A stretch of 59,850 nt of DNA from an uncultured Erysipelotrichaceae bacterium (GTDB taxonomy: Bacteria; Bacillota_I; Bacilli_A; RF39; UBA660). Positions within the stretch are counted from its first letter, which is position 1. Every line of letters starts with the position of its first letter. The stretch lies in NCBI GenBank assembly GCA_902776735.1, contig CACYRE010000004.1:1-59850 (forward strand), in the 5' to 3' direction. The position numbers were made by a program, and so were the translations under genes. The notes under the pieces are model-generated. The model did not search any database, was not told the origin of the DNA, and saw only the letters and a list, made by a program, of their open reading frames with translations. This document shows, piece after piece, positions 1 through 59,850 of the stretch.

Positions 1-98
1 GAGATGAAGTAGAAGTTGTTTTAGAAGAAACAAATATTTCAATAGGTAATATTCAAATACTTCCACCAAAAAATAAAAAAATGATAAAGAAAAAATAA
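1..98 (+). CDS. 3' end of an unidentified CDS (partial, enters from the left edge)
   Basis: Frame 3 is open from the window edge to TAA at 96-98 (...NIQILPPKNKKMIKKK*) and is followed by a terminator hairpin. Confidence 0.3.
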   Translation, partial: DEVEVVLEETNISIGNIQILPPKNKKMIKKK

Positions 99-100
99 TA

Positions 101-137
101 AAAAATCTACAAAATAATTTATTTTGTAGATTTTTTA
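101..137 (+). terminator. Rho-independent terminator
   Basis: AAAAATCTACAAAATA / TATTTTGTAGATTTTT perfect hairpin followed by a T-run. Confidence 0.6.
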
Positions 138-425
138 TTAATATTATTCTAATCATCAAATTTTGTAACTACATATTGACGAAAAAAACGGAAATTAGTC
201 TAAAAATTTACGATTATGCCTTTAAATTTCAATAATAATTCAAAAATTGCATTTTACTATTTAACTAACCTAACACTTAAGACATTATCACAAGTTAATC
301 AGATTATTTCTTGTATATCAGCTTGGAAAATTGACTAAATTGCTTAAAAAATGGTAGAATAATACACGTTTAATGGAATTTCTAGTATTTGAAATTAATT
401 TTAATTAAATAAAGGGGATTAAAAA

Positions 426-1382
426 ATGGAATTGTTAAGTAGTCAAGAATTAGAAAATTTATCCATTTCTGATAGAAAAGATTATTTTATAAAATTAAGA
501 GAGGAATGTCTTAGTTTGAGCGATAATCAATTAAAGATTGGACAAGGTATTATTAAAAGTGTATATCCTGCCTTAAGAGGATATAAATTAGAATTCGAGG
601 GTGTTGAAAATATACCTAAAGATTCAAATGTCCTTTTTATCGCTAACCATAGCAATTCACATGATATCTTCACTGCATATGAGGTTTTATCTGCTTTACA
701 AAGAAAAGGAAGCGTAATGGTGGCTACTGATTGTCTAACTCCTGTTACAACCGAATTATTTAATATTTCAAATGCAACTTTACTTGATCGAAGAAAGAAA
801 GATGAAAGATAAGATTCTGTTTTTAAACTATCTCATAAAATGTTAGAAGGAAGAGATGGTGTTATATTTGGAGAAAGCACATGGAATTTGCATCCTGTTC
901 TTCCTATGCATAATATTAAAAAAGGTGGAACTACAATATCAGCTATTACTCAAGCTCCTATAATACCAACTATATTTGAATATGTTGAGCAAGATGGTCC
1001 CGTAAAATCAGAAAGTGCTTTATATAAGAAATGTATTATAAGATTTGGTAAGCCTATTGTTGTAAATCCGGATTCAAGTTTAGCAACACGAGCAAGTATT
1101 GTCAGAGCTAATATGATATATATGAGAAATCAAATATGGCATGATAATAATATAAAAAGAACTAGTATGAGTGATATTGATCCTTTAATATATATTAATC
1201 ATACATATATAAAGAAATTTAAAGCATTTGGTTTTACATATGATTCTCAAAAAGAACAAGAGTATTTATTATTCTTAAATGATGAACCAAAAGAAAATGA
1301 ATATACTATTGATGATGAAGGTAATTTTGTTCCTGGAATTACATGTAAAAGTTTTGAGTTAAAGAAAACCTTACGAAGATAA
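426..1382 (+). pseudogene. PlsC-family acyltransferase interrupted by one in-frame TAA (810-812)
   Basis: ORFs 426-812 and 840-1382 are in the same frame. NHSNSHD (HX4D box) lies upstream of the stop and FGESTWN (EGT-like box) lies downstream. The sequence LLDRRKKDER*DSVFKLSHKMLEGRDGVIFGE reads as one continuous acyltransferase. Confidence 0.75.
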
Positions 1383-1457
1383 TTTTCTTTAACTTTTTTT
1401 ATGTATAGTAAGGTAAATAAAGACTTATCGTGTTATAACTATACTTAGTAGGAAGTG

Positions 1458-1691
1458 ATGGATAAAATGGAAGGTATTTATAACCTTTACATACCATTAT
1501 GTGGTTTATTAATAGCAATTATATGAAATATTGTATTTTTTCAAAAAGAAAGAGCTAAAAATAAAGAAACTGCAATTTTTGCAAGAGTTCTTATATATAG
1601 CTTAGTTGATAGTATTTTAATGGTTTCTATTATATGTTTAGCACTATTAAGTAGAGAAAGTATTAAACTTGATCCTAAATTTTCCAAATAA
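1458..1691 (+). pseudogene. N-terminal multi-TM fragment of a membrane receptor-like protein with an in-frame TGA (1524-1526)
   Basis: RBS AGGAAG is followed by ATG 1458. The product MDKMEGIYNLYIPLCGLLIAII*NIVFFQKERAKNKETAIFARVLIYSLVDSILMVSIICL... ends abruptly at 1691 with no output domain. Confidence 0.4.
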
Positions 1692-1814
1692 AAATTAACT
1701 GACATTTAATATCCTCCTTAAAATATAACTTGTCTTATATTCTACCATACATTTGTTTTATTTTAAAAGTTTTTTATCAAATTTTAATTTTTATTTAAAT
1801 ATGCAAATGTTCGA

Positions 1815-1843
1815 TTGATACATGTATATTTATATGCTACATT
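1815..1843 (+). promoter_or_regulatory. Sigma-A-like promoter of the small-peptide transcript
   Basis: TTGATA (1815-1820), a 17-nt spacer, then TACATT (1838-1843). This predicts a TSS at about 1850, exactly at the 5' arm of the closing helix. Confidence 0.4.
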
Positions 1844-1850
1844 GAGTTTA

Positions 1851-2088
1851 GGAACATTTAGTTGTTGAGTGTCTACCTCCAATCTAACAAAGAGAGGAGG
1901 TTTGAGAGAATGAAAAAACAATGAAAAAACGTGAATACAGCATTAAGTTGCTTCGCTACATATTACTCATTTTACTACTCTTAACCTTACTGGTTTTAGT
2001 AATAAAAAAATGACACTCATTCGCATTAGAATAGTGTCAAACTCATAATAATTGGGTAGACATTCAACAGTGTCAAACTGAATGTTCC
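1851..2088 (+). repeat. Interrupted 26-bp inverted repeat closing the small-peptide transcript (arms 1851-1877 and 2055-2088)
   Basis: 1851-1863 pairs with 2076-2088 and 1865-1877 pairs with 2055-2067. The only two non-Watson-Crick positions (T1859/G2080 and G1869/T2063) are G-U wobbles on the + strand RNA. A T-run follows at 2091-2100. Confidence 0.6.
1921..2013 (+). CDS. 30-aa hydrophobic peptide, candidate type I toxin
   Basis: The product is MKKREYSIKLLRYILLILLLLTLLVLVIKK*: one TM helix with basic ends. SD GGAGG (1896-1900) lies upstream and can pair with anti-SD ACCTCC (1875-1880). A 4-codon uORF (1910-1924) overlaps the start codon through an ATGA. Confidence 0.4.
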   Translation: MKKREYSIKLLRYILLILLLLTLLVLVIKK

Positions 2089-2364
2089 CATTTTTATTTT
2101 ATGCAAGATTTCTTGCTACATACATAATAACATAAAAAGGAACTTTTATCAAGTTCCTTTTGTATTTAAACTGGGGCGGGGCCTCAATTTAACGTGTTTA
2201 CGAAAAATCGGCACAAATCTATGAATTGAGATTGACTCAATTACTTGAATAAAATATACCACAACATTTTGACAAAAGCAAATACATTTTCTAAAAGATA
2301 TGATATACTAATAATAGATTTCGTATCATTCAATAGAATGATTTTTTTATTTGGAGGAATAATC

Positions 2365-2907
2365 ATGGAAATGAACTTTAAAGATTTTTTAAACTTTTTT
2401 AAATTACCACCACATATCTTTTCAGCATTAGCTATTGGATCTGGTTTAATACTATTCGTTCCTGATAAAATAGCTCAAAAACTTTATTTGTTGAAATTTA
2501 GAAATGACTTTGGTTGGATTATAAGTATTATTTTTATAATATCTATTACTTTGCTGATAACAATAATGATTATAAAATTATGTAAATACCTTAAGGAAAG
2601 ATATGATATGAAGAAACTAAGAAAAGCTCAAATAAATTATTTAAAAGAACTTAATCCTACAAAAACAAAAATGATTAAAGCTTTTCTAAAAGAAGAAGAT
2701 AATACAATGTCTGTAAATTACTTGAATGGTGTTACTCAACAACTATTAAGTTTAAAAATAATAAGTTTTGCTGGTAATACAGTTCCAACAGGTATTTATG
2801 ATGATGATTTGATGCCTATCGTATGTTTCCTTCAACCGTGGGTTATTAAGATGATTAATGAAGATCAAGAATTAAAAAATAAGTTTTATGGTAAGATAAA
2901 AAAATGA
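2365..2907 (+). CDS. Superinfection-exclusion SieB-like membrane protein
   Basis: GGAGG RBS precedes ATG 2365. The N-terminus KLPPHIFSALAIGSGLILFVP is followed by a second TM segment, and the C-terminus contains FLQPWVIKMINEDQEL. This resembles SieB-family (PF14163-type) proteins from memory. Confidence 0.5.
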   Translation: MEMNFKDFLNFFKLPPHIFSALAIGSGLILFVPDKIAQKLYLLKFRNDFGWIISIIFIISITLLITIMIIKLCKYLKERYDMKKLRKAQINYLKELNPTKTKMIKAFLKEEDNTMSVNYLNGVTQQLLSLKIISFAGNTVPTGIYDDDLMPIVCFLQPWVIKMINEDQELKNKFYGKIKK

Positions 2908-3068
2908 TGTTTTTTAATCTGATAATAATATGATAAAATAAGTATGTTAGACAATTAAACAGGAGGGTATAAAATGAAGAAAGAAAATGAAACGCCATCA
3001 TCAATTTATTTAATGCACAAATACTGGGGAAAAAAGCCTTCAGATGAATTAAAAGAGTATTTAGTGCT

Positions 3069-3711
3069 ATGACAACTCCAACAAAAGCAGATGCTAATAC
3101 TAATCTAATTACATTAGGATATCAAGAAAGAAATAATCCAAGTACAATTTCATTCTATTTTAAGGATTTTGCATCAAAAGAAGATTTTATTAAATTCTTA
3201 GATAACTATAACAAGAAGATGAAAAAAATAGATAAAGAAAAAGTAATAGAATATACAGATATAACTGGTGTAATGATTTCATCAGTAAAAATAATTGTTG
3301 ATAGTGTAAGTTATGTTTTAATAGCATTTGTCTCAATATCATTAATAGTTTCATCAATTATGATTGGAATTATTACATATATTTCTGTATTAGAAAGAAC
3401 AAAAGAAATAGGTATTTTAAGAGCAATAGGAGCATCAAAAAAGAAATATTTCAAATATCTTTAATGCAGAAACATTTATAATTGGACTTTTATCAGGATT
3501 AATTGGAGTAGGAGTATCATTGTTATTATTAATACCAATTAATAAAGTAATTCATACTGTTACAAATAATCAAAACATAACAGCAGTACTTCCATTTATG
3601 GCAGGAATTATTTTAATAGTATTGAGTACAATTTTAACATTAATAGGTGGAATTATTCCATCAAGAAAAGCAGCAAAACAAGATCCAGTACTAGCATTAA
3701 GAAGCGAATAA
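3069..3711 (+). pseudogene. C-terminal part of an FtsX-family ABC transporter permease, frameshifted in an A6 run (3437-3442) and N-terminally truncated
   Basis: The first frame reads ERTKEIGILRAIGASKK. The +1 frame continues NISNIFNAETFIIGLLSGLIGVGVSLLLLIPINKV...IPSRKAAKQDPVLALRSE*, the canonical FtsX C-terminus. No ATPase gene or N-terminal permease half is present. Confidence 0.75.
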
Positions 3712-3812
3712 AAACTATTCATTTGAATAGTTTTTTGCATCTTTTATTATTATTAAAAATATTATATAATTAACTAGTAATGTTTTAATAATAACAAAAG
3801 GAAGATGATTAA

Positions 3813-4463
3813 ATGAAAAAATTAACAATACCAAAATATACTATTGGAGAAGAAGTAACTAATTCTATAACACATGGATTAGGAGTTTTCTTTGGAATAG
3901 TTATTCTTGTTTTAACAATTGTTATGTCTGCTCATAACCATAATACAGTTGGAGTTGTTGCATCATGTATATATGGTACTTCAATGATAATTATGTTTTT
4001 AATAAGTTGTCTATACCATGCAATGAGTCCAAGAATAGGAGCAAAAAAAGTATTTAGAGTTCTTGATCATTGTGATATATATGTATTTATTGCAGGAAGT
4101 TATACACCATTTTGTATAAGTTTAATAGGTGGTAAAGTAGGTTGGACATTATTTGGAATCATCTGGGCATGTGCATTATTTGGAGTATTACTTAATTCAA
4201 TAAATTTAGAAAAGTATAAAATAATTTCATTTTTATTATATTTAATAATGGGATGGATGATTTTAATATCATTCAATTCATTAAATGCAGTTTTACCTAG
4301 TAAAGGATTATTTTATTTATTAAGTGGAGGAGTTGTTTTTACCATAGGAGCAGCATTATATGGAATAGGACATAAAGTAAGATATATGCATTCTGTATTT
4401 CATTTATTTGTTCTCGCAGGATGTATTCTCCAATCATTTAGTATATTATTTTATGCAATATAA
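3813..4463 (+). CDS. Hemolysin III / PAQR family channel protein
   Basis: Seven TM segments, NSITHGLG near the N-terminus, and HSVFHLFV near the C-terminus. Confidence 0.85.
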   Translation: MKKLTIPKYTIGEEVTNSITHGLGVFFGIVILVLTIVMSAHNHNTVGVVASCIYGTSMIIMFLISCLYHAMSPRIGAKKVFRVLDHCDIYVFIAGSYTPFCISLIGGKVGWTLFGIIWACALFGVLLNSINLEKYKIISFLLYLIMGWMILISFNSLNAVLPSKGLFYLLSGGVVFTIGAALYGIGHKVRYMHSVFHLFVLAGCILQSFSILFYAI

Positions 4464-4490
4464 AAAAAGAGATTAAAAAATCTCTTTTTT
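4462..4490. terminator. Bidirectional terminator hairpin
   Basis: AAAAAAGAGAT-TAAAAA-ATCTCTTTTTT. Confidence 0.6.
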
Positions 4491-4566
4491 ATTATTATGT
4501 ACAAGAATTTTCATCTCGTGCAAAAACATAAAAAAGGACTTATTAAAAGTCCTTTCATATTCCAAA

Positions 4567-4643
4567 TGGGGCGTCCTAAGAGGATCGAACTCTTGCATAC
4601 TAGTGCCACAAACTAGCGTGTTAACCACTTCACCAAGGGCGCC
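4567..4643 (-). tRNA. tRNA-His (GTG) with encoded CCA and G-1
   Basis: The minus strand reads GGCGCCCTTGGTGAAGTGGTTAACACGCTAGTTTGTGGCACTAGTATGCAAGAGTTCGATCCTCTTAGGACGCCCCA. The anticodon arm is CTAGT-TTGTGGC-ACTAG, a T-arm GTTCGATCC is present, and an extra 5' G pairs with C73. Confidence 0.9.
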
Positions 4644-4651
4644 ATCTCTAA

Positions 4652-4679
4652 ATAACATCTATATTATAACATCTATATT
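4652..4679. repeat. Perfect 14-bp tandem duplication (ATAACATCTATATT x2) just upstream of tRNA-His
   Basis: Read directly at 4652-4665 and 4666-4679. Confidence 0.9.
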
Positions 4680-4769
4680 TTACCAATTAATTAATACTTT
4701 GACAAGTATTTTTTTTTATTTAGTAGCAATTGCCTAAATTAGGCATAAATTAAAACGAAAGGAGATATA

Positions 4770-5240
4770 ATGAATAACTATAATTATTTAAATTATAATA
4801 GATATTTTGGGGATGATTTATATAGAGCATATCAACCTATGAATAATAATACAAATAATAATTATAATATTAATACAAATAATTATAATACAAATTTATA
4901 TAGTCCTGAAGAAGGTTATTTAAAAGGAAATATGTTTTCAAATTTATATAATGAATATAAAAACTATAAACCTATGAAAATAACTCCAAGAAATGAAAAA
5001 GAAAAAGCTTTATATGATCTAGCAAGTATTGCTTTTGCTTCTCATGAATTAAATTTATATTTAGATCTTAATCCAAATGATTCTAGTATGTTAACTTTAT
5101 ATAGAGATTATAATGATAGATATAAACAACTAGTGTCAGCTTATGAACAAAAATATGGTCCACTTTCTGCTACTGGAGGAGATAATACCAGAAGATTTAA
5201 CTGGATAAATAATTGGCCTTGGGAGGATGAAAATGTTTAA
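4770..5240 (+). CDS. cotJB: Spore coat protein, CotJA-like N-terminus fused to CotJB
   Basis: LYSPEEGYLKGNMFSNLYNEY is CotJA-like. ALYDLASIAFASHELNLYLDLNPND...YEQKYGPL is CotJB-like. An Asn-rich low-complexity stretch lies near the N-terminus. Confidence 0.7.
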   Translation: MNNYNYLNYNRYFGDDLYRAYQPMNNNTNNNYNINTNNYNTNLYSPEEGYLKGNMFSNLYNEYKNYKPMKITPRNEKEKALYDLASIAFASHELNLYLDLNPNDSSMLTLYRDYNDRYKQLVSAYEQKYGPLSATGGDNTRRFNWINNWPWEDENV

Positions 5241-5883
5241 GTATAGTAAAGTTTTACAATATCCCATAAATATTACTAAGAAAGATTTGCGTATGGCAAA
5301 ATATCTTGTCAGTCAGTATGGCGGTGCAAATGGTGAACTAGGTGCAGCACTTAGGTATTTAAATCAAAGATTTAGTATGCCTGATGATAGAGGCAAAGCT
5401 CTTTTAACTGATATTGGAACTGAAGAATTAGGACATGTTGAGATGCTAGAAACTATGATATATCAATTAATGAAAGATGCTACATTAGAAGAATTAAAAG
5501 ATGCTGGGCTTGATTCTCATTATGCCGAGCATGCAAAAGCACTATTTCCAACGGATGCTAATGGAGTACCGTTTACAACTTCTTATTTTGCAACAACAGG
5601 GGATCCACTTGCTGACATTGCTGAAGATATGGCTGCTGAACAAAAAGCCAGAGCAGTTTATGAAAATTTAATTGATTTAACAGATGATCCTGATGTCATC
5701 GGTCCACTTCTATGGTTAAGGCAAAGAGAAATAGTTCATTATGCCAGATTTAAAGAATTATTCGACTACTATGATAAAAACCTAAAAAATGGTAATAATA
5801 ATTTTAATAATACTGATAATTTAAAATATAGTTTTGATAATAACAATTTTATATTGCATCAATTAAATAATAATCTAATGTAA
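5233..5883 (+). CDS. cotJC: Spore coat protein CotJC (manganese-catalase family)
   Basis: Motifs MFKYSKVLQYPINI, GELGAALRYLNQRF and TEELGHVEMLE. GGGAGG RBS lies 6 nt upstream of ATG 5233. Confidence 0.9.
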   Translation: MFKYSKVLQYPINITKKDLRMAKYLVSQYGGANGELGAALRYLNQRFSMPDDRGKALLTDIGTEELGHVEMLETMIYQLMKDATLEELKDAGLDSHYAEHAKALFPTDANGVPFTTSYFATTGDPLADIAEDMAAEQKARAVYENLIDLTDDPDVIGPLLWLRQREIVHYARFKELFDYYDKNLKNGNNNFNNTDNLKYSFDNNNFILHQLNNNLM

Positions 5884-5907
5884 AAGCAGAATCCTGCTTT
5901 TTTTCTT
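5883..5907 (+). terminator. Rho-independent terminator after cotJC
   Basis: AAAGCAG-AATC-CTGCTTT followed by a T-run. Confidence 0.7.
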
Positions 5908-5941
5908 TGACTAAATTTGTTATACTTATCATGGTGAAAAT

Positions 5942-6511
5942 ATGAAAAGCAAATATAAAATAACTTTCACAAATTTTTTTAAACACTTACATACTATAAA
6001 TAAACATCGCTTTAAAGTATTTATTTTATGTACAAAAGTAGGTATACCAATACATGGGTTAATACATGATTTATCAAAATATTCTCCTATAGAATTTTTA
6101 GAAGGGGTAAAATATTTTCAGGGAAATTATAGTCCAATAGTAAATTGTAAAAAAGAAAATGGTTATTCTCTTGCTTGGATTCATCATAAGAATCATAATA
6201 AACATCATTATGAATACTGGTATGACTATGAATCAAAAATAGAAACCCCTATTATTCCATTTAAATATTTTCTTGAAATGCTATGTGATACTTTAGCAGC
6301 AGGTCAAACATATCAAGGAAAAAAATGGACAAAGGAATATCAATTAACTTATTGGAATGAAACTAAAGATAAAACTAAGATGAATAAAAATATGAAAAAG
6401 TTACTAGATAATATATATAAAGATATAAGTATAAATGGAGTAAATAAAGTTTTAAACAGAAAAAAGCTGAAAATACTCTATAATAAATATATGAATAATA
6501 TATGTTTATAA
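5942..6511 (+). CDS. DUF5662-like protein
   Basis: HDLSKYSPIEFLEGVKYFQG...AWIHHKNHNKHHYEYW matches my recollection of DUF5662. Confidence 0.5.
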   Translation: MKSKYKITFTNFFKHLHTINKHRFKVFILCTKVGIPIHGLIHDLSKYSPIEFLEGVKYFQGNYSPIVNCKKENGYSLAWIHHKNHNKHHYEYWYDYESKIETPIIPFKYFLEMLCDTLAAGQTYQGKKWTKEYQLTYWNETKDKTKMNKNMKKLLDNIYKDISINGVNKVLNRKKLKILYNKYMNNICL

Positions 6512-6580
6512 AAATACTTTTTAATAATTTAATTTTGATATATAATGAGTATTGTAGGGAATAAAAGAGAGTGAGGGTTT

Positions 6581-7550
6581 ATGAATTAAAAATTATTTTG
6601 TATTTTATTAGTTATTGTTTTATTTACTATTTTTATTAATAGTAAGCAAAAAATTAGTATCAAGATTAAAACCTATTTAGCACCTAATACTATTATATCT
6701 TCGTCTTCAAATACTTTTACTTCACCAATAAAAAATAAAAGTATTAATATTTTGACTAATAGTGATGATAATCCATTATAGTTATTGATGATGAATTCTG
6801 GATATCCTGGATGCATAGAAAATTTTGAAAATATTGAGAATAACCCAACAATATTTAAAAATAGTGGAATGAGTTATATTATAAATCATGGTTATAGTAA
6901 AGATTATTATTCTTTAATTGCTGGGGCAACTAATGATAATGAAAAATATTATGTAACTCAAATTGCTATTTGGTTATATATTTATGAAAATAAAAATAAG
7001 TTTACTAATTATTGTTTAGAAATAGACAATAGCTATTCAAGCTGTGATTTTCTAGATTTTTCTAATAATATTATATCTAGTGGTGATGTTAGAAAAATAA
7101 TAAGTAATATTTCTAATACTCATTTATATGCTAAATTAATAATCATTTTAGTTGATGAAACAGAAAATACCAAAGGAAGTTATTCTTTAGAAAAGATTGA
7201 TAGTAGTTCTATTATTTATAAAGTTGCTGATGATGAAAAATATCTAATAACTTCAGATATTACTCCTGTAACTTCTTAACATATCTACATTTGAATGCTG
7301 GTAATTATAGTATTTGTGAAATAATATCTCCTAATGGTTATTGAAAAATGAGCGATTGTATAGATTTTATAGTGGATAGAAGTAAAATAACAAAATTATA
7401 TATACCAAATAATGTAATAGTTCTAGTATCAGATACTTTTACATCTATAATAAATTTGGATATATAATTGGTACTGTACTTATAATAGCTGGTGTAATTA
7501 TTTTTACTTATGTTAAAAATGATAAGATAAAATTTTTAATTAGTGTTTAA
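6581..7550 (+). pseudogene. Eroded thioester-domain (TQXA) cell-wall adhesin
   Basis: The signal-peptide-like start is broken by a stop (MN*KIILYFISY...). A YVTQIAIW thioester motif lies in 6785-7279. Further frame breaks follow, and the C-terminal TM segment plus basic tail (FGYIIGTVLIIAGVIIFTYVKNDK) is readable only in another frame at about 7450-7530. Confidence 0.5.
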
Positions 7551-7578
7551 TATTTAATTATAATGGAGGGTGATTTAA

Positions 7579-10500
7579 TTGAAAAAAATAATGGATGGTA
7601 ATGAAGCAGCCGCATATGTTTCATATAATTTTACGGAGGTAGCAGGAATATATCCAATTACTCCAGCATCTCCAATGGCGGAACTTACGGATAAATGGAG
7701 CAGTGAAGGTAAGATAAACTATTTTGGAACACCAGTAAAAATAGTTGAAATGGAAAGTGAGGCAGGAGCAGCTGGGATGGTTCATGGTTCTTTGATGGCT
7801 GGTTGTTTAACTACGACATATACTGCTAGTCAAGGACTACTTCTAATGATTCCTAATATGTATAAGATTGCAGGAGAGCTTCTTCCTTGTGTAATTAATG
7901 TAGCAGCGAGAAGTCTAGCAACTCATGCCTTATCAATATTTGGTGATCATCAAGATATTTATGCTGTAAGACAAACAGGTTTTGCAATGCTTGCATCTTC
8001 ATCTGTTCAACAAGTAATGGACTTAACTGGAGTTGCCCATTTATCAGCAATAAAAGGAAGAGTACCATTTGTTAATTTCTTTGATGGCTTTAGAACAAGT
8101 CATGAATTACAAAAAGTAGATGTAATTGATACCAATAAATTAAAGAATCTAATTGATAAAAAAGCCTTATCTGAATTTAAACAAAGAGCTCTTAATCCTA
8201 ATAAGCCAGCAATTCATGGTACAGCTCAAAATGGCGATATTTATTTTCAAGCTAGTGAAGTAAGAAATACTTACTATGATAAAGTACCAGATATTGTTAA
8301 TGAATATATGAGTGAGGTTAATAAAATAACTGGATGTGACTATAAGCCATTTAATTATTATGGTAATCCAACAGCTAATAAAGTAATTGTTGCAATGGGA
8401 TCAGTTTGTGAGACTATTAAAGAAACAATAGATTACTTAGTACATGAAAAAAATGCTCCCGTAGGACTTCTAGAAGTTCACTTATATAGACCATTTAGTG
8501 CAAAATATTTCTTAAAAGAATTACCTAAGAGTGTCAAAAAAATAGCCGTTCTTGATCGTACTAAAGAAGCAGGTTCTTCTGGAGAGCCATTGTATTTAGA
8601 TGTAATTAAAACAATAAAAGATATTGATGCTAAAGTAAGTGTCTATGGTGGAAGATATGGACTATCTTCTAAAAATACAACACCGGCTATGATTAAGGGC
8701 ATTTATGAGTTTTTAGATACAAGAGATGTTCATACTAATTTTACTGTAGGTATTGAGGATGATGTTACTAATTTAAGTATTCCATACGATAAAAAGTTTG
8801 TAATACCAAATAAAAAGAATGTTGCTTTCTTAATATATGGTTATGGAAGTGATGGTATGGTATCAGCTTCTAAAGACATTATGAAAATTACTGGTACCTA
8901 TACTAATGCTTATGTTCAGGGTTACTTCCAATATGATTCTAAAAAAAGTGGTGGAATAACTATTTCTCATTTAAGATTTGCTAATAATCTTATTAGATCG
9001 ACTTACTATGTACAAAAAGCAAATATCATTGTCTGCACAAAAGACAGTTACCTAACAAGTCTTAAAATGTTAGATACTATTCAAGATAATGGAATATTTT
9101 TACTAAATACAAATAAAAATCCTGATCAAGTACTTGCTACTATGAATAATAATGATAAAAGAATTTTACAAACTCGCAAGATTAAAATGTTTATAGTTGA
9201 TGCTGATAAAATAGCTAGAGAAGTTGGTCTACCTGGAAAAATTAGTACTATAATGGAATCTCTTATTTTTAAACTTGGTCATATTGTTGACTTTAACTTT
9301 GCTATTGATAAGATAAAAGAAAATTTAAATGATAAGTTTAAAAATAAAGGTGGAAATGTTGTTGAAAAGAATTATCAAGCAATAGACGCTTCTCTTAACT
9401 CTCTAGTTCCAGTAAAAATTCCATATGTTGATTTTGATTTTGAAGTTATGCCTAAGAAGAGTTTCTTTGAAACAATTAATTCCTTAGAAGGAGATAACTT
9501 ACCAGTAAGTACTTTCTTAAAGAGACCAGATGGTGAATTTGAAGCGGGAACTTCTAAATATGATAAAAGAGATAGTAGTGAGATTGCTCCAGACTATTGT
9601 TCAGAAAATTGTATAGGTTGCAATCTCTGCAGTTTAGTTTGTCCTCATGGTGTAATTAGGCCATTCCTACTTGATGAAAAAGAAGTAATGGACGCTCCTG
9701 ATTCTATGAGAGATAAACTAATTAATGCTAATATAAAAGATAAAGATTATAAATTTTCAATAGGTGTTGGTTTAGAAGATTGTACTGGTTGTTCTTTATG
9801 TGCAGAAGTATGTCCTGGCAAAAAAGGTGCAAAAGCTCTTGTTATGAAAATGAAAGAAAAAATTAAAGCAGATAAGAAAGACACTGAATATAAGTATTTA
9901 TTTAATGAAGTAAGTGAAAAGAAAAATGTTATGCCAACAAATACGGTTCGTGGCAGTCAATTTGTAAAGCCTAAATTTGAGTTTTCTGGAGCTTGTGCAG
10001 GATGCGGAGAAACTCCTTACCTAAAACTTCTTACTCAATTATTTGGCGATAGAATGGTAATTGCTAATGCAACAGGTTGTTCTTCAATTTATGGTGCTAG
10101 TGCTCCTTCAATGCCATATTCAATTCCTTGGGCAAATTCTTTATTTGAAGACAATGCTGAATTTGGCTTTGGTATGAAAGTTGCTGATGAGACAATCAAA
10201 GGTCAAATTATTAATTTAATTGAAAATAACATGGATAAAGTTAGAAATAGTGAAAAAGAAACTTATAAGTCCTATCTTGAAAAACAATCTATAGAAAATG
10301 CTAAAGCTTTACTTGAAATAATTGATAACACTAGAATTGATGACTTATTAAAGTATAAAGATTTTATTGCTCCAAAATCAGTTTGGATGGTAGGAGGAGA
10401 TGGTTGGGCCTACGATATTGGTTATAATGGTATTGATCATGTCCTAGCAAACAAAGAAAATGTTAATATTTTAGTTCTTGATACAGAAGTATATTCTAAT

Positions 10501-11013
10501 ACCGGGGGACAAGCCTCTAAATCTACTAGAACTGGAGCAATTGCTAAGTTCGCTGCTGGTGGAAAACAAACTGCTAAAAAGAACTTAGCTAAAATGGCTA
10601 TGAGTTATCCTCATGTCTATGTTGGTACAATATCACTTGGAGCTAATCAAATGCAAGCAATCAAAGTCCTAAAAGAAGCTGAAGAATATGATGGACCATC
10701 TATTGTTATAGCTTATGCTCCATGTATTGCTCAAGGAATAATTAAAGGTATGAAAAATAGTATTAAAGAAGAAAAAAATGCTACAGAATGTGGTTACTTC
10801 CCATTATTCCATTACAATCCAGAAAATAAATTATTTAGTCTAGATAGTAAAGCTGATTTCACTAAATTCGATGAATTTTTACTAGGTGAAAATAGATATT
10901 TAAGTTTAGAAAAAATTAATAAAAATGGAGAAGTATTACTAAACAAAAATAAAGAACAAGCCGAATCAACTTATGAGTATTATAAAGATTTAGCTAATAA
11001 TGAAGAAAAATAG
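7579..11013 (+). CDS. nifJ: Pyruvate:ferredoxin (flavodoxin) oxidoreductase
   Basis: A 1144-aa single-chain PFOR. Two ferredoxin motifs are present (CIGCNLCSLVCP and CTGCSLCAEVCP), plus a TPP region GGDGWAYDIG. GGAGGG RBS lies 8 nt before the TTG start. Confidence 0.95.
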   Translation: MKKIMDGNEAAAYVSYNFTEVAGIYPITPASPMAELTDKWSSEGKINYFGTPVKIVEMESEAGAAGMVHGSLMAGCLTTTYTASQGLLLMIPNMYKIAGELLPCVINVAARSLATHALSIFGDHQDIYAVRQTGFAMLASSSVQQVMDLTGVAHLSAIKGRVPFVNFFDGFRTSHELQKVDVIDTNKLKNLIDKKALSEFKQRALNPNKPAIHGTAQNGDIYFQASEVRNTYYDKVPDIVNEYMSEVNKITGCDYKPFNYYGNPTANKVIVAMGSVCETIKETIDYLVHEKNAPVGLLEVHLYRPFSAKYFLKELPKSVKKIAVLDRTKEAGSSGEPLYLDVIKTIKDIDAKVSVYGGRYGLSSKNTTPAMIKGIYEFLDTRDVHTNFTVGIEDDVTNLSIPYDKKFVIPNKKNVAFLIYGYGSDGMVSASKDIMKITGTYTNAYVQGYFQYDSKKSGGITISHLRFANNLIRSTYYVQKANIIVCTKDSYLTSLKMLDTIQDNGIFLLNTNKNPDQVLATMNNNDKRILQTRKIKMFIVDADKIAREVGLPGKISTIMESLIFKLGHIVDFNFAIDKIKENLNDKFKNKGGNVVEKNYQAIDASLNSLVPVKIPYVDFDFEVMPKKSFFETINSLEGDNLPVSTFLKRPDGEFEAGTSKYDKRDSSEIAPDYCSENCIGCNLCSLVCPHGVIRPFLLDEKEVMDAPDSMRDKLINANIKDKDYKFSIGVGLEDCTGCSLCAEVCPGKKGAKALVMKMKEKIKADKKDTEYKYLFNEVSEKKNVMPTNTVRGSQFVKPKFEFSGACAGCGETPYLKLLTQLFGDRMVIANATGCSSIYGASAPSMPYSIPWANSLFEDNAEFGFGMKVADETIKGQIINLIENNMDKVRNSEKETYKSYLEKQSIENAKALLEIIDNTRIDDLLKYKDFIAPKSVWMVGGDGWAYDIGYNGIDHVLANKENVNILVLDTEVYSNTGGQASKSTRTGAIAKFAAGGKQTAKKNLAKMAMSYPHVYVGTISLGANQMQAIKVLKEAEEYDGPSIVIAYAPCIAQGIIKGMKNSIKEEKNATECGYFPLFHYNPENKLFSLDSKADFTKFDEFLLGENRYLSLEKINKNGEVLLNKNKEQAESTYEYYKDLANNEEK

Positions 11014-11090
11014 AATTTTAATAAAAGTAAATACTATGATTATTATGTATTTAATAAATATTTAACAAATAATTAGTAATAAAAGAGCTT

Positions 11091-11150
11091 ACGTTAGCTC
11101 TTTTTATACGTTATTCATATACGTTAGCTCTTTTTATATGTTATTCTTTA
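11091..11150. repeat. 30-bp tandem duplication covering the 3' half of the nifJ terminator
   Basis: ACGTTAGCTCTTTTTATACGTTATTCATAT is followed by ACGTTAGCTCTTTTTATATGTTATTCTTTA. The hairpin AAAGAGC...GCTCTTT begins at about 11082. Confidence 0.8.
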
Positions 11151-11201
11151 CAATTTAGGCTTTTTTTGGTATAATATGACCAATTTAAGTGGTGAAGTTA
11201 T

Positions 11202-11684
11202 ATGCGAAAGAAAAATAAACAAGGTTTAATACTTGATAATTATAATGAAGATGAGTCTATCTATAATTTAAATGATAAGATTAATTCTCAAAATAATGAT
11301 GATTATGATGAAGAATATTATGTTGATGACAATGAAGAATATTATTATGAAGATGATAATGATTTAACTACTAGAAATATTGATAATAGTGATGACTATT
11401 ATTATGAAGATGGAGATAATGAAGTAGAAATTGAAGACACAAGTTCTGATGATTTATATGATGATTATGAGACTAGTGATGATAATGATAATCTAATAGA
11501 TATATTTTTATTTATAGCTACTTGGTTTGGAAGAATAGGTATAATTTTAGCTATTGTCTTGGTCTTATATTTTCTCTTTAATAAAAAAATTACAACTCTT
11601 TTATTTTATATTATAGGTATTTCAGTAGCATATTTTTTTGGCTATGTATTTATGTATTTATTAGAAAAATTTAGTAGCAATTAA
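11202..11684 (+). CDS. Hypothetical membrane protein with an acidic D/E/Y/N-rich N-terminus and two C-terminal TM helices
   Basis: ORF with an RBS-like GGTGAAG. The call rests on composition only. Confidence 0.5.
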   Translation: MRKKNKQGLILDNYNEDESIYNLNDKINSQNNDDYDEEYYVDDNEEYYYEDDNDLTTRNIDNSDDYYYEDGDNEVEIEDTSSDDLYDDYETSDDNDNLIDIFLFIATWFGRIGIILAIVLVLYFLFNKKITTLLFYIIGISVAYFFGYVFMYLLEKFSSN

Positions 11685-11879
11685 TTATTTAAATTATAAA
11701 TTATTTAATATAGATTAATTAGTTTTGTTTATATTAAAAATGCTACTTTTCTTTTAGCAAATTCTTTTTCTTTTATTTAATAATTATAATAACTAAAAAA
11801 ATTTATTTATTTTATTTTACAATTTATTTACTATATTTCTATGTGGTGGATTACTTTATATTTTTTAATAAAATATAAT

Positions 11880-12016
11880 AAAAAAAGCGATTCGGTATAA
11901 TCGCTTTTTTATTTTCATATAAGAGGTTGTCCCCCCTGAGGGCAACCTCCAAAAAGAATAAAAAGGGGTTGGCTAGTGTGATACTAGCGACCAATTCGCC
12001 TAATTCCGAATTGGTA
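11880..12016 (-). ncRNA. Candidate stand-alone structured small RNA (about 135 nt), family unknown
   Basis: It starts just downstream of a consensus promoter. Three hairpins are visible in plus-strand coordinates: 11990-12015 (9 bp), 11972-11988 (6 bp) and 11923-11949 (7+ bp, G/C rich). The terminator is AAAAAAGCGATT-CGGTAT-AATCGCTTTTTT at 11881-11910. The region forms a GC-rich patch within AT-rich spacer DNA. Confidence 0.4.
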
Positions 12017-12022
12017 GTTTTT

Positions 12023-12051
12023 ATACTAATCGAAAAGGTCATTTTTGTCAA
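12023..12051 (-). promoter_or_regulatory. Sigma-A-type promoter for the candidate sRNA
   Basis: On the minus strand: TTGACA (12051-12046), exactly 17 nt, then TAGTAT (12028-12023). Confidence 0.5.
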
Positions 12052-12190
12052 TAAAAAACTACAATTTTTTTAATAAATTTTATTAATTAAAATATAACTT
12101 TATAGTAATGTTTTTATATATAAATAAATTTTATACATCTTGGAATTGATATCTATTTTATGATATAATATGCGAGAAGGAAGTGGTGGT

Positions 12191-14185
12191 ATGGCTGAGT
12201 TAAAAGACGTTAAAGGTATTGGACCTAAAGCTCTTTCTTTGTTAAATAAAATTAATATTTATACGATAGATGATTTAGTTACTCATTATCCATTTAGATA
12301 TAATATTCTTCAAAGATGTGATTTAACTAAAGCAAATGATGGTGATAAAATAACAATAGATGGAAAAGTTGAAAGTATACCTATTTTAATGCGATTTAAA
12401 GCTGGACTTAATAAAATGAATTTTAGACTTGTTACTCAAAGTGGAGTAGTTGGTGTATCAATATTTAATAGAGCATTTATGAAGTCCCAATTAGTAGTGG
12501 GTACTGGAATAACAGTAGTTGGTAAATTTGATAAAACAAAAAATGTTATTACAGCAAGTGATATAAAACTAGGTATACTTACTAATCAAGCAAAGATTGA
12601 ACCAGTTTATCATTGCACAAATGGACTTACTAATAAAAATATGTCTACTTATATAAATATGGCATTACTCATGTATGGAAAAGAAATAATAGATTATATA
12701 CCAGAAGAATATAGAAAAAAGTATAATTTTGTCAATAAAAAAACTGCTTTAAATATTATTCATAATCCAAGTACTTTAGAAAAATTAAAAGAAGTAACTG
12801 TTAGATTAAAATATGAAGAGTTATTTGCTTTTATGTTTAAAATAAATTATTTAAAAAGAGAAAACAAAAATAAAAGTAATGGTTTAGTAAGAACGATAGA
12901 TAAAGAAAAGTTGGATAATTTCATCAAGAAACTTCCATTTAAGTTAACAAATGATCAAATGAAAGCAGTCGATGAAATAATTAGTGATTTATCATCACCA
13001 AATAGAATGAATAGGCTATTACAAGGAGATGTTGGTTCTGGTAAAACAATAGTTGCTTTTATTGGTATGGTTGCTAATTATTTAAGTGGTTATCAAAGTG
13101 CATTAATGGCACCAACTGAGATACTTGCTATACAACATTATAATAATTTGATGGAATTTCTAAAAGATACTGATATTAAGGTAGCATTACTTACAGGATC
13201 TACCTCTAAAAAAGATAAAATTGAAATATATAAGAAATTAAAAGATGGAACAATTGATATGGTAATTGGAACACATGCTTTAATTCAAGATGAAGTAGAA
13301 TATAATAATTTAGGTTTAGTAATTACAGATGAGCAACATAGATTTGGTGTACATCAAAGAGCTAACCTTCAGAATAAAGGAATAAGACCAGATGTTCTAT
13401 TCATGAGTGCTACTCCAATTCCTAGGACTTATGCTCTAACTATTTTTGGCGATATGGATGTTTCAACTATAAAAGAGCGACCTAAAGGACGAAAAAAAAT
13501 AGATACTTTTGTTAAGAAAAATAGTGAGATAAAAGATGTTCTACATATGATGTATGATGAACTAAAAGCCGGGCATCAAGTATATGTAATTGCCCCACTA
13601 ATAGAAGAAAATGAAAATAGTGATTTAACTAATGTAAACGAACTTAAAGATCAAATGAAATTAGCTTTTGGTAGTAAATATAAAATAGATATCGTTCATG
13701 GTAAAATGGCTAGTGGTGCTAAAGATATTATTATGGATCAATTTAAAAATAATGAAGTACAAATTTTAATTTCTACAACAGTCGTAGAAGTAGGAGTAGA
13801 TGTTCCTAATGCTACTATGATGGTTATATTTGATGCCGATAGATTTGGTTTATCAACATTGCATCAATTAAGAGGTAGAGTAGGACGTGGAAGCTCTAAA
13901 AGTAAATGTATACTTATAAGTGACAGTGATGCAGAAAGATTAAAAATAATGGAAAAAGAAGATGATGGTTTTGTTATTTCTGAAGAAGATTTTAAGTTAA
14001 GAGGATATGGGGATCTATTTGGAACAAAACAATCAGGTGATATGACATTTAATATTGCTAACATAAAGAATGATTATAAAATTCTTTTGCAGGCAAAAAA
14101 AGATTCTAATGAATATTTATTAAATAAAGAAACTGATAAAGATAATTTAAAGAAAGTTCTTATTAGTGAAATAACAGAAGGGTAG
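12191..14185 (+). CDS. recG: ATP-dependent DNA helicase RecG
   Basis: Motifs GDVGSGKT, DEQHRFG and QLRGRVGRG, with an N-terminal wedge/OB region. TATAAT at 12164-12169 makes ATG 12170 unlikely, so ATG 12191 was chosen. Confidence 0.95.
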   Translation: MAELKDVKGIGPKALSLLNKINIYTIDDLVTHYPFRYNILQRCDLTKANDGDKITIDGKVESIPILMRFKAGLNKMNFRLVTQSGVVGVSIFNRAFMKSQLVVGTGITVVGKFDKTKNVITASDIKLGILTNQAKIEPVYHCTNGLTNKNMSTYINMALLMYGKEIIDYIPEEYRKKYNFVNKKTALNIIHNPSTLEKLKEVTVRLKYEELFAFMFKINYLKRENKNKSNGLVRTIDKEKLDNFIKKLPFKLTNDQMKAVDEIISDLSSPNRMNRLLQGDVGSGKTIVAFIGMVANYLSGYQSALMAPTEILAIQHYNNLMEFLKDTDIKVALLTGSTSKKDKIEIYKKLKDGTIDMVIGTHALIQDEVEYNNLGLVITDEQHRFGVHQRANLQNKGIRPDVLFMSATPIPRTYALTIFGDMDVSTIKERPKGRKKIDTFVKKNSEIKDVLHMMYDELKAGHQVYVIAPLIEENENSDLTNVNELKDQMKLAFGSKYKIDIVHGKMASGAKDIIMDQFKNNEVQILISTTVVEVGVDVPNATMMVIFDADRFGLSTLHQLRGRVGRGSSKSKCILISDSDAERLKIMEKEDDGFVISEEDFKLRGYGDLFGTKQSGDMTFNIANIKNDYKILLQAKKDSNEYLLNKETDKDNLKKVLISEITEG

Positions 14186-14293
14186 TGTAAAATTTGACAT
14201 ATCATCATTTTTATGATAAAGTACAGAAGCTATTTTAAATTATACAATGAATTATTATAAAGATTGTTATTTTATTATATATGGAAGGATGAT

Positions 14294-14722
14294 ATGTCTA
14301 TGAAAGGACAAATTGATGATCAACAAAGGATTGCTTTCAGAAAGCAAAAAGCTATTTATAAAAGGTTAGGTTATAAAACTGAAAGCAAAGGATCTGAATA
14401 TTTTCAAGAATTAATAGAATACTTAAAGATAGATAATATAGATAATTCAGAAAAAAAATTATCAGAACGAGAAGCAAAAAAGAATATTTTATCAGAATGT
14501 ATAGACTTATATGCTTTTGATATTGAGTGTGGCAGAAAAAAATTTTATAGTAGTTTACTTGAATTTTTTAATAAATCACCAAAAAGTTCTTATGAGACAT
14601 TTGATGAATACTTTGAAAGGGCAGAGAAAATTATTGTTAAAGAGACAGTAAAATATTATAATAAATATGTTATAGATGGTGAAATTGATAAAAATAGCAG
14701 TAATAATTATAAAATAAGATAA
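14294..14722 (+). CDS. Hypothetical protein, possibly a Spo0A C-terminal-like DNA-binding fold
   Basis: RBS GGAAGGA precedes the start. LGYKTESKGSEYFQELIEYL weakly resembles the Spo0A_C recognition region. Confidence 0.35.
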   Translation: MSMKGQIDDQQRIAFRKQKAIYKRLGYKTESKGSEYFQELIEYLKIDNIDNSEKKLSEREAKKNILSECIDLYAFDIECGRKKFYSSLLEFFNKSPKSSYETFDEYFERAEKIIVKETVKYYNKYVIDGEIDKNSSNNYKIR

Positions 14723-14752
14723 AAAATGTTAGTGTCAACTAACATTTTTTTT
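14721..14752 (+). terminator. Rho-independent terminator
   Basis: AAAAAATGTTAG-TGTCAA-CTAACATTTTTTTT. Confidence 0.7.
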
Positions 14753-14773
14753 GGCAATTTTATTTAATTTAAA

Positions 14774-14802
14774 TTGACAATTTTTAAAATTTACTTTATG
14801 AT
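14774..14802 (+). promoter_or_regulatory. Sigma-A-type promoter of the att-site small RNA
   Basis: TTGACA (14774-14779), exactly 17 nt, then TATGAT (14797-14802). Confidence 0.5.
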
Positions 14803-14808
14803 TAGAAT

Positions 14809-14911
14809 GCGTGGTAAGATATATCACGCCGATTATCTCTCACGATTTAATGTGAGAGTATATTCAACCGAACCCCCTGAAGACCTAGTCGTGAGACTAG
14901 GTCACTTTTTT
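14809..14911 (+). ncRNA. Candidate about 100-nt small RNA whose 3' part carries the island attachment core
   Basis: Hairpins GCGTG...CACGC and CTCTCAC-GATTTAAT-GTGAGAG are followed by a single-stranded stretch CCGAACCCCCUGAAGA. A 9-bp terminator GACCTAGTC-GTGA-GACTAGGTC plus a T-run closes it. Confidence 0.4.
14872..14883 (+). repeat. att core copy 1 (ACCCCCTGAAGA), attL of island 1
   Basis: The identical 12-mer recurs at 20785-20796 and 33025-33036, all in direct orientation. Confidence 0.7.
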
Positions 14912-14940
14912 AGGAATTTAAGACTTAAAAATTTATAATT

Positions 14941-14962
14941 TAGGTTCTATTTTAGGTTCTAT
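14941..14962 (+). repeat. Island 1 left arm-type repeat (TAGGTTCTAT x2)
   Basis: TAGGTTCTATTTTAGGTTCTAT. The same tandem pair is present at 20659-20680. Confidence 0.7.
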
Positions 14963-14984
14963 TTTTTTGAAAAAATTAAAAAGA

Positions 14985-16088
14985 TTAGTACAAAGTATTC
15001 ATTATTTTGACTATATCTTCCATTTTATTTTTGAATAGATGAGAGTATGTGTTTAGGGTCTCATCTATTTTTGTATGTCCTAAATATTTTGCAACTATCA
15101 TGATATTTGCTCCATTATTAATAAGAAGTGAAGCACAAGAGTGTCTGAAGTCATGTAGTCTTATTGGTTTTACTCCAGATTTACTAGCTAGAAGATTTTT
15201 TCTAACTCTCATTCTTTCTTGAGTAATGGGTTTAACATCTCCAAATACATACCATTTATTATTAAATCCAAAATACTTTTTACAATTACTCTTTAGAATC
15301 TTTAAATCATCTGCAAGTGTTTGAGTAAGTGGTATAGTTCTAACACTTTTTTTACTTTTTGGAGTTGTTACATAAACTTTACCATCGACTGTGACTACAT
15401 TTTTCTTAACAGATAAAGTCATTTCTTCAAAATTAATATTATCCCATGTAAGACCTCTTAATTCTCCTAGTCTTAATCCACAAAAATATAAAACTTCAAA
15501 TGCTGATTTAAATAGAATTTCATCTTCGTATGATATGAATTGTTTAAATTCTTCTAGAGTATAGAATTCCATTTCTTTTGGTAAAGCATTGGGATCTACA
15601 AACTTTTCCATTTTATTATATATTTGTGTAAAATTGAAATCATGCCATCTAGTTCCATAATTAAGAATCTCTTTAAAGAATTTATGATATCCATTTTTAG
15701 TTTTAATAGCACAATCTCTTTTAGACATCCATCTTCTCCAAGACAAGTAATGATTAATATCAAAATCTTTAATTTTTACATTATGAATCGGCTCTAGAGA
15801 ATTAATTCTTTCTCGATATGATTTTAAAGTTGTTTCTTTTACTTTATCTGATTTATATTCATAGAATTCTTCATATAATTCAATAAAAGTCATATCGGTA
15901 ATATTAATTTCTTTTCTTCTCATTTTACGAAGTCTATTTGCTTCGGCAACTTGAGCTTCTTTTCTTGTAGCAAATTTTTTTGAATGATATTTTCTTTGTT
16001 TACCGTTTTCATCGAAATAATAAACTTGATAATACCATCTATATCCTTTAGATGTTGCATTCTCTTTAATACATTGGTTAACTGACAT
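14985..16088 (-). CDS. int: Tyrosine recombinase / phage-type integrase (island 1)
   Basis: Motifs FCGLRLGELRGL (Arg), HDFRHSCAS (HxxR), YLGH and LNTYSHL (Tyr). AGGAGG RBS. The protein is collinear with the integrase at 20844-21950. Confidence 0.9.
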   Translation of the reverse strand: MSVNQCIKENATSKGYRWYYQVYYFDENGKQRKYHSKKFATRKEAQVAEANRLRKMRRKEINITDMTFIELYEEFYEYKSDKVKETTLKSYRERINSLEPIHNVKIKDFDINHYLSWRRWMSKRDCAIKTKNGYHKFFKEILNYGTRWHDFNFTQIYNKMEKFVDPNALPKEMEFYTLEEFKQFISYEDEILFKSAFEVLYFCGLRLGELRGLTWDNINFEEMTLSVKKNVVTVDGKVYVTTPKSKKSVRTIPLTQTLADDLKILKSNCKKYFGFNNKWYVFGDVKPITQERMRVRKNLLASKSGVKPIRLHDFRHSCASLLINNGANIMIVAKYLGHTKIDETLNTYSHLFKNKMEDIVKIMNTLY

Positions 16089-16219
16089 TTATAATCCTCC
16101 TTTAATGGTTAAACCAATTTACTAGACCTTTTGCTAATTGAATAATACCATAAAAACAAAAAAAGCAAAACCATTATGTTTTGCCTTTGTCTAGTATAAA
16201 TTGATTTAATAGATTTATT

Positions 16220-16600
16220 TTATTTATATTTATGGGGGTTATCTTTTTTATCTATTATTTCCCATAATTCTTTGTTACTAAAGGTAATATATTTAGCAAT
16301 TAAAAACCCAATATAAGAAACGACTCCCCAAGCGATAATTATAATCAAATATGACAATTTAAAATTAAATAACAAACCTAAAATTGGAACTATTCCTAGT
16401 ATTCCAACTAATATTGGAATCGATAAGAATATTTCTATTACAATTGCTCTAAATCTAGTTCTAAAAGAATACTGCAATTTTTCTTCCCTAGATCTATCTT
16501 TTTTCAATTGCTCATATTCTTCTGATGTTAGAATACGTACTTTATTTTCTTCATTGTTTATTTTTGTTTCCTCTATATTTTTCTTTGTCTTTTTTGCCAT
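16220..16600 (-). CDS. Hypothetical membrane protein (charged N-terminus, about three TM helices)
   Basis: ORF plus RBS AAGGAAG; no recognisable motif. Confidence 0.5.
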   Translation of the reverse strand: MAKKTKKNIEETKINNEENKVRILTSEEYEQLKKDRSREEKLQYSFRTRFRAIVIEIFLSIPILVGILGIVPILGLLFNFKLSYLIIIIAWGVVSYIGFLIAKYITFSNKELWEIIDKKDNPHKYK

Positions 16601-16672
16601 AGCAACACTTCCTTGTTTTAATTATATAATACTTTTATTATCTATTATATATTTATTAAATATAGCAAATAG

Positions 16673-16903
16673 TTATAAATTGGCTAGCCTGTTTAAATAG
16701 TCTATATCGATTTTTAGCCTTTTAACGACCTCACACATTGGAATTAGTCCTTTTGGTAGAATATACCCATTTGCTTCTAATTCTTCCTGTATTTCCTTTT
16801 TTAGCCTATATACGTTGTTATTTCCAAGATTCGATAACTTTTTCAAGTCTTCAATAGTACACCATTGTTTAGATATTAATTCTAATGTTTCTTTAGCTGT
16901 CAT
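16673..16903 (-). CDS. Small island-backbone protein, putative HTH/excisionase-like
   Basis: The start was moved to MTAKETL behind a GGGGGTGAAG RBS. It is collinear with 23560-23796 (shared KQWC..DL.KL, YI.P, IDIDxLxR). Confidence 0.45.
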   Translation of the reverse strand: MTAKETLELISKQWCTIEDLKKLSNLGNNNVYRLKKEIQEELEANGYILPKGLIPMCEVVKRLKIDIDYLNRLANL

Positions 16904-17327
16904 TATCTTCACCCCCAAACTCTTTACAAAAATTATTCATAAATTCTATATCTTCTTGATTAGTTAATGGTTCTATCTCACATCTGTTTCCATTCCATAC
17001 CATAGTTCCATCTTCATCGTATCGAATATGTGGCATAGAAGTATTTAGTTCTTCTATGGAATCACTGATTTGAGTTATTAATATGTAATTATTAATTTTA
17101 TTGTTTTTATCTTTATATGAATTTACATATCCTTTTATAAAGATAAAATTATCTATAAAAAAAAGATCTTTATATTTTTCATAAAGATCTTTGTATGCTC
17201 TTAAACTGATAAAAGCTATTTTATTATTAAATATCTGGTTTTCTATACTTATTGCAATATGTTTTTCATTAATAATAATTGATAGAATTTTTCCAGATAA
17301 AAATATTTCATTTATATAATTATTCAT
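16893..17327 (-). CDS. Island-backbone protein, possibly an OB-fold ssDNA-binding-like protein
   Basis: AGGAGG RBS. It occupies the same backbone position as 23810-24226. The fold assignment is a guess based on its beta-rich N-terminal pattern. Confidence 0.35.
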   Translation of the reverse strand: MNNYINEIFLSGKILSIIINEKHIAISIENQIFNNKIAFISLRAYKDLYEKYKDLFFIDNFIFIKGYVNSYKDKNNKINNYILITQISDSIEELNTSMPHIRYDEDGTMVWNGNRCEIEPLTNQEDIEFMNNFCKEFGGEDNDS

Positions 17328-17444
17328 TTGAACCTCCTTAATTTATTAATAATTAATTATTTAATTTATTTATTTTATAAATTATTTATTAATTTATATT
17401 ATATGGTAGTTATATTTGACTAAATAACTAGTTATAATTGTCTA

Positions 17445-17726
17445 TTACTTTAGTCTTTCATGGCTATAGTTAACAGATATATCTCTTCTTGTTCCATAAT
17501 AATCATATCTTATAGATATATAATTTTGATCCTTTAATTCTTTGATTAATCTAGTTATTGTTCTTGCTGATAAATCTAATGTTCTAGCATATTTAGCATT
17601 ACTAGCAAAAGCAACTTTATAGTCATTATTACTAAAAGATATGATTACACCTAATAAAAGTTTAGCTGATGATGTTATACTTTCATCACTTAATACTTCC
17701 ATAGGTATTCTAATAAACTTTTCCAT
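17445..17726 (-). CDS. HTH_36-like (replication/regulatory helix-turn-helix) protein
   Basis: IPMEVLSDESITSSAKLLLGVIISFSN...ASNAKYARTLDLSARTITRLIKELKDQNYI matches the PF13730-type pattern. GGAAGGAGG RBS. Confidence 0.55.
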   Translation of the reverse strand: MEKFIRIPMEVLSDESITSSAKLLLGVIISFSNNDYKVAFASNAKYARTLDLSARTITRLIKELKDQNYISIRYDYYGTRRDISVNYSHERLK

Positions 17727-17888
17727 ATTTTTCCTCCTTCCTAAAAAATTGCACAAAAAAAGCAGTGATTTCTCACTGCGTATATTATTGATTAACTAGT
17801 ATCATATTTCATGTTTAAACCTCCTTATGAAAATTCGGGGATAGGGGTGTCCCCATATAGTGTTTGTTGTGTCATTGAAAAAAAGCAC

Positions 17889-17957
17889 TACAAATACGTT
17901 GCTTGTTTGTTTTCTCTATAAAAAAATTTTTTTTAATAAGCAAGCAACGTATTTGTA
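17889..17957. repeat. 17-bp perfect inverted repeat around a 35-nt A/T-only spacer (candidate origin or operator)
   Basis: TACAAATACGTTGCTTG (17889-17905) and CAAGCAACGTATTTGTA (17941-17957). Confidence 0.7.
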
Positions 17958-18523
17958 TACCCAAATGAAACATTTTGTCTATCCTAATACAATATGGGTG
18001 ATCCCAACCCCCAAACAAAAAAGGTAGAAGTTGTTCTTCTACCATTAATTATTCAGAGTATAAATATAAGGAAAATATCTCCATATCTATGACAATTGTT
18101 CCTTATTATAATCATTTTAACACTTGACAAATTTAATGCAATAGCAAAAAAGTATCAATTTTGTATCAAAAAAGTATCACTTTTCTAAACCGATGATTTT
18201 TAATGCCATTTAGAAAATAAAATGTATTGAAAATATATCTACTATAGATAATTATTCCTTATTATAACCATTATAAATCCTTAATATATTGAAAAGCAAG
18301 GTTGAATTTAGGGTTGAAAAAAGTGACGAAAAAGGTGGCGTTTTTAAGTGACTAAAAAGTTAATTTTGCCTTTATATTATAATGGTTTATGAAATTTGTT
18401 AAATGGTGCAATTAAGAGTAATATTCAGTAGCATTAGTAAAATCATCAATTTTTTTAATGTTACTTTTAGGTGATTTATATAATGTTATGTTATAATTTA
18501 TTATAAGAAATGGGTGGTATTAT

Positions 18524-19309
18524 ATGGCTTATTATAGTAACAGACAAATTAATAAGATAGTAAAAGATGTAATAGACAATTATTGCCCTCCTTCAACATA
18601 TAAAAATAAAATGCCAACTAAAGAAGAGTTTTCTATACAAAATATAGATATAGACAAAATTGAAAAAGAGTATAATTCTTTTGATAAAAAAAAGAATGCT
18701 ATTGAAACTTTCTTGGGTGTCGCTTGGTTTGCTCTTGGAGGAATTCCAGCTGGATATGTCTCTGTATATATTTGTGAAGCAATGAATCTTAGTACGGATT
18801 CATTTATTCCAATAATCATTTTTATGGCTTTATATTTTTTAGGGTTTGGAGTTATAGGATTAACAGATTATATAAAATATAATAAAAAGGAAGAATATGA
18901 GAATATAAAAAAATATAAGGAAGCAATGAGTCAATACTATTGGTGGCAAAATAGAAAGAAAAAGGATTTTTGGTATTCTTTGGATGGCCGAAAGTTTGAA
19001 ATTGAAATTGCAAATATTTTTAAGAAAATTGGATATAAGACTAAAATATGTAAGCAAGGTGGAGATGAGGGAGTAGATATAGAAATAGAAAAAAATGGTA
19101 ACAAGGAAATAATACAATGTAAGGCTCACAAGGCAAAAGTATCACCATCAGTTGCTAGAGATCTGCTTGGTACAATGTTAAATAAAAAAGTTAATCATGC
19201 TTATTTGGTAACATTAAATGGAGGTACAGCTGGAACTATTGATTTTTGCAAAAAGAACAACATTACTTTATGGGATATAGATGACATTATTAGATATAAT
19301 AAAATGTAA
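18524..19309 (+). CDS. Membrane-anchored Mrr-type (PD-D/ExK) restriction endonuclease-domain protein
   Basis: Two TM helices (FLGVAWFALGGIPAGYVSVYI and IPIIIFMALYFLGFGVIGL). The C-terminus FEIEIANIFKKIGYKTKICKQGGDEGVDIEIEKNGNKEIIQCKAHK fits the Mrr_cat pattern. Confidence 0.7.
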   Translation: MAYYSNRQINKIVKDVIDNYCPPSTYKNKMPTKEEFSIQNIDIDKIEKEYNSFDKKKNAIETFLGVAWFALGGIPAGYVSVYICEAMNLSTDSFIPIIIFMALYFLGFGVIGLTDYIKYNKKEEYENIKKYKEAMSQYYWWQNRKKKDFWYSLDGRKFEIEIANIFKKIGYKTKICKQGGDEGVDIEIEKNGNKEIIQCKAHKAKVSPSVARDLLGTMLNKKVNHAYLVTLNGGTAGTIDFCKKNNITLWDIDDIIRYNKM

Positions 19310-19342
19310 TCTATATTAATTATTTGTATGGAGGTGATAGTA

Positions 19343-20650
19343 ATGAGAAAATATGAGTTACAATTTGATGATGAAAGTATTAAAGATACTATCCACTCTA
19401 ATACTTTAAATAGAAACGATAAACTATTTAATTTAATAAGATTATTAAATAGTATGAATGAAAATCATATTATTTCTATTGATGGTAGCTGGGGAAGTGG
19501 GAAGACTTTTTTTATAAAGCAGCTTATGTATTTAAAAAGTAATCACAATGATTGTGCTTTCATAAAGCAAGATATCCATGATACTATTACTGAATTTGAT
19601 AAAAAATATATATTGGTTTATTATAATGCTTGGGAAAATGATGATCATAATGATCCATTAGAATCGATTATTTACAATTTGCTAAATATTTTACCAAAGT
19701 ATTCAGATACGTTTATTGATGGTACAGAACTATTTGATTTAATAAAAAAATCGTGGATGAATTTTATTGAAGTATCATCCTTAGGAATTGTTAAAACTGA
19801 TGATATCAAAGAAATGAAAACTTTTTCTGATTTGTCAGACTCAGTTAATACAATAGAGGAAAAGAAAAATGCTGTTTTAACATTATTAAGCCATATTACT
19901 AGGCATAAAAGAATTCTTTTAATAATTGATGAATTGGATAGATGTAAACCTGATTTTGCTGTTAAATTAATTGAGACTATAAAACATTTTTATGATAGTC
20001 CTAAAATGAGTACAATTTTTGTTACAAATAATAATCAATTATCTAAGACAATAAAAAAATTTTATGGTAATGAATTTGATGGATATAGTTATTTAAATAA
20101 AATATACGATGCAGTTATACCTTTACATTCTGATAACATTGAACAATACTCTAAAAAGTATTTAGATATTTATCATAGTACTAATCTTCCTGAAGATGTT
20201 TCTATTTTTTTATTTAAACACTATAATTTCTCATATCGTGAATGCAATAAATATATGTCCATGTATAGGTTGATTGAACCATATATCCAGTGGCATGGGA
20301 AGTTTCCCCAACATAATAGCAATATTGATATTTCGTGTATATTTGTTCCTATATCTATAGCGCTAAAGGTAAAAGATATCTATTTATATGAAAAGTTTAT
20401 ACAAAATGATGGTTCGGATATCTTAAAAGAACTCTTTGATGATGATAAATTAAAAAGTGAGAATAGTAATTTATATAGATGGTTTTGTGAAATCTTCAAA
20501 GTTAAAGAAGGAATGGAATTATCTAATAGAGTTGCTAATAGATATAAAGAAATATTTATTTCAGATAATACCTATGATTATGGTAAATATCCTTATATGG
20601 AAGCAATATCTATGTTAGGTAATCTTATTCATATTGAAGATGATAAATAA
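19343..20650 (+). CDS. KAP-family P-loop NTPase (no TM insertion)
   Basis: IDGSWGSGKTFFIKQL (Walker A), YNAWENDDHNDPLESII, and LLIIDELDRCKPDFAVKLIETIKHF (Walker B/KAP signature). It lies 33 nt downstream of the Mrr gene. GGAGGTGA RBS. Confidence 0.8.
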   Translation: MRKYELQFDDESIKDTIHSNTLNRNDKLFNLIRLLNSMNENHIISIDGSWGSGKTFFIKQLMYLKSNHNDCAFIKQDIHDTITEFDKKYILVYYNAWENDDHNDPLESIIYNLLNILPKYSDTFIDGTELFDLIKKSWMNFIEVSSLGIVKTDDIKEMKTFSDLSDSVNTIEEKKNAVLTLLSHITRHKRILLIIDELDRCKPDFAVKLIETIKHFYDSPKMSTIFVTNNNQLSKTIKKFYGNEFDGYSYLNKIYDAVIPLHSDNIEQYSKKYLDIYHSTNLPEDVSIFLFKHYNFSYRECNKYMSMYRLIEPYIQWHGKFPQHNSNIDISCIFVPISIALKVKDIYLYEKFIQNDGSDILKELFDDDKLKSENSNLYRWFCEIFKVKEGMELSNRVANRYKEIFISDNTYDYGKYPYMEAISMLGNLIHIEDDK

Positions 20651-20658
20651 TAATTTTT

Positions 20659-20680
20659 TAGGTTCTATTTAGGTTCTATA
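20659..20680 (+). repeat. Island 1 right arm-type repeat (TAGGTTCTAT x2)
   Basis: TAGGTTCTATTTAGGTTCTATA, located 104 nt before att core copy 2. Confidence 0.7.
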
Positions 20681-20784
20681 AATAGTAAAAAAAACTTAAA
20701 AAATAGTAAAAAATTATAATACAGAGGGTTAGCGATTATATTGATTTAACAAGTTTTAATAAGCAAAAGGTCTATTAAATCGCG

Positions 20785-20796
20785 ACCCCCTGAAGA
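20785..20796 (+). repeat. att core copy 2 (junction of island 1 and island 2)
   Basis: ACCCCCTGAAGA. The extended match AAATCG(CG)ACCCCCTGAAGAG is shared with copy 3. Confidence 0.7.
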
Positions 20797-20797
20797 G

Positions 20798-20820
20798 TTT
20801 ACATTAACTTTTACATTAAC
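20798..20820 (+). repeat. Island 2 left arm-type repeat (TTTACATTAAC x2)
   Basis: TTTACATTAACTTTTACATTAAC; the same sequence is at 32896-32918. Confidence 0.7.
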
Positions 20821-20843
20821 TACTAGGTAATGTAGAAGTTTTT

Positions 20844-21950
20844 TTAACTTAAATTATCCATAGTTTTTACTATCTCATCCATTTTATTTTTAAATAGGTG
20901 AGAATAGGTATTTAATGTTTCATCAATCTTAGCATGACCTAGATATTTTGCAACAATCATAATACTTGCACCATTATTTATTAAAACTGAAGCACATGAG
21001 TGTCTAAAGTCATGGATTCTTATTTGCTTAACACCAGATTCTTGAGTATATTTATTTTTCTGATGTCTTAATATATGAGCTGATAAAGGTTCTTTATCTC
21101 CAAATACAAACCATTTTTGATTAAAGCCGTATTGTTTCTTATCTCTTAAATATAATTCATGTAGATCTTTCATGACTCTTTCTGGAACTGGTAATGTTCT
21201 AACACTGGTTCTAGTTTTGGGAGTGGTAACATAACATTTGCCTCCTTCACCTTCTTGAACAACATTTTTAACCACCGAGAGCTCTCTATTAAAGAAATCT
21301 ATATTATCCCAGCTTAGACCTCTTAATTCACCTCTACGAAGGCCACAAAAGTATAATACTTCAAATAATGCTTTCCATTTAATATCATCTATTACTGATA
21401 AGAATTGTTTAAATTCTTCCCAAGTATAGAATTGCATTTCTTTTGGTGGCTTGTTTGGATTACTAAACTTTTCCATTTTGTTATAAATAGAAGTGAAGTT
21501 AAAATCATGCCATTTAGTTCCATAATTAAGAATAGTCTTCAATAATTTATAATATCCATTCTTAGTTTTATCAGCTAGATCTAATGTACCGATTCTCTTT
21601 CTCCAAGCAATATAGTGTTCTAACTTAATATCTTTAATCTTTAGTTCATAGAATTCACTTAATTCTTTAATATTAACTCTATATGTTCTTAAAGTAGATG
21701 TTTTAACTTTATCTTTCTTATACTCATAAAATTCTTCATAGAGTTGTTTAAATGTCATTCCAGTAACATTTATTTCTTTAGTTTCATATCCTACTAAGAA
21801 ATCTCTTTCTGCTTTTAAAGCTTCATTTCTAGTCATATAACTTCTAGACATATATGGTTTGGTTTTACCATCAACCTTTATCTTGTCATAAAAATACCAT
21901 CTTCTACCATCTTTGGTAGCTCTTTCTTTTGGTAACTGTAATACAGCCAT
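20844..21950 (-). CDS. int: Tyrosine recombinase / phage-type integrase (island 2)
   Basis: Motifs FCGLRRGELRGL, HDFRHSCAS, YLGH and LNTYSHL. Long runs are identical to the island 1 integrase (LYEEFYEYK, WHDFNFT, IYNKMEKF, IMIVAKYLGH, KIDETLNTYSHLFKNKM). Confidence 0.9.
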   Translation of the reverse strand: MAVLQLPKERATKDGRRWYFYDKIKVDGKTKPYMSRSYMTRNEALKAERDFLVGYETKEINVTGMTFKQLYEEFYEYKKDKVKTSTLRTYRVNIKELSEFYELKIKDIKLEHYIAWRKRIGTLDLADKTKNGYYKLLKTILNYGTKWHDFNFTSIYNKMEKFSNPNKPPKEMQFYTWEEFKQFLSVIDDIKWKALFEVLYFCGLRRGELRGLSWDNIDFFNRELSVVKNVVQEGEGGKCYVTTPKTRTSVRTLPVPERVMKDLHELYLRDKKQYGFNQKWFVFGDKEPLSAHILRHQKNKYTQESGVKQIRIHDFRHSCASVLINNGASIMIVAKYLGHAKIDETLNTYSHLFKNKMDEIVKTMDNLS

Positions 21951-22131
21951 TTTATTTATACCTCCTTATTTTGCTATATCGAGTTACCTCTTATACAACT
22001 CTAATATAGCACATTAATTAAAAAAAGTCAGGATTTCCTGACTAAATTAATTTTTCTTTCCTTAATTTTTTTTAATAAAAAAAGTAGGTAAGTACCTACT
22101 TAAATATCATAATACATAATATTACTAGCTA

Positions 22132-22452
22132 TTATGAAACCCATGCCCATAATCTTATTCCGTAAAACAAATCAAATTCTTCACCAGTTACTTTGACCAT
22201 TTTATTATCTTCTGAAGATTCTTTTGACATATAATATTTTACTTTTAGTTTATAGCCTAAACTAAAATATTCAAAGTTAATTTCTTCACCTGGTTCTAAA
22301 CAAGATATACAATATTTAGTTCTACCTAAAACTATTAGTGGTTTACTTCCATTATTAAATTTTAATCTTATACTTTCTTCACAAATAAAAATGGTAAATG
22401 TGCATACTAGTATCAATACAATTATACTTATTATTTTAAATGCTTTTTTCAT
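22132..22452 (-). CDS. Hypothetical small secreted or membrane-anchored protein
   Basis: N-terminal signal/TM sequence MKKAFKIISIIVLILVCTF; no recognisable motif. Confidence 0.45.
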   Translation of the reverse strand: MKKAFKIISIIVLILVCTFTIFICEESIRLKFNNGSKPLIVLGRTKYCISCLEPGEEINFEYFSLGYKLKVKYYMSKESSEDNKMVKVTGEEFDLFYGIRLWAWVS

Positions 22453-22488
22453 AAATTCACCTCACCTCAGTACCTCAAAACATTGCAA

Positions 22489-22734
22489 TTATTTGCCACA
22501 TGTTACATTTGTAGTGCAAGATGTTTCTAGGGGATAATTTGTAAATTTAAATTTTGTTATATTTCCGTTATCACAATGATATGTATCAACTAAAATACCA
22601 GACCTCTTCTTACACCACATTTCCATACCTATTATTGGATTATTATTAAATAATAAAGCTTGTAGTGTATCTATTAAAACAAATCCTACTAGAGTTGCCA
22701 AAACTATTAAAGTAATTTTTACACCTTTTTTCAT
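22489..22734 (-). CDS. Hypothetical small secreted, Cys-rich protein
   Basis: The start was moved to MKKGVKITLIVLATLVGF behind an AGGTGAT RBS. The mature part contains six Cys residues. Confidence 0.45.
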   Translation of the reverse strand: MKKGVKITLIVLATLVGFVLIDTLQALLFNNNPIIGMEMWCKKRSGILVDTYHCDNGNITKFKFTNYPLETSCTTNVTCGK

Positions 22735-22790
22735 ATAATCACCTATAATTATTATAACACAAAAAATAGCAATTTTATTATTGCTATTAA

Positions 22791-23405
22791 TTAAGGCATA
22801 GACCAAAACAAAACTTCATTGTATAAATAAAAATCTTTCCTAATTAGTTCAAAATCTTCCTTGTTAATATTATTGCCCCTTATTATTCTTTGTTTACTAG
22901 GATCTTTTTGCTTATAATAATATTTTACATAAAAGCCATAGCTGTATATAGTTTGTTCAAAATATTCATTGTCACCCGCGTGAATATCAACAGCATATCT
23001 CTTTTTTATTAGTGGCGTTGAATCCATGTCTGAATGCAAATATACTGATTCGATTGAAACATACATTACAGATAAAAATACAAATGCAAAAATAGACCAT
23101 AAAATAATTTTTAAAATTCTATTTTCTTTTTTAACTGTCTTATCAATCGTATATATTATGTTTTCTTCAAATTTTTCTTGATAATTTTTTTTATCAACTT
23201 TTTCGCCACTCATTAAATCATTTACAGTTACATCTAATTCTTTACTAATTATTGGAAACAATGAAATGTCAGGCATATTTTTTCCATTTTCCCAATTTGA
23301 TATTGCTCAATCTGATACTCCTAATTTTTCAGCAAGCTGTTGTTGTGTTAATTTTTTTTCTTTTCTTTTTTCGGCAATAAATTTTCCAATTTTAACTTGA
23401 TTCAT
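22791..23405 (-). pseudogene. XRE-family HTH plus TM protein interrupted by an in-frame TGA (23307-23309)
   Basis: MNQVKIGKFIAEKRKEKKLTQQQLAEKLGVSD*AISNWENGKNMPDISLFPIISKELDVTVNDLMSGE... is one continuous HTH_3 domain read across the stop. A TM helix lies downstream. It is a paralogue of 35279-35971. Confidence 0.7.
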
Positions 23406-23559
23406 ATTATTTATCTCCTTATCAATAATACAATACAACATTTTTAAAAAATATAACACGAAGCAATGCTTGAGTTTTGTTTCTATATACATTTTACCAC
23501 AAAACCCCATTTTTAATTTCTTAATACCTCATGATTTTATTTATATTAAAATGTTTTTT

Positions 23560-23796
23560 TTATTTATTAAGTTTGATTATTCTTTCGAGTCTATCTATAT
23601 CTATTTTTAAAATATCAACAACAGCTTGCATAGGTAAGTCATTTCCAGGAATATAATATCCTTCACTAATTAACTTATCTTTTATTTGCCTTTTAATATC
23701 TAATGCTTTATTTCTACCACAGTGTAGTAGTTTCATTAGGTCTGCTAAATTACACCATTGTTTTATTATTATCTTCATTGTTTCTTCTGCACTCAT
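23560..23796 (-). CDS. Small island-backbone protein, putative HTH/excisionase-like
   Basis: The start was moved to MSAEETMK behind a GGGAGG RBS. It is collinear with 16673-16903. Confidence 0.45.
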   Translation of the reverse strand: MSAEETMKIIIKQWCNLADLMKLLHCGRNKALDIKRQIKDKLISEGYYIPGNDLPMQAVVDILKIDIDRLERIIKLNK

Positions 23797-23809
23797 ATTA
23801 AAACCTCCC

Positions 23810-24226
23810 TTATTTAAAACTATCAATTATTTTTTGAATTTCTGCTTGTTCTTCTGGTGAAGCTTCTTCATTTGAAATTTTCTTTCCACCCCAATATCCA
23901 TCACCATAGAGTGGTGGTTCTTTCTTAACTTCAATTTCATTAATTTTTAAAATATGAATATAGTTTTGCCTATGTCCGTTTTTGTCAATGTAACCTTTTG
24001 GTATACCCTCAACATAAACATCTTTTCCAACCCTTAATTCTATTTTGTAAGAATATTCAACATACATTCTTGCACTAAAAAAGGATAAGTTATTCTTATC
24101 CTCGCCATTCTTATCTTTGTATAATTCTTTTTGACATATATCAAACCAAATATAGTCTTTATCAACTTTATCTCTAATACTAGTAATGTATCCATGATAT
24201 TTTATATAGTCTACTAAATCTTTCAT
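23810..24226 (-). CDS. Island-backbone protein, possibly an OB-fold-like protein
   Basis: AGGAGG RBS. It occupies the same backbone position as 16893-17327. Confidence 0.35.
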   Translation of the reverse strand: MKDLVDYIKYHGYITSIRDKVDKDYIWFDICQKELYKDKNGEDKNNLSFFSARMYVEYSYKIELRVGKDVYVEGIPKGYIDKNGHRQNYIHILKINEIEVKKEPPLYGDGYWGGKKISNEEASPEEQAEIQKIIDSFK

Positions 24227-24339
24227 TCCTAAACCTCCTTTACCTTTTACTAAGGCCTTTGTATAACTATTATATTTATATATTATCTTTATTTATTATG
24301 TAAGTATATTATATCTATATTGTAAGAAATATTATTCTA

Positions 24340-24609
24340 TTATGTTAGAAATTTATTTCTAATGTATATTTTTCTTCTAAAACTTTTAGGATTTTCAACT
24401 GTTATATATCCTTTATCAATTAATGCTCTAATTAAAGCTGATATAGTCCTAGTAGAACACTTTAATTTATTAGCATAATATTTATTAGATCCAAAAGCAT
24501 ATCCTTTTTGATTAGAATTAGAAAGTAGTAGAGTAAAAAATACAATAGCACTTTTACTCAAATTATCATCTAATAAATCATAATAAAGCTTTCCATGATT
24601 CTTGCTCAT
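24340..24609 (-). CDS. HTH_36-like helix-turn-helix protein
   Basis: LSKSAIVFFTLLLSNSN...GSNKYYANKLKCSTRTISALIRALIDKGYI. AGGAGG RBS. Confidence 0.55.
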   Translation of the reverse strand: MSKNHGKLYYDLLDDNLSKSAIVFFTLLLSNSNQKGYAFGSNKYYANKLKCSTRTISALIRALIDKGYITVENPKSFRRKIYIRNKFLT

Positions 24610-24638
24610 TCAAAAACCTCCTTTCTTAATTTTTAAAA

Positions 24639-24903
24639 TCCCACAAATGGGATAATACAGCCCACAAAACGGTAATTTTTAACTATAATTATTTAAGAGC
24701 ATAAGAGAATGATATCAACACAATAAAAAAAGCCTTATTGTATAAGACTTCCACGTGATATCAAACTTATTTTGCACTTGCAAAATTGTCCCACTCATGT
24801 GGGATATTTATTATATAAAACCCTTATATTATAAGTAATAACTGTGGGCTTACCTATGGGACATTATGTTTTCATATCTATAATCACCTCCTAATGAGTG
24901 GGA
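24639..24903. promoter_or_regulatory. Cluster of TCCCAC/GTGGGA half-sites and palindromes (candidate iterons or operators)
   Basis: TCCCACAAATGGGA (24639-24652), CCCAC (24661-24665), the perfect palindrome TCCCACTCATGTGGGA (24789-24804), GTGGGC..TGGGAC (about 24844-24862) and ATGAGTGGGA (24894-24903). Confidence 0.45.
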
Positions 24904-25054
24904 TAACAAAAAAAGAAGATGTATTCCATCTCCTTTGATAGATTTTTCCTACTATAGCAATTTTAACACCTATAAAATTCAAAGTGAAGTTCATTTACTA
25001 TGTGAATTTTAAGTTGTTTTAGTTGTTGTTTACTATGTTGTTTTTGTCAATTTT

Positions 25055-25198
25055 TCCATATTTTACTATATTTTATCACTATTAAATATTATTACAAGTG
25101 GTGAATTATATAGGTGTTTTGGGGGTGGAATTTCTTCATTTTTACCTTATAATTCCACTATTTTACAATATTTTATCACAACTAGAGATATTTACAAG
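25055..25198 (+). repeat. Two imperfect direct repeats of about 44 bp with a period of about 100 bp
   Basis: TCCATATTTTACTATATTTTATCAC...ATTACAAG (25055-25098) and TCCACTATTTTACAATATTTTATCAC...TTTACAAG (25154-25198). Confidence 0.6.
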
Positions 25199-25374
25199 AG
25201 GCCTTTGAACACCCCTCTAGGGGGTACTATTTTTGATTTAAGCCCTTATTTTATAAGGACATATTAAAAATATTAAATATATTTTTTTATAAAATAAAAA
25301 TGGATTTAATAGTCAAATAGTGATAAAAAATGTCGAAATTATGTTATAATCATATATAGAAAGGTAGTGTTGTT

Positions 25375-26910
25375 ATGAAAAAATATACAATTGATAACTA
25401 TATAATTGATATTGATAAATATGGTTTGAAAAAAACATGGCATACAATACTATCAAAAACATTAAATAACACATTTAATTCTGATATTTTCAATATTAGT
25501 AATTATGGTGAATTATATGAAATAGGTTTAGAACATGTAAATAAGATTAGCAAAAAAGAAATGGGTAAGTATTACACTCCGAGAGATGTTTCAAATGTAA
25601 TGTCTAATTGGTTAGCACCATTAAAAGGGGATAATGTTTGTGATGTAGGATGTGGAGCTGGAAATTTAATACTATCTTATCTTGATAACTTAAATAAAAG
25701 TGATGCAATTAGATTAATAAGTAATGGAAATATATATTTGTACGATCTTGATGATATTGCACTAGAAATATGCAAATATTCAATTGCTATAAAATATGGT
25801 AAAGAGTACTTAAGAAAAATACATGCTAAACATTGTGATTTTTTAGATAAAGATATTAAATTACCTAAGAATGCAAAAGTAATATCTAATCCACCATATT
25901 ATAAAATAATAGAGGATGGAAAGAATTGGAAAATTACTAATGTAATATCCGATTCTAGAGAATTATATTCTGCATTTATTGAGAAGATTATAACTCAAAG
26001 TGATTCATCTGTTATTATTACTCCGTACAGTTTTATTGGTAGTGGTAAATTTTATTCGTTAAGAAAAGTAATGAATAAGTATAATGGTTTTGTTGTTTCA
26101 TTTGATAATGTTCCTGGAAATATATTTAATGGAAGAAAACATGGAATTTTTAATTCTAATAAAGGTAATTCAGTTCGTGCAGCAATTACAGTTGTTGAAA
26201 ACAGAGACAATGTTAAAGGATTTAGATTCAGCCCATTAATCAGATTTAAAACTGAGGAAAGAAATAAAATGTTAGATAATAATGTTTTATATTCTTTAAT
26301 AAATGATAGATATCAAATAGTTGATTCTAGACACAAAGCATATTATAAATGTCATTCAGATCTATTAAGTATCCTTGACGCTTGGGAGCAAAAATCTGAT
26401 AAAAAAATGAGTAATTTAATTGAACAAAATGACGGAAATGAAATATATTTACCAACAACATGCAGATATTTTACTGTAGGATCTAAGAGAAATTTATTAA
26501 GAGATGGTAAAAGAGTAATTAAAGTTAAAAATAAAAATACATACAATTATGTCTATTGTATGATGAATTCTACTTTTGCATATTGGTATTGGCGATTGTA
26601 TGATGGTGGAATAAATTGTCCATTAACTATTATTAATACTATTCCTGTATTTTTAGATCTATTTAATGAAAAACAATTAAATAAAATGAATTCTTTAGCA
26701 GAAGAAATGCAAAGTAAAGAAAAAGAGTATTTGGTTTATAAAGTAAATGCTGGTAAAAAACAAGAGAACATTAAATTTCCTAAAAAGTATAGAAATGAAA
26801 TTAATAAGCTATTCTTTGATGTATTGGAAATTGATAAAAACATTAGTGTGTTGAATAAAATACATAGTAGTTCTTTATTTGAAGAAAGTGAGAGTGAAGA
26901 GAATGAATAA
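25375..26910 (+). CDS. Gamma-class N6-adenine DNA methyltransferase with its own target-recognition region
   Basis: Motifs YYTPRDV, VCDVGCGAGNL (motif I) and VISNPPYY (motif IV). Confidence 0.85.
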   Translation: MKKYTIDNYIIDIDKYGLKKTWHTILSKTLNNTFNSDIFNISNYGELYEIGLEHVNKISKKEMGKYYTPRDVSNVMSNWLAPLKGDNVCDVGCGAGNLILSYLDNLNKSDAIRLISNGNIYLYDLDDIALEICKYSIAIKYGKEYLRKIHAKHCDFLDKDIKLPKNAKVISNPPYYKIIEDGKNWKITNVISDSRELYSAFIEKIITQSDSSVIITPYSFIGSGKFYSLRKVMNKYNGFVVSFDNVPGNIFNGRKHGIFNSNKGNSVRAAITVVENRDNVKGFRFSPLIRFKTEERNKMLDNNVLYSLINDRYQIVDSRHKAYYKCHSDLLSILDAWEQKSDKKMSNLIEQNDGNEIYLPTTCRYFTVGSKRNLLRDGKRVIKVKNKNTYNYVYCMMNSTFAYWYWRLYDGGINCPLTIINTIPVFLDLFNEKQLNKMNSLAEEMQSKEKEYLVYKVNAGKKQENIKFPKKYRNEINKLFFDVLEIDKNISVLNKIHSSSLFEESESEENE

Positions 26911-28090
26911 AAAAGAAGCAATTAGTGAATTAATTAATACTATTTATAATAATAATTCTGATCTAATACTTTCAGAAAGTGATATAAAAAGATTAAATAA
27001 CTTTTTCAAAGAAGTTGATCAATTCAGTAAACAATTTGATGCATTTTTAGAGGAAAATTCTGAAAAAACAAAAGGAATTTCTAAATTAAAAAGTGGCAAA
27101 TATGAAATGGAAAAACAGTATAATCAAAATAGAGCATTACAACCAGGTATTTTATCTGAATGTAATTATGTTGAAACTTTAGCTAAAATATTTAATTTGA
27201 ATAAATGTTTAGATTTTGATAGGACTCCAATGAATCAAGTTCCAATTGAATGTAGAAATTATCTTAACTCTGGATATCAGACATTTTCAGCAGCAAGATA
27301 TTTGTACTATAGTACAAAAAATCCCGATATATTTATATTTCAATATGGTAATCCTGCAAACGGTGATGCTGAAATAATCATCAATGGGAATAAGGTTAGA
27401 CTAGAATTCAAAGAAAGAAATGCCAAAGCAGGGGAATATGATATTACAGGATTGTATGATGATGAAGGTAAGCTGTTGATTTCTGATGATTTTAGAAAAA
27501 ACACTCCAGAATATATTCCTTTTATTGAGAAATTTAATAACGAAACAAATGTAATAGAACAAATTGGTCATAATTATAATGACTTTGATGATGAAACAAA
27601 AGTTTTGTCTGTTATGGAATATTTTGCAAGACATGACATTGATGCTATTGTTTCATCAACTTCAAATAATGAATTAGTTGTACTAACACCTGAATGTGTA
27701 AAAATAGAATTACCAGATGGTAGAAGGATAATTACGACAGAGAATAGTGAAATAAGAACATCAGGAAGAAATCACAGAAAAATATTTACCAAAAATTTAT
27801 TTATGAATGTCCTAGACCAAATGAATGCTGTAGAGATAGATAAAGATAAATATGAAGTGTCACTAGACAATGAATTAGTAGAAATAGTAAATGGTCGTGG
27901 CACAAGTACACCTAGTAGAATTAAATTCAATAAAGTGTTTTTTGTGGATATTAATGATGCTATCATTGAAAATGATAAAGTTGTATTTAATATTAACGAT
28001 GTTGAGCAATTAAAACCATCAATCTCTATGCATATAAAAATTAATGCAACAAAGGATGAATTAAAGGATTATTTTGAAAAGAAAGATTAG
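26903..28090 (+). CDS. Putative cognate restriction endonuclease (PD-ExK-like)
   Basis: ATG 26903 overlaps the methyltransferase stop by 8 nt. NGDAEIIINGNKVRLEFKERNAK fits D-x13-ExK. There is no other recognisable motif. Confidence 0.45.
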   Translation: MNKKEAISELINTIYNNNSDLILSESDIKRLNNFFKEVDQFSKQFDAFLEENSEKTKGISKLKSGKYEMEKQYNQNRALQPGILSECNYVETLAKIFNLNKCLDFDRTPMNQVPIECRNYLNSGYQTFSAARYLYYSTKNPDIFIFQYGNPANGDAEIIINGNKVRLEFKERNAKAGEYDITGLYDDEGKLLISDDFRKNTPEYIPFIEKFNNETNVIEQIGHNYNDFDDETKVLSVMEYFARHDIDAIVSSTSNNELVVLTPECVKIELPDGRRIITTENSEIRTSGRNHRKIFTKNLFMNVLDQMNAVEIDKDKYEVSLDNELVEIVNGRGTSTPSRIKFNKVFFVDINDAIIENDKVVFNINDVEQLKPSISMHIKINATKDELKDYFEKKD

Positions 28091-28107
28091 AGATGTAGGT
28101 GCTATTT

Positions 28108-28740
28108 ATGAATAATGAATACGGGTATATATATGTTTATAAGTGTATGGTAGGATCTGGTTCTGATGTTTGTAAAATTGGAATTACAAAAAATTATCAA
28201 GAAAGATTAAAAGACCATGTAAGAAGACCATATCATGGTTTTGTACCTTATGCTGAATTTACAACTGGAAAGGCAATTGCAACAGTATTTAAAATAAGCA
28301 ATTTTTCTTTTGCTGATAAGTACATTAAAGAATTGTTCAGTAACTATCAATTTGGGAATTATGAAATATATAATGTTGATTATGATGAAACAATAAAAAA
28401 ACTATATTTTGGTTTAAAAGATAGAAATGCCTTTGTTGAATTAATTGAAGACGGATATAGTTTATATGATTTTGCAGTTGATGAATCAAGGCAAGAATCA
28501 GATACTACAACAAAAAAAGATTTTGAATTAATAAAAGAACAAATCATTGATAGGTATAATGACAACTTACCAGAAGAATTACTATTGATGCTAAGAGATA
28601 AGAATGATTTTAAAGAAAACTGTAAATCACATTATAATACTGGTAATTATATTTGCTTCAGTACCAATATGATTTTGGATTTAAATTACAACAAAGAAAA
28701 GAGAATTGAAATTTTAAAAAAGCTTAAAAAATTTGTTTAA
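28108..28740 (+). CDS. T5orf172 / GIY-YIG-like domain protein
   Basis: YGYIYVYKCMVGSGSDVCKIGITKNYQERLKDH matches the T5orf172 (PF10544-type) N-terminal pattern. Confidence 0.6.
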   Translation: MNNEYGYIYVYKCMVGSGSDVCKIGITKNYQERLKDHVRRPYHGFVPYAEFTTGKAIATVFKISNFSFADKYIKELFSNYQFGNYEIYNVDYDETIKKLYFGLKDRNAFVELIEDGYSLYDFAVDESRQESDTTTKKDFELIKEQIIDRYNDNLPEELLLMLRDKNDFKENCKSHYNTGNYICFSTNMILDLNYNKEKRIEILKKLKKFV

Positions 28741-28745
28741 AAATA

Positions 28746-28779
28746 ACCAGACGTGAAAAAATATCTGGTTTTATTTTTC
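28746..28779 (+). terminator. Terminator separating the RM/T5orf172 unit from the downstream block
   Basis: ACCAGA-N12-TCTGGT followed by TTTATTTTT. Confidence 0.5.
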
Positions 28780-28866
28780 AATATTAATATATATATGAAT
28801 CATAAAAAAAGACTATCAATTTATAAATATAGTAATCATGGTATAATGGTATTGAATGGAGGATCT

Positions 28867-30078
28867 ATGAACAGTAAGAAAATTATAAAGATAAGTATAG
28901 ATAGAAATAAATTTATTAATGTAGATGGTTCACTAGATTTAACTAGTAGAGTTCTTGAAATCTATATTGCTTTTAATAAATTTGAAGAAGCCTTTAATTT
29001 CCCCACTAGAGAATTATTTTTACATCCTGAAAAAATCAATGAGAATAAAGTAATATATGTTGTTGATGAAAATGGAACATATTATAGTTGTTTTAATTGC
29101 ATATTTGGTTTTAAATATAATGATCCATTACAAATATATTCATCCCCAATTGATTTCATTATAGAAAATGCAATAAGTGATACTAATAACATAAATGTAG
29201 ATAAGATTATCTTTAAGACATCATTACCAAGAAAATATTCTTTATATATTTTAAATATGCATATCAAATACACAAGAACAAAAGATATTTTTATAAATAA
29301 ATCCTTTGACAATGATAAAATGATTATTGAATATTCTATAACAAGTAATAAAAAAACAGAATATAAGAAATTATCTGAGATTATGTATTCTTTGCTTGAA
29401 TTGTCTTTTTTATGTCTAGGTGATATACCTAAAATTGAAAAAGTAAGTGTATATGGTGAAAATGCAATGAATTACTATTTTGCATGTGCACCAAAATATA
29501 TTCAAAGAGCTAATATATATAGTTCTAGCACAAATGGCGTTTTAGCATGTATAGAGCCAGGAACTATTTCTAGCAATTTAGTAAAAGATTTTATTAAATT
29601 TAGAAAAAATACTAAAATATTATTTGATTTGTTAATGATTCACATGAATGGCGATGGTTACTTAGAAATGACCAATTCAATGTTAGTTCAATTGTTAGAA
29701 GGTTTCTATAAAACAAATAATCCTGGTACAAATAAAGAACTACGTGAAATATTAGATTTTTATTATATTCAAAATCCTGTAATAAAAACATTATTGGTTA
29801 GAAGAGATTTAAAAAAAGCAGGAGATGTTCATAATACACCGATCTTTTTACTAAAAGCAAAAGAACATAGACATTATCTATCTCATTTAAATATGAATGA
29901 ATCAAAAAAAGTGTTCTTCCAATTAGAAAATAATTATGCATATTGGAAATTATGCCATGGGTTAAGGATATATATTATGCAAATTATTTCGTTGCCTATT
30001 AATATTGAGGAATATGATAAATTTAAAAATTCAGTTGAAAAATGGGCAAAAAGTCATAGATTAAGATATAAAAAATAA
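28867..30078 (+). CDS. Unknown 403-aa protein (gene A), weakly ApeA/HEPN-like
   Basis: GGAGG RBS lies before ATG 28867, and an extended -10 TGGTATAAT lies at 28840-28848. The C-terminal helical part contains KEHRHYLSH (Rx4H). The N-terminal part is beta-rich. Confidence 0.6.
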   Translation: MNSKKIIKISIDRNKFINVDGSLDLTSRVLEIYIAFNKFEEAFNFPTRELFLHPEKINENKVIYVVDENGTYYSCFNCIFGFKYNDPLQIYSSPIDFIIENAISDTNNINVDKIIFKTSLPRKYSLYILNMHIKYTRTKDIFINKSFDNDKMIIEYSITSNKKTEYKKLSEIMYSLLELSFLCLGDIPKIEKVSVYGENAMNYYFACAPKYIQRANIYSSSTNGVLACIEPGTISSNLVKDFIKFRKNTKILFDLLMIHMNGDGYLEMTNSMLVQLLEGFYKTNNPGTNKELREILDFYYIQNPVIKTLLVRRDLKKAGDVHNTPIFLLKAKEHRHYLSHLNMNESKKVFFQLENNYAYWKLCHGLRIYIMQIISLPINIEEYDKFKNSVEKWAKSHRLRYKK

Positions 30079-30124
30079 TTGTTTGGAAAAAGTTAATGCA
30101 AATGTGATATAATATTCATAGTTG

Positions 30125-30155
30125 AGATATCATTAATATGATATCTTTTTCTTTT
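30125..30155 (+). terminator. Terminator/attenuator-like hairpin between gene A and gene B
   Basis: AGATATCAT-TAAT-ATGATATCT followed by TTTTTCTTTT. It lies downstream of an extended -10 (TGATATAAT, 30105-30113) and 18 nt upstream of ATG 30173. Confidence 0.5.
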
Positions 30156-30172
30156 CATTAAAGGAGGTTATT

Positions 30173-31414
30173 ATGTATAAGATAGATTTAAATCCTGATG
30201 TAGCAACTTACTTTAGAAATACCATAAATGAATATATTAATTTATCTATGAAACATGAATATAAGCACAGAAATAAGAAATTGGAAAATTCTTGGAATTC
30301 TATATGTTCCATTATGGATAGAATTGATGATTTGGTATATTATTTAAATCAAAAGGAATTAAATAACGGATTATGGAAAAATTGTGCTTTTGATTTTTTC
30401 GAATTTATTGAGCAAGCTGGAGTATTAGTTAGCTGTATTGATGATGCATTTGCAATATATAATGTTCAATTTCCACATCATAATGTTATTTTTAAATCAA
30501 AGAAGCTAAACCCTAATGTTACAATTACAAAGAACACATGTGAGCTTGATGATTCTTACTTTATGTATATAAGATCTCTAAGTTCGGTTCATCCAAGTGA
30601 TACATCACATCATAAGGAGTTTCAAGAAGCGGATTTTGAAGTGAGCCCATATGTTGTCTGGAATAAAGGAGTTTTAACTTTAAATAATCCAAATGCTGAT
30701 TTAGTTCTTGTATCATATAATAATGAAACTTCTGATTTTTTAACAAACAAAGGTGTCATTATTGATGAAATATTTAATTACATTAAATACAAATATTATT
30801 CTTTGAATTATTTATCTAAAAAAATAGCAATTCACTATAAACAAATAATTGCCAATTTTAGATTATCAAAAATAAAAAAGTCACCAGAATTTGGTGATTA
30901 TGTTAAATATTTAAATAATTTAAAGGAAGAAGCATTGAAAAGAAATCCCGATATGGAATGTGAAATTCAAGAATTCATAGATATTTTTAATTTAAAAATA
31001 ACAAACAAAAATAATGAAATAAAGTTTGAGAAATATAAGAATGCATTAAAGTATGCAATACAGTCATTTCATAGGCAACTTCAAAACATGGATTTTAACT
31101 GTAGATCACCCTTTGATAGATTAATTGGAGAATTATTGTTAGGAGAAATCTATTTTAAAGATGATAACTATCATTATCCTTTAAGTAAAATATTATACTT
31201 GAAAGATGCAACAGGTGATAAAAATTTTGGATTAAGTATGTATAAATGTTTGTTAGGTGTATTTGAAAAATATGTCGATGTATCAGAAGAGGATTTATAT
31301 CAACTAGATTACTACGAATTATATGTTTTATCGCAAATAGCATTATATTTTCATGCATTAGATTATGATAATGACATTAGTAGGTATATTCCAAGCCAAG
31401 ATATGTATAGATAG
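30173..31414 (+). CDS. Unknown 413-aa protein (gene B)
   Basis: AAGGAGG RBS. The only motif noticed is YIRSLSSVHPSD (Rx5H). Confidence 0.6.
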   Translation: MYKIDLNPDVATYFRNTINEYINLSMKHEYKHRNKKLENSWNSICSIMDRIDDLVYYLNQKELNNGLWKNCAFDFFEFIEQAGVLVSCIDDAFAIYNVQFPHHNVIFKSKKLNPNVTITKNTCELDDSYFMYIRSLSSVHPSDTSHHKEFQEADFEVSPYVVWNKGVLTLNNPNADLVLVSYNNETSDFLTNKGVIIDEIFNYIKYKYYSLNYLSKKIAIHYKQIIANFRLSKIKKSPEFGDYVKYLNNLKEEALKRNPDMECEIQEFIDIFNLKITNKNNEIKFEKYKNALKYAIQSFHRQLQNMDFNCRSPFDRLIGELLLGEIYFKDDNYHYPLSKILYLKDATGDKNFGLSMYKCLLGVFEKYVDVSEEDLYQLDYYELYVLSQIALYFHALDYDNDISRYIPSQDMYR

Positions 31415-31424
31415 GGGGGATATA

Positions 31425-32279
31425 GTGAATACAAGTAATTATGTAAAGAAAATTAATGATTATAAAAAATGCATGAAAGTATTAGAATGTGCACATAGAA
31501 TTTATATAGATGAAATTGATAATTTTGAATTCAAAAAAATAAGTAAATATAATAAGTCAAGAAATATGTATAATAAAATATCAACTGATTTTAAGGTGGT
31601 AAACTATTTAATTGAAAAAGAAGATTTATTTAATGCTGCCACAGTACTTAGAACTTTATATGAGAATATAATATACATAATTGCAACCTCATATGATAAA
31701 AAAATGATTGTAACATTGGATACTACGCCTAAAGAATTGAGAAAAATTTTAGAAGATAATTGTAATGTTATATTTACTGATTATTTTGAAAAAGAAGACT
31801 TTAATAGTATATATAAATACTTGTGTAAAATAGTACATCCAAGTAGTATGAAGGAACTTGTTTCATACCTAGTTAATACAATTAAGTATAAATCATATAT
31901 GATTAATAATTTAAAGTATATGATGATTGTTGTTGAATACATGTATTTAAATTATCTCAACAAAAAAATTAAAAATGAAGATAATAAGTTTGATTTAAAT
32001 TTTGTTGATTGTTGTACATATATTAATCTAGTCAATATTAGCTATTATATAATAAGTATTAAAAATAGTACTAATAGTATAAAGAGATTTATGTACTATG
32101 ATACAAAAAATAAATATGTAGAAGAAAACATGAAGATATGTGAACAATTATCTGTTGAACTTAAAAATAATAAAAATAGTATAGAAAAAAATATAAAAGA
32201 GTTAACTAGAGAATTAGATTTGCAAATTAATGAAAGCAAATATAAAGAATTAGTTAGCACTATTTTAAAAAACAAATAG
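31425..32279 (+). CDS. Unknown 284-aa protein (gene C)
   Basis: GTG 31425 lies 5 nt after a GGGGGG RBS and 10 nt after the gene B stop. It is helical, and LRTLYENIIYIIA...LCKIVHPSS vaguely recalls AbiV/DUF5677-type proteins. Confidence 0.5.
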   Translation: MNTSNYVKKINDYKKCMKVLECAHRIYIDEIDNFEFKKISKYNKSRNMYNKISTDFKVVNYLIEKEDLFNAATVLRTLYENIIYIIATSYDKKMIVTLDTTPKELRKILEDNCNVIFTDYFEKEDFNSIYKYLCKIVHPSSMKELVSYLVNTIKYKSYMINNLKYMMIVVEYMYLNYLNKKIKNEDNKFDLNFVDCCTYINLVNISYYIISIKNSTNSIKRFMYYDTKNKYVEENMKICEQLSVELKNNKNSIEKNIKELTRELDLQINESKYKELVSTILKNK

Positions 32280-32287
32280 GAGATTAT

Positions 32288-32776
32288 ATGGATAACTTTG
32301 AACAAGAATATAATAAATTGAATGAGGTTTCTAAAATGGCAGTTAATGCGTATAGAAGTGGTCGGCAGTTTATGATGACTGGAATACACACTTCTGGAGC
32401 TGGCATAGTAGTTAATAGCAGGCTGTATCCAACTATTATTGCCTCAGTTGTTAATGAAGTGTTTGCATGTGAATTGTTTCTTAAATCCATGATAATGATT
32501 AAAACTGGTGAAAAATCAATAAAAAAACATAAATTATTAGAATTATATGATTTGCTTGGCATTGAAACAATCGAAAAAAGCTTATCAAAATATGATTTTA
32601 AAGATGAGCTACAAAAGATAAGCGATTCATTCATTACATGGCGTTATTGTTATGAATATGGCACAATTGTTATTAATAGGGGATTTGTATTTGAATTATG
32701 TAATGTTTTAGAAAATGAAAATAAAAAAATAATTTTTAAAGAATATAATCTTAATATGGATCAATCGTTTATCTAA
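32288..32776 (+). CDS. Unknown 162-aa protein (gene D), HEPN-like helical pattern
   Basis: TAGGAGA RBS; the start is 8 nt after the gene C stop. The pattern is VFACELFLKSMI...KKHKLLELYDLL...WRYCYEYG. Confidence 0.5.
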   Translation: MDNFEQEYNKLNEVSKMAVNAYRSGRQFMMTGIHTSGAGIVVNSRLYPTIIASVVNEVFACELFLKSMIMIKTGEKSIKKHKLLELYDLLGIETIEKSLSKYDFKDELQKISDSFITWRYCYEYGTIVINRGFVFELCNVLENENKKIIFKEYNLNMDQSFI

Positions 32777-32830
32777 TTTATGTAACAAAACAAAAAAACA
32801 AAAATCATATCTAACTTTTAACACATTATA

Positions 32831-32872
32831 AAAATATGTTAAAAAAATATTAAAATTTTAACATATTTTTTA
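32831..32872 (+). terminator. Terminator after the four-gene block
   Basis: AAAATATGTTAAAA-N13-TTTTAACATATTTT, a 14-bp stem plus a T-run. Confidence 0.6.
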
Positions 32873-32895
32873 TTGAAATTTTATAATATTTTGCT

Positions 32896-32918
32896 TTTAC
32901 ATTAACTTTTACATTAAC
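32896..32918 (+). repeat. Island 2 right arm-type repeat (TTTACATTAAC x2)
   Basis: TTTACATTAACTTTTACATTAAC, located 106 nt before att core copy 3. Confidence 0.7.
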
Positions 32919-33024
32919 ACCCATACAAATTTTGATAAACTGTGATAAATTGATAAGACTCACAAAACCTTATTTTATAAGTAATTTAAACTTTTGTATA
33001 AGAGATAACTCGTCTAAAAAATCG

Positions 33025-33036
33025 ACCCCCTGAAGA
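33025..33036 (+). repeat. att core copy 3 (attR of island 2, probably the displaced native sRNA 3' end)
   Basis: ACCCCCTGAAGA is followed by GAGCCCGAAAGTGCTC and a T-run, forming a terminator-like hairpin. Confidence 0.65.
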
Positions 33037-33187
33037 GCCCGAAAGTGCTCATTTTTGTTTACTTTAAAGGATTTGAGGCCTATTAAATTATTTAGGTACT
33101 AAGCTAGGTACGTAAATTTAATAAATTTCCAAAAGTAGGTAAAAATACTTAGTTCTGGAAAAATATTTCCAAAACTTTTTAATTATA

Positions 33188-33216
33188 TTGACAAAATTAC
33201 TGATAAACGATAAAAT
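33188..33216 (+). promoter_or_regulatory. abiE promoter with a flanking inverted repeat
   Basis: TTGACA (33188-33193), 17 nt, then TAAAAT (33211-33216). TTGACAAA (33188-33195) and TTTGTCAA (33226-33233) form an 8-bp inverted repeat bracketing the -10. Confidence 0.5.
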
Positions 33217-33245
33217 ACCAGTAGATTTGTCAAGGAGGAATATTT

Positions 33246-33872
33246 ATGGAAAGGATGACAATAAAAGAATTTAAAGAAGAAAGTAATATAGAAATTATAG
33301 AATCTATTATGAAAATGAATAATGGATATGTTACTTCAAAAGAACTTGATAATTATGGAATTCATAGAATGTATCTTAATACCATGTGGAAAAAGGGTAT
33401 GATAGAAAAAGTTGCAAATGGTATATACATTGATTCAAATAAAATAGAAGATAGTTATTATGTTTTCAGTCTTAGTATGCCTAATACAATATTTTCTCAT
33501 ATGACTGCACTTTATTTTCATGGACTATCTATTAAAGCTCCAAATGATAAATACGATATAACAGTAAGAAAAACATATAATAGTAAACATCTAAAAAATC
33601 ATGAGGTTTTTTATGTATCAGATGATATTTATGACCTTGGCCTTACTGAAGCAGAAACTCCAATGGGAAATAAAGTAAGAGTCTATGATATTGAGAGATG
33701 TATATGTGATATTATAAGATCTAAAAATAGGATGGATCTAGAACACGTTAAATATAGTATTAGAGAATATATAAAAAGAAAGGACAAAGATCTTATAAAA
33801 CTTTCTAAATACGCAGATAAAATGGGGATAAGAAAAGAAGTAATGGATTTTGTGGAGTTATTTTATGAATAG
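33246..33872 (+). CDS. abiEi: Type IV toxin-antitoxin AbiEi-family antitoxin
   Basis: The N-terminal winged-helix region MNNGYVTSKELDNYGIHRMYLNTMWKKGMIEKVANGIY is followed by FSHMTALYFHGLS. Confidence 0.75.
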   Translation: MERMTIKEFKEESNIEIIESIMKMNNGYVTSKELDNYGIHRMYLNTMWKKGMIEKVANGIYIDSNKIEDSYYVFSLSMPNTIFSHMTALYFHGLSIKAPNDKYDITVRKTYNSKHLKNHEVFYVSDDIYDLGLTEAETPMGNKVRVYDIERCICDIIRSKNRMDLEHVKYSIREYIKRKDKDLIKLSKYADKMGIRKEVMDFVELFYE

Positions 33873-34707
33873 CATGCAATTAAAAGATAAACTAAGAAAT
33901 ATTTCTAAAGAAAAGAATGTAGATTTTAATACATTACTTAGACTTTATATGTATGATAGATTTTTAGAAAGACTTTCAAAAAGTAAATATAGAGATAATT
34001 TTATTTTAAAAGGTGGATTCTATTTAAGCACTTTATTTGGGGTGGAGAATAGAGCAACCATGGATATTGATACTGCATTTAGAAATGCTAGCTTTGATGA
34101 AGAAACGATTATTAAAATGATACACGAAATAGTATCCATAAAAATAGATGATAATGCTAAACTATCGTATTTAGGAATAGAACCAATCAGAGATGAAGAT
34201 GAATATGGTGGTTTTAGAGTAACTATTCAAGTAGAATATGAGACTATGAAACAATCTTTTCATATTGACATAGCTACTGGTGATCCTATTACACCAAAAG
34301 AAATAAGGTATAAATATTTACCTTTATTAGGCGATTATTATGTGGATTTATATGCTTATAACATGGAAACAGTTTTGGCTGAAAAAATAGAAACAATGTT
34401 AAGTAGATTAGAGTTAAATGGAAGAACAAAGGACTTTTATGATATATATTTAATTTATAAAAAGGAATGGCAAAATATCAATATAGATCATTTTAGAAAA
34501 GCAATTGATAAAACATTTACTAAAAGGGAATATAATGGTAATCCATTTGAAGCTTTAGATATTATAAGAAATAGTAAAGTTTTAAAAGAAAGATGGAATA
34601 AATATCAAAAGAACTTTTCTTATGCTGAAGGAATAGAGTTTGAAGATATAATGGATTGCTTAGAAATAATGATGAACAATTTAAGTTTTCTATTATTAAT
34701 AAAGTAA
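33865..34707 (+). CDS. abiEii: AbiEii/DUF1814 nucleotidyltransferase toxin
   Basis: Motifs FNTLLRLYMYDRFLERL, FILKGGFYL and RATMDIDTAF. ATG 33865 overlaps the abiEi stop. Confidence 0.8.
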   Translation: MNSMQLKDKLRNISKEKNVDFNTLLRLYMYDRFLERLSKSKYRDNFILKGGFYLSTLFGVENRATMDIDTAFRNASFDEETIIKMIHEIVSIKIDDNAKLSYLGIEPIRDEDEYGGFRVTIQVEYETMKQSFHIDIATGDPITPKEIRYKYLPLLGDYYVDLYAYNMETVLAEKIETMLSRLELNGRTKDFYDIYLIYKKEWQNINIDHFRKAIDKTFTKREYNGNPFEALDIIRNSKVLKERWNKYQKNFSYAEGIEFEDIMDCLEIMMNNLSFLLLIK

Positions 34708-34855
34708 TATGAATCTTGTTTCTTTGGTATAGAAACGAGGTTCAGTTCATATTTAGAAAGGTAAGAATAAGATATTTTTACCTTTTTTCTTTATATTTAT
34801 TAATAAATGTATACCTTTTCTTTTTAATTTGCTAAAATAATTTAGAGGAGGAAAT

Positions 34856-35230
34856 ATGATAATATATAGATGTAACAAATGTAAAAATATTTTAATGGTT
34901 CTAAATAAAGGTATGTGTATTCCAAATTGTTGTGGAGAAGGAATGCAAGAACTTACTCCAAATACAACAGATGCAAGTACAGAAAAACACATACCAGTAG
35001 TTGAAATTAATGATGATAATGTTGTAGTTCAAATTGGATCTATTCTTCATCCTATGACTGAGGAACATTTTATTGAATTTGTTATACTTGAAACAAATTT
35101 AGGTTCACAAATTCATTATTTAAAACCAGGAGATGAAGCAAAAACTAGTTTTAAGTTAAATACTTATGAAAAAGTTGTAGCAGTTTATGCTTATTGTAAT
35201 TTACATGGACTTTGGAAGAAAGATATTTAA
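34856..35230 (+). CDS. dfx: Desulfoferrodoxin (superoxide reductase)
   Basis: N-terminal CxxC...CC (CNKC, NCCGEGM), EKHIPVV, and C-terminal CNLHGLW. Confidence 0.9.
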   Translation: MIIYRCNKCKNILMVLNKGMCIPNCCGEGMQELTPNTTDASTEKHIPVVEINDDNVVVQIGSILHPMTEEHFIEFVILETNLGSQIHYLKPGDEAKTSFKLNTYEKVVAVYAYCNLHGLWKKDI

Positions 35231-35278
35231 AAGTATCTTTTTTTTATTAATTTTGATAAAATCTAATTAGGTGTTAAT

Positions 35279-35971
35279 ATGAATCAAGAAAATATTGGTA
35301 AATATATTAAAAAATTAAGAAAAGAAAATAATTTATCACAAGAAAAATTAGCTGATAAATTAGGAGTTACTTATCAAGCTGTTTCTAAATGGGAAAGAGG
35401 ACTCAATTTACCAGATATGACTACTTTAAAAGAGATAAGTAATTTGTTTAATGTAAATATAGATGATATTATTAATGGAGAAAATTCTAAAAAAATTAAA
35501 CTTAATAATAAAATATATATAATAGTTATCACAGTACTAATATTTTTAATATTAATTGGAATCATATACTTTTCAAAGAATAATACTTATTCAGTAAATG
35601 ATATAGAAAGTACTAATAATAATTTTAAAGTAGTAGGTACTTTTATTAAAAGTAATAATAAAACTAATTTAATTATTAATAGTGTAGATTATAAAGGAGA
35701 AAAAGATAATACTAAATATAAAAAATTATCATGTGACTTAGTAGAAATAAAAGGTAATTCTAAAGAAAAAGTTAGTTCATGTAAGTCAATAACTAATTCT
35801 ACTTTAAAAGAATATCTAGAAAATGTAGATATAAAAATGGATTATAGTGCTAATAATTGTACTATGTTTTCTAAATCTAAATTAACAATAGAAATACAAG
35901 CAGAATTAGAAAATGATAAACTCCTAACTTATAATATTCCTTTAGAAGTAAATAAAAATTCTTGTAGTTAG
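35279..35971 (+). CDS. XRE-family HTH protein with a TM helix and an extracellular domain
   Basis: LSQEKLADKLGVTYQAVSKWERG followed by the TM helix IYIIVITVLIFLILIGIIYF. Confidence 0.7.
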   Translation: MNQENIGKYIKKLRKENNLSQEKLADKLGVTYQAVSKWERGLNLPDMTTLKEISNLFNVNIDDIINGENSKKIKLNNKIYIIVITVLIFLILIGIIYFSKNNTYSVNDIESTNNNFKVVGTFIKSNNKTNLIINSVDYKGEKDNTKYKKLSCDLVEIKGNSKEKVSSCKSITNSTLKEYLENVDIKMDYSANNCTMFSKSKLTIEIQAELENDKLLTYNIPLEVNKNSCS

Positions 35972-36127
35972 TTATAGACATTTTATATTTATAAAAGAAT
36001 ATTTAAAGTATTTAAAATATAATTTTTAAAAAGAAATTTAAATTAGAAAAATATTAGAAAAATACAATTAATAAATAATGTGCTATAATATTGCTAGAGA
36101 TATTATTTTTATAATCGGGTGGTTTGA

Positions 36128-38011
36128 ATGGATAAAGATATTGAATATAAATTAGATATTGTTGATAGTTATGGTGATGGTGAAAAGTTTCATTGTATTC
36201 TAAAACTACCTATGAACTTAGGTTGGTATAATGATGTAAATATTAAGTTTGTTGAAAATGGCAAATTTATTAATTATCCTCTAAAACATAAAAATAATGA
36301 TTTATTTTTTGCTTATTTTGAAGGTGATTTTTATTTAAAAACAAAAGCAATTTACCATTATTTATTTAGCTTAACTATTAATGGTAAGAATTATTATTTT
36401 AATAATTCATCACTTACCGATCAATATAATAGCGATAATAATTTCAAGTTAAGTGTAAACTTTAGCGTACCTGATTGGGCAAAAGGTAAGATTATGTACC
36501 ATATTTTTGTTGATAGATTTAAAAAAAGTAATGATGATAAATTAGTGGAAATGCCTAGACGTATTATTCATAAAAATTGGAATGACGTTATGGATTTAGG
36601 ACCTAATAAAAAATTTTCTTCAAAATTAGGTAGAGAAGTGTGGAATGTTGATTTTTATGGTGGAGATTTGGCTGGAATTGTTGAAAAACTTAATTATATA
36701 AAATCATTAGGTGTTTCTATTCTATATCTTAGTCCTATTGTTTATAGTCAATCTAATCATCGCTATGATACTAGTGATTATGAAAAAGTCGATCCATACA
36801 TTGGAATTAATGAAGATTTAAAGATATTATGCGATGAAGCCCATAAAAGAGGAATGAAAGTAATATTAGATGGTGTATTTAATCATACAGGAAATGATAG
36901 TAAATATTTTAATGAATATGGTACTTTTTCTGAACAAGGAGCTTTTAATAATCCGGATTCTAAATATGCAAAGTTTTATCGAAAAAAATATGTCGATGGT
37001 AAGTTACTGTATGACTATTGGTGGGGATTTTATAATTTACCAGAATGTGATGGTAACTCTTTTGAATGGCAAAATTATATTGCTGGAGTAGGTGGAGTAA
37101 TAGATTTATGGTTTAGTCTTGGAATAGATGGTTTAAGATTAGATGTTGCAGATGAATTAACAGATGAATTTATTGAAAAAATAAGAATTGCTGTTAAAAG
37201 AAACAAAGAAGATGGCTTTATTCTTGGAGAAGTATGGAAAAATCCTATGCGTATGAATAGAGGATATCTATCATCAGCTAAAGGAATGGATTCAGTCATG
37301 AATTATTTGTTTGTAGATTCTTTGATAAGATATTTTAAATATGCTGATGTATCTAAATTAAATAATATTATTAAAGAAATATTAAATGAATATCCAGAAG
37401 ATACAATATATTCATTAATGAATTTTACATCTACTCATGATATTTCTCGTGGTATTAATTTATTTACGGATAAAGATGTATTCAAAAAAGATGGAGAATG
37501 GGTTTGGAATTTAAAAAATGAAGGGCTTGAATATTTAAATAGTCTTAATTTAACTAAAGAAGAGTATGAAAAAGCAAAAAAAATTTATATGACTTATATA
37601 TTTACTTTATGTTTTTTACCTGGAAATTTATCAATATTTTATGGTGATGAAGCAGGGATAACAGGATATGGTAATTTATTAAATAGAAAATCTTATCCTT
37701 GGGATATGGAAGACAAAGACTTAGTTAATTATTTTAAATATATTGGAAATATAAGAAATAATGAAAAAGAGTTAGAAACAGCTAAAATAAAAATAAGAGA
37801 TATCAATTATGATTATTTTAGCTTTGAAAGAGAAAATTGTAATAATAGTTATATTATTGTTGTTAATAGAACTGATAAAGATAAATATTTTTTAGTACCA
37901 CCTGAATATAATAATAGTAAATGCAAAATATATACTTTAAATAATTCAAGACCAGGTTACTTAACTCCAAATGGAGGAGTAGCAATCAAGAAAGGAGCAG
38001 ATAATGAATAA
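36128..38011 (+). CDS. GH13 alpha-amylase family enzyme (neopullulanase/cyclomaltodextrinase-like)
   Basis: The conserved GH13 regions are present: DGVFNHTG, GLRLDVADEL, ILGEVW and FTSTHD. Confidence 0.9.
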   Translation: MDKDIEYKLDIVDSYGDGEKFHCILKLPMNLGWYNDVNIKFVENGKFINYPLKHKNNDLFFAYFEGDFYLKTKAIYHYLFSLTINGKNYYFNNSSLTDQYNSDNNFKLSVNFSVPDWAKGKIMYHIFVDRFKKSNDDKLVEMPRRIIHKNWNDVMDLGPNKKFSSKLGREVWNVDFYGGDLAGIVEKLNYIKSLGVSILYLSPIVYSQSNHRYDTSDYEKVDPYIGINEDLKILCDEAHKRGMKVILDGVFNHTGNDSKYFNEYGTFSEQGAFNNPDSKYAKFYRKKYVDGKLLYDYWWGFYNLPECDGNSFEWQNYIAGVGGVIDLWFSLGIDGLRLDVADELTDEFIEKIRIAVKRNKEDGFILGEVWKNPMRMNRGYLSSAKGMDSVMNYLFVDSLIRYFKYADVSKLNNIIKEILNEYPEDTIYSLMNFTSTHDISRGINLFTDKDVFKKDGEWVWNLKNEGLEYLNSLNLTKEEYEKAKKIYMTYIFTLCFLPGNLSIFYGDEAGITGYGNLLNRKSYPWDMEDKDLVNYFKYIGNIRNNEKELETAKIKIRDINYDYFSFERENCNNSYIIVVNRTDKDKYFLVPPEYNNSKCKIYTLNNSRPGYLTPNGGVAIKKGADNE

Positions 38012-39314
38012 TGAAATAAAATGTCCTAATTGTGGGAAGATATTTAAAATAGATGAGGGAGAATATGATTCTATTGTTAAACAAATAAGAGATAAAGAAT
38101 TTGATAAAGAAATAACTTTAAGAGATAAACAACATGAATTAGATAAAGAAAATAGTCTTAAATTAAAAGAAGCAGAACTTGAAAAAGACTATAATGAAAA
38201 AATAAGTAAAAAAAACTTGGAGATAACAGAATTAAAAAATAAACTAGATAATAGTAATTTAGAGATAACATCTAAGTTAGATAAAGATTATTCTACTAAG
38301 TTAAGTAAAAAAGAAAAAGAATTATCTGATAGAGACAAAGAAATAACTGACTTAAAAAACAAAATTCAATTAATGGAGAAGGAAGAAGAATTAAATTTAC
38401 ATAAAGCTATCAATGATAAAGAAAAAGAAATAGATAATTTGAATAATAAAATAGAAATTAATAAGAATGAATATTTATTAAAAGAGCAAAGTTTAAAAGA
38501 AAGTTATGAAGAAAAAATAAAAAATAAAGATGAAGTAATTGCCTATTATAAAGATTTTAAAGCAAAACAATCCACTAAAATGATTGGGGAGTCACTTGAA
38601 GTTCATTGTAATAATGAGTTTAATAGAATTAGACCAATACTTAAAAATGCTTATTTTGAAAAAGATAATGATGCTAAAACTGGTTCTAAAGGAGATTTTA
38701 TTTATCGTGAGTCTGATGATGATGGTACAGAGATTATTTCTATTATGTTTGAAATGAAAAATGAAGCTGATGAAACAGCAAGTAAACATAAGAATGAAGA
38801 TTTCTTTAAAGAACTTGATAAAGATAGAAAAGAAAAGAACTGTGAGTATGCCGTACTTGTTTCTTTACTTGAAATAGATAATGATTATTATAATACGGGA
38901 ATAGTTGATGTTAGTCACAAATATCCTAAAATGTATGTTATTAGACCACAATTTTTTATACCTCTCATTACTCTCCTTAGGGGAGCAGCCTTAAACTCTT
39001 TAAGTTATAAAAAAGAGTTAGAAGTAGTTCAAAATCAAAATGTTGATATTTCTCATTTTGAAGAAAATATGAATAGTTTTAAAGAAGGATTTGCAAGAAA
39101 TTATCGATTAGCATCAGACAAATTTAAAAAAGCTATTGACGAGATTGATAAGACAATAGATCACTTACAAAAAACCAAAGAAGCTCTCTTATCTAGTGAA
39201 AATAACTTGCGTTTAGCAAATAATAAAGCAGAAGATTTAACTATAAAAAGACTTACTAATAATAGCCCAACTATGAGAGAATTGTTTTCCAATTTACATG
39301 ATGAAAATAATTAG
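38004..39314 (+). CDS. DUF2130 domain protein (zinc-ribbon, coiled coil, nuclease-like C-terminus)
   Basis: IKCPNCGKIFKIDEGEYDSIVKQIRDKEF, a long coiled coil, and KGDFIY...IMFEMKNE. It overlaps the GH13 stop by 8 nt. Confidence 0.65.
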   Translation: MNNEIKCPNCGKIFKIDEGEYDSIVKQIRDKEFDKEITLRDKQHELDKENSLKLKEAELEKDYNEKISKKNLEITELKNKLDNSNLEITSKLDKDYSTKLSKKEKELSDRDKEITDLKNKIQLMEKEEELNLHKAINDKEKEIDNLNNKIEINKNEYLLKEQSLKESYEEKIKNKDEVIAYYKDFKAKQSTKMIGESLEVHCNNEFNRIRPILKNAYFEKDNDAKTGSKGDFIYRESDDDGTEIISIMFEMKNEADETASKHKNEDFFKELDKDRKEKNCEYAVLVSLLEIDNDYYNTGIVDVSHKYPKMYVIRPQFFIPLITLLRGAALNSLSYKKELEVVQNQNVDISHFEENMNSFKEGFARNYRLASDKFKKAIDEIDKTIDHLQKTKEALLSSENNLRLANNKAEDLTIKRLTNNSPTMRELFSNLHDENN

Positions 39315-39337
39315 CACTTTAACTTGACAAGTGCTAA
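39311..39337 (+). promoter_or_regulatory. CIRCE (HrcA operator)
   Basis: TTAGCACTT-N9-AAGTGCTAA compared with the consensus TTAGCACTC-N9-GAGTGCTAA, with one symmetric change per arm. Confidence 0.75.
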
Positions 39338-39352
39338 AAATAGTGCTAGTAT
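39324..39352 (+). promoter_or_regulatory. hsp20 promoter overlapping CIRCE
   Basis: TTGACA (39324-39329), 17 nt, then TAGTAT (39347-39352). Confidence 0.55.
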
Positions 39353-39434
39353 TATTGATGTAAGGGAAAGATAATTTCCTGGTATTAATTAGTATAATAA
39401 TTGATATAATATTATTGAAAGGAAGATGATAATT

Positions 39435-39854
39435 ATGACATTAATGCCTAGAAAAGATAGCCTAGATTTATTTGATGATTTCTTTGGAGGAAATTTTTTA
39501 AGTAAGTTTGATACTAATATGATGAGAACAGATATTAGAGAAAGTGATAATGGTTATATAATAGATGTAGATTTACCTGGATATAATAAAGAAAATATTA
39601 AAGTAGATGTTACAGATGGATATTTAAATATAAGTGCTAAGATGAATAGTAGTGAAGATGATTCTAAAAAAGGTAAATATGTAAGACGTGAAAGATATTA
39701 TGGAGAATGCTCTAGAAGTTTCTATATTGGTGATGATATTAAAACTGATGATGTTAAAGCCTCATTTAAAAATGGTATCTTAAGTCTAAATATTCCAAAG
39801 AAGACTGAAGAAGAAAAAGAGTCTGAAAAGAATTATATTTCAATTGAAGATTAA
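39435..39854 (+). CDS. hsp20: Hsp20/alpha-crystallin small heat-shock protein
   Basis: Motifs DLPGYNKENIKVDVTDGYLNISA and FKNGILSLNIPK. ATG 39435 lies 9 nt after the AAAGGAAG RBS. Confidence 0.9.
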   Translation: MTLMPRKDSLDLFDDFFGGNFLSKFDTNMMRTDIRESDNGYIIDVDLPGYNKENIKVDVTDGYLNISAKMNSSEDDSKKGKYVRRERYYGECSRSFYIGDDIKTDDVKASFKNGILSLNIPKKTEEEKESEKNYISIED

Positions 39855-39878
39855 GCGAACAATATGTTTGCTTTTTTC
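39854..39878 (+). terminator. Rho-independent terminator
   Basis: AGCGAACA-ATA-TGTTTGCT followed by a T-run. Confidence 0.6.
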
Positions 39879-39920
39879 TTTTTAATATGTTAAAATATGA
39901 CCTGCATTAGGGGTGGTATT

Positions 39921-40733
39921 GTGACAGATAGATATCATATAAAAAAATATAATTTACTAGAAATGCTAGATGATGAAATTAATAAACATTCTTCTTGGTC
40001 ATCCAAAGAAAAAGCTGATTATATTTATATTAGAATGTGTCAGTTATTTAATTATGATGAAAGATGGAGATATACTGAGAGTGAAAAATTACGTGGGAAA
40101 ATTTTTGATAAAATGATAGATGTAACTAATGTTAATACCAGTAAAACTGTTTGTAGTGGATTTAGTAATGCCTTTGCTGATATAATAAATATGCTTCTTA
40201 GTGGCTGTAAAGATTTTGATACAATATTAACTTATGGTGAAGAGTCTCATATGTATACAAGTGCTTGGTTTAATGATATTGTCTGTACATATGACCCTAT
40301 ACTTTTTACTAATGATTTTTTAAATGCAAAAAAGAATCTACCAATATTAGGTATTAAAATAAATAATTTAGATATTTGGGAAGAAGAATTAGTTCAGGAA
40401 GATAGTTTTAAAAGAATAGGCTATTCAAAATCTGGTGTAGAAAAACTAAAAAATATTAGAAAAAAAGCGTATATTAATAGTGATAGTTATGAAAGTTTTT
40501 TTGATTATTTAATCAATAATTTAGATTTTAATAACCTGGGTATTTATGAAGCAAATAATTTATTAAATATGCAAGCTAAGGCTCAGTATCAGAAAAATTT
40601 TAATAGTTTAGGTATTGATCTTAATTATCAAGAAACTAATGATAATGGAATAGTATTTACTTATAGTTATAATAATAAGGATAGATATGAAGTAAGTGAA
40701 GATTCAAGTAAAATAAAAGTACTTAAATTATGA
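39921..40733 (+). CDS. Hypothetical protein, possibly a transglutaminase-like cysteine protease fold
   Basis: The Cys...His...Asp spacing in KTVCSGFSNAFADIIN...EESHMYTSAWFNDIVCTYDP. The start is uncertain (GTG 39921 after GGGGTGG, or ATG 39897). Confidence 0.35.
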   Translation: MTDRYHIKKYNLLEMLDDEINKHSSWSSKEKADYIYIRMCQLFNYDERWRYTESEKLRGKIFDKMIDVTNVNTSKTVCSGFSNAFADIINMLLSGCKDFDTILTYGEESHMYTSAWFNDIVCTYDPILFTNDFLNAKKNLPILGIKINNLDIWEEELVQEDSFKRIGYSKSGVEKLKNIRKKAYINSDSYESFFDYLINNLDFNNLGIYEANNLLNMQAKAQYQKNFNSLGIDLNYQETNDNGIVFTYSYNNKDRYEVSEDSSKIKVLKL

Positions 40734-41308
40734 TAGAATAATAGTAGGTCATTAACTATAAGGAGTCATTTACAAATTTGATTTTTTAAGTATTTTTTTA
40801 TAAGTTGGAAAAAATCTCATGCCAAAAAGATTTTACATGGTGAAATCTTTGAAAAATTATAATTATATAATTATTTCAATAGAGACGGATTAAAATCAAC
40901 ATTGTTTTTTCTAGTGAATAAATAATTCTAATAATCTTTTTACACGCGTGAGATAATACAGAAATCGTGTTTGTACTTTGATATATCAATACCAATAAAA
41001 TATATCATTTATAAGCACCTACTAATTAGTTTGTTTGCACTGAGTTTACACAGAATTTCTAATTATGTAATCATGTAATGATATAAAACATCTTTAAAAG
41101 TGTTATCTAACTAATTAATAATTAAATAAAAAATCTGTGATTTTAGTTACCTAAAACAGTCCTCATGGCCGTATAAACATAGGAACAAATCCATAGTGCG
41201 AGATTTATTATGTCTTTAGAGGCATAATAAATCAAAATATATAGAAAGGAGATAATCAACCATAGAATTAATTAAAATATTTCTATGTAATCGATTATAC
41301 ATAATTAC

Positions 41309-42205
41309 ATGATAAAGGTAGAAAATGAGGAAAAAATTAGAATAGATAATTTTTTAGTAAGTAAATTAGATTTATCAAGAAGTAAAATTCAGAAATTAAT
41401 AAAAGATGGTAATATTTTAGTAAATAATAAAGTTGTAAGTGCTAATTATAAAGTTAAATTAAATGATTTAATAGATGTAAATTATAAAGAAGAGTCTACT
41501 GATATTATTGGAGAAAATATACCTTTAGATATTGTTTATGAAGATGATGATTTATTAGTTATTAATAAAAAAAGTGGTATGGTAGTTCATCCTGCTCCAG
41601 GACATTATTCTGAAACTTTAGTTAATGCTTTAATATATAAATATAATTTAAGTAGTGGAGAATCTTTTAGACCTGGAATTGTTCATAGATTAGATAAAGA
41701 TACTAGTGGGTTGATGTTAGTTGCAAAGAACGAACAAACTCATGAAAGATTAGCTGATATGATTAGTAAAAAAGAAGTAGAAAGAAAATATTTAGCAATT
41801 GTTGATGGTTTAATAAAAAATGATAGTGGAACTATTGATGCTCCAATAGGAAGAAATATTGATAATAGACAAAAAATGGCTGTTACAGATATTAATGGCA
41901 AAGACTCTATTACACATTTTAAAGTTCTTGAAAGATTTAATAATAATACTTTAATTGAGTGTAAACTAGAAACTGGTAGAACCCATCAAATAAGAGTACA
42001 TATGGCTTTTATTGGTTATCCTGTTAATAATGATCCTTTATATGGTAAAGGTAAAGCTACAAATTTTGGACAAATGTTACACTCCTATAGTATTAAATTT
42101 ATTCATCCAAGAACTGGAGTAGAATTATCTTTTAAAGTAGATCCACCTAAAGAATTTATGGATAAATTAAATAGTTTAAAAGAAGAAAAAAAGATTAGAA
42201 ACTAA
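41309..42205 (+). CDS. rluD: RluA-family 23S rRNA pseudouridine synthase (RluD-like)
   Basis: N-terminal S4 domain, then HRLDKDTSGL and TGRTHQIRVH. Confidence 0.9.
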   Translation: MIKVENEEKIRIDNFLVSKLDLSRSKIQKLIKDGNILVNNKVVSANYKVKLNDLIDVNYKEESTDIIGENIPLDIVYEDDDLLVINKKSGMVVHPAPGHYSETLVNALIYKYNLSSGESFRPGIVHRLDKDTSGLMLVAKNEQTHERLADMISKKEVERKYLAIVDGLIKNDSGTIDAPIGRNIDNRQKMAVTDINGKDSITHFKVLERFNNNTLIECKLETGRTHQIRVHMAFIGYPVNNDPLYGKGKATNFGQMLHSYSIKFIHPRTGVELSFKVDPPKEFMDKLNSLKEEKKIRN

Positions 42206-42216
42206 ATTTCTAATCT
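42192..42216. terminator. Bidirectional terminator between convergent genes
   Basis: AGATTAGAAA-CTAAA-TTTCTAATCT. Confidence 0.55.
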
Positions 42217-42222
42217 TTATTT

Positions 42223-42687
42223 TTAATATAGTGTATAAGTTTTTATTTTTTCAACTTTACTATATTTTATAGGTTCACCATCAAAAACTGCTATAAATGT
42301 TCCATATCCTTTTAATTTATATTTATGATTTGGCTTTAAATTAGATTTAGAAACATTTACTCTTCCAGCTGAATCAACCTTAACACAATGAATATAATCA
42401 TAAAAATTATTAATTTCTGCAAGTATATCTTCATACTTCCTAGCTATATCAATTCTTGATTCAGTACATTCATTTATATTTTTAATACATCTTAGTCTAA
42501 TTTGAGATAATTGCTCATCTAACTTTTTTATTTCATTTTCAGGGTGAATTGTAATACAATTATCGTTTTCATTTACATAATAAACACTATCATTGGGTTC
42601 TGGATTAGTAGCTTTTGGTAATACAATTCTTCTTTTAGAATCAGTTCCTCTTTCTTCATTTTCATACATCTTATTTTCACCAAACAT
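42223..42687 (-). CDS. Hypothetical protein with two MraZ/AbrB-like DxxxR(I/V) motifs
   Basis: TDSKRRIVLPKA and VDSAGRVNVSKS, about 90 residues apart. ATG 42687 lies 8 nt after a GGTGG RBS. Confidence 0.35.
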   Translation of the reverse strand: MFGENKMYENEERGTDSKRRIVLPKATNPEPNDSVYYVNENDNCITIHPENEIKKLDEQLSQIRLRCIKNINECTESRIDIARKYEDILAEINNFYDYIHCVKVDSAGRVNVSKSNLKPNHKYKLKGYGTFIAVFDGEPIKYSKVEKIKTYTLY

Positions 42688-42748
42688 TTTTTCAACCACC
42701 TTTCACAAATGTGTTTAATATTTTAACATATTTTTATATATATTTCAA

Positions 42749-43207
42749 TTAAATATTCATCAAATAGATAGTTAAAGACAAGATAGTTGCAAATAAACTT
42801 AAAATTAAATATGGATCTAGCAAATATTTTTTCTTACTTTGTAAAAGAGAAGTTTCTTCATATAAGAATAAAGTAGATAGAAAAGTTCCTAAACAAGATA
42901 TAAATCCTAAGAAGTTATTTTTTAAAATAAAGAAAACTATTACAAAACTTTGATTAAATAGATAATTTATTAGAAGAGTAATTTTATATGACTTAGGAAT
43001 TTCTTTTAGTTTGTAATTAGTAATTATATTGTAAATTGTTATAGAAATAAAAATATAAACTATAGTCCAAGCAATACTATAAAAAATACTTGGTGGAGTA
43101 AAAAATGGTTTTTTTAAACTTTCTAAATAGGTATAATCTATTTTAAATAAATAAGATATAAACCAAGGTAGTAAACATAATATGTATAAAAATATTTTTT
43201 TTAACAT
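42749..43207 (-). CDS. tspO: TspO/MBR family protein
   Basis: Five TM helices, with KKPFFTPPSIFYSIAWTIVY. The start was moved to MLKKIF behind an AGAGGAG RBS. Confidence 0.7.
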   Translation of the reverse strand: MLKKIFLYILCLLPWFISYLFKIDYTYLESLKKPFFTPPSIFYSIAWTIVYIFISITIYNIITNYKLKEIPKSYKITLLINYLFNQSFVIVFFILKNNFLGFISCLGTFLSTLFLYEETSLLQSKKKYLLDPYLILSLFATILSLTIYLMNI

Positions 43208-43278
43208 TTCAACATCTCCTCTTTTAATATTATGTGTATTTTGATACAATATTATTAGTTTTATTAGGAGGGGACTTA

Positions 43279-44439
43279 ATGGGAGAAGAAATAATGTTAG
43301 ATGACAAAAATGTTATTGTTATGAAATTATTACATTATTTTATTACTGAGAAAAATTATAATCCAATTATTTTGCAGGGTGTTGATAATGAGATATGGTT
43401 GGAGAACTTAAATTCTGATTGTGAAATTGTAAGAATTGTATCAGAAAATATATATAATAATGAACAATATGACTTTGATGTTTTTAAGACTAAAAGAATT
43501 TTGAAAAAGATTAAGAAAAAGACTTTGACATTTAATATTAATGTTTTTAGCATTTTTTTAAATATGAGTGATAATGTAACAGAAAAATTAGATTCTAATT
43601 CTAAACTTCTTGGTGTTAAAGTTAGTGATGAGAATGATTTGAAGAAGAATAAAAAAGTTAAGGAGATGTTTCCTGATTTAGCTAAAAAGATGAAATATAG
43701 TGAAGAGGGGGTTGAATTATTTATGAAGATTACAAGTGATATAAATAAACATAATAAAGAAGATGCTAAAAGACTTGATAGAGTATTTAAGAGTAAAACA
43801 CCTTATATTACTTATCTATTAATTATAATAAATTGTATATTTTATTTTCTTCCTAATATCATGGGAAAAGATGTATACCAATATGTTATTAATAGTTTTT
43901 GTATTCATGGACCAAGTATTAGAGCAGGACAATATTATAGACTAATAACTGGAATGTTTTTACATGGAAGTATTATTCATTTATTTTTAAATTGTTATTC
44001 TTTATATATAGTTGGTTCTCAAATAGAAAGTTTTTTTGGCAAAATTAAATATCTTATAATTTATTTGTTTTCAGGTCTTACTGGTTCTCTTCTTTCAATT
44101 ACCTTGAGTGGAAGTACTGCTTCAATTGGAGCCAGTGGAGCAATATTTGGATTAATGGGAGCACTTCTTTATTTTGGCTTTTATTACCGTGTTTATTTAG
44201 GAAATGCAGTTAAAACACAGATTATTCCAATTATTATTTTAAATTTATTTATTGGTTTTACAATACCTGGAATTGATAATTGGGGACATATTGGTGGTTT
44301 AATAGGAGGAGTTTTAAGTTCTATGGCCTTAGGAGTAAAAGATAAATCAACAAAATTTGAAGAAACCAATGGTTGGATTATTTGTCTTTTATTTTTAGTT
44401 TTCTTATTATATATGGGACTTATATTTGCTGGAAGATAG
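43279..44439 (+). CDS. Rhomboid-family intramembrane serine protease with an N-terminal cytoplasmic domain
   Basis: Motifs HGSIIHLFLNCYSLY, GASGAIFGLMGA and GHIGGLIGG. AGGAGGGG RBS. Confidence 0.85.
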   Translation: MGEEIMLDDKNVIVMKLLHYFITEKNYNPIILQGVDNEIWLENLNSDCEIVRIVSENIYNNEQYDFDVFKTKRILKKIKKKTLTFNINVFSIFLNMSDNVTEKLDSNSKLLGVKVSDENDLKKNKKVKEMFPDLAKKMKYSEEGVELFMKITSDINKHNKEDAKRLDRVFKSKTPYITYLLIIINCIFYFLPNIMGKDVYQYVINSFCIHGPSIRAGQYYRLITGMFLHGSIIHLFLNCYSLYIVGSQIESFFGKIKYLIIYLFSGLTGSLLSITLSGSTASIGASGAIFGLMGALLYFGFYYRVYLGNAVKTQIIPIIILNLFIGFTIPGIDNWGHIGGLIGGVLSSMALGVKDKSTKFEETNGWIICLLFLVFLLYMGLIFAGR

Positions 44440-44514
44440 AAATTTATAGATAATTTATTGTGTTTAAAAGTTTTAAATGTTAAAATTAGATTGATATTGT
44501 AGTGAGGTGATATT

Positions 44515-44769
44515 ATGCCACAAGAACAAACTAGTCTATTTAATTTATCTGAAATAGATACTGAACTTACTAGAAAAGTTTTAAAAGAAGTTTATAATTC
44601 ATTGCAAGAAAGAGGTTATAATCCAACTAACCAAATAGTAGGTTATTTGATTAGTGGTGATCCTGGCTATATTTCTAGTTATAAAGATGCTAGAAGTAAA
44701 ATTCAAGAAATTGATAGGGCTAAGATTGTAGAGATTCTTTTAAAAGAATTTCAAAAGAATAATAAATAA
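44515..44769 (+). CDS. ireB: IreB-family regulatory phosphoprotein (UPF0297)
   Basis: ERGYNPTNQIVGYLISGDPGYISSYKDAR. Confidence 0.85.
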   Translation: MPQEQTSLFNLSEIDTELTRKVLKEVYNSLQERGYNPTNQIVGYLISGDPGYISSYKDARSKIQEIDRAKIVEILLKEFQKNNK

Positions 44770-45185
44770 TGCGGTATTTAGGGCTGGATTTGGGAAGCAG
44801 AACTCTAGGCATTGCTGTTAGCGATAAGACTGGGGTGATTGCGACTTCTTATAAAACTATAAGACACAATGAGGAGTATCTTAAATTAATTGATGAAGTA
44901 AAAAAAATTGTAGATGAATTAGAAATAGATGCTATTGTACTAGGTTTCCCTAAAAATATGAATAATACTATTGGACCCAAAGGACAATTAAGTTTAGAAT
45001 TTAAATATAAATTAGAACAAGCTTTAAAAATTCCCATTTATTTGGAAGATGAGCGACTAACTACAGTCAGTGCAACTAATGTATTAATTAGTGGTAATGT
45101 ATCACGAAAAAAAAGAAAGAAAGTAGTTGATAGTGTCGCAGCTACAATAATATTACAAAATTATTTAGATAGGAGAATAAGGTAA
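44769..45185 (+). CDS. ruvX: Holliday-junction resolvase-like RuvX (YqgF)
   Basis: YLGLDLGSRTLGIAVSD and DERLTTV. Confidence 0.9.
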   Translation: MRYLGLDLGSRTLGIAVSDKTGVIATSYKTIRHNEEYLKLIDEVKKIVDELEIDAIVLGFPKNMNNTIGPKGQLSLEFKYKLEQALKIPIYLEDERLTTVSATNVLISGNVSRKKRKKVVDSVAATIILQNYLDRRIR

Positions 45186-45478
45186 TGAAAAATAATACTT
45201 TTTCAATGTTAGATGAAAATGGAAATGAAATAGTTTATGACGTTTTATTTACTTTTGAAAGTGAAGAATCTCATAAGAATTATATTGTATATACTGATAA
45301 TAAAAAAGATGAATCAGGAAATATTGAAGTTTATGCTTCAATTTATTATCCAGATGATCCACAAAGTAAATTAGAAGCTATTAAAACAGATAAAGAGTGG
45401 AAAGTAATAGAAACTATTTTAGATACTTTACAAGAAGAAGTAAACAAAAAAAAGAATAATGAAACTAATGAACAATAG
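45185..45478 (+). CDS. DUF1292 protein
   Basis: DENGNEIVYDVLFTFESEESHKNYIVYTD, plus its position after ruvX as in Bacillus yrzB. Confidence 0.75.
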   Translation: MKNNTFSMLDENGNEIVYDVLFTFESEESHKNYIVYTDNKKDESGNIEVYASIYYPDDPQSKLEAIKTDKEWKVIETILDTLQEEVNKKKNNETNEQ

Positions 45479-45501
45479 TTTTTTATTTTGTTGGAGGGAT
45501 T

Positions 45502-46566
45502 ATGGCAGTTAAAAAAGTTAAACCAAGACCTTTGCTATTATTTGTTTTACTTGGAATAATTTTAGTTATAATTGGATTATGCTGGCTTCATTTTGCAAGC
45601 CCAGTAGATAGAAATGATAATAGCGAGGTAGAACTTACAATTACTAGTGGTATGAGTACTATTAAAATTGGTAATATTTTAAAAGAAGAAAGATTAATTA
45701 GAAGTAAGAATTTATTTTGTTTATATACTAAATTATATAGTAATAAGTCATTAAAAGCTGGTACTTATAAATTAAAAAGAAGTATGGATTTAAATCAAAT
45801 TGTTTCTATTTTAGAAAAAGGCAGTACATATAGCCCAGATAGTTTAAAATTAACTTTCAAAGAAGGACAAAGAATAACTGATTATGCTAAGGTAATTAGT
45901 GATAATACTTTTTATAGCTATGCTGATGTAATCGCAGTATTTAGAGATAACAACTACATGCAAGAGTTAATTAATAAGTATTGGTTTTTAACAAATAATA
46001 TTATGCAAGATGGAATTTATTATTCTTTAGAAGGATATTTAGCACCTGATACTTATTATTTTGAAAAAAATGTGACAGTAAAAGAAATTATTGAAAAAAT
46101 GCTTGATGAAGAAGAAGATAGGTTATCTAACTATGAAACATCTTTAGAAACTAACACTCATTATTATTTAACAATGGCCTCAATTATAGAATTGGAAGGA
46201 AAAAACTTAGAAGATAGAAAAAATATTATGGGTGTATTTAATAATAGAATAAGAGCTAATATGCATCTTGGAAGTGATGTCACTACTTATTATGCATTTC
46301 AAGTTCCTTTATCTGCTAAATTAACAACAACTCAATACAATACATCAAATCCATATAATACAAGACCAACTAGTAAATTAGGACCACCTATTGGACCAAT
46401 TTGTAATCCATCAATTATTAGTATTGAAGCAGCACTTAATCCAACGAATAATAATTATTTATATTTTGTAGCAGATAGTACAGGTAAAGTATATTATTCT
46501 AAAACAAATGATGAACAAAATAAAATAATACGAGAATTAATTAGTCAAGGAAAATGGAATGGATAG
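45502..46566 (+). CDS. mltG: Endolytic murein transglycosylase MltG (YceG-like)
   Basis: N-terminal TM helix, LEGYLAPDTY, ASIIELE and GPICNPS. Confidence 0.9.
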   Translation: MAVKKVKPRPLLLFVLLGIILVIIGLCWLHFASPVDRNDNSEVELTITSGMSTIKIGNILKEERLIRSKNLFCLYTKLYSNKSLKAGTYKLKRSMDLNQIVSILEKGSTYSPDSLKLTFKEGQRITDYAKVISDNTFYSYADVIAVFRDNNYMQELINKYWFLTNNIMQDGIYYSLEGYLAPDTYYFEKNVTVKEIIEKMLDEEEDRLSNYETSLETNTHYYLTMASIIELEGKNLEDRKNIMGVFNNRIRANMHLGSDVTTYYAFQVPLSAKLTTTQYNTSNPYNTRPTSKLGPPIGPICNPSIISIEAALNPTNNNYLYFVADSTGKVYYSKTNDEQNKIIRELISQGKWNG

Positions 46567-46577
46567 TGATTAATTAC

Positions 46578-47162
46578 ATGGAAGAAAATATTAAAGAATT
46601 AAAAGAATATGCTTATGAAAACAATATACCTATTATGCAAGATGAGGGTATTAAATATTTAACTAATTATATAAAACAAAATAATATAAAAAAAGTTTTG
46701 GAAATAGGTACAGCAATTGGTTATTCTGCTATTATGATGTGTCTTGCAAACAAAGAAACTTCAGTTGTTAGTATTGAAAGAGATGAGAAAAGATATTTAG
46801 AAGCTATTAAAAATATTAAAAAATTTAAATTAGAAGATAGAATACATTTAATTTTTAATGATGCCTTAGAAGTTAAATTAAATGACAAATATGATCTAAT
46901 ATTTATAGATGCAGCTAAAGCTCAAAATAAAAATTTTTTTGAAAAATTTGAAAGCAATTTAATAGAACATGGAACAATAATTACAGATAATATGAATTTT
47001 CATGGTTTAGTTTTTGAAGACGAAGAAAAGATAGAAAGCAGAAATCTTCGTCAATTAGTAAGAAAAATAAAAGAATATCGTATATTTCTTGAAAACAACC
47101 AAAATTATGATGTTGAAATATTAAATATTGGAGATGGAATAGCAATTAGCGTAAAAAAATAA
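46578..47162 (+). CDS. trmR: Class I SAM-dependent O-methyltransferase, YrrM/TrmR-like
   Basis: VLEIGTAIGYSAI and DLIFIDAAK, plus synteny with mltG and the U32 pair. Confidence 0.7.
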   Translation: MEENIKELKEYAYENNIPIMQDEGIKYLTNYIKQNNIKKVLEIGTAIGYSAIMMCLANKETSVVSIERDEKRYLEAIKNIKKFKLEDRIHLIFNDALEVKLNDKYDLIFIDAAKAQNKNFFEKFESNLIEHGTIITDNMNFHGLVFEDEEKIESRNLRQLVRKIKEYRIFLENNQNYDVEILNIGDGIAISVKK

Positions 47163-47176
47163 GTGGAGGTGGTTTT

Positions 47177-48016
47177 ATGCAATTAGTTCAGTTTCTTACT
47201 TGTAATGATACATTAGGAACTTGTTGTAGTGACTATACTCTTGTTAATTTACTAGATATTATGCGAAAACTAATGGAATTAATTCAATTAATAGTACCTA
47301 TTATTTTAATTGTAATGGCTACGATTCAATTAGGTAAAATGATGATTTCTCCAGAAGAAGAAAAATTAAAAAAATCATTATATAATAAATTTTTAGCAGC
47401 TTTCTTTGTTTTTATTATTCCAGTTATTATTGATGCAGCCTTAAATCTTTTACCTGAAAGTTATTCCTTATCATCTTGTTGGGAAAAAGCAAAAGTTTCT
47501 GCTGAAATTGTTAGAAGCCAAAAAAATAGTTATATAGCAATTGATGACAAAGCTACTAAAGCAAGTGTAATAGGTAATTATGACGATTATGAAAATGGTA
47601 CAAGTGATAGCGAAAGCTCTTCCCAAGGAAGTGCTACTGGCGAAGCAATAGTAAATTATGCAAAAAAATTTGTTGGTAATCGTTATGTGTGGGGTGGTAC
47701 TTGGAATGGTGAGTCACCTTATACTGGAACTGACTGTAGTGGTTTTGTTCAAGGAGTATTTAGGCATTTTGGTATTAATTTAACTAGAACTACTTATTCT
47801 CAATGGGATGATAAAGCATCATATACTTTAGTTACTGGTGAAATTAAGCCTGGAGATTTAATAATGTATGATGGTCATGTTGGAATACTTACTGGTAATG
47901 GTAGAGAAATTGTTCATAATAAAAGTCCTAGATATGGTGTATGCATTGATAAAGATTATAAAAAATGTTCTTCACATGCTATTCTTGGAATTATGAGAAT
48001 AAAAGGTGTTAATTAG
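47177..48016 (+). CDS. NlpC/P60 (C40) cell-wall peptidase with N-terminal TM helices
   Basis: YVWGGTWNGESPYTGTDCSGFVQGVF and GDLIMYDGHVGIL. Confidence 0.85.
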   Translation: MQLVQFLTCNDTLGTCCSDYTLVNLLDIMRKLMELIQLIVPIILIVMATIQLGKMMISPEEEKLKKSLYNKFLAAFFVFIIPVIIDAALNLLPESYSLSSCWEKAKVSAEIVRSQKNSYIAIDDKATKASVIGNYDDYENGTSDSESSSQGSATGEAIVNYAKKFVGNRYVWGGTWNGESPYTGTDCSGFVQGVFRHFGINLTRTTYSQWDDKASYTLVTGEIKPGDLIMYDGHVGILTGNGREIVHNKSPRYGVCIDKDYKKCSSHAILGIMRIKGVN

Positions 48017-48025
48017 GAGGAAGAA

Positions 48026-48781
48026 ATGTTTAATATTACTAAAAAACATATTGGAAAGAGAAAACATAAATTAGCTAATAATACTAAGAGAACATTAATT
48101 TATATATTAGGGGCTTCTATTATAATTTTTATAATTACTTTCATATATGTAAAAAAGCAAAATGAAAATTATAGAAATATTAAACAAGAAAAAGACAATT
48201 ATATTGTCTATACAAAATATAGTCAAAATACAAATAATTATGCTCAAAATATTCCTTATATAAATATCAAGTCTCATAATATAGATTTAGTTAATGAGGA
48301 TATTGATTCGTTTGTTTTTAATTTTAAGGGACAAAATAAGTGTATAATTTCTTATGAGTATGATATAAATGGTATTATCTTATCAGTTATTGTTAAAGTT
48401 GGAGATTATAGTACTGAATATTCTCCTCAAGTATATGCAAAAAGTTATAATATTAATTTAGATACTTTAGAGGTTATTAATAATGATGTTTTACTTAATT
48501 TTTTTGGTACTGATGAAAGTGAAGTAAGTAGTATAATTGAATCTAAATTTAAATTATATTATACAGATTTGGTAAATCAAAATTACTTTTCACAAGAAGA
48601 ATGTAATTATGATTGCTTTTTGAAATATAGAAATGTTAGTAATTATTTAGATAATGTAAATTATTATGTTAAAGATGGTAAATTATATGTTTATAAACCA
48701 TTTGTTATATACTCAATATATGATGAGGAAGAATATTTTACAGAAGATAGTTATAAATTTCTAATAGCAAAAGAAGATTAG
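48026..48781 (+). CDS. Hypothetical membrane-anchored protein
   Basis: Single N-terminal TM helix; no recognisable motif. Confidence 0.5.
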   Translation: MFNITKKHIGKRKHKLANNTKRTLIYILGASIIIFIITFIYVKKQNENYRNIKQEKDNYIVYTKYSQNTNNYAQNIPYINIKSHNIDLVNEDIDSFVFNFKGQNKCIISYEYDINGIILSVIVKVGDYSTEYSPQVYAKSYNINLDTLEVINNDVLLNFFGTDESEVSSIIESKFKLYYTDLVNQNYFSQEECNYDCFLKYRNVSNYLDNVNYYVKDGKLYVYKPFVIYSIYDEEEYFTEDSYKFLIAKED

Positions 48782-48835
48782 TCTTCTTTTTCTGTTATAT
48801 AATAGTATAATAGTTAGAAGTTATGGAGTGATTAA

Positions 48836-49678
48836 ATGAAATTATTAGTTGAATTAAGTAATAAAAATAATTTGAATTTAAATTGTACAGGTTTTATATT
48901 ACCATTAAAAGATTATTCAGTAGAAAGTACTATTTCATTTACTATAGAAGAAATAGAAAATATTATTAATAAATATAATAAAGAAATATTTATAAAAATA
49001 AATAAAAATCTTTTTAATAAAGATATATCTATAATTAAAGATATATTAATTAAATTAGATAAATTAAATGTTAAAGGAATATTTTTTTATGATTTAGCTA
49101 TTTTGCAACTAGTAAAAGAATTAAATTTAGATATAGATCTTATTTGGAATCAAACTCATATGGTAAATAATTATAAAACTTGTAATTATTATTATAGCAA
49201 AGGAGTTAAATATGCTTTATTAGGCAAAGAACTTACGCTTAATGAGATAAAAGAAATAATAAAATTAAGTAAAATTAATTGTATGGTAGAAGTTATTAGT
49301 AAACCAAGTGTTGCAGTGTCACATAGAAGGTTAATTACTAATTATTTTCAAGCTTTAGGAAAAAATAGTACTGATAAATTACAAGTTATGGAAAAAATTA
49401 GTAATTTAAAATTTAATTTAATTGAAAATAATAATGATACAAGTTTCTTTTTAGATACTATTACTAATGGTACGAGTATCATTAAAGATTTGTATGTAGT
49501 TAATTGTCCATATATAATTATTAGAGAGTATGGAATAGGTAATTTTAGAGAGCTTATTTCTGATACTATGAAATATATAAGTAATGGTTGTATTGATAAT
49601 TGTTATATAAAAAAATATGAAAAGTTAGGAGATAGTACTAATTTCTTTTTTAAGAAAACTATTTATAAGGTGAAGTGA
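48836..49678 (+). CDS. Peptidase U32 family protein, YrrN/TrhP1-like
   Basis: Its position immediately upstream of the canonical U32 gene, its size, and a TIM-barrel-like pattern. Confidence 0.55.
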   Translation: MKLLVELSNKNNLNLNCTGFILPLKDYSVESTISFTIEEIENIINKYNKEIFIKINKNLFNKDISIIKDILIKLDKLNVKGIFFYDLAILQLVKELNLDIDLIWNQTHMVNNYKTCNYYYSKGVKYALLGKELTLNEIKEIIKLSKINCMVEVISKPSVAVSHRRLITNYFQALGKNSTDKLQVMEKISNLKFNLIENNNDTSFFLDTITNGTSIIKDLYVVNCPYIIIREYGIGNFRELISDTMKYISNGCIDNCYIKKYEKLGDSTNFFFKKTIYKVK

Positions 49679-50881
49679 ATGACTAAGAAAATAGAATTAT
49701 TGTCTCCAGCTGGAGATTTAGAAAGATTAAAGGTAACATTGCTATATGGAGCTGATGCAGTATATATTGGCGGGAAAAAATATAGTTTAAGAGCAAATTC
49801 CACTAATTTTAGTATTGATGAGATTAGACAAGGCTGTGATTTTGCTCATAAGTTAGGGAAAAAAGTTCATTTAACTTTAAATATTGTCTTTCATAATGAA
49901 GATATGGAAGGTGTAGAAGAATATATTAAAGAAGTAGTGGAAGCAGGAATTGATGCTTTTATTGTTAGTGATCCGTTTATAATTTCTTATATTAAAAAAA
50001 ATTATCCTAACGTAGAAGTACATTTATCTACTCAAAATTCTACAACTAACTACAAAGCAATTGAATTCTTTGAGAATGAGGGAATTGATAGGGTAGTACT
50101 TGCTAGAGAATTATCTAAAGATGAGATATCTTATATTATTAAAAATACAAATGTTGCTATAGAAGTATTTATTCATGGAGCTATGTGTACATGTTTTAGT
50201 GGTAGGTGTGCCCTTTCTAATTATGTAACTAATAGAGATGCTAATCGTGGTGGATGTGCTCAAGTTTGTCGTTTTGCTTTTAATGTAGAAAACGAAAAAG
50301 ATTTTACCATGGCTACAAAAGATATGAATATGTCCCACTACATTGGAACTTTAATAGATATGGGAGTTACCAGTATGAAAGTAGAGGGTCGAATGCGGTC
50401 TTTATATTATCTAGCTACTGTTATTGGTACATATCGAAATATTATTGATGATTATTATAATAAAACATTAACTGAAGATAAAATGCAAATATATGAAGAA
50501 CGATTAAGTAGAGTTGCTAATAGAGAAACAAGTACACATTATTTCTTGAAAGAAGCTGACTACACTGATCAGTATTATACGGGACGAGTAGAAGTATCAA
50601 ATCAAGATTATTTAGGACAAGTAATCAGTTATGATAAAGAAAAAAGACTACTTAAATTTATTGAAAGAAATTATTTTGAAGTTGGAGACATAATAGAAGT
50701 ATTTACACCATCAGGAAATCATTTAAAATTTTCTTTAGAAAAGCTATATGATGATCAAATGAATAGTATACCAGTAGCAAGACACCCAGATAACATCTAT
50801 TATTTAGAATTAGATACTCTAATTGATATAGAAGAGTATTCTATGATAAAAATTATTTCGAGGAGGAAAGATAATGAATAA
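49679..50881 (+). CDS. Peptidase U32 family protein, YrrO/TrhP2-like
   Basis: ELLSPAG and EVFIHGAMCTCFSGRCALSNYVTNRDANRGGCAQVCR. Confidence 0.85.
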   Translation: MTKKIELLSPAGDLERLKVTLLYGADAVYIGGKKYSLRANSTNFSIDEIRQGCDFAHKLGKKVHLTLNIVFHNEDMEGVEEYIKEVVEAGIDAFIVSDPFIISYIKKNYPNVEVHLSTQNSTTNYKAIEFFENEGIDRVVLARELSKDEISYIIKNTNVAIEVFIHGAMCTCFSGRCALSNYVTNRDANRGGCAQVCRFAFNVENEKDFTMATKDMNMSHYIGTLIDMGVTSMKVEGRMRSLYYLATVIGTYRNIIDDYYNKTLTEDKMQIYEERLSRVANRETSTHYFLKEADYTDQYYTGRVEVSNQDYLGQVISYDKEKRLLKFIERNYFEVGDIIEVFTPSGNHLKFSLEKLYDDQMNSIPVARHPDNIYYLELDTLIDIEEYSMIKIISRRKDNE

Positions 50882-52001
50882 TATTACTATTTTTAAAAGC
50901 AATTTTTTGAATAAAGAGAGTACACTAAGTGAATTTGCTACTAGTAGTAGTAAAGCGATTAGATTAATAAATGAAGATATCAGCAATGAAATTAGACCAC
51001 CATTCTTTCATGATATAGATAGGATTATTTATTCATTAAGCTATACTAGATATTTAGATAAAACACAAGTGTTTACTGATAGTGGTAATGATAATATAAG
51101 TAAAAGAATAACTCATGTTCAGTTTGTTAGTAAAGTAGCAAGAACGATAGGTAGAGCTCTTAATTTAAATGAAGATTTGATTGAAGCAATTGCCTTGGGT
51201 CATGATATTGGACATACACCATTAGGACACTCCGGAGAAGCTATGTTAAATGAAATATCTCTAAGAGAACTTGGAGAATACTTTGCACATAATATTGAAA
51301 GTGTAAGAGACTTAATGTTTATAGAAAACAACGGAGAAGGGCTTAACTTAACTATTCAAGTATATGATGGTATTATGTGTCACAATGGTGAAATATTAGA
51401 ACCAATTTATAGACCCCAAGAAAAAGATATCGAAGAATTTTTAAGAGAATATAATTTAGCATATAAAGATCTTCAAGCATCAAAAAAATTTCGACCAATG
51501 ACATTAGAAGGATGTGTCGTAAGAATTAGTGATATTATTGGTTATATCGGTAGGGATATTGAAGATGCTATAATGATAGGATTAATTAAAAGAGAAGATA
51601 TTCCAAAAACTATTTCTTCTGTATTAGGCTCTACGAACAGAGAAATTATTAATAATATAATTATGGATATTATCAACAATAGTTTAAATAAACCATATAT
51701 TAAACTAAGTGAAAAAGTTTTTAAAGCTATATTTGAATTAAAAAGATTTAATTATGAACATATATATAAATATAGTTTAACAGAGAAAAAAAGAGCTTAT
51801 TATAAAGAAGGTATGAATAGATTATTTAAAAATTATCTTACTGATATAAAAAACAATAATAAAAATAGTGAGATATATACAGTATTTTTAAACAATCAAT
51901 GTTCTAAATATAATAAGAATACAAGTGAAAAAAGAAAAGTCATAGATTTTATTGCTGGAATGACGGATGATTATTTTATAAAAAAAATAGATAATCTATA
52001 A
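50874..52001 (+). CDS. HD-domain dGTPase-like phosphohydrolase
   Basis: RITHVQFVS and LGHDIGHTPLGHSGE. Confidence 0.8.
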   Translation: MNNITIFKSNFLNKESTLSEFATSSSKAIRLINEDISNEIRPPFFHDIDRIIYSLSYTRYLDKTQVFTDSGNDNISKRITHVQFVSKVARTIGRALNLNEDLIEAIALGHDIGHTPLGHSGEAMLNEISLRELGEYFAHNIESVRDLMFIENNGEGLNLTIQVYDGIMCHNGEILEPIYRPQEKDIEEFLREYNLAYKDLQASKKFRPMTLEGCVVRISDIIGYIGRDIEDAIMIGLIKREDIPKTISSVLGSTNREIINNIIMDIINNSLNKPYIKLSEKVFKAIFELKRFNYEHIYKYSLTEKKRAYYKEGMNRLFKNYLTDIKNNNKNSEIYTVFLNNQCSKYNKNTSEKRKVIDFIAGMTDDYFIKKIDNL

Positions 52002-52079
52002 CTTCTATTTTCTCTATCTTTTAGTTGTAATTTTCTTACATTTGTGGTATAATTAGAAGAAATTTTGAGGGTGGATATT

Positions 52080-52904
52080 ATGAATTTAAGTACTAAAGAT
52101 AGAATAAAAAAGTATAGGCAAACAAAGGATTCAAGACTAAGACATGAAATAATTAAAGAAAATATGAATTTAGTTTTTTTGGTTGTTTGTAAATATGGTT
52201 ATGCAAAATCTACAGGAATTAGTAAAGATGAATTAGAAAGTTATGGCTATGAAGGATTAATTTATGCTATTGATCATTTTGATATAGATAGTAATAATGC
52301 CTTTAATTTCTATGCTATTAAATGTATTAAAGGTTATATTTTAAATGGTATTCAGGAAATACAATTTGGTAAGACTATACATTCATACTTTAAAATACTA
52401 GAAGCTATAAATATAATTGAAGAACAAAATGAAAGTTTAATATCTGAAGAATTAGAGCTTGTAGATAAAGTAGTATCATATTTAGTTTGGAATAAGATAT
52501 TTAAAATTGGTGATATTAATTATTTAAGAAGAATAATTTTATCTATCGCTTTTGGAAATCTTAGTATAGAAGATACTAATGAATCAGGGGAAAATTTATT
52601 AGAACAATTCAGTGATTATAATAATGAAGAAGAAACAATAAGCAGATTAGATGATTATACAATGTTAGAAAAACTAACAAAAGTGGCAGATAGTTTATCT
52701 GGGAATGAAGCAATTATTTTAAAAATGCGATGGGGTCTATACGATGGTATTCCAAAAACATATCAAGAAATTGGAACTTTTTTTGGAGTATCAAGACAAA
52801 GAATTTTTCAAGTAATGAAGGAGATAATGGAATACATAGAAAGTTCCGATAAATATAATCAAATAAAGCAAACTTATGAATCAGAAAATAGTATTAAAAT
52901 ATAA
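52080..52904 (+). CDS. Sigma-70 family RNA polymerase sigma factor
   Basis: Region 2 YGYEGLIYAIDHFD and region 4 HTH YQEIGTFFGVSRQRIFQVMKEI. Confidence 0.8.
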   Translation: MNLSTKDRIKKYRQTKDSRLRHEIIKENMNLVFLVVCKYGYAKSTGISKDELESYGYEGLIYAIDHFDIDSNNAFNFYAIKCIKGYILNGIQEIQFGKTIHSYFKILEAINIIEEQNESLISEELELVDKVVSYLVWNKIFKIGDINYLRRIILSIAFGNLSIEDTNESGENLLEQFSDYNNEEETISRLDDYTMLEKLTKVADSLSGNEAIILKMRWGLYDGIPKTYQEIGTFFGVSRQRIFQVMKEIMEYIESSDKYNQIKQTYESENSIKI

Positions 52905-53017
52905 AATGGTTATAAAAAAATCTTGCTATTTTCTTTTTAATATGATATATTGTTGCAAGTTAAGTTTATACTTAGCTCTCATAAAATATAATAAAAATAA
53001 TTGAGGTGAATAATAAA

Positions 53018-53488
53018 ATGGGAAATAAAAATACTGTGTATTTAACTCAACAGGGTTTAGATAGTTTAAAACAAGAATTAGATAATTTAATTAATGTTAG
53101 ACGTCCTGAAAATGTTAAAGCTATTAAAGAAGCACGTTCATTAGGAGATTTATCAGAAAATGCTGAATATGATGCAGCTAGAAATGAGCAAGCAGAAATT
53201 GAAGGAAGAATTAAGCAAATTGAAAAGATGCTTGAAAATGTTTCAATAATTTCTGATGCTGGAACTGATAAAGTAAATATTGGAAATACTGTTTCAATTA
53301 AATATGTAGATGATGACGAAGAAGATGAATATAAAATTGTCGGAAGTCAAGAAGCAGATCCTTTTGAAAGTAAAATTTCTAATGAGAGTCCAATTGCACA
53401 GGCTTTATTCAATCATAAAGTAGGAGATCTTGTTACAGTAGAAAGCCCTAATGGAAATTATCAAGTAGAAATAATTGATATAAAATAG
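53018..53488 (+). CDS. greA: Transcription elongation factor GreA
   Basis: LTQQGLDSLKQELDNL and GDLSENAEYDAARNEQ. ATG 53018 lies 9 nt after a GAGGTG RBS. Confidence 0.95.
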   Translation: MGNKNTVYLTQQGLDSLKQELDNLINVRRPENVKAIKEARSLGDLSENAEYDAARNEQAEIEGRIKQIEKMLENVSIISDAGTDKVNIGNTVSIKYVDDDEEDEYKIVGSQEADPFESKISNESPIAQALFNHKVGDLVTVESPNGNYQVEIIDIK

Positions 53489-53544
53489 ATAATTATTTAA
53501 AATAGTTATCTATTTTTTGTTATAATATCTTTTATGGTGATTCT

Positions 53545-55401
53545 ATGTTAGAAAAAATAAAAAAAACAAATGATATTAAAAAATTAAATAATCAAGAAAA
53601 GAAAGAATTATCTAAAGAAATTAGAGAATATATTATTGATGTTACATCAAAAAATGGTGGACATTTAGCCTCAAATCTTGGGAGTGTAGAGTTAACAATA
53701 GCACTTGAAAGTGTTTTTGATCCAAATAAAGATAAAATTATTTGGGATGTTGGACATCAATGTTATACACACAAAATATTAAATGGACGAAAAGACTCAT
53801 TTAAAACAATAAGAAAATTTAGAGGTATTTCTGGTTTTCCAAAAACTAAAGAAAGCAAAACAGATACTTTTAATACTGGACACTCAAGCACCTCAATTAG
53901 TGCTGCTATGGGTTTTGCAACCGCCAGAGATTTACAACATAAAAATTACAATGTTATAGCTGTTATTGGAGATGGAGCCTTAACTGGTGGAATGGCAATG
54001 GAAGCCTTAAATCATGTTGGTAGTACGAATACCAAGATGATAGTTATATTAAATGATAATGAAATGAGTATTTCGAAAAATATAGGAGGTATCAATAAAC
54101 TTCTTACTCACCTTCGAGCTAAAAAGAATTATTCTAAATCTAATATTGTAGGTAAAAGTATTATTTCTAATATTCCAATAGTTGGAAAAAGCATAGTTTC
54201 TTGTATTAGAAAAATAAAAAGTAGTATCAAACAATTAATTGTACCTGGAATGTATTTTGAAGAAATTGGTTTTAGATATTTGGGTCCAGTTGATGGTCAC
54301 AATATTGAAATAATGGAAGACTTATTTTCCAAAGCTAAAGAATTAGATGGACCAACATTAATTCATGTACTTACTAAAAAAGGTAAAGGTTATAAATATG
54401 CAGAAGAAAATCCTATGAAGTTTCATGGAATAAGTCCATTTAATAAAGAAACAGGAGAATTAATAAAAAAAAGTAAGCTTTCATATTCTAAAGTCTTTGG
54501 AAATAAATTAATTGAACTTGCAAAAAAAAACAAAAAGATAGTAGCAATTACCGCTGCTATGAAAGATGGTACAGGTCTCAGTAAGTTTTCTGAAATTTAT
54601 CCCAATAGGTTTTTTGATGTAGGTATTGCAGAAGGACATGCTATTACGTTTGCTTCAGGACTTGCTAGTGCTGGAATGAAGCCAGTTGTTTCAATTTATT
54701 CCTCATTTTATCAAAGATGTTATGATCAAGTAATACATGACGTTTGTTTGCAAAACTTAGGTGTTGTAATGTGTGTAGATAGGGCGGGCCTTGTTGGAGC
54801 AGATGGCGATACCCATCAAGGTTTGTATGATATGTCATTTATGCGAACTGTTCCTAATTTAATTATTATGTGTCCTAGAAACTACAAAGAACTAGAAGAT
54901 ATGTTAGAATTAGCTATCAAACTAAATAAACCAGTACTACTTAGATATCCTAGAGGAGAAGAAAAGAAAGATAACTATCAAGTTTTAAAAATAAATATTG
55001 GTAAAGGTCAATTACTTGAATCAGGAAACGATTTAACAATTATTACCATTGGTAAAACATGCTCTACAGGTATATACATTTTAAATAAATTAAAAACTAT
55101 TTCCAAAACAGCTGATCTTATTAATTGTCGTTTTTTAAAACCACTAGATACTAGCCTAATAATTAATAGTTTAAGAAAAACAAAAAAAGCCATTGTAATA
55201 GAAGATGGTACTATAATTAATGGACTATCTACTGCCATAAAAGAATTAATTGTTGATAATAATTTAAATATAAAATTAAATTGTTATGCTTATCCAGATA
55301 AATTTATTGAACATGGAGATATAAAATCCTTAGAAAGAAAATATAAATTAGATGGAGAATCTATTTATGAAGATATTATTAATAATAATTTTTTGAACTA
55401 A
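53545..55401 (+). CDS. dxs: 1-deoxy-D-xylulose-5-phosphate synthase
   Basis: GGHLASNLGSVELT, TGHSSTSISAAMG, GDGALTGGMAMEALN and DRAGLVGADGDTHQG. Confidence 0.95.
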   Translation: MLEKIKKTNDIKKLNNQEKKELSKEIREYIIDVTSKNGGHLASNLGSVELTIALESVFDPNKDKIIWDVGHQCYTHKILNGRKDSFKTIRKFRGISGFPKTKESKTDTFNTGHSSTSISAAMGFATARDLQHKNYNVIAVIGDGALTGGMAMEALNHVGSTNTKMIVILNDNEMSISKNIGGINKLLTHLRAKKNYSKSNIVGKSIISNIPIVGKSIVSCIRKIKSSIKQLIVPGMYFEEIGFRYLGPVDGHNIEIMEDLFSKAKELDGPTLIHVLTKKGKGYKYAEENPMKFHGISPFNKETGELIKKSKLSYSKVFGNKLIELAKKNKKIVAITAAMKDGTGLSKFSEIYPNRFFDVGIAEGHAITFASGLASAGMKPVVSIYSSFYQRCYDQVIHDVCLQNLGVVMCVDRAGLVGADGDTHQGLYDMSFMRTVPNLIIMCPRNYKELEDMLELAIKLNKPVLLRYPRGEEKKDNYQVLKINIGKGQLLESGNDLTIITIGKTCSTGIYILNKLKTISKTADLINCRFLKPLDTSLIINSLRKTKKAIVIEDGTIINGLSTAIKELIVDNNLNIKLNCYAYPDKFIEHGDIKSLERKYKLDGESIYEDIINNNFLN

Positions 55402-55474
55402 TAGTTAGTTCATTTTTTTATTTAAATTTTATTTAATTTGGTTTATACTTATATTAATAATAGGAGAGATAATT

Positions 55475-57031
55475 ATGATTATAAGAAAACCATATGCTTT
55501 TTTAATTAAAAACTTTAGAAAGATACATATAGTTTTATTAATACTAAGTTTATTTGTAGCTTATAAGTTAATTAATGTTAATTCTTTTGTATATGAATTT
55601 ATGAAACTTGGTACATATGACTCATATAATAATCCAATTACTAAACATATTACAATTTTGCTACAAGTAGCTATTATTTTTCTTTTTGTTGGAAGTGGTG
55701 CTTTAATCTTACTACTTAGATACAAAAAAAAGCCTTGGAAAATATACTTGGTTCCATTTATTGAATATTTAGCTTTATTTTTTGTACTAAATATGATTAA
55801 AAGTTTTTTTAATGGATATACATCTTCAGTAGAAACAACAGATCTTAGATTATCAAGAGACTTATTAACAATATTTTTAATTGTACAACTAGCATCGATA
55901 GGTATATTTATAATGAGAGTTTTTCAACTTGATATTAAGAAATTTAATTTTAATAGTGATGAAGAATTCTTAGAATTAAGTGAAAAAGACCGCGAAGAAT
56001 TTGAAATTAGGTTAGATGTTGATAGTAATAGTATTAAGCGTACATATAGAAAATTATTTAGAAATATTGGTTATGTATATGCAGAACATAAGATAATTTG
56101 TAATTTTATAATCAGTATTTTATTTGTTGTAATAGTATTTAGCATATATAAATTTATTTTTATAACAAATAAAATTTATAAAGAAGGGCAAAATTATAAT
56201 GCTAATGGTTATACTATGAAAATAAATAAAGCTTATTTTACTGATAAAGATAGTAGTGGAAATATCATAACTAAAGATAAAGATTTTATTATAGTTGATG
56301 TAACAATTACAAATAATATTGAAAGAAGAAAACTTAATTTGGATAATTTTCATTTAAAAAATGGTACATCTGATTTTATAACAACAGCACAAACTTATGC
56401 TGATGAATTTAGTGATTTAGGAAAATGTATTGATACTAATGAAGAGTTGAGAAGAGGACAAACTATTGATACAATTATTATATTTAAAGTTGATAAAATA
56501 AATAAAAATAAAAATTATGTTTTGTATTACCAAGAAAATGAAAATAATAATAAATTGAGAAAAATAAAATTAAATATTGATGATGTTTCAAAATTAAAAA
56601 AAGCAAAGCATTTTAATTTGGGAGATACTTTAAAATTAAAATCTTATAATGTAGATGAAGATTTATCATTTGATAGTTATGAAATATTGAATACTACAAA
56701 TTATTATATTAGAAGTTGTTCGACTACATTGTGTGATAGAATAGAAAAAGAATATACAGCTCCTCCTGGAAATAATATACTAGAAATTGATTTTGGATCA
56801 GATGGCTATGAAGTAAAAGACGTTATTAAATTATTAGAAGAACACGGGAAAATTATATATAATGATAGTGATGATATAGAACAAGAAATAAATATTACTG
56901 ATGCTATAAAGCAAAATTATTATGGAAAAAAATTATATTTATTAATACCAAACTCAATAACAGATGATACAAAATTTAAATTTAAAATTATTTATCGAAA
57001 TAATCAATATTTTTATAACTTTATTAGTTAA
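55475..57031 (+). CDS. Hypothetical polytopic membrane protein with a DUF4352-like extracellular domain
   Basis: About five TM helices, then KDFIIVDVTITNNIERRKLNLDNFHLKNG. Confidence 0.5.
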   Translation: MIIRKPYAFLIKNFRKIHIVLLILSLFVAYKLINVNSFVYEFMKLGTYDSYNNPITKHITILLQVAIIFLFVGSGALILLLRYKKKPWKIYLVPFIEYLALFFVLNMIKSFFNGYTSSVETTDLRLSRDLLTIFLIVQLASIGIFIMRVFQLDIKKFNFNSDEEFLELSEKDREEFEIRLDVDSNSIKRTYRKLFRNIGYVYAEHKIICNFIISILFVVIVFSIYKFIFITNKIYKEGQNYNANGYTMKINKAYFTDKDSSGNIITKDKDFIIVDVTITNNIERRKLNLDNFHLKNGTSDFITTAQTYADEFSDLGKCIDTNEELRRGQTIDTIIIFKVDKINKNKNYVLYYQENENNNKLRKIKLNIDDVSKLKKAKHFNLGDTLKLKSYNVDEDLSFDSYEILNTTNYYIRSCSTTLCDRIEKEYTAPPGNNILEIDFGSDGYEVKDVIKLLEEHGKIIYNDSDDIEQEINITDAIKQNYYGKKLYLLIPNSITDDTKFKFKIIYRNNQYFYNFIS

Positions 57032-57139
57032 ATATTTTAATAGTAGTTAATTGACAATTTAAGGAAGTATGATAAAATTGTTTATAAGGGTAGGAAGAAG
57101 ATAGTGAAATTTTGATATTTATTATTTGGGAGGAAGAAA

Positions 57140-58948
57140 ATGAATAAAAAGAAAAAGAACTATGGAACTATTAAGTTGATTATTTCTATAGTTATTATAT
57201 GCTTATTTATATGGTTCTTAATTATTTCACCTAAGATGACTTTTAATTCTAACGAAAATAAGATGAGAGAGGCTGCTAAAAGATATTTTGAATTAAATAG
57301 TTCTGAGTTACCTACTGGTAAAAGGGTAAAGACAATTACTCTTACGGAGTTATATTCTAAAAAATATCTTGATAGTGATTTTTATGCTCCATATAGTAAT
57401 AATTTATGTAATCAAACAGATAGTTGGGTTAAGGTTAGAAAACAAGATAATGGTAGTTATGAATATTTAGTTTATTTGAATTGTGGTGTACTTCAGTCAA
57501 ATATTGATCATAAAGGTCCAGAAATTAAGTTAAATGGTGATAGTAAAATTACTATAGAGGAAGGAAATAAGTACACTGAGAAAGGTATAAAAAGTGTAAC
57601 AGATAATAATGATGGAAAATTAAGTGTAAAAGATGTTGAAATAAAAGGAACAGTTGATACTAGTAAGGTTGGTACTTATACTATTCAATATATTGCTTTT
57701 GATTCATTAAAAAATAAGACAGTAGTAAAACGAGTAGTCACTGTTGTTAAGAGTATTAGAAATGTTGTAAAAAAAGATTTAGGAAATTCAAAAAACTATG
57801 TAGGAAATCCAGAAAATAATTATGTTAGATTCTCTAATATGATGTTTAGGGTATATGGTTTAGATAGTGACAATAATGTTATATTGGTTGCTGCCGAAGA
57901 TGTTGCAAATGTTAATTTTACTAAGATAGATAAATGGTTAAATGAGTATTATTATAATCATTTAACAGCAAAAGCCAAAAAAATGATAGTTAAAGCAAAA
58001 TATTGTAATATGAATGTTACTGATTCAATACTAGATACTACAGAATGTAGTAGTTATACTAAAAAAATAAATGTTTATGTTCCAAGCATTGTTGAGGTAA
58101 ATAAAGCACAGGCAGATATGAATTTTATGAAGCCATATACTATTTCTTGGGTAGCTAATGCTGGTGCAAAAAATACTGCATATGTTACTAGAGATAGATT
58201 TTATTATGAGGATGAGGGAAAGAGTTTTATTCCAGTTTCTAATATAGATAATTATGGAATTAGACCAATGATCACAATAAAAGGAAATTTAAATGTAATA
58301 AGTGGAGACGGAAAGATTAATAATCCATATTTATTTGATGATTCTTCAAAAGTAAAAGGTGGAGAAAATGTTAGTGCGTTATCAACAGGTGAATATGTTT
58401 CAATTAGTAATACATTATATAGAGTTATAGATAGTGATGATGGAGCAGTAAAAGTAATTGCTGATGATTCGATTGTAAATGAACTTGAACCTGTCGTTGT
58501 ATCTTCATCCATAACTAATGGTAAGATTACATATAATCCTCAATCTAAAAAAAGCGTAGCCTATTTTATTAACAACAGAATTGGTGATTATGTGGATTCT
58601 AAATACTTTGAAAATCATACTATAATTGTTCCTATTTATAAAAAGGAATTTATCTATGGAGAAGAAACATCAACTAAAACATATAGAGCAAAGATATTTG
58701 CTCCAAATATGTATGAAATGTTTAGTGCTCAAACAAATTTATATGGACATTTATCTCATAGCTATTGGCTATTGAATAGTTCTAATGCAAGAATGAGAGC
58801 TGCAGTACTTACAGACATTGGTGTTCCATTAAATGAAAAATACCCACCATATATGAATTTTGGTATTAGAATATGTGCTTATTTAAAAGAAAGTGCTGTG
58901 GTAACAAGTGGTAGTGGAACTCATGATGATCCATATTTACTCAAATAA
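57140..58948 (+). CDS. Membrane-anchored surface protein with an Ig-like (DUF5011-type) domain and two DUF6273-like modules
   Basis: GPEIKLNGDSKITIEEGNKYTE...VGTYTIQYIAFD. Repeated modules end in GIRPMITIKG...GDGKINNPYLF and GIRICAYLK...GSGTHDDPYLL. Confidence 0.5.
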   Translation: MNKKKKNYGTIKLIISIVIICLFIWFLIISPKMTFNSNENKMREAAKRYFELNSSELPTGKRVKTITLTELYSKKYLDSDFYAPYSNNLCNQTDSWVKVRKQDNGSYEYLVYLNCGVLQSNIDHKGPEIKLNGDSKITIEEGNKYTEKGIKSVTDNNDGKLSVKDVEIKGTVDTSKVGTYTIQYIAFDSLKNKTVVKRVVTVVKSIRNVVKKDLGNSKNYVGNPENNYVRFSNMMFRVYGLDSDNNVILVAAEDVANVNFTKIDKWLNEYYYNHLTAKAKKMIVKAKYCNMNVTDSILDTTECSSYTKKINVYVPSIVEVNKAQADMNFMKPYTISWVANAGAKNTAYVTRDRFYYEDEGKSFIPVSNIDNYGIRPMITIKGNLNVISGDGKINNPYLFDDSSKVKGGENVSALSTGEYVSISNTLYRVIDSDDGAVKVIADDSIVNELEPVVVSSSITNGKITYNPQSKKSVAYFINNRIGDYVDSKYFENHTIIVPIYKKEFIYGEETSTKTYRAKIFAPNMYEMFSAQTNLYGHLSHSYWLLNSSNARMRAAVLTDIGVPLNEKYPPYMNFGIRICAYLKESAVVTSGSGTHDDPYLLK

Positions 58949-58964
58949 AATTTAGGGGGGAAGT

Positions 58965-59768
58965 ATGAGAAAAAAATATAAAAAAAAGTCTAAATTTAAA
59001 ACACTGATTATTTTGGTATCATTACTCATTATTCTATTTTTAATTTTTCTTCTTATTCAAAATATGTTCATGTTTCGGGATGGACTTAGAAGTTTATCAC
59101 ATGTAAATGATATAAAAAAATCAATAAAAAATAATGATACTAAAGATTATTATACAACTGGTTGGCTTGATGTATATAATACAAGTTTAAATATGCCGGT
59201 ATTCTACATGAGGCAATCTTTTGATGGAAGTACAAAAATAGAGAAATTTTCATGGTCATATAATGATGGTAAATTTCACAATATAATAATAATAAATGGA
59301 CATAATATTATGAATTTAGGAATACCTAAAAAATCTAATAAAAACTTTAATCGATTTGAAGAATTAGTATCATTTTTATATCCTGATTTTGCTAGTAAAC
59401 ATAGATATATACAATATACAGTTGATGGCAAAGATTATATTTATAAGATTTTCTCTGTAGGTATACTAAATGGTTATAATATTGATACCCTTCCTACAAA
59501 TGGTACTTCTCCTAAGAAAATGAGTAAAATAATAAAAATGTTTAATGACAATAGTATTTATGATTATGATATAAATGTAGATTCTTATGATGATATAATT
59601 GTTTTAAGTACTTGTACTAGAATTAATGGTAAGGATGGATTGTATGATGATATGGTAGTTGTAGGAAAAAGAGTTAAAAATCGGTTAAGTATTAATTCAA
59701 AAATTAAAAAAACTACTAGATATAAAGCAATAGATAATGTTTTGAGAGGTGAAAATGATGAATCATAA
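58965..59768 (+). CDS. Sortase-family transpeptidase (class B-like)
   Basis: N-terminal TM helix, INGHNIM (His), VLSTCTR (TLxTC-type Cys) and VVVGKRV (Arg). Confidence 0.55.
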   Translation: MRKKYKKKSKFKTLIILVSLLIILFLIFLLIQNMFMFRDGLRSLSHVNDIKKSIKNNDTKDYYTTGWLDVYNTSLNMPVFYMRQSFDGSTKIEKFSWSYNDGKFHNIIIINGHNIMNLGIPKKSNKNFNRFEELVSFLYPDFASKHRYIQYTVDGKDYIYKIFSVGILNGYNIDTLPTNGTSPKKMSKIIKMFNDNSIYDYDINVDSYDDIIVLSTCTRINGKDGLYDDMVVVGKRVKNRLSINSKIKKTTRYKAIDNVLRGENDES

Positions 59769-59850
59769 AAGATTGAAACTAGAAATTATAAGTAAGAAAA
59801 TAGGGGGTATTTCTTTATTAGTTATTGTTTTATTTTGTTTAAGCTTTTAT
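59755..59850 (+). CDS. 5' end of a membrane protein gene (partial, runs off the right edge)
   Basis: MMNHKRLKLEIISKKIGGISLLVIVLFCLSFY. It overlaps the sortase stop. Confidence 0.4.
   Translation, partial: MMNHKRLKLEIISKKIGGISLLVIVLFCLSFY

Follow-up and report, generated by a model that had tools for sequence, protein, structure and literature searches.

The window analysed here is a stretch of 59,850 nucleotides from an uncultured rumen/gut Bacilli lineage, known from metagenome-assembled genomes (MAGs) only. Within it, the sequence ACCCCCTGAAGA occurs at 14872, 20785 and 33025, exactly three times and always on the + strand; none arose in 100 shuffles, and no further copy with up to one mismatch was found in the window. 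These repeats delimit two intervals of 5.9 kb (island 1) and 12.2 kb (island 2), each of which opens with a leftward tyrosine integrase gene. The three direct copies, the paired integrases and a longer match between copies 2 and 3 had all been described in a first-pass annotation and were found again, the longer match being AAATCG (plus CG in copy 2) followed by ACCCCCTGAAGAG, i.e. with a 2-nt indel between the two copies.

14774..14910, + strand: putative sRNA-1 gene, the integration target (promoter/terminator scan, fold, conservation, stem covariation)
14872..14883, + strand: core copy 1, attL of island 1, inside the invariant single-stranded part of sRNA-1
20785..20796, + strand: core copy 2, island 1/island 2 junction (contigs from metagenomes X4 and X1 run from 20797 into 33038 onward)
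33025..33036, + strand: core copy 3, attR of island 2 (repeat match, shared flank, 20797|33038 joint)

Behind recG lies a conserved gene of ~100 nt, a putative sRNA gene predicted from its promoter, terminator, fold, conservation and covariation, and the 12-mer forms the 3' part of its invariant single-stranded stretch. A promoter (TTGACA-17-TATGAT) was identified at 14774-14802 and a terminator at 14882-14903 by the respective scans, and the predicted structure consists of two hairpins and the invariant single-stranded stretch UAUUCAACCGAACCCCCUGAAG (fold z-score of -6.2). The gene follows recG in about 69 of 81 loci, with compensatory changes in 10 of 13 stem pairs and covariation in both stems, and it has no family in Rfam. 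Its words were present in rumen metatranscriptome contigs, which hints at expression. The sRNA is invariant up to CCCCCTGAA and hypervariable beyond, with terminator classes common to distant species. Within single rumen samples, one sRNA sequence was seen to run on into several different terminators and contexts, and at least eight MAG contigs end within 120 nt of the core. The terminator found after core 1 recurs elsewhere at attR-like positions, and in the model proposed below it may belong to island 1.

14985..16088, - strand: Int1, tyrosine integrase with N-terminal arm-binding domain (PF00589, PF14657 (Arm-DNA-bind_4), SAM-like domains; phrog_1)
20844..21950, - strand: Int2, tyrosine integrase (PF00589 and PF14659), 59% identical to Int1
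14941..14962, + strand: island 1 P' arm pair, TAGGTTCTAT twice (12-bp period), the first copy 57 nt downstream of the core
20659..20679, + strand: island 1 P arm pair, TAGGTTCTAT twice (11-bp period), with 105 nt between its end and core 2
20798..20820, + strand: island 2 P' arm pair, TTTACATTAAC twice with a 12-bp period, abutting the core
32896..32918, + strand: island 2 P arm pair, TTTACATTAAC twice, ending 106 nt before core 3

Both integrases are full-length with active-site motifs visible in the sequence. Their identity amounts to 40% across aa 1-60, 61% across aa 61-170 and 64% across aa 171-367, the N-terminus being the most diverged portion. They resemble lambda-type integrases (lambda, HP1) in having N-terminal arm-binding, SAM-like core-binding and catalytic domains, as well as direct-repeat arms flanking a short core; the Int proteins of Tn916/Tn1549 are also lambda-type with arm sites. 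However, the relatedness is distant, as the closest solved structure to Int1 by sequence was PDB 6EMY ('Int protein', E 7e-11), presumably the Tn1549 integrase, and the arm and core sequences are specific to the present family.

Each island was shown to carry a private tandem repeat near both ends, as had been reported: TAGGTTCTAT at 14941, 14953, 20659 and 20670, and TTTACATTAAC at 20798, 20810, 32896 and 32908. Exactly four copies of each are present in the window, compared with about 0.2 expected, and every copy in the four pairs is perfect. For island 2, the 106 nt between its right-hand pair and the following core were confirmed, whereas the spacing in island 1, previously given as 104 nt, counts as 105 nt. 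Among 14 related elements, those with the same Int N-terminus carry the same tandem pair and those with a different N-terminus a different pair, with an 11-12-bp period and each at a fixed offset from the core. TAGGTAC pairs were confined to positions 58-86 nt downstream or 117 nt upstream of a core, and the right ends with TTTACATTAAC lie ~105 nt from the core in roughly 20 contigs.

The earlier interpretation of these repeats as arm-type sites of integrases with diverged arm but common core specificity agrees with this comparison. As predicted Int arm-type sites they are strongly supported by PF14657 in Int1, the lower identity of aa 1-60, the correspondence between pair and Int N-terminus type, and their stereotyped positions. 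It is improbable that the repeats instead serve as binding sites for a different protein of the island (HTH_36, or the 76-aa HTH-like protein as excisionase) or represent replication/transfer iterons. Each island does encode two small proteins of DNA-binding type, and these differ from one island to the other; Pfam finds no arm-binding domain in Int2, and arm binding by Int is predicted from comparison. Yet the pairs flank the core on both sides, at fixed distances and in one orientation, in many elements; they track the integrase N-terminus, the most diverged region of a protein that in Int1 carries PF14657; and their form matches that of lambda-type arm sites, which are usually direct repeats in tandem, spaced by about one helical turn.

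16220..16600, - strand: 126-aa predicted membrane protein, accessory, without significant family match
16673..16903, - strand: 76-aa helical HTH-like protein, backbone gene 2, 45% identical to the island 2 copy (E 3e-22)
16893..17327, - strand: 144-aa predicted OB-like protein, backbone gene 3, 26% identical to 23810-24226 (E 4e-6)
17445..17756, - strand: HTH_36 protein, backbone gene 4 (PF13730, E 1.7e-10; PHROGs replication-initiator families), 39% identical to the island 2 copy
17757..18523, no strand: island 1 control region of 767 bp without long ORFs (terminator-like sites, repeats)
18524-19309, + strand: island 1 cargo, membrane-anchored Mrr-like nuclease (PF04471)
19328-20650, + strand: island 1 cargo, KAP-family NTPase (PF07693)
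22132..23510, - strand: island 2 accessory genes, two small membrane proteins and an XRE-type HTH_3 regulator (ORF list, Pfam, PHROGs)
23560-23796, - strand: island 2 backbone, HTH-like protein
23810-24226, - strand: island 2 backbone, predicted OB-like protein
24340-24609, - strand: island 2 backbone, HTH_36 protein (Pfam)
24610..25374, no strand: island 2 control region of 765 bp (repeats, terminators, conservation)
25375-26910, + strand: island 2 cargo, N6 adenine methyltransferase (family match)
26879-28090, + strand: island 2 cargo, 403-aa protein of unknown function, possible restriction partner
28099-28740, + strand: island 2 cargo, T5orf172/GIY-YIG-like protein (family match)
within 25375..32776, + strand: island 2 cargo, four further ORFs without family

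The backbone order shared by the two islands (small HTH, predicted OB-like, HTH_36) thus consists of homologous pairs. The 76-aa HTH-like protein is a candidate excisionase or regulator, with 78 homologues, none of them named. Its AlphaFold2 model (pLDDT 96) had no match in the PDB, and among viral proteins the top TM-scores of 0.63-0.68 were to uncharacterised or HTH phage proteins. The 144-aa protein has no family match and was modelled at a pLDDT of 46, in a beta-beta-beta-alpha-beta-beta order that would be compatible with an OB fold. The HTH_36 protein of island 1, probably starting at the ATG at 17726, resembles the DNA-binding domain found at the N-terminus of replication initiators of the DnaD-like or phage type.

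The ORF-less stretches of about 760 bp noted earlier in both islands are conserved control regions. That of island 1 holds five terminator-like sites (0.3 expected), including minus-strand terminator hairpins at 17762-17779 and 18023-18043, a long inverted repeat (about 17886-17960), short direct repeats and a mini-ORF preceded by a strong ribosome-binding site. That of island 2 contains a promoter-like 43-nt unit twice (25059, 25159), minus-strand terminators, the palindrome TTTTGCACTTGCAAAA (24770-24785) and TGGGAT repeats, and is 72-91% conserved beside different cargo in L104, L114 and L129-L133.

The island 1 cargo (18524..20650) matched the PADLOC candidate systems PDC-S02 and PDC-S20 and gave PifA/QatA-like matches. 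Most of the island 2 cargo has no annotation, several of its proteins being without any family match. In run X16, 17464-18245 was covered at 22-36x depth and the island 1 cargo was absent. Across many genomes the compact four-gene backbone is combined with different cargo, examples being an OLD-like ATPase/TOPRIM protein with a UvrD helicase (Gabija-like) and a pair of methyltransferase and ResIII helicase (type III RM-like) beside recG on a 1.37-Mb contig. Cargo exchange, as predicted from these backbones and ends with different cargo, is supported; the further suggestion that the cargo serves defence stands only partly for island 2.

Consistent with the first reading, neither relaxase, capsid nor terminase genes were found in either island using Pfam and PHROGs. 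A reading of the elements as decayed prophages, and not as islands or satellites, is most unlikely. The integrases do belong to phrog_1 and backbone proteins have phage-family relatives, but Pfam and PHROGs revealed no structural, packaging or lysis genes, the backbone recurs with varied cargo, and IMG/VR contained neither a close integrase relative nor a contig with the sRNA core.

The array had been taken to comprise two islands ending at 33036. Two islands are indeed present, but the array extends past core 3 into an integrase-less remnant:

33037..34707, + strand: third element, left end, without integrase (degenerate terminator, TAGGTAC twice, AbiE pair)

Its TAGGTAC pair lies at 33093 and 33105, 58 nt after core 3, and an AbiEi/AbiEii pair occupies 33246-34707. 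No right boundary was found. In metagenomes, the arm region of this element was also covered at 40-60x depth with other sequences to its left.

Occupancy of the site was compared using assembled rumen metagenome contigs. A joint lacking island 2, exact at the core (20797|33038), was present in a 2,726-nt contig of X4 and a 45-nt contig of X1 at 27x; island 2 is thus a discrete unit with the core at its limits. Coverage of the two islands varied independently from sample to sample: in X1, recG was covered at 66x, island 1 at <5x, island 2 at 31x and the right flank at 60x, and in X2 island 1 was covered at 47x and recG at 43x. Neither a circular attP junction nor an empty sRNA-core-Z site, both proposed earlier for inspection, was seen in the assembled contigs. 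In 19 other species (19 loci), an integrase of this family immediately follows the same sRNA site, and repeated-core arrays also occur in L015, L023, L045, L046 and L055. Tandem accretion at a single att site, with sibling elements stacked as had been suggested, is therefore supported by the three direct-orientation cores, each followed by an integrase-proximal arm, by the related integrases and repeated-core arrays elsewhere, and by the joining contigs and independently varying depths.

There is very little likelihood that the arrangement, or at least the island 1/island 2 junction, is an artefact of metagenome assembly mixing strains. The organism is known from MAGs, the polymorphic site breaks many assemblies, the junction 20797|20798 (core abutting the island 2 repeats) was not re-found in an independent run, and the X1 copy of island 2, identical to the window, has a different left context, its left-hand 107 nt being without match to the window. 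However, the cores have only 12-13 nt in common, too short for bridging by a k-mer assembler, and a chimera at the core would retain the island 2 terminator and spacer. Moreover, of the words sampled from 12170-21000, 99% are found in X2, where recG and island 1 are evenly covered, and the depth of X5 is unbroken across 20130-21217.

Compared with L104, L108 and L121, the left arm of island 2 lacks ~88 nt (terminator and spacer) between core and repeat pair. Given this deletion, the foreign left end of the X1 copy and the unconfirmed junction 20797|20798, island 2 may be immobilised here, or its left junction may be lineage-specific. A broader alternative, possible but doubtful, is that the array is a fixed composite relic, which arrived site-specifically but in which at least island 2 and the third stump no longer self-excise, leaving a static defence island or one that moves only as a composite. 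The shortened P' arm, the loss of the integrase from the third element, the division of the island 2 XRE-type regulator into two ORFs (23510-23307 and 23276-22791) and the lack of circular junctions in assembled contigs fit such a relic. It is countered by two full-length integrases with visible active-site motifs, four perfect arm pairs, and island 1 and 2 abundances that differ among samples, with an island-2-less junction exact at the core. The region very probably consists of two related islands, site-specifically integrated in tandem, and a third-element stump, all in the 3' part of the conserved, unannotated sRNA gene after recG; the islands would have lambda-type integrases that use island-specific arm sites, and would stack by a common core.

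In the mechanism proposed for this array, the core-binding and catalytic domains of Int would recombine within CCCCCTGAA(GA), the end of the invariant single-stranded stretch of the sRNA, while the N-terminal domain would recognise an island-specific pair of tandem 10-11-bp arm sites. In the excised form, which may still be produced today, these sites would flank the core at distances of about 105 nt (left) and about 60 nt (right). Integration would keep the 5' part and seed of the sRNA while the incoming island brings a new terminator, a replacement that may be a selected feature; the old 3' end, displaced downstream, would become the next landing site, and sibling islands would stack because of their common core specificity. 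The integrase is followed by the conserved module (76-aa HTH-like, predicted OB-like and HTH_36 proteins and the ~0.8-kb control region) and then by exchangeable cargo of mostly defence type, with likely anti-phage genes. Since no transfer genes are present, helper-dependent movement between cells (phage or conjugative element) or DNA uptake is favoured.

Accretion is known from ICE/IME/CIME elements, where integration beside a resident element of the same att specificity yields arrays with internal att sites, some members of which decay into cis-mobilisable stumps. The same process is seen here as at the 3' ends of tRNA or protein genes in streptococci and enterobacteria (PMC5704250, PMC5812530; K. 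pneumoniae Asn tDNA, PMC4891358), although those elements usually possess a relaxase, oriT or full conjugation module, none of which was found here, and the present target is an sRNA gene. The ssrA-specific islands of Dehalococcoides likewise stand one after another behind a single small-RNA gene, whose 3' end is directly repeated at the borders of each island, with a syntenic reverse-strand integration module at attL followed by variable cargo; they have no transfer genes and are regarded as mobilisable and as growing by accretion (McMurdie et al. 2011, PMC3146451). The present array shares all these traits of target, tandem, module and cargo. Whereas the Dehalococcoides islands use a tmRNA target, the serine integrase DsiB, a 20 bp repeat and reductive dehalogenase cargo (PMC3146451), those described here have a non-tRNA/non-tmRNA sRNA, a tyrosine integrase with arm sites, a 12 bp common core and a terminator replaced by the incoming element.

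PICI/SaPI phage satellites of Gram-positives, such as StCI of S. thermophilus, are similar in their terminal integrase, att repeats, small size, regulatory/replication-type genes and lack of structural genes, and their accessory genes can confer phage resistance (PMC13376191). Unlike these, the present islands have no primase/helicase replication gene, terS or capsid-remodelling genes, and island 1 is without a recognisable master repressor and, at 5.9 kb, below the 7-20 kb StCI range (PMC13376191). The iOriTs are also att-bounded integrase islands with concentrated defence genes and no relaxase or mating-pore system (Ares-Arroyo et al., bioRxiv 10.64898/2026.01.13.699239). By analogy, the long noncoding stretch here could hold an oriT. 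We know of no conjugative element in the host lineage.

The tycheposons of Prochlorococcus (Hackl et al.) are reportedly small elements in which an integrase is combined with a compact module for replication and regulation and with cargo that can be swapped, and are said to be stacked in islands beside RNA genes of a streamlined, hard-to-culture bacterium. Compared by description only, they reportedly differ in their integrase and replication genes, tRNA targets and marine cyanobacterial hosts. This mode of stacking is already known in other bacteria. The putative sRNA gene itself has no earlier description, and islands of this kind use it as an integration site throughout the bacterial group.

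The 12-mer core ACCCCCTGAAGA, described in the first-pass annotation as occurring three times in direct orientation, was recovered at 14872, 20785 and 33025 (cores 1 to 3), on the + strand throughout, whereas none is expected by chance in the window. Near-copies in the window were limited to a single site with two mismatches, within an ORF. A candidate fourth core, ACCACCTGAATA at 37897, was discarded, as it carries two mismatches, is located within an amylase ORF and has no arms near it. Islands 1 (cores 1 to 2) and 2 (cores 2 to 3) are bounded by direct target repeats (attL/attR), with an integrase gene adjoining one end of each. At least three direct att copies, a common core specificity and independently varying elements were found together, as in tandem accretion. 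Overall, the tandem islands proved real, with repeats, integrases, backbone and private repeats all re-found, and their interpretation was largely right, while the array end, the 'ORF-less' stretch and the left arm of island 2 needed correction.

Features of the island array and its target
11885-12060, - strand: RNA-2, an unannotated sRNA-like gene just upstream of recG
14774-14910, + strand: sRNA-1, the small RNA gene after recG
14985-16088, - strand: Int1, tyrosine integrase of island 1 (PF00589 at E 2e-26)
20844-21950, - strand: Int2, tyrosine integrase of island 2 (PF00589 at E 3e-29)
33037-34707, + strand: stump of a third element that has a TAGGTAC pair, lacks an integrase and precedes an AbiEi/AbiEii toxin-antitoxin pair

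Core 1 is located within sRNA-1, which combines a near-consensus promoter (TTGACA-17-TATGAT) and a terminator with two hairpins and a single-stranded stretch, at a fold z-score of -6.2. Scanning the neighbourhoods of recG homologues yielded 80 loci of uncultured gut/rumen Bacilli, some of them in MAGs that bear the label Mollicutes or 'Mycoplasma sp. CAG:877', and the promoter, hairpins and single-stranded stretch were observed just after recG in ~69 of 81 loci (L001-L081). Of the 13 stem pairs predicted, 10 show compensatory changes. No variation was found in the stretch UUCAACCRAA(A)CCCCCUGAA, which is directly followed, on its 3' side, by hypervariable sequence, while the terminators fall into classes common to distantly related species. 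Rfam holds no family for this gene: at the gathering score only tRNA-His passed in the whole window, the best sub-threshold match to sRNA-1 was RAGATH-32 (17.7 bits versus a gathering score of 41.8), and in E-value mode no family was found for sRNA-1, RNA-2 or either island's control region. Because invariant sequence gives way to hypervariable sequence in a gene lacking an Rfam family, the core was placed where the conserved, seed-like part of a hitherto undescribed sRNA gene ends. Judging from sequence, the part 3' of the core is exchangeable. Several rumen metatranscriptome runs, including some without recG words, yielded contigs containing words of sRNA-1; these are a weak sign of expression, since sRNA-1 is far more conserved than recG.

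Two further observations concern the surroundings of this gene. A 142-aa ORF with its own terminator (14294-14722, + strand) is located between recG and sRNA-1; it matched no Pfam or NCBIfam family, an exact-protein look-up returned one short contig, and a protein of similar size and position is encoded in the related locus L016. Furthermore, island 1 of metagenome runs X2 and X5 carries a 23-nt insertion (TTATATCTTTATATATCAATGGG) at 14908, just past the sRNA-1 terminator, and a sequence resembling it follows the third core of L023.

The same site was shown to be occupied by different elements across the clade. Relatives of Int1 and Int2 (37-75% identity) are encoded directly 3' of sRNA-1 in 19 other loci, and two to three copies of CCCCCTGAA follow sRNA-1 in L015, L023, L045, L046 and L055. 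At least eight MAG contigs (L009, L030, L032, L033, L038, L063, L065 and L078) end at the core or at most ~120 nt past it; short-read assemblies of this clade appear to be broken systematically by the hotspot. Within single rumen metagenomes, an identical sRNA-1 sequence runs into several different terminators, the contexts differing past CCCCCTGAA; conversely, several different island-type right ends precede the core and terminator at 14884-14910 in metagenome contigs. In L016, sRNA-1 is present without an integrase, and the HSP20 and pseudouridine-synthase genes are located 3.8 kb downstream, compared with 24.5 kb in the window.

Occupancy was assessed in Logan assembled contigs from bovine and sheep gut metagenomes, using mean word depths for each part of the region.

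Mean word depth of the region in three metagenome runs
Run X1: recG/sRNA, 66x; island 1, <5x over most of its length; island 2, 31-35x; flank 33186-33700, ~60-70x
Run X2: recG/sRNA, 43x; island 1, 47x
Run X5: recG/sRNA, 32x; island 1, 9x; island 2, 8x; flank 33186-33700, ~10x

Contigs in runs X4 (2,726 nt) and X1 (45 nt, 27x) proceed from 20690/20768 to 20797 and then continue as CCCGAAAGTGCTCAT..., which corresponds to 33038 onward, so that island 2 is absent exactly at the core. Together with the differing contexts and L016, these 20797|33038 contigs represent an alternatively occupied site with its boundary at the repeat. In run X16, the backbone and control region of island 1 (17464-18245) were present at 22-36x with the island 1 cargo missing. 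No back-joining contig representing a circular attP junction was observed among the assembled contigs, which drop rare forms, and a strictly empty site (sRNA, core, right flank) was not found in the assembled contigs of runs X6, X9, X10 and X16.

The left junction of island 2 is unusual, as its left arm pair abuts the core at 20797|20798, whereas ~88 nt of terminator and spacer separate the two in L104, L108 and L121. In run X1, island 2 is identical to the window over 20798-33036, but the 107 nt at its left are unlike the window, and a junction-specific search did not recover 20797|20798 in other runs. An assembly chimera joining islands 1 and 2 is unlikely, because the cores are common over only 12-13 nt and a join at the core would have retained the spacer. 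A lineage-specific deletion is the most likely origin of this junction, and the loss of ~88 nt may cripple independent excision of island 2.

As proposed in the first-pass annotation, each interval opens with a leftward tyrosine integrase, and the two are related (59% identity). The motifs GLRLGE/GLRRGE, HDFRHS and LGH..NTYSH are readable in both translations and correspond to the tyrosine recombinase catalytic domain (R..HxxR..H/W..Y). Divergence is greatest in the N-terminal 60 residues (40% identity, compared with 61% and 64% in the other two domains). The N-terminus of Int1 matched PF14657 (Arm-DNA-bind_4; 28 bits, cut-off 22.3), while that of Int2, which gave no Pfam arm-domain match, aligns with it at 40% identity over aa 1-60.

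Each island carries one private tandem pair per end, of either TAGGTTCTAT or TTTACATTAAC, each motif being present in exactly four copies in the window versus ~0.2 expected. Of the two distances reported between right-hand pair and core, that of 106 nt was reproduced and that of 104 nt was corrected to 105 nt. In 14 elements outside the window, each integrase N-terminus type was accompanied by its own tandem pair with an 11-12-bp period, placed between the core and the integrase stop codon; for example, L047, L053, L056 and L080 have identical integrase N-termini and the common pair AGATACCAA. Among metagenome contigs, the TTTACATTAAC pair was found in 27, of which ~20 represent right ends (pair, ~105 nt, core) preceded by differing genes and three represent left ends (core, terminator, ~50-nt spacer, pair, integrase). 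These stereotyped positions and the match to integrase N-termini support the proposal that the private repeats are arm-type sites, with diverged arms and a common core, the tandem pairs being arranged as P and P' arm sites would be, and putatively bound by the N-terminal domain of the integrase.

The array was thought to end at 33036, which did not hold. Behind core 3 lie a degenerate terminator and, 58 nt past the core, a TAGGTAC pair (33093/33105), the predicted left arm of a third element whose integrase has evidently been lost. TAGGTAC pairs were found in 14 further loci in a single orientation, only 58-86 nt past the core or 117 nt before it. AbiEii in this right flank matched PADLOC at E 8e-98. 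An insertion of 32-33 nt at 33120-33125, within the third-element region, distinguishes population variants.

The shared backbone order was likewise re-found, the three genes following the integrase being homologous pairwise: a 76-aa helical HTH-like protein (45% identity), an OB-like protein of ~140 aa (26%, E 4e-6) and an HTH_36 protein (39%). The 76-aa protein gave a confident five-helix model (pLDDT 96), which had no PDB match and, in BFVD, resembled only phage proteins that are uncharacterised or of HTH type; for this reason, a role as excisionase remains a guess. For the OB-like protein, single-sequence AlphaFold2 modelling gave too poor a structure to support a fold search, and PDB sequence searches with both proteins returned no matches.

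The stretch of ~760 bp described as ORF-less indeed lacks long ORFs (767 and 765 bp in islands 1 and 2, respectively); it is not featureless and represents a control region. That of island 1 contains a mini-ORF downstream of a strong ribosome-binding site, as well as five terminator-like hairpins where 0.3 would be expected. That of island 2 is 72-91% conserved in seven other elements with different cargo and encompasses a promoter-like unit, a covarying terminator, a palindrome (24770-24785) and the backbone-operon promoter. Mutual similarity between the two control regions was not detectable. Both contain - strand mini-ORFs of three to six codons (MKYDTS*, MKT*; 17800-17830 and ~24870-24900) preceded by a strong ribosome-binding site and located upstream of a terminator and the HTH_36 gene, an arrangement that looks like a leader or attenuator. 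Island 2 additionally encodes a split XRE-type HTH_3 regulator (22791-23510, - strand) without an island 1 counterpart: the first ORF (23510-23307) stops mid-HTH and the second (23276-22791) comprises the rest of the HTH and a membrane segment, probably indicative of a frameshift or pseudogene.

Behind this backbone, the cargo differs. Island 1 encodes a membrane-anchored Mrr-like nuclease and a KAP NTPase, corresponding to the PADLOC candidate systems PDC-S02 and PDC-S20. Island 2 encodes an N6 methyltransferase, a T5orf172 protein and five proteins without a family, MTase_II being its only PADLOC match. Cargo proteins thus matched PADLOC models of anti-phage systems, a predicted function; NCBIfam searches added nothing useful. 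The four-gene backbone recurs beside recG on a 1.37-Mb contig (L123, 305-8718) with an N6_N4 methyltransferase and ResIII helicase (type III RM-like), an ISL3 transposase, and an OLD-like ATPase/TOPRIM protein with a UvrD helicase (Gabija-like), and it was also found in further elements with unrelated cargo.

Pfam and PHROGs searches found no relaxase, capsid or terminase genes, in agreement with the first-pass annotation, and no primase gene either. In either island, these searches identified no capsid, terminase, tail or lysis genes and no relaxase family; no primase or helicase of a PICI/StCI-type replication module, there being just the HTH_36 protein of 89-103 aa; and no packaging or capsid-redirection genes (terS, cpm, ppi or similar), with some island 2 ORFs remaining unannotated. 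IMG/VR contained no close Int1 relative, no related phage and no contig with the sRNA core. Membership of PICI-type satellites, IMEs and prophages failed in each case on the features tested. The earlier designation as mobilisable islands or satellites rather than prophages therefore stands as regards prophages, while neither PICI-type satellite features nor a relaxase was found.

In the most likely account, a lambda-type integrase would recombine at CCCCCTGAA(GA) within the sRNA gene, and the arriving element would restore that gene with its own terminator. The displaced sRNA 3' end would stay as a further target, so that siblings with the same core and private arm specificity would pile up, and cargo would turn over behind a stable backbone. 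Cell-to-cell transfer would have to rest on a helper or DNA uptake. Tycheposons resemble these islands. The closest analogue is represented by the tandem ssrA islands of Dehalococcoides, which however employ a serine recombinase and a tmRNA target (PMC3146451) instead of a tyrosine integrase and an sRNA. A review covers the accretion of ICEs, IMEs and CIMEs (PMC5704250), S. thermophilus harbours satellites devoid of structural genes (PMC13376191), and relaxase-less islands carrying only an oriT have been described (10.64898/2026.01.13.699239). The kind of system is already known, as is island stacking at tRNA and tmRNA genes. What is new is the use of an sRNA as target, with its terminator replaced, the way in which integrase N-termini and arm pairs form a matched series, and the presence of such a minimal backbone in an uncultured lineage.

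RNA-2, across recG from sRNA-1, has three hairpins in addition to a promoter (TTGACA-17-TAGTAT) and a terminator, with a fold z-score of -6.5. Its sequence hardly varies over 64 loci, and the stem of the third hairpin covaries. The conserved loop of this hairpin, C(U)UCAGGGGGU, matches the reverse complement of the sRNA-1 seed and island core, ACCCCCUGA(AG), and the two RNAs may pair with each other. That the landing pad would be more than a passive site and constitute a functional regulatory RNA pair is considered improbable, together with what would follow from it. If true, the islands would have evolved to recombine within the seed of an essential RNA-RNA interaction, a location guaranteeing a conserved integration target. 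The new 3' end and terminator could then change the dosage or stability of sRNA-1, host regulation would be subject to feedback from island load, and the conserved control region of ~0.8 kb, which would have small transcripts of its own, would act as the switch by which the islands sense a helper.

The region reveals two conserved recG-flanking RNAs missing from Rfam, and shows that stacking of defence islands also takes place at an ordinary small-RNA gene, with the terminator supplied by the incoming element. The sets of integrase N-termini and arm pairs represent a natural series of specificity variants, which could serve as orthogonal integration tools. For a large group of uncultured gut/rumen Bacilli without genetic tools, this provides a sequence-defined integration system, consisting of a target sRNA, a 12-bp core, integrase-matched arm pairs and a minimal four-gene backbone.

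What the first reader, a model, noticed from the sequence alone, without database searches (positions are those of the whole stretch)
18524..20650. Two-gene cargo of island 1: a membrane-tethered Mrr-type nuclease plus a TM-less KAP NTPase
Seen in sequence:
- The first protein has two clear TM helices followed by an Mrr_cat-like PD-(D/E)xK core (GGDEGVDIEI...IIQCKAHK).
- The second starts 33 nt downstream. It is an unmistakable KAP P-loop NTPase (GSWGSGKTFF, YNAWENDDHNDP, IIDELDRCKPDFAVKLIETIKHF).
- It shows no hydrophobic insertion between Walker A and Walker B.

Established knowledge: KAP NTPases typically carry TM helices inserted in the P-loop domain. To my knowledge, a TM-containing KAP NTPase has been reported as a single-gene defence (Tmn). 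Mrr-type domains are common defence effectors.

Inference: the membrane anchor appears to be supplied in trans by the nuclease partner. This suggests a sensor-NTPase plus membrane-nuclease-effector pair that may not correspond to a named system. It is the only cargo of a self-contained mobile island.
Basis: partly seen in the sequence, partly recalled or inferred. Interest (0 to 1): 0.7.

Follow-up and report, generated by a model that had tools for sequence, protein, structure and literature searches.

The report
Two unlinked defence genes on island
A small mobile island carries a membrane-anchored DNA-cutting enzyme gene next to an ATPase gene, but elsewhere almost every relative of each gene occurs without the other, so they look like two ordinary stand-alone candidate anti-phage genes rather than a new two-part system.

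Summary
ORF A (18524-19309) has a two-helix membrane hairpin followed by an intact Mrr_cat nuclease. ORF B (19343-20650), 33 nt downstream, is a KAP P-loop NTPase with no hydrophobic insertion. Together they are the cargo of a 5.9-kb integrase island (about 14884-20796). The island sits in the 3' end of a conserved small RNA gene downstream of recG.

- The pair recurs only in identical copies and in one related goat-gut MAG.
- Six other lineages of close relatives of ORF A (42-70% identity) have other neighbours.
- None of 80 metagenome loci with the same nuclease architecture has a KAP gene.
- Of 79 species-level KAP loci, one has the nuclease, and 30 have no close same-strand neighbour.

ORF B matches the PADLOC single-gene candidate PDC-S20 (E 2e-44). 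All 78 relatives in which both Walker motifs were found lack the insertion. TM-less KAPs (PifA) and single-gene KAP defences are already described, and Tmn belongs to the YobI family.

Best reading: two autonomous candidate defence genes, co-transcribed here. A lineage-specific partnership is not excluded (about 0.2).

The parts
18524..19309 (+). ORF A, 261 aa. It has a conserved cytoplasmic N-terminal motif (aa ~21-38), a two-helix membrane hairpin (aa ~62-115), a long juxtamembrane helix (122-152) and an Mrr_cat PD-(D/E)xK nuclease (152-257).
   Evidence: Pfam Mrr_cat E 2e-20. Family alignment with invariant E159, D181, D185, Q198 and K200. Hydropathy. AF2 model and Foldseek matches.
19343..20650 (+). 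ORF B, 435 aa (an alternative upstream ATG lies at 19328). It is a soluble KAP-family P-loop NTPase with Walker A G48-T55, Walker B D196-E197 and a C-terminal helical domain (aa ~280-435).
   Evidence: Pfam KAP_NTPase E 3e-33. PADLOC PDC-S20 E 2.1e-44. AF2 pLDDT 80.7. The best Foldseek matches are RdrA, BrxC and ORC/Cdc6.
19330..19334 (+). GGAGG ribosome-binding site for ORF B, 8 nt before ATG 19343. It lies in the 33-nt spacer, which has no terminator.
   Evidence: Read from the sequence. No + strand terminator-like site between 18043 and 20900.
14806..14917 (+). Small RNA gene whose 3' part is the island attachment site. Its promoter is TTGACA at 14775 and TATGAT at 14797. It has two hairpins, an invariant single-stranded C-rich stretch and a terminator. 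The att core is at 14870-14883.
   Evidence: The exact 26-mer occurs in 35 species-level genomes. 12 of 27 pairs show compensatory changes. No Rfam match.
14938..14964 (+). Left arm repeat of island 1 (TAGGTTCTAT twice), next to the integrase gene.
14985..16088 (-). Tyrosine integrase of island 1.
   Evidence: Pfam Phage_integrase E 2e-26 and Arm-DNA-bind_4.
16220..17756 (-). Island 1 backbone. It holds a 126-aa membrane protein, an 81-aa protein (phrog_989), a 144-aa protein and a 103-aa HTH_36 protein resembling the N-terminus of DnaD/Rep proteins.
17757..18523 (.). 767-nt non-coding stretch between the backbone and the cargo. It contains repeated motifs (18091-18120 / 18247-18276; AAAAAGTATCA twice) and a bidirectional terminator-like hairpin at 18023-18043. 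It is a possible origin or regulatory region.
   Evidence: The function is inferred only.
20657..20679 (+). Right arm repeat of island 1 (TAGGTTCTAT twice), starting 7 nt after the ORF B stop codon (20650).
   Evidence: unique exact match; 0 expected by chance.
20783..20796 (+). Right att core of island 1 (CGACCCCCTGAAGA). It is also the junction with island 2 (20797-33036), whose own right core lies at 33023-33036.
   Evidence: L001, L002 and L009 match the window up to 20796 and then diverge.

Best explanation
The locus is the cargo slot of a 5.9-kb tyrosine-integrase island (about 14884-20796). The island is inserted in the 3' end of a conserved small RNA gene downstream of recG, in tandem with a second, 12.2-kb island.

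The cargo consists of two genes that are evolutionarily independent. Each belongs to its own widespread, usually stand-alone family of defence-island genes.

ORF A is a membrane-anchored Mrr-type endonuclease. Its N-terminus and nuclease domain both face the cytoplasm (inferred from the charge distribution), and a sequence-hypervariable two-helix hairpin holds it at the inner face of the membrane. It lacks the Mrr_N DNA-reading domain. I infer that it cuts DNA near the membrane, such as entering phage or plasmid DNA, or cuts after an infection-linked trigger.

ORF B is a soluble KAP/STAND-like P-loop NTPase of the PADLOC candidate family PDC-S20. By analogy with experimentally tested single-gene KAP NTPases, I infer that it is a self-contained NTP-dependent switch and that its C-terminal helical domain does the sensing.

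In this island the two genes are probably co-transcribed. Their protection may add up or synergise, but neither requires the other.

Shown here: the domain content, the island structure and the lack of co-conservation. Inferred: a defence role for either gene, the topology and the mechanism.
For: Each family exists without the other.
- TM-Mrr homologues at 70, 65, 61, 58, 55 and 42% identity are followed by a D12 MTase plus AIPR, a 132-aa protein plus an AAA_15 ATPase, AIPR, a 121-aa unknown, a second Mrr_cat gene plus TerB_N and a BrxD-like gene, or a convergent gene.
- 80 metagenome loci carry the same N-motif/2-TM/Mrr architecture. 39 have at least 1.3 kb downstream and 36 have at least 1.3 kb upstream. 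None has a KAP gene, and there is no recurrent neighbour.
- The architecture is common: 467 clusters at 50% identity score E<=1e-30, and most align from profile position ~29 to ~258.
- On the KAP side there are more than 2,400 homologous clusters of about 430 aa.
- In 79 species-level genomes only L009 has the TM-Mrr gene upstream.
- The 48 tight same-strand neighbours fall into 54 Pfam families. The commonest is ApeA, in 3.
- 30 KAP loci have no same-strand neighbour within 100 nt on either side.
- P0006 (52% identity) sits alone among housekeeping genes.

Other support.
- ORF B matches the PADLOC single-gene candidate PDC-S20 at 150.8 bits.
- Single-gene KAP NTPases, including three from human gut metagenomes, protect E. 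faecalis. For the E. faecalis KAP NTPase, protection was lost in Walker B mutants (PMC13552941).
- TM-NERD-ZnR, the other membrane nuclease seen next to this KAP clade, is itself stand-alone. Only 1 of 60 loci has a KAP gene.
- In a strain 99.4% identical across recG up to 14911, the same site carries different defence-type genes.
Against: - The two genes are 33 nt apart on one strand with no terminator between them.
- They travel as one block in three contexts: the window, L001/L002 and L009.
- ORF B has no recognisable effector domain.
- Close KAP relatives often have a nuclease gene directly adjacent. Examples are ApeA in 3 genomes at gaps of 2-17 nt, TM-NERD-ZnR at gaps of 12 and 29 nt, and NERD-HRDC at a gap of 96 nt.
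- No defence phenotype has been shown for either family. The one PDC-S02 representative tested gave no protection in E. coli B, and no paper mentions PDC-S20.
Confidence: 0.6

Rival explanations
1. A genuine but lineage-restricted two-gene system. The soluble KAP NTPase senses infection and, by NTP-dependent assembly, docks on or releases the membrane-anchored Mrr nuclease. More broadly, this KAP clade would use whichever nuclease is encoded next to it (TM-Mrr, TM-NERD or ApeA) as an exchangeable effector.
For: - Operon-like layout: a 33-nt spacer with its own RBS and no terminator.
- The block is kept in L009 at 86% nucleotide identity although the island backbone there differs.
- The KAP protein has no effector domain.
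- Nuclease genes lie directly next to close KAP relatives in either gene order.
- There is precedent for cooperation between a P-loop NTPase and neighbouring defence systems, namely Tmn with Gabija and Septu.
Against: - Co-occurrence is 1 of 79 from the KAP side, 0 of 80 plus 6 of 8 close lineages without KAP from the Mrr side, and 1 of 60 for TM-NERD.
- Many KAP genes are isolated transcription units.
- The conserved cytoplasmic surfaces of ORF A are equally conserved in homologues that have no KAP neighbour.
- Gene order relative to the nuclease is not fixed.
- Defence islands are rich in nucleases regardless.
Confidence: 0.22
2. The genes do not defend the host. They serve the island itself, for example by interfering with a helper phage or rival element during the island's life cycle. 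Or they are an addiction module in which the NTPase restrains a toxic nuclease.
For: - They sit at the att-proximal end of a small integrase island with a replication-initiator-like gene and repeat-rich non-coding DNA.
- A second, related island sits in tandem.
Against: - Homologues of both genes occur in chromosomal contexts with no integrase or island backbone.
- The nuclease occurs widely without the NTPase, so it cannot need it as an antidote.
Confidence: 0.08

Closest known systems
PADLOC candidate PDC-S20 (single-gene 'phage defence candidate', a KAP-type NTPase of ~450 aa)
   Same: ORF B matches four PDC-S20 models. The best is E 2.1e-44, covering aa 22-376 against model positions 16-377 of 464. 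It has the same size and the same single-gene habit in many genomes.
   Different: PDC-S20 is only a guilt-by-embedding candidate, and no paper in the library mentions it. Here the gene is co-transcribed with a nuclease gene.
Experimentally tested single-gene KAP P-loop NTPase defences (EF_KAP and three gut-metagenome KAPs; PMC13552941)
   Same: A KAP NTPase domain followed by a C-terminal region of unknown function. The tested genes act as single genes, and the tested E. faecalis KAP NTPase needs its Walker B motif.
   Different: EF_KAP has TM helices and a 322-aa C-terminal region, whereas ORF B has none of the former and ~160 aa of the latter. The sequences of the tested proteins were not available to me, so relatedness beyond the domain is untested.
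PifA (F plasmid; a KAP family member without TM helices)
   Same: A KAP P-loop fold and no TM helices. The PADLOC PifA model hits ORF B at E 2.4e-10 over aa 45-261.
   Different: The PADLOC PifA model is 720 positions long and the hit is weak and covers only the NTPase core. ORF B has no counterpart of the rest of PifA.
[quoted passage not shown]
   Same: A P-loop NTPase that works as a single-gene defence and can synergise with neighbouring systems.
   Different: Tmn has two TM helices inside the P-loop domain and belongs to the YobI family. ORF B has neither feature, and no Tmn model was among its PADLOC hits.
RdrA of RADAR; BrxC of BREX
   Same: These are the closest solved folds to the ORF B model (Foldseek E 1e-5 to 3e-4).
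   Different: The TM-scores are only ~0.45 and sequence identity is 12-17%. There is no RdrB deaminase or BREX partner in the island.
Mrr / type IV restriction endonucleases, and Mrr-type effector domains (ZorD C-terminus, PADLOC PDC-S02)
   Same: ORF A has the Mrr_cat domain with an intact D...QxK signature. The Mrr parts of ZorD and PDC-S02 models match aa ~119-257.
   Different: ORF A has no Mrr_N DNA-binding domain. A short conserved motif and a two-helix membrane hairpin take its place. PDC-S02 models match only over the nuclease domain (model positions 206-316 of 346).

Membership tests
KAP family P-loop NTPase (Pfam PF07693) | Profile match above the curated threshold | tested here: met
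   115.8 bits against a cut-off of 20, over aa 35-273.
KAP family P-loop NTPase (Pfam PF07693) | Walker A GxxGxGK[ST] and Walker B hhhhDExDR | tested here: met
   G48-S-W-G-S-G-K54-T55 and I194-I-D196-E197-L-D199-R200. These are invariant in 37 homologues.
KAP family P-loop NTPase (Pfam PF07693) | Transmembrane helices associated with the NTPase domain (typical of the family, not universal) | tested here: not met
   No hydrophobic window in ORF B. AF2 shows 129-169 disordered. 0 of 78 relatives have such a segment. PifA also lacks them.
PADLOC PDC-S20 | Match to the PDC-S20 models over most of their length | tested here: met
   E 2.1e-44, 150.8 bits, model positions 16-377 of 464.
PADLOC PDC-S20 | Anti-phage phenotype | not testable with these tools
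   No paper mentions PDC-S20. An experiment is needed.
Tmn / YobI family | Two TM helices inserted within the P-loop domain | tested here: not met
   The family definition comes from PMC13001434.
Mrr-type (type IV) restriction endonuclease | Mrr_cat domain with the catalytic D...(Q/E)xK | tested here: met
   Pfam E 2e-20. D185, Q198 and K200 are invariant. The fold matches MspJI, AspBHI and AF1548.
Mrr-type (type IV) restriction endonuclease | N-terminal modified-DNA-reading (Mrr_N or other) domain | tested here: not met
   No Pfam or NCBIfam hit in aa 1-150. That region is a short motif, a TM hairpin and one long helix.
PADLOC PDC-S02 | Full-length match to the model | tested here: not met
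   Only model positions 206-316 of 346 (the nuclease domain) match, at 41 bits.
Dedicated two-gene defence system (conserved operon) | The two genes co-occur across diverged lineages | tested here: not met
   The pair occurs in identical copies and in L009 only. It is absent from 6 close TM-Mrr lineages, from 80 distant TM-Mrr loci and from 78 of 79 KAP loci.
Dedicated two-gene defence system (conserved operon) | Physical interaction or mutual dependence of the two products | not testable with these tools
   No multimer prediction was available. An experiment is needed.
QatABCD | QatA equivalog plus QatB, QatC and QatD neighbours | tested here: not met
   The QatA model scores 24.8 bits against a cut-off of 600. 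There are no QueC- or TatD-like genes in the island.
RADAR | RdrA ATPase with an adjacent RdrB adenosine deaminase | tested here: not met
   Only a distant fold resemblance to RdrA. There is no deaminase gene in 14884-20796.

The most novel reading that the evidence does not exclude
In this island lineage the soluble KAP NTPase and the membrane-anchored Mrr nuclease act as a facultative sensor-effector pair. More generally, this TM-less KAP clade would recruit whichever small nuclease is encoded beside it (TM-Mrr, TM-NERD-ZnR or ApeA) as an exchangeable effector. That would make it a loosely coupled modular system that simple co-occurrence statistics under-detect.
Probability: 0.15. Interest if true: 0.6.

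Novelty: new member of a known kind. Interest (0 to 1): 0.3.

Why it matters
If the pair were a real system, it would be a new way of coupling an NTPase sensor to a membrane-held nuclease. The evidence points the other way.

The result still has uses:
- It shows that 'TM-less KAP' is a clade-wide trait of a very common candidate defence gene (PDC-S20-like).
- It shows that the 'short motif, 2 TM helices, Mrr' protein is a widespread and untested stand-alone family. Its membrane hairpin is hypervariable: 28% identity against about 80% in the flanking parts between the two paired copies.
- It shows that, in these rumen and gut Bacilli, a conserved small RNA gene after recG is a hot spot where small integrase islands exchange defence cargo.

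Both gene families are cheap targets for phage-challenge tests.

Tried and rejected
- An Rfam scan of 12000-27000 at E<=0.1 gave nothing for the att-site RNA. It returned only two chance-level hits elsewhere.
- A scan of viral contigs with the TM-Mrr alignment found no confirmed relative. A tblastn search of ORF A against 50,697 phage records found no match. ORF B gave only five distant partial hits there.
- A literature search for PDC-S20 found no papers. A search for 'KAP NTPase' with Mrr found nothing relevant.
- The supplementary files of PMC13552941 are not held. I could not compare ORF B with the validated KAP proteins.
- I considered that island 2 ends near 25240, because a TTATTTTATAAGG flank resembles the empty-site flank. 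I rejected this when a third att core and the matching arm repeat turned up at 33023 and 32899.
- I considered a toxin-antitoxin reading, with the NTPase restraining the nuclease. I rejected it as the main reading because the nuclease family lives alone in nearly all loci.
- I tested whether 'KAP plus membrane nuclease' is a general rule, using TM-NERD-ZnR. Only 1 of 60 loci has a KAP gene.
- No multimer structure prediction and no DefenseFinder run were possible with the tools at hand.
Full report
**What is there**

The window has about 25% G+C. ORF A (18524-19309, +, 261 aa) matches Pfam Mrr_cat over aa 152-257 at E 2e-20. ORF B is listed from 19328, but a GGAGG at 19330-19334 places the likely start at ATG 19343. 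That is 33 nt after the stop of ORF A and gives 435 aa. ORF B matches Pfam KAP_NTPase at E 3e-33.

ORF A has two hydrophobic segments. The first, at about aa 62-86, has a peak Kyte-Doolittle value of 1.55. The second, at about aa 94-115, peaks at 2.43. A 7-residue loop without K or R joins them, and K/R-rich flanks lie on both sides. This predicts an N-in, C-in hairpin with the nuclease in the cytoplasm. The AF2 model (pLDDT 86.2) shows helices 43-86 and 95-116, a long helix 122-152 and a nuclease fold. That fold matches AF1548, MspJI, EcoT38I, Cdn1 and Can2. E159, D181, D185, Q198 and K200 are invariant in 23 homologues, so the active site looks intact.

ORF B has no hydrophobic 19-residue window. 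Its AF2 model has pLDDT 80.7, and the stretch 129-169 between the Walker motifs is disordered rather than a membrane helix. The nearest solved folds are RdrA of RADAR, BrxC and ORC/Cdc6, with TM-scores of about 0.45.

**The island**

The sequence GA(A/C)CCCCCTGAAGA occurs three times in the window, at 14870, 20783 and 33023. About 0.07 occurrences are expected by chance.

The first copy lies in the 3' part of a unit of roughly 110 nt at 14806-14917. This unit has its own promoter-like hexamers and a terminator. A metagenome contig (L094) is 99.4% identical to the window from recG up to 14911 and then diverges. Contigs L001 and L002 and the MAG locus L009 match the window from about 18450 up to 20796 and then diverge.

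Each island also has its own tandem decamer repeats at both ends. Island 1 has TAGGTTCTAT twice at 14938-14964 and at 20657-20679. Island 2 has ACATTAAC twice at 20801-20820 and at 32899-32918.

Island 1 therefore runs from about 14884 to 20796. It consists of:
- an integrase (14985-16088, minus strand);
- four small genes on the minus strand, one with an HTH_36 domain resembling the N-terminus of DnaD/Rep proteins;
- a 767-nt repeat-rich spacer;
- the two plus-strand genes at the att-proximal end.

Calling the pair the cargo of a self-contained island is correct. Island 2 (20797-33036) is inserted in the right att core of island 1.

**Are the two genes a system? The nuclease side**

The identical ORF A protein occurs on other contigs, always followed by the same KAP gene. 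One species-level genome, a goat-duodenum Bacilli MAG (L009/L089), has the pair with ORF A at 69% identity and ORF B at 91%.

Other close ORF A homologues have different neighbours:

| Homologue | Identity to ORF A | Neighbours |
|---|---|---|
| P0122 | 70% | D12 methyltransferase, then AIPR |
| P0124 | 65% | 132-aa protein and an AAA_15 ATPase |
| P0126 | 61% | NERD-Zn-ribbon upstream, AIPR downstream |
| P0128 | 58% | 121-aa unknown |
| P0130 | 55% | second Mrr_cat gene, TerB_N/TM2, BrxD-like, helicase |
| P0139 | 42% | a convergent gene |

A scan of JGI metagenomes gave 80 loci with relatives at about 30-60% identity. Of 79 with a scored gene, 69 have at least one predicted TM segment, and most align from the N-terminal motif to the end of the nuclease. 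None of the 80 loci contains a KAP gene, although 39 have at least 1.3 kb downstream and 36 have at least 1.3 kb upstream. No other neighbour recurs beyond near-duplicate contigs.

A profile search of 1.84 billion representative proteins found 467 clusters at E<=1e-30. Most are 225-300 aa and align from profile position ~29 to ~258. The architecture 'motif, two TM helices, Mrr' is therefore a widespread stand-alone family.

**Are the two genes a system? The NTPase side**

ORF B has more than 2,400 homologous clusters of about 430 aa. In 79 loci from one genome per species, only L009 has the TM-Mrr gene upstream. One further locus (L061) has an unrelated 311-aa Mrr-type gene downstream.

The 48 same-strand neighbours within 100 nt fall into 54 Pfam families. 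The commonest, ApeA, occurs three times, and Mrr_cat and NERD occur once each. Thirty loci have no same-strand neighbour within 100 nt on either side.

The closest relatives are just as varied:
- P0003 (64% identity) sits right after recG between unknown 684-aa and 310-aa genes, next to a type I R-M system.
- P0002 (64%) is followed by a TM-NERD-Zn-ribbon gene.
- P0004 (63%) is followed by a NERD-HRDC gene.
- L010 (50%) has a TM-NERD-Zn-ribbon gene upstream and ApeA downstream.
- P0006 (52%) stands alone among housekeeping genes.

Two membrane-tethered nucleases next to this KAP clade hinted at a rule, so I tested the second one. Of 60 species-level TM-NERD-Zn-ribbon loci, 43 have about 3 kb of sequence on each side. 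Only the L010 locus has a KAP gene.

**What is known**

ORF B matches the four PADLOC PDC-S20 models, a single-gene candidate. The best match is E 2.1e-44 over most of the model. It hits PifA and QatA only weakly. ORF A matches PDC-S02 and ZorD models only over the nuclease domain.

The literature corrects two premises. Tmn belongs to the YobI family, and PifA is a KAP member without TM helices (PMC13001434). Single-gene KAP NTPases from enterococci and from human gut metagenomes protect E. faecalis against phages. For the E. faecalis KAP NTPase, Walker B mutations abolished the protection (PMC13552941).

In 0 of 78 relatives of ORF B is there a hydrophobic segment between the Walker motifs. 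Lack of a TM insertion is the normal state of this clade, not a gap to be filled by a partner.

PDC-S02 was tested once and gave no protection in E. coli B. No paper mentions PDC-S20. The defence role of both families remains a candidate assignment.

**Mechanism**

The best-supported reading is two autonomous defence-type genes that happen to share a transcript in this island (confidence 0.6). No plus-strand terminator lies between 18043 and 20900.

ORF A would be a membrane-held endonuclease without a DNA-reading domain. Between the two paired copies (window and L009) the membrane hairpin is only 28% identical, against 78% and 83% for the flanking parts. At the DNA level it is 41-46% identical, against 73-99% elsewhere. 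The hairpin is therefore either a sequence-indifferent anchor or a fast-evolving or recombining segment.

ORF B would be an NTP-dependent switch with a C-terminal helical sensing domain.

A lineage-specific partnership remains possible (about 0.2). Four things favour it:
- the operon-like layout;
- retention of the block in L009 although the backbone there differs;
- the absence of an effector domain in ORF B;
- frequent adjacency of nucleases to close KAP relatives.

**Verdict**

Each gene is a new member of a known or candidate kind. Interest is modest.

Noticed in passing
window 14775-14917 (+); also L183-L217: A roughly 110-nt small RNA gene with its own promoter and terminator. It has two hairpins and an invariant single-stranded stretch, TATATTCAACCGAACCCCCTGAAGAC. 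It has no Rfam match. The exact 26-mer occurs in 35 species-level genomes of rumen and gut Bacilli MAGs. 12 of 27 predicted pairs show compensatory changes. It is the attachment site of the islands, and many assemblies break within 50 nt of it.
   Followed up: partly
window 20797-33036: A second, 12.2-kb integrase island lies in tandem, inserted in the right att core of island 1. It has its own arm repeats (ACATTAAC twice, at 20801 and 32899) and a right core at 33023. Its cargo includes three small membrane or unknown proteins (22132-23276, minus strand), an XRE-like HTH, a type II-like N6 methyltransferase (25375-26910), a T5orf172 protein (28099-28740) and four unknown proteins of 300-440 aa.
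   Followed up: partly
L094 2713-8637 and L095 (metagenome contigs of a strain 99.4% identical over window 12201-14911): In this strain the same site after the small RNA carries different genes: a 55%-identical TM-Mrr paralogue, a second Mrr_cat gene, a TerB_N/TM2 protein, a BrxD-like ATPase and a helicase. There is no integrase at the left end. This shows rapid turnover of defence-type cargo at this hot spot.
   Followed up: partly
window 18687-18867 versus L009 (aa 61-118 of ORF A): The membrane-hairpin segment of ORF A is essentially unrelated between the two paired copies. It is 28% identical at the protein level and 41-46% at the DNA level, while the flanks are 73-99% identical. It is also the unconserved part of the whole family. 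The cause, whether recombination, relaxed constraint or diversifying selection, was not resolved.
   Followed up: partly
window 17757-18523: A repeat-rich non-coding stretch between the island backbone and the cargo. It has 30-nt direct repeats at 18091 and 18247, AAAAAGTATCA twice near 18150-18180, and a bidirectional terminator-like hairpin at 18023-18043. Island 2 has an analogous repeat pair at 25059 and 25159. These may be island origins or regulatory sites.
   Followed up: no
L009 2954-4154 (JAFRAK010000007.1): In the goat MAG the pair lies between left and right att copies, but without an integrase. The left 1.2 kb has different arm-type repeats (CAGATACCA twice) and a 293-nt match to window 1848-2134. 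It looks like a decayed or recombined composite island.
   Followed up: no
L010, L011, L022 (KAP followed by a 465-aa gene at gaps of 2-17 nt): Three species-level genomes have an ApeA (ApeA_NTD1 + HEPN_Apea) gene immediately downstream of a 50%-identical KAP gene. This is the most frequent tight neighbour of the clade.
   Followed up: partly
L218-L277: A TM-NERD-Top1-type Zn-ribbon protein of about 240 aa is common in gut and rumen Bacilli (60 species-level loci) and is almost always without a KAP or TM-Mrr neighbour. It is another small membrane-tethered nuclease family that looks stand-alone.
   Followed up: partly

What the first reader, a model, noticed from the sequence alone, without database searches (positions are those of the whole stretch)
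28867..32776. Four-gene block of unassignable proteins inside a defence-loaded integrative island: best candidate for an undescribed system
Seen in sequence:
- Four co-oriented ORFs of 403, 413, 284 and 162 aa follow the RM/T5orf172 unit in island 2.
- All four have good RBSs. Genes B, C and D are separated by only 10 and 8 nt.
- The block is separated from the RM unit by a terminator (28746-28779) and an extended -10 (TGGTATAAT, 28840-28848). It ends with a strong terminator (32831-32872).
- I could not match any of the four to an enzyme family.

The only motifs noticed are Rx4H in gene A (KEHRHYLSH, C-terminal helical part) and Rx5H in gene B (IRSLSSVHP). Genes C and D show helical patterns that loosely recall AbiV/HEPN-type proteins (LCKIVHPSS; ACELFLKSMI...HKLLELYDLL).

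Caveat: Rx4-6H is short and is expected by chance at appreciable frequency in 400-aa proteins, so the HEPN idea is only a hypothesis.

Inference: the genomic context makes an anti-phage or abortive-infection role likely. That context is mobile island cargo next to an RM system, with AbiE and a KAP/Mrr pair nearby. It could be a multi-HEPN module or something unrelated.
Basis: partly seen in the sequence, partly recalled or inferred. Interest (0 to 1): 0.8.

Follow-up and report, generated by a model that had tools for sequence, protein, structure and literature searches.

The report
Stacked HEPN-type defence genes, not one system
The four "unassignable" genes are real and conserved, but they are two separate units: a stand-alone ApeA-like RNase gene, and a portable three-gene cassette (an orphan protein, a DUF5677 protein and a small HEPN protein) that sits behind restriction genes in many gut Bacillota and is probably an RNA-cutting backup defence against phages.

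Summary
Four co-oriented ORFs are present: A 28867-30078, B 30173-31414, C 31425-32279 and D 32288-32776. All have good RBSs, the gaps are 10 and 8 nt, and dN/dS is 0.08-0.14.

The "one four-gene system" reading does not hold.
- A was absent from every B- or C-bearing locus fetched, apart from one sister island.
- A has its own promoter.
- A occurs alone elsewhere.

What the four genes look like:
- **A:** it carries an invariant R[H/N]YLSH motif, and 10 of 26 relatives weakly match Pfam HEPN_Apea.
- **B-C-D:** this is a discrete cassette (30100-32776) with its own -10 box and leader hairpin. Its parts also occur separately, as B-C, B alone, C alone behind HsdR, GmrSD or SNF2 genes, and RT-C-D.
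- **C:** a divergent DUF5677 protein (28 of 51 relatives match). Its best, non-significant fold hits are HEPN proteins and AbiV.
- **D:** a divergent classical HEPN protein (32 of 50 relatives match PF05168).
- **B:** a confident model (pLDDT 90) with no structural or profile match, and an invariant Rx5H.

None of the four families matches PADLOC.

Best reading: stacked HEPN-type abortive-infection modules attached to restriction genes, probably working like PrrC. The mechanism is inferred, not shown.

The parts
28745..28780 (+). AT-rich hairpin plus U-run after the T5orf172 gene. It is terminator-like and marks the 5' boundary of unit 1.
   Evidence: -8.6 kcal/mol, z = -2.4. The sequence is shown. 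It is not called by the G+C-rich terminator rule.
28820..28847 (+). Promoter-like site with a TG-extended -10 box (TTTATA-16-TATAAT) upstream of gene A.
   Evidence: This is a consensus match only.
28867..30078 (+). Gene A, 403 aa. It is a stand-alone protein with an N-terminal domain of unknown type and a C-terminal ApeA-like HEPN region (KEHR335-HYLS-H340-LNMN).
   Evidence: 28 homologue clusters. R335, L338, S339, H340, N342 and N344 are invariant. 10 of 26 relatives weakly match PF18739 HEPN_Apea, best E 5e-4. It occurs alone in L030 and L047-49. dN/dS is 0.13.
30084..30113 (+). Promoter-like site with a TG-extended -10 box (TGGAAA-18-TATAAT). It marks the start of the B-C-D cassette.
   Evidence: Homology between the window and L007 begins at 30100. 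The -10 box is conserved in L028 and L007, and an equivalent is present in L001.
30124..30156 (+). Leader hairpin (10 bp) plus U-run, lying between the -10 box and the Shine-Dalgarno sequence of B. It travels with B, not with the upstream gene.
   Evidence: -13.2 kcal/mol, z = -2.8. Hairpins of different sequence sit at the same place in L001 (z = -4.9), L005 and L011, each behind a different upstream gene. No such hairpin is found in L012 or L003.
30173..31414 (+). Gene B, 413 aa. It is an orphan alpha/beta protein with an invariant YIR134-SLSSV-H140-P141 motif.
   Evidence: 83 homologue clusters, none with a Pfam domain. Invariant residues are listed. The AF2 model has pLDDT 90 and pTM 0.82. 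There is no Foldseek match in PDB or BFVD, no PDB sequence match and no consistent Pfam family in 38 members. dN/dS is 0.13.
31425..32279 (+). Gene C, 284 aa. It is an all-alpha, divergent DUF5677 protein. Conserved residues are R76, E80 and Y84 (LRTLYE) and K135, H138, K143 and E144 (KIVHPSSMKE).
   Evidence: 124 homologue clusters. 28 of 51 family members match PF18928, best E 3.6e-8; the window protein itself scores 19.2 bits against a cut-off of 27.1. The AF2 model has pLDDT 85. The top Foldseek hits are HEPN proteins 4nqf (prob 0.75), 2q00 (prob 0.82, TMt 0.65) and AbiV 9bj6, all with E > 0.1.
32288..32776 (+). Gene D, 162 aa. It is a small classical-type HEPN protein with the pattern ACE62-LFL-K66 ... 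H81-KLLEL ... W118-R119-Y120-CYE123.
   Evidence: 250 representative clusters at E <= 1e-3. Invariant residues are listed. 32 of 50 family members match PF05168 HEPN, best E 5.3e-7. The window protein itself has no significant hit.
32824..32875 (+). AT-rich hairpin plus U-run after D. It is terminator-like.
   Evidence: -10.4 kcal/mol, z = -2.3. Homology with L007 ends at 32776.

Best explanation
The block is two adjacent cargo units of a defence island, not one system.

**Unit 1, gene A.** This is a self-contained, single-gene effector that resembles ApeA. An N-terminal domain acts as sensor or oligomerisation module. A C-terminal HEPN RNase domain forms its catalytic site from the invariant R335-x4-H340 of two subunits. 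By analogy with ApeA, it is held inactive until infection and then cuts host RNA (tRNA in ApeA), stopping phage growth.

**Unit 2, the B-C-D cassette (30100-32776).** This is a co-transcribed cassette with its own promoter and leader hairpin. It is assembled from three modules that can each move separately. C (DUF5677, HEPN-like) is the hub, because it is the module found behind many different restriction or defence genes. D is a small classical-type HEPN partner. B is an orphan-fold protein with an invariant Rx5H that often sits just downstream of R-M genes or an integrase.

**Proposed mechanism for unit 2 (inferred).** It works like PrrC and the other R-M-linked HEPN genes. C, with or without D, forms a latent HEPN-type RNase. 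B is the sensor or regulator, or a second effector. RNA cleavage is released when the neighbouring restriction barrier is bypassed or inhibited, giving abortive infection.

**Shown versus inferred.**
- Shown: gene integrity, family assignments at family level, modular distribution, cassette boundaries and defence context.
- Inferred: RNase activity, protein-protein interactions, the trigger and the anti-phage effect.
For: **A is a separate unit**
- A is absent from all fetched B- or C-bearing loci except the sister island L028/L029.
- A occurs alone in L030 and L047-49, and in other defence contexts in L044 and L046.
- Promoter-like sites lie upstream of A and in the A|B spacer, which also holds a hairpin plus U-run.
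- The A|B spacer belongs to B: homology between the window and L007 starts at 30100.

**A is HEPN/ApeA-like**
- It has an invariant R[H/N]YLSHLNMN motif.
- 10 of 26 relatives match HEPN_Apea.
- ApeA is a HEPN anticodon nuclease acting as a single-gene abortive-infection system (bioRxiv 10.64898/2026.01.26.701840).

**B-C-D is a cassette**
- The gaps are 10 and 8 nt.
- B-C-D recurs in three independent backgrounds: window/L028, L007, and L001/L002/L008.
- Its boundaries are exact.

**The modules are separable**
- B-C occurs without D in L005, L006, L009 and L010.
- B occurs alone in L003, L011, L050-53 and on Bacillus plasmids.
- C occurs alone behind HsdR, GmrSD, SNF2/PLD and other genes in L016-L026.
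- An RT-C-D-SIR2 arrangement occurs in L015.
- D-like genes sit directly behind HsdM and GmrSD-HNH genes.

**Family assignments**
- C matches DUF5677 and has HEPN/AbiV-like top fold hits.
- D matches PF05168.

**Purifying selection**
- All four genes are under purifying selection.

**Precedent**
- At least 16 HEPN clades are linked to R-M systems, and a PrrC-like release model has been proposed for them (PMC3710099).
Against: - No window protein passes a curated threshold on its own.
- C's fold hits have E-values of 0.28-2.2, which are not significant.
- C and D lack a canonical Rx4-6H motif. C has R76xxxE80 and a separate H138. D has H81 and R119-Y120 with no following His.
- B has the motif but no detectable HEPN fold.
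- hhalign finds no relation among A, B, C and D.
- Because B, C and D each occur alone, they may not interact at all.
- A single DUF5677 ORF from lactic acid bacteria gave no protection against six E. faecalis phages (PMC12632615).
- No experiment bears on any of these four families.
Confidence: 0.55

Rival explanations
1. All four genes form one obligate four-component defence system.
For: The four genes are co-oriented and contiguous in the window, and again in the sister island L028/L029. More distantly, A-type proteins do pair with this kind of partner elsewhere: an A homologue sits next to a DUF5677 protein in L031, and a D-like HEPN gene sits next to an A homologue in L044.
Against: - A is absent from every other B- or C-bearing locus.
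- The cassette shared with L007 starts at B's promoter.
- The A|B spacer holds a separate promoter-like site and a hairpin.
- A occurs alone between housekeeping genes in L047-49.
- Between the window and L028, divergence is mosaic: C 97%, A 81%, B 79%.
Confidence: 0.07
2. B, C and D are three autonomous single-gene defence or toxin genes that are simply packed into one transcript. There is no physical or functional interplay between them.
For: - Each gene occurs without the others in several independent loci.
- C from loci that lack B is closer to the window's C (61-66% identity) than C from the L005-type B-C loci is (33% identity). This argues for repeated shuffling rather than co-evolution.
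Against: - The gaps of 8-10 nt carry no internal promoter.
- B-C recurs in four backgrounds and C-D in four backgrounds, including RT-C-D.
- HEPN enzymes work as dimers, so paired HEPN-like genes plausibly form hetero-oligomers (established knowledge; one search shows this for ApeA and HepT).
Confidence: 0.22
3. The genes are toxin-antitoxin-like addiction modules that stabilise the integrative island or the adjacent R-M genes. They are not phage sensors. D, or the leader RNA, would act as antitoxin to C or B.
For: - HEPN toxins are classic TA components, and AbiV is a type III TA with an upstream RNA antitoxin that includes a hairpin.
- A conserved leader hairpin precedes B.
- The genes lie on integrase-bearing islands and on plasmids.
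Against: - No MNT or other known antitoxin partner is adjacent.
- There are no ToxI-like tandem repeats and no Rfam match.
- C commonly occurs without D or B, so neither can be its obligate antitoxin.
- TA function and abortive infection do not exclude each other.
Confidence: 0.12
4. B, C and D are non-nuclease accessory or regulatory subunits of the neighbouring restriction-modification enzymes.
For: They are repeatedly positioned immediately 3' of hsdR, GmrSD, MTase and MutH-like genes, with gaps of 6-110 nt.
Against: - The upstream partners belong to unrelated enzyme classes: type I, type IV, SNF2/PLD, an Abi-type RT and an integrase. A specific subunit role is therefore unlikely.
- The B cassette carries its own promoter.
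- B in Bacillus plasmids follows an integrase, not an R-M gene.
Confidence: 0.04

Closest known systems
ApeA (Gao et al. 2020). A single-gene HEPN defence system that acts as a ligand-activated tRNA anticodon nuclease (bioRxiv 10.64898/2026.01.26.701840).
   Same: Gene A is a single, self-sufficient-looking gene with a C-terminal HEPN region and an invariant R-x4-H. 10 of 26 relatives weakly match Pfam HEPN_Apea. It is scattered across defence islands.
   Different: A is 403 aa, against about 580 aa for the E. coli ApeA proteins. No member matches the PADLOC models. The Pfam hits are below threshold. The N-terminal domain has no detectable similarity to any known domain, and I obtained no structure for A.
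AbiV of Lactococcus. A HEPN RNase with an upstream RNA antitoxin (type III TA).
   Same: C's model has AbiV (9bj6, 9bj7) and bona fide HEPN proteins (4nqf, 2q00) among its best fold matches. It is all-alpha, lies in a defence island, and the cassette has a structured leader RNA.
   Different: There is no Pfam HEPN_AbiV hit, and the Foldseek E-values are not significant. C lacks a canonical Rx4-6H. C is 284 aa against 201 aa for AbiV, and it belongs to DUF5677. The hairpin precedes B, not C. Many C genes have no such leader.
PrrC/EcoprrI and other R-M-linked HEPN genes (Anantharaman et al. 2013, PMC3710099).
   Same: B, C and D-like genes are repeatedly found immediately beside type I, type IV and other restriction genes. 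HEPN-type domains in that position have been proposed to act as a second-line suicidal RNase.
   Different: There is no ABC-ATPase fusion. No phage activator or R-M interaction is known. The families are distinct from PrrC and RloC. The cassette has its own promoter and also occurs away from R-M genes.
HEPN-MNT (type VII) toxin-antitoxin pairs, Pfam PF05168/PF01909.
   Same: D's family matches PF05168 in 32 of 50 members. It shows the classical E-x3-K, H-x-L-x2-L and RY signature.
   Different: There is no adjacent minimal nucleotidyltransferase. AbiEii lies about 1.1 kb downstream and belongs to its own AbiEi/AbiEii pair. D has no His 4-6 residues after R119.
AbiA/AbiK/Abi-P2-type defence reverse transcriptases with HEPN partners.
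   Same: In L015 an RT that matches PDB 7r08 at E 5.7e-81 (to my knowledge this entry is Abi-P2) is followed at 12 nt by C and then D. This recalls the RT-HEPN fusion of AbiA.
   Different: In the window the upstream partner of C-D is B, not an RT. The HEPN-like parts are separate genes, not fused domains.

Membership tests
HEPN superfamily (gene A) | A conserved Rx4-6H motif with a polar residue after the Arg. | tested here: met
   R335-[H/N]-Y-L-S-H340 is invariant in 26 sequences down to 36% identity.
HEPN superfamily (gene A) | A match to a HEPN family profile at the curated threshold. | tested here: inconclusive
   The window protein has no HEPN hit. 10 of 26 relatives match PF18739 HEPN_Apea, but only weakly (best E 5e-4).
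HEPN superfamily (gene A) | A four-helix HEPN fold that dimerises to form a composite active site. | not tested
ApeA defence system | Recognition by the ApeA model of PADLOC. | tested here: not met
   Neither the window protein nor 15 A-family members gave a PADLOC hit at E <= 0.1.
ApeA defence system | A single-gene system, not dependent on fixed neighbours. | tested here: met
   A homologues stand alone in L030 and L047-49, and they have varied neighbours elsewhere.
DUF5677 (PF18928) (gene C) | A profile match at Pfam's gathering score. | tested here: inconclusive
   The window protein scores 19.2 bits against a cut-off of 27.1. 28 of 51 family members match at E <= 0.01, best 3.6e-8. 9 of 120 listed relatives carry a precomputed PF18928 hit. 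hhalign to a bona fide DUF5677 protein (L031) failed, although the R-T-[IL]-Y-E motif is shared by eye.
AbiV / HEPN_AbiV (gene C) | A canonical Rx4-6H motif and a HEPN_AbiV profile match. | tested here: not met
   There is no PF18728 hit. R76 is followed by E80, not His. H138 lies on a different helix.
AbiV / HEPN_AbiV (gene C) | A HEPN fold. | tested here: inconclusive
   The top Foldseek PDB hits are 4nqf (E 0.28, prob 0.75), 2q00 (prob 0.82, TMt 0.65, rmsd 3.4) and AbiV 9bj6 (prob 0.28). None is significant.
Classical HEPN PF05168 (gene D) | A profile match. | tested here: inconclusive
   The window protein has no hit. 32 of 50 family members match PF05168, best E 5.3e-7. The invariant residues E62, K66, H81, R119 and Y120 fit the classical signature (the signature itself is recalled from my own knowledge).
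HEPN-MNT type VII TA (gene D) | An adjacent minimal nucleotidyltransferase antitoxin. | tested here: not met
   D's neighbours are C upstream and a terminator-like hairpin downstream. The nearest NTase is AbiEii, which is paired with AbiEi.
PrrC/RloC anticodon nucleases | An ABC-type ATPase domain fused to the HEPN nuclease. | tested here: not met
   No P-loop or ABC family hit was found in A, B, C or D, or in their relatives.
PrrC/RloC anticodon nucleases | Genomic embedding in or next to an R-M operon. | tested here: met
   B, C and D-like genes lie directly 3' of hsdR, hsdM, GmrSD, MTase and MutH-like genes in many loci. The window block follows an MTase, an unassigned ORF and a T5orf172 gene.
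Type III toxin-antitoxin (ToxIN/AbiQ-like) | Tandem repeats encoding an RNA antitoxin upstream of the toxin gene. | tested here: not met
   No meaningful tandem array lies in 28000-33400 and there is no Rfam match. Only a single leader hairpin is present.
Any known family (gene B) | Any profile or fold match. | tested here: not met
   Pfam, NCBIfam, PHROGs and PADLOC found nothing. The PDB sequence profile search found nothing credible. Foldseek against PDB and BFVD gave a best E of about 1 despite a model with pLDDT 90.

The most novel reading that the evidence does not exclude
B-C-D is a previously undescribed three-component abortive-infection system. In it, B is a protein with a new fold and an invariant Rx5H site. 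B senses a phage cue, or the failure of the adjacent restriction enzyme, and releases a C-D hetero-oligomeric RNase of HEPN type. The conserved 5' leader hairpin acts as an attenuator or as an RNA ligand that keeps the complex silent. DUF5677 would then be a widespread, swappable effector module that plugs into many different sensors: B, Abi-type RTs, A-type HEPN proteins and restriction enzymes.
Probability: 0.2. Interest if true: 0.7.

Novelty: new variant of a known kind. Interest (0 to 1): 0.5.

Why it matters
- It gives DUF5677 a concrete, testable role. This Pfam family has essentially no literature: two papers mention it, and one tested it alone and saw no protection. The proposed role is a portable HEPN-like module attached to the 3' end of restriction and other defence operons.
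- It flags an orphan-fold family (B) that is tied to R-M genes and integrases.
- It adds a short ApeA-like lineage (A) from gut Bacillota.
- If the cassette proves to be a restriction-linked backup RNase, it would extend the PrrC paradigm to new protein families. It would also explain many "hypothetical" genes at the ends of R-M operons in low-GC gut bacteria.
- It is a caution against reading contiguous co-oriented ORFs in defence islands as a single system.

Tried and rejected
- **Direct scans.** I scanned the four window proteins against Pfam, NCBIfam, PHROGs and PADLOC and found nothing significant. The weak RnlB_antitoxin hit in A (E 0.012; 9 of 26 relatives) lies upstream of the Rx4H motif, and I treated it as noise.
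- **PDB sequence searches.** Profile searches of PDB sequences with the A, B, C and D alignments found nothing credible.
- **Fold searches for B.** Foldseek of the B model against PDB and BFVD returned only GPCR and helical-repeat noise.
- **Profile comparisons.** I ran hhalign on every pair of the four families except B versus C in reverse, to test whether they are paralogous HEPN domains or whether A and B are analogous partners. No relation was found.
- **C versus DUF5677.** hhalign of C's profile against the single DUF5677 protein of L031 failed.
- **Viral contigs.** IMG/VR scans found no relatives of A, B or C, so there is no support for a phage-structural origin.
- **PADLOC at family level.** A scan of 64 family members found nothing.
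- **Leader consensus fold.** RNAalifold on the B leaders gave no consensus because MAFFT did not align the non-homologous hairpins. Folding each leader singly was informative instead.
- **Antitoxin RNA.** Searches for ToxI-like repeats and Rfam families found none.
- **A as part of the cassette.** I considered this and rejected it on distribution and on the homology boundary.

Full report
**1. What is in the sequence**

The window is about 25% G+C. Four co-oriented ORFs lie at the stated coordinates:

| Gene | Coordinates | Length |
|---|---|---|
| A | 28867-30078 | 403 aa |
| B | 30173-31414 | 413 aa |
| C | 31425-32279 | 284 aa, GTG start |
| D | 32288-32776 | 162 aa |

- The N-termini of C's homologues support the GTG start over the upstream in-frame ATG.
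- Each start is preceded by a good Shine-Dalgarno sequence.
- The B|C gap is 10 nt and the C|D gap is 8 nt.
- AT-rich hairpins followed by U-runs close the T5orf172 gene and follow D.
It contains a TG-extended -10 box (30084-30113) followed by a 10-bp hairpin and U-run (30124-30147).
- The surrounding genes fit an integrative defence island. They are a tyrosine integrase (20844-21950, minus strand), an N6-adenine MTase, an unassigned 403-aa ORF, a T5orf172 gene, then A-D, then AbiEi/AbiEii and an HTH protein. An alpha-amylase gene follows.

**2. The genes are real**

| Gene | Homologue search result |
|---|---|
| B | 83 clusters |
| C | 124 clusters |
| A | 28 clusters |
| D | 250 representative clusters at E <= 1e-3 |

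- Against a sister island (L028/L029) dN/dS is 0.13 for A, 0.13 for B, 0.08 for C and 0.12 for D.
They are invariant across their families.
  - A: R335/H340, within KEHR[H/N]YLSHLNMN.
  - B: R134/H140/P141, within YIRSLSSVHP.

**3. Is it one system? No**

*A is separate from B-C-D.*
- tblastn and HMM searches of all fetched loci found A together with B-C-D only in the window and in L028/L029. That locus is the same island at about 80% identity.
- The nucleotide homology between the window and the Erysipelotrichaceae MAG contig L007 begins at 30100, which is B's -10 box. It ends at 32776, which is D's stop codon. This delimits a B-C-D cassette that excludes A.

*Where A homologues occur:*
- alone beside an integrase (L030);
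- alone between serS and purA (L047/L048);
- behind Hachiman genes (L044);
- behind SMODS and DUF4238 genes (L046);
- once directly upstream of a bona fide DUF5677 protein (L031/L032).

*Architectures found for B, C and D:*

| Arrangement | Loci |
|---|---|
| B-C-D | window/L028; L007; L001/L002/L008 |
| B-C, no D | L005, L006, L009, L010, behind hsdMSR |
| B alone | L011 behind an MTase; L050/L051 behind a MutH-like gene near BREX; L052; L053 beside a Dam-like MTase; B. cereus-group plasmids directly behind an integrase |
| C alone | L016-L026, just 3' of HsdR, GmrSD, an SNF2/PLD helicase and others |
| RT-C-D-SIR2 | L015; the RT matches PDB 7r08 at E 5.7e-81 |
| D-like small HEPN behind other genes | HsdM with a 4-nt overlap, GmrSD_N-HNH and DUF7662; once just upstream of an A homologue |

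- C from loci without B is more similar to the window's C (61-66% identity) than C from the L005-type B-C loci is (33%).
- Divergence between the window and L028 is mosaic. C and the MTase are 97% identical, A is 81% and B is 79%.
- Both patterns point to frequent module exchange.

**4. What the proteins are**

*A*
- 10 of 26 relatives give weak HEPN_Apea hits, best E 5e-4.
- Together with the invariant canonical motif, this makes a C-terminal HEPN domain likely.
- ApeA is a single-gene, ligand-activated HEPN anticodon nuclease.
- A is shorter than the E. coli ApeA proteins and is not recognised by PADLOC.

*C*
- 28 of 51 family members match DUF5677, best E 3.6e-8.
- The AF2 model is confident, with pLDDT 85 and pTM 0.85, and it is all-alpha.
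- Its best PDB matches are HEPN proteins (4nqf, 2q00) and AbiV, but their E-values are not significant.
- Its conserved residues are R76, E80 and Y84, plus K135, H138, K143 and E144. This is not a canonical Rx4-6H.

*D*
- 32 of 50 family members match Pfam HEPN PF05168, best E 5.3e-7.
- E62, K66, H81, R119 and Y120 are invariant.
- There is no partner nucleotidyltransferase.

*B*
- The model is confident, with pLDDT 90 and pTM 0.82.
- It has no structural match in PDB or BFVD.
- It has no sequence-profile match in Pfam or PDB.

*All four*
- hhalign finds no relationship among the four families.
- None of 64 family members matches PADLOC-DB v2.
- A, B and C have no relatives in IMG/VR viral contigs.

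**5. The cassette leader**

- Upstream of B, a -10 box is followed by a strong hairpin, a U-run and the Shine-Dalgarno sequence. This arrangement appears in four sequence groups: window/L028/L007, L001, L005/L010 and L011.
- The hairpin sequences differ between groups, and the upstream genes differ too (A, an SLFN-like helicase, HsdR and an MTase).
- L012 and L003 lack the hairpin.
- The element therefore belongs to B. It could attenuate expression of a toxic operon, stabilise the mRNA, or serve as an RNA ligand. The last idea is speculative and rests on the AbiV precedent.
- No tandem repeats and no Rfam family are present.

**6. Mechanism**

*Shown:* two independent transcription units, family-level assignments, modular distribution and defence neighbourhoods.

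*Inferred for A:* it acts like ApeA, as a latent oligomeric HEPN RNase that cuts host RNA on infection.

*Inferred for B-C-D:* it acts like the R-M-linked HEPN genes described by Anantharaman et al. 2013.
- That study found at least 16 HEPN clades linked to R-M systems and proposed a PrrC-like release model.
- Under this model, C with or without D forms the HEPN-type effector.
- B is a sensor, a regulator or a second effector.
- Activation occurs when restriction is bypassed.

*Weaknesses:*
- The fold evidence for C is sub-threshold.
- C and D have non-canonical active-site motifs.
- There is no evidence of interaction between B, C and D.
- A DUF5677 ORF tested alone in E. faecalis gave no protection (PMC12632615).

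**7. Verdict**

- The HEPN and defence interpretation is partly supported.
- The four-gene unity is rejected.
- I rate novelty as a new variant of a known kind. These are HEPN-based abortive-infection modules tied to restriction, built from uncharacterised families (an A lineage, DUF5677, a small-HEPN lineage) and one orphan fold (B).
- Interest is moderate at 0.5. The candidate is plausible and testable, but it is one of many in defence islands, and the modularity weakens the case for a single new multi-component machine.

Noticed in passing
window 30084-30156; also L007 2640-2705, L001 7946-7990, L005 7944-7990 and L011 1616-1655: A -10 box, a strong hairpin, a U-run and then the Shine-Dalgarno sequence precede gene B in four sequence-divergent groups, whatever the upstream gene is. 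The hairpin sequence differs between groups but its position and strength are kept. It could be an attenuator, an mRNA stabiliser or an RNA ligand.
   Followed up: partly
L031 7001-9297 (also L032); L044 4550-6330: A homologues pair with other HEPN-type genes elsewhere. In L031 a 36%-identical A homologue is followed after 20 nt by a bona fide DUF5677 protein (348 aa, PF18928 E 1.5e-23). In L044 a D-like small HEPN gene (175 aa) sits 44 nt upstream of an A homologue, behind Hachiman genes.
   Followed up: partly
L015 519-4217: This is a tight operon of an Abi-type reverse transcriptase (PDB 7r08 match, E 5.7e-81), a C homologue, a D homologue and a SIR2 protein. Here C-D accompanies a known defence RT instead of B.
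   Followed up: partly
window 25375-33037 versus L028 6513-14136: Divergence within the same island is mosaic. The MTase and C are 97% identical (dS about 0.1). A, B, D and T5orf172 are 79-89% identical (dS 0.4-1.0). This implies allele swapping of individual defence genes inside one island backbone.
   Followed up: no
window 33172-34707; L005 10539-12035: The AbiEi/AbiEii module, including its promoter region, is 81% identical at nucleotide level to one that again lies directly downstream of a B-C pair in an otherwise different locus (type I R-M upstream). This is a recurrent B-C | AbiE neighbourhood.
   Followed up: no
window 33026-33121; L006 10317-10413: A noncoding patch of about 100 nt downstream of the cassette is conserved at 79-82% in L006, where it lies downstream of C. 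It contains a plus-strand hairpin plus T-run with changes that appear compensatory in a two-sequence alignment (GAGCC..GTGCTC versus GAGAGC..GCTCTC), and two TAGGT[AG]C direct repeats. Homology with L028 ends at 33037, inside this patch.
   Followed up: partly
L054 (NC_012473.1) 5978-8287; L055 (NZ_CP072692.1) 5977-8272: On large Bacillus cereus and B. thuringiensis plasmids, a site-specific integrase is followed after 55 nt by a B homologue (31-33% identity). The cargo just beyond it varies (a NACHT protein in one plasmid, an HNH endonuclease in the other), and a HEPN-MNT pair lies nearby. The pair looks like a recombinase-marked defence hotspot.
   Followed up: no
window 26879-28090: A 403-aa ORF overlaps the end of the MTase gene and precedes T5orf172. 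It has no Pfam match, and its L028 counterpart (395 aa) has none either. It is presumed to be the restriction endonuclease, but this is unverified.
   Followed up: no
window 14985-16088 (-), 20844-21950 (-), 4567-4642 (-): A second long minus-strand ORF (367 aa) lies 5 kb upstream of the confirmed integrase. A tRNA-His gene lies at 4567-4642. The island boundaries and att sites were not determined.
   Followed up: no
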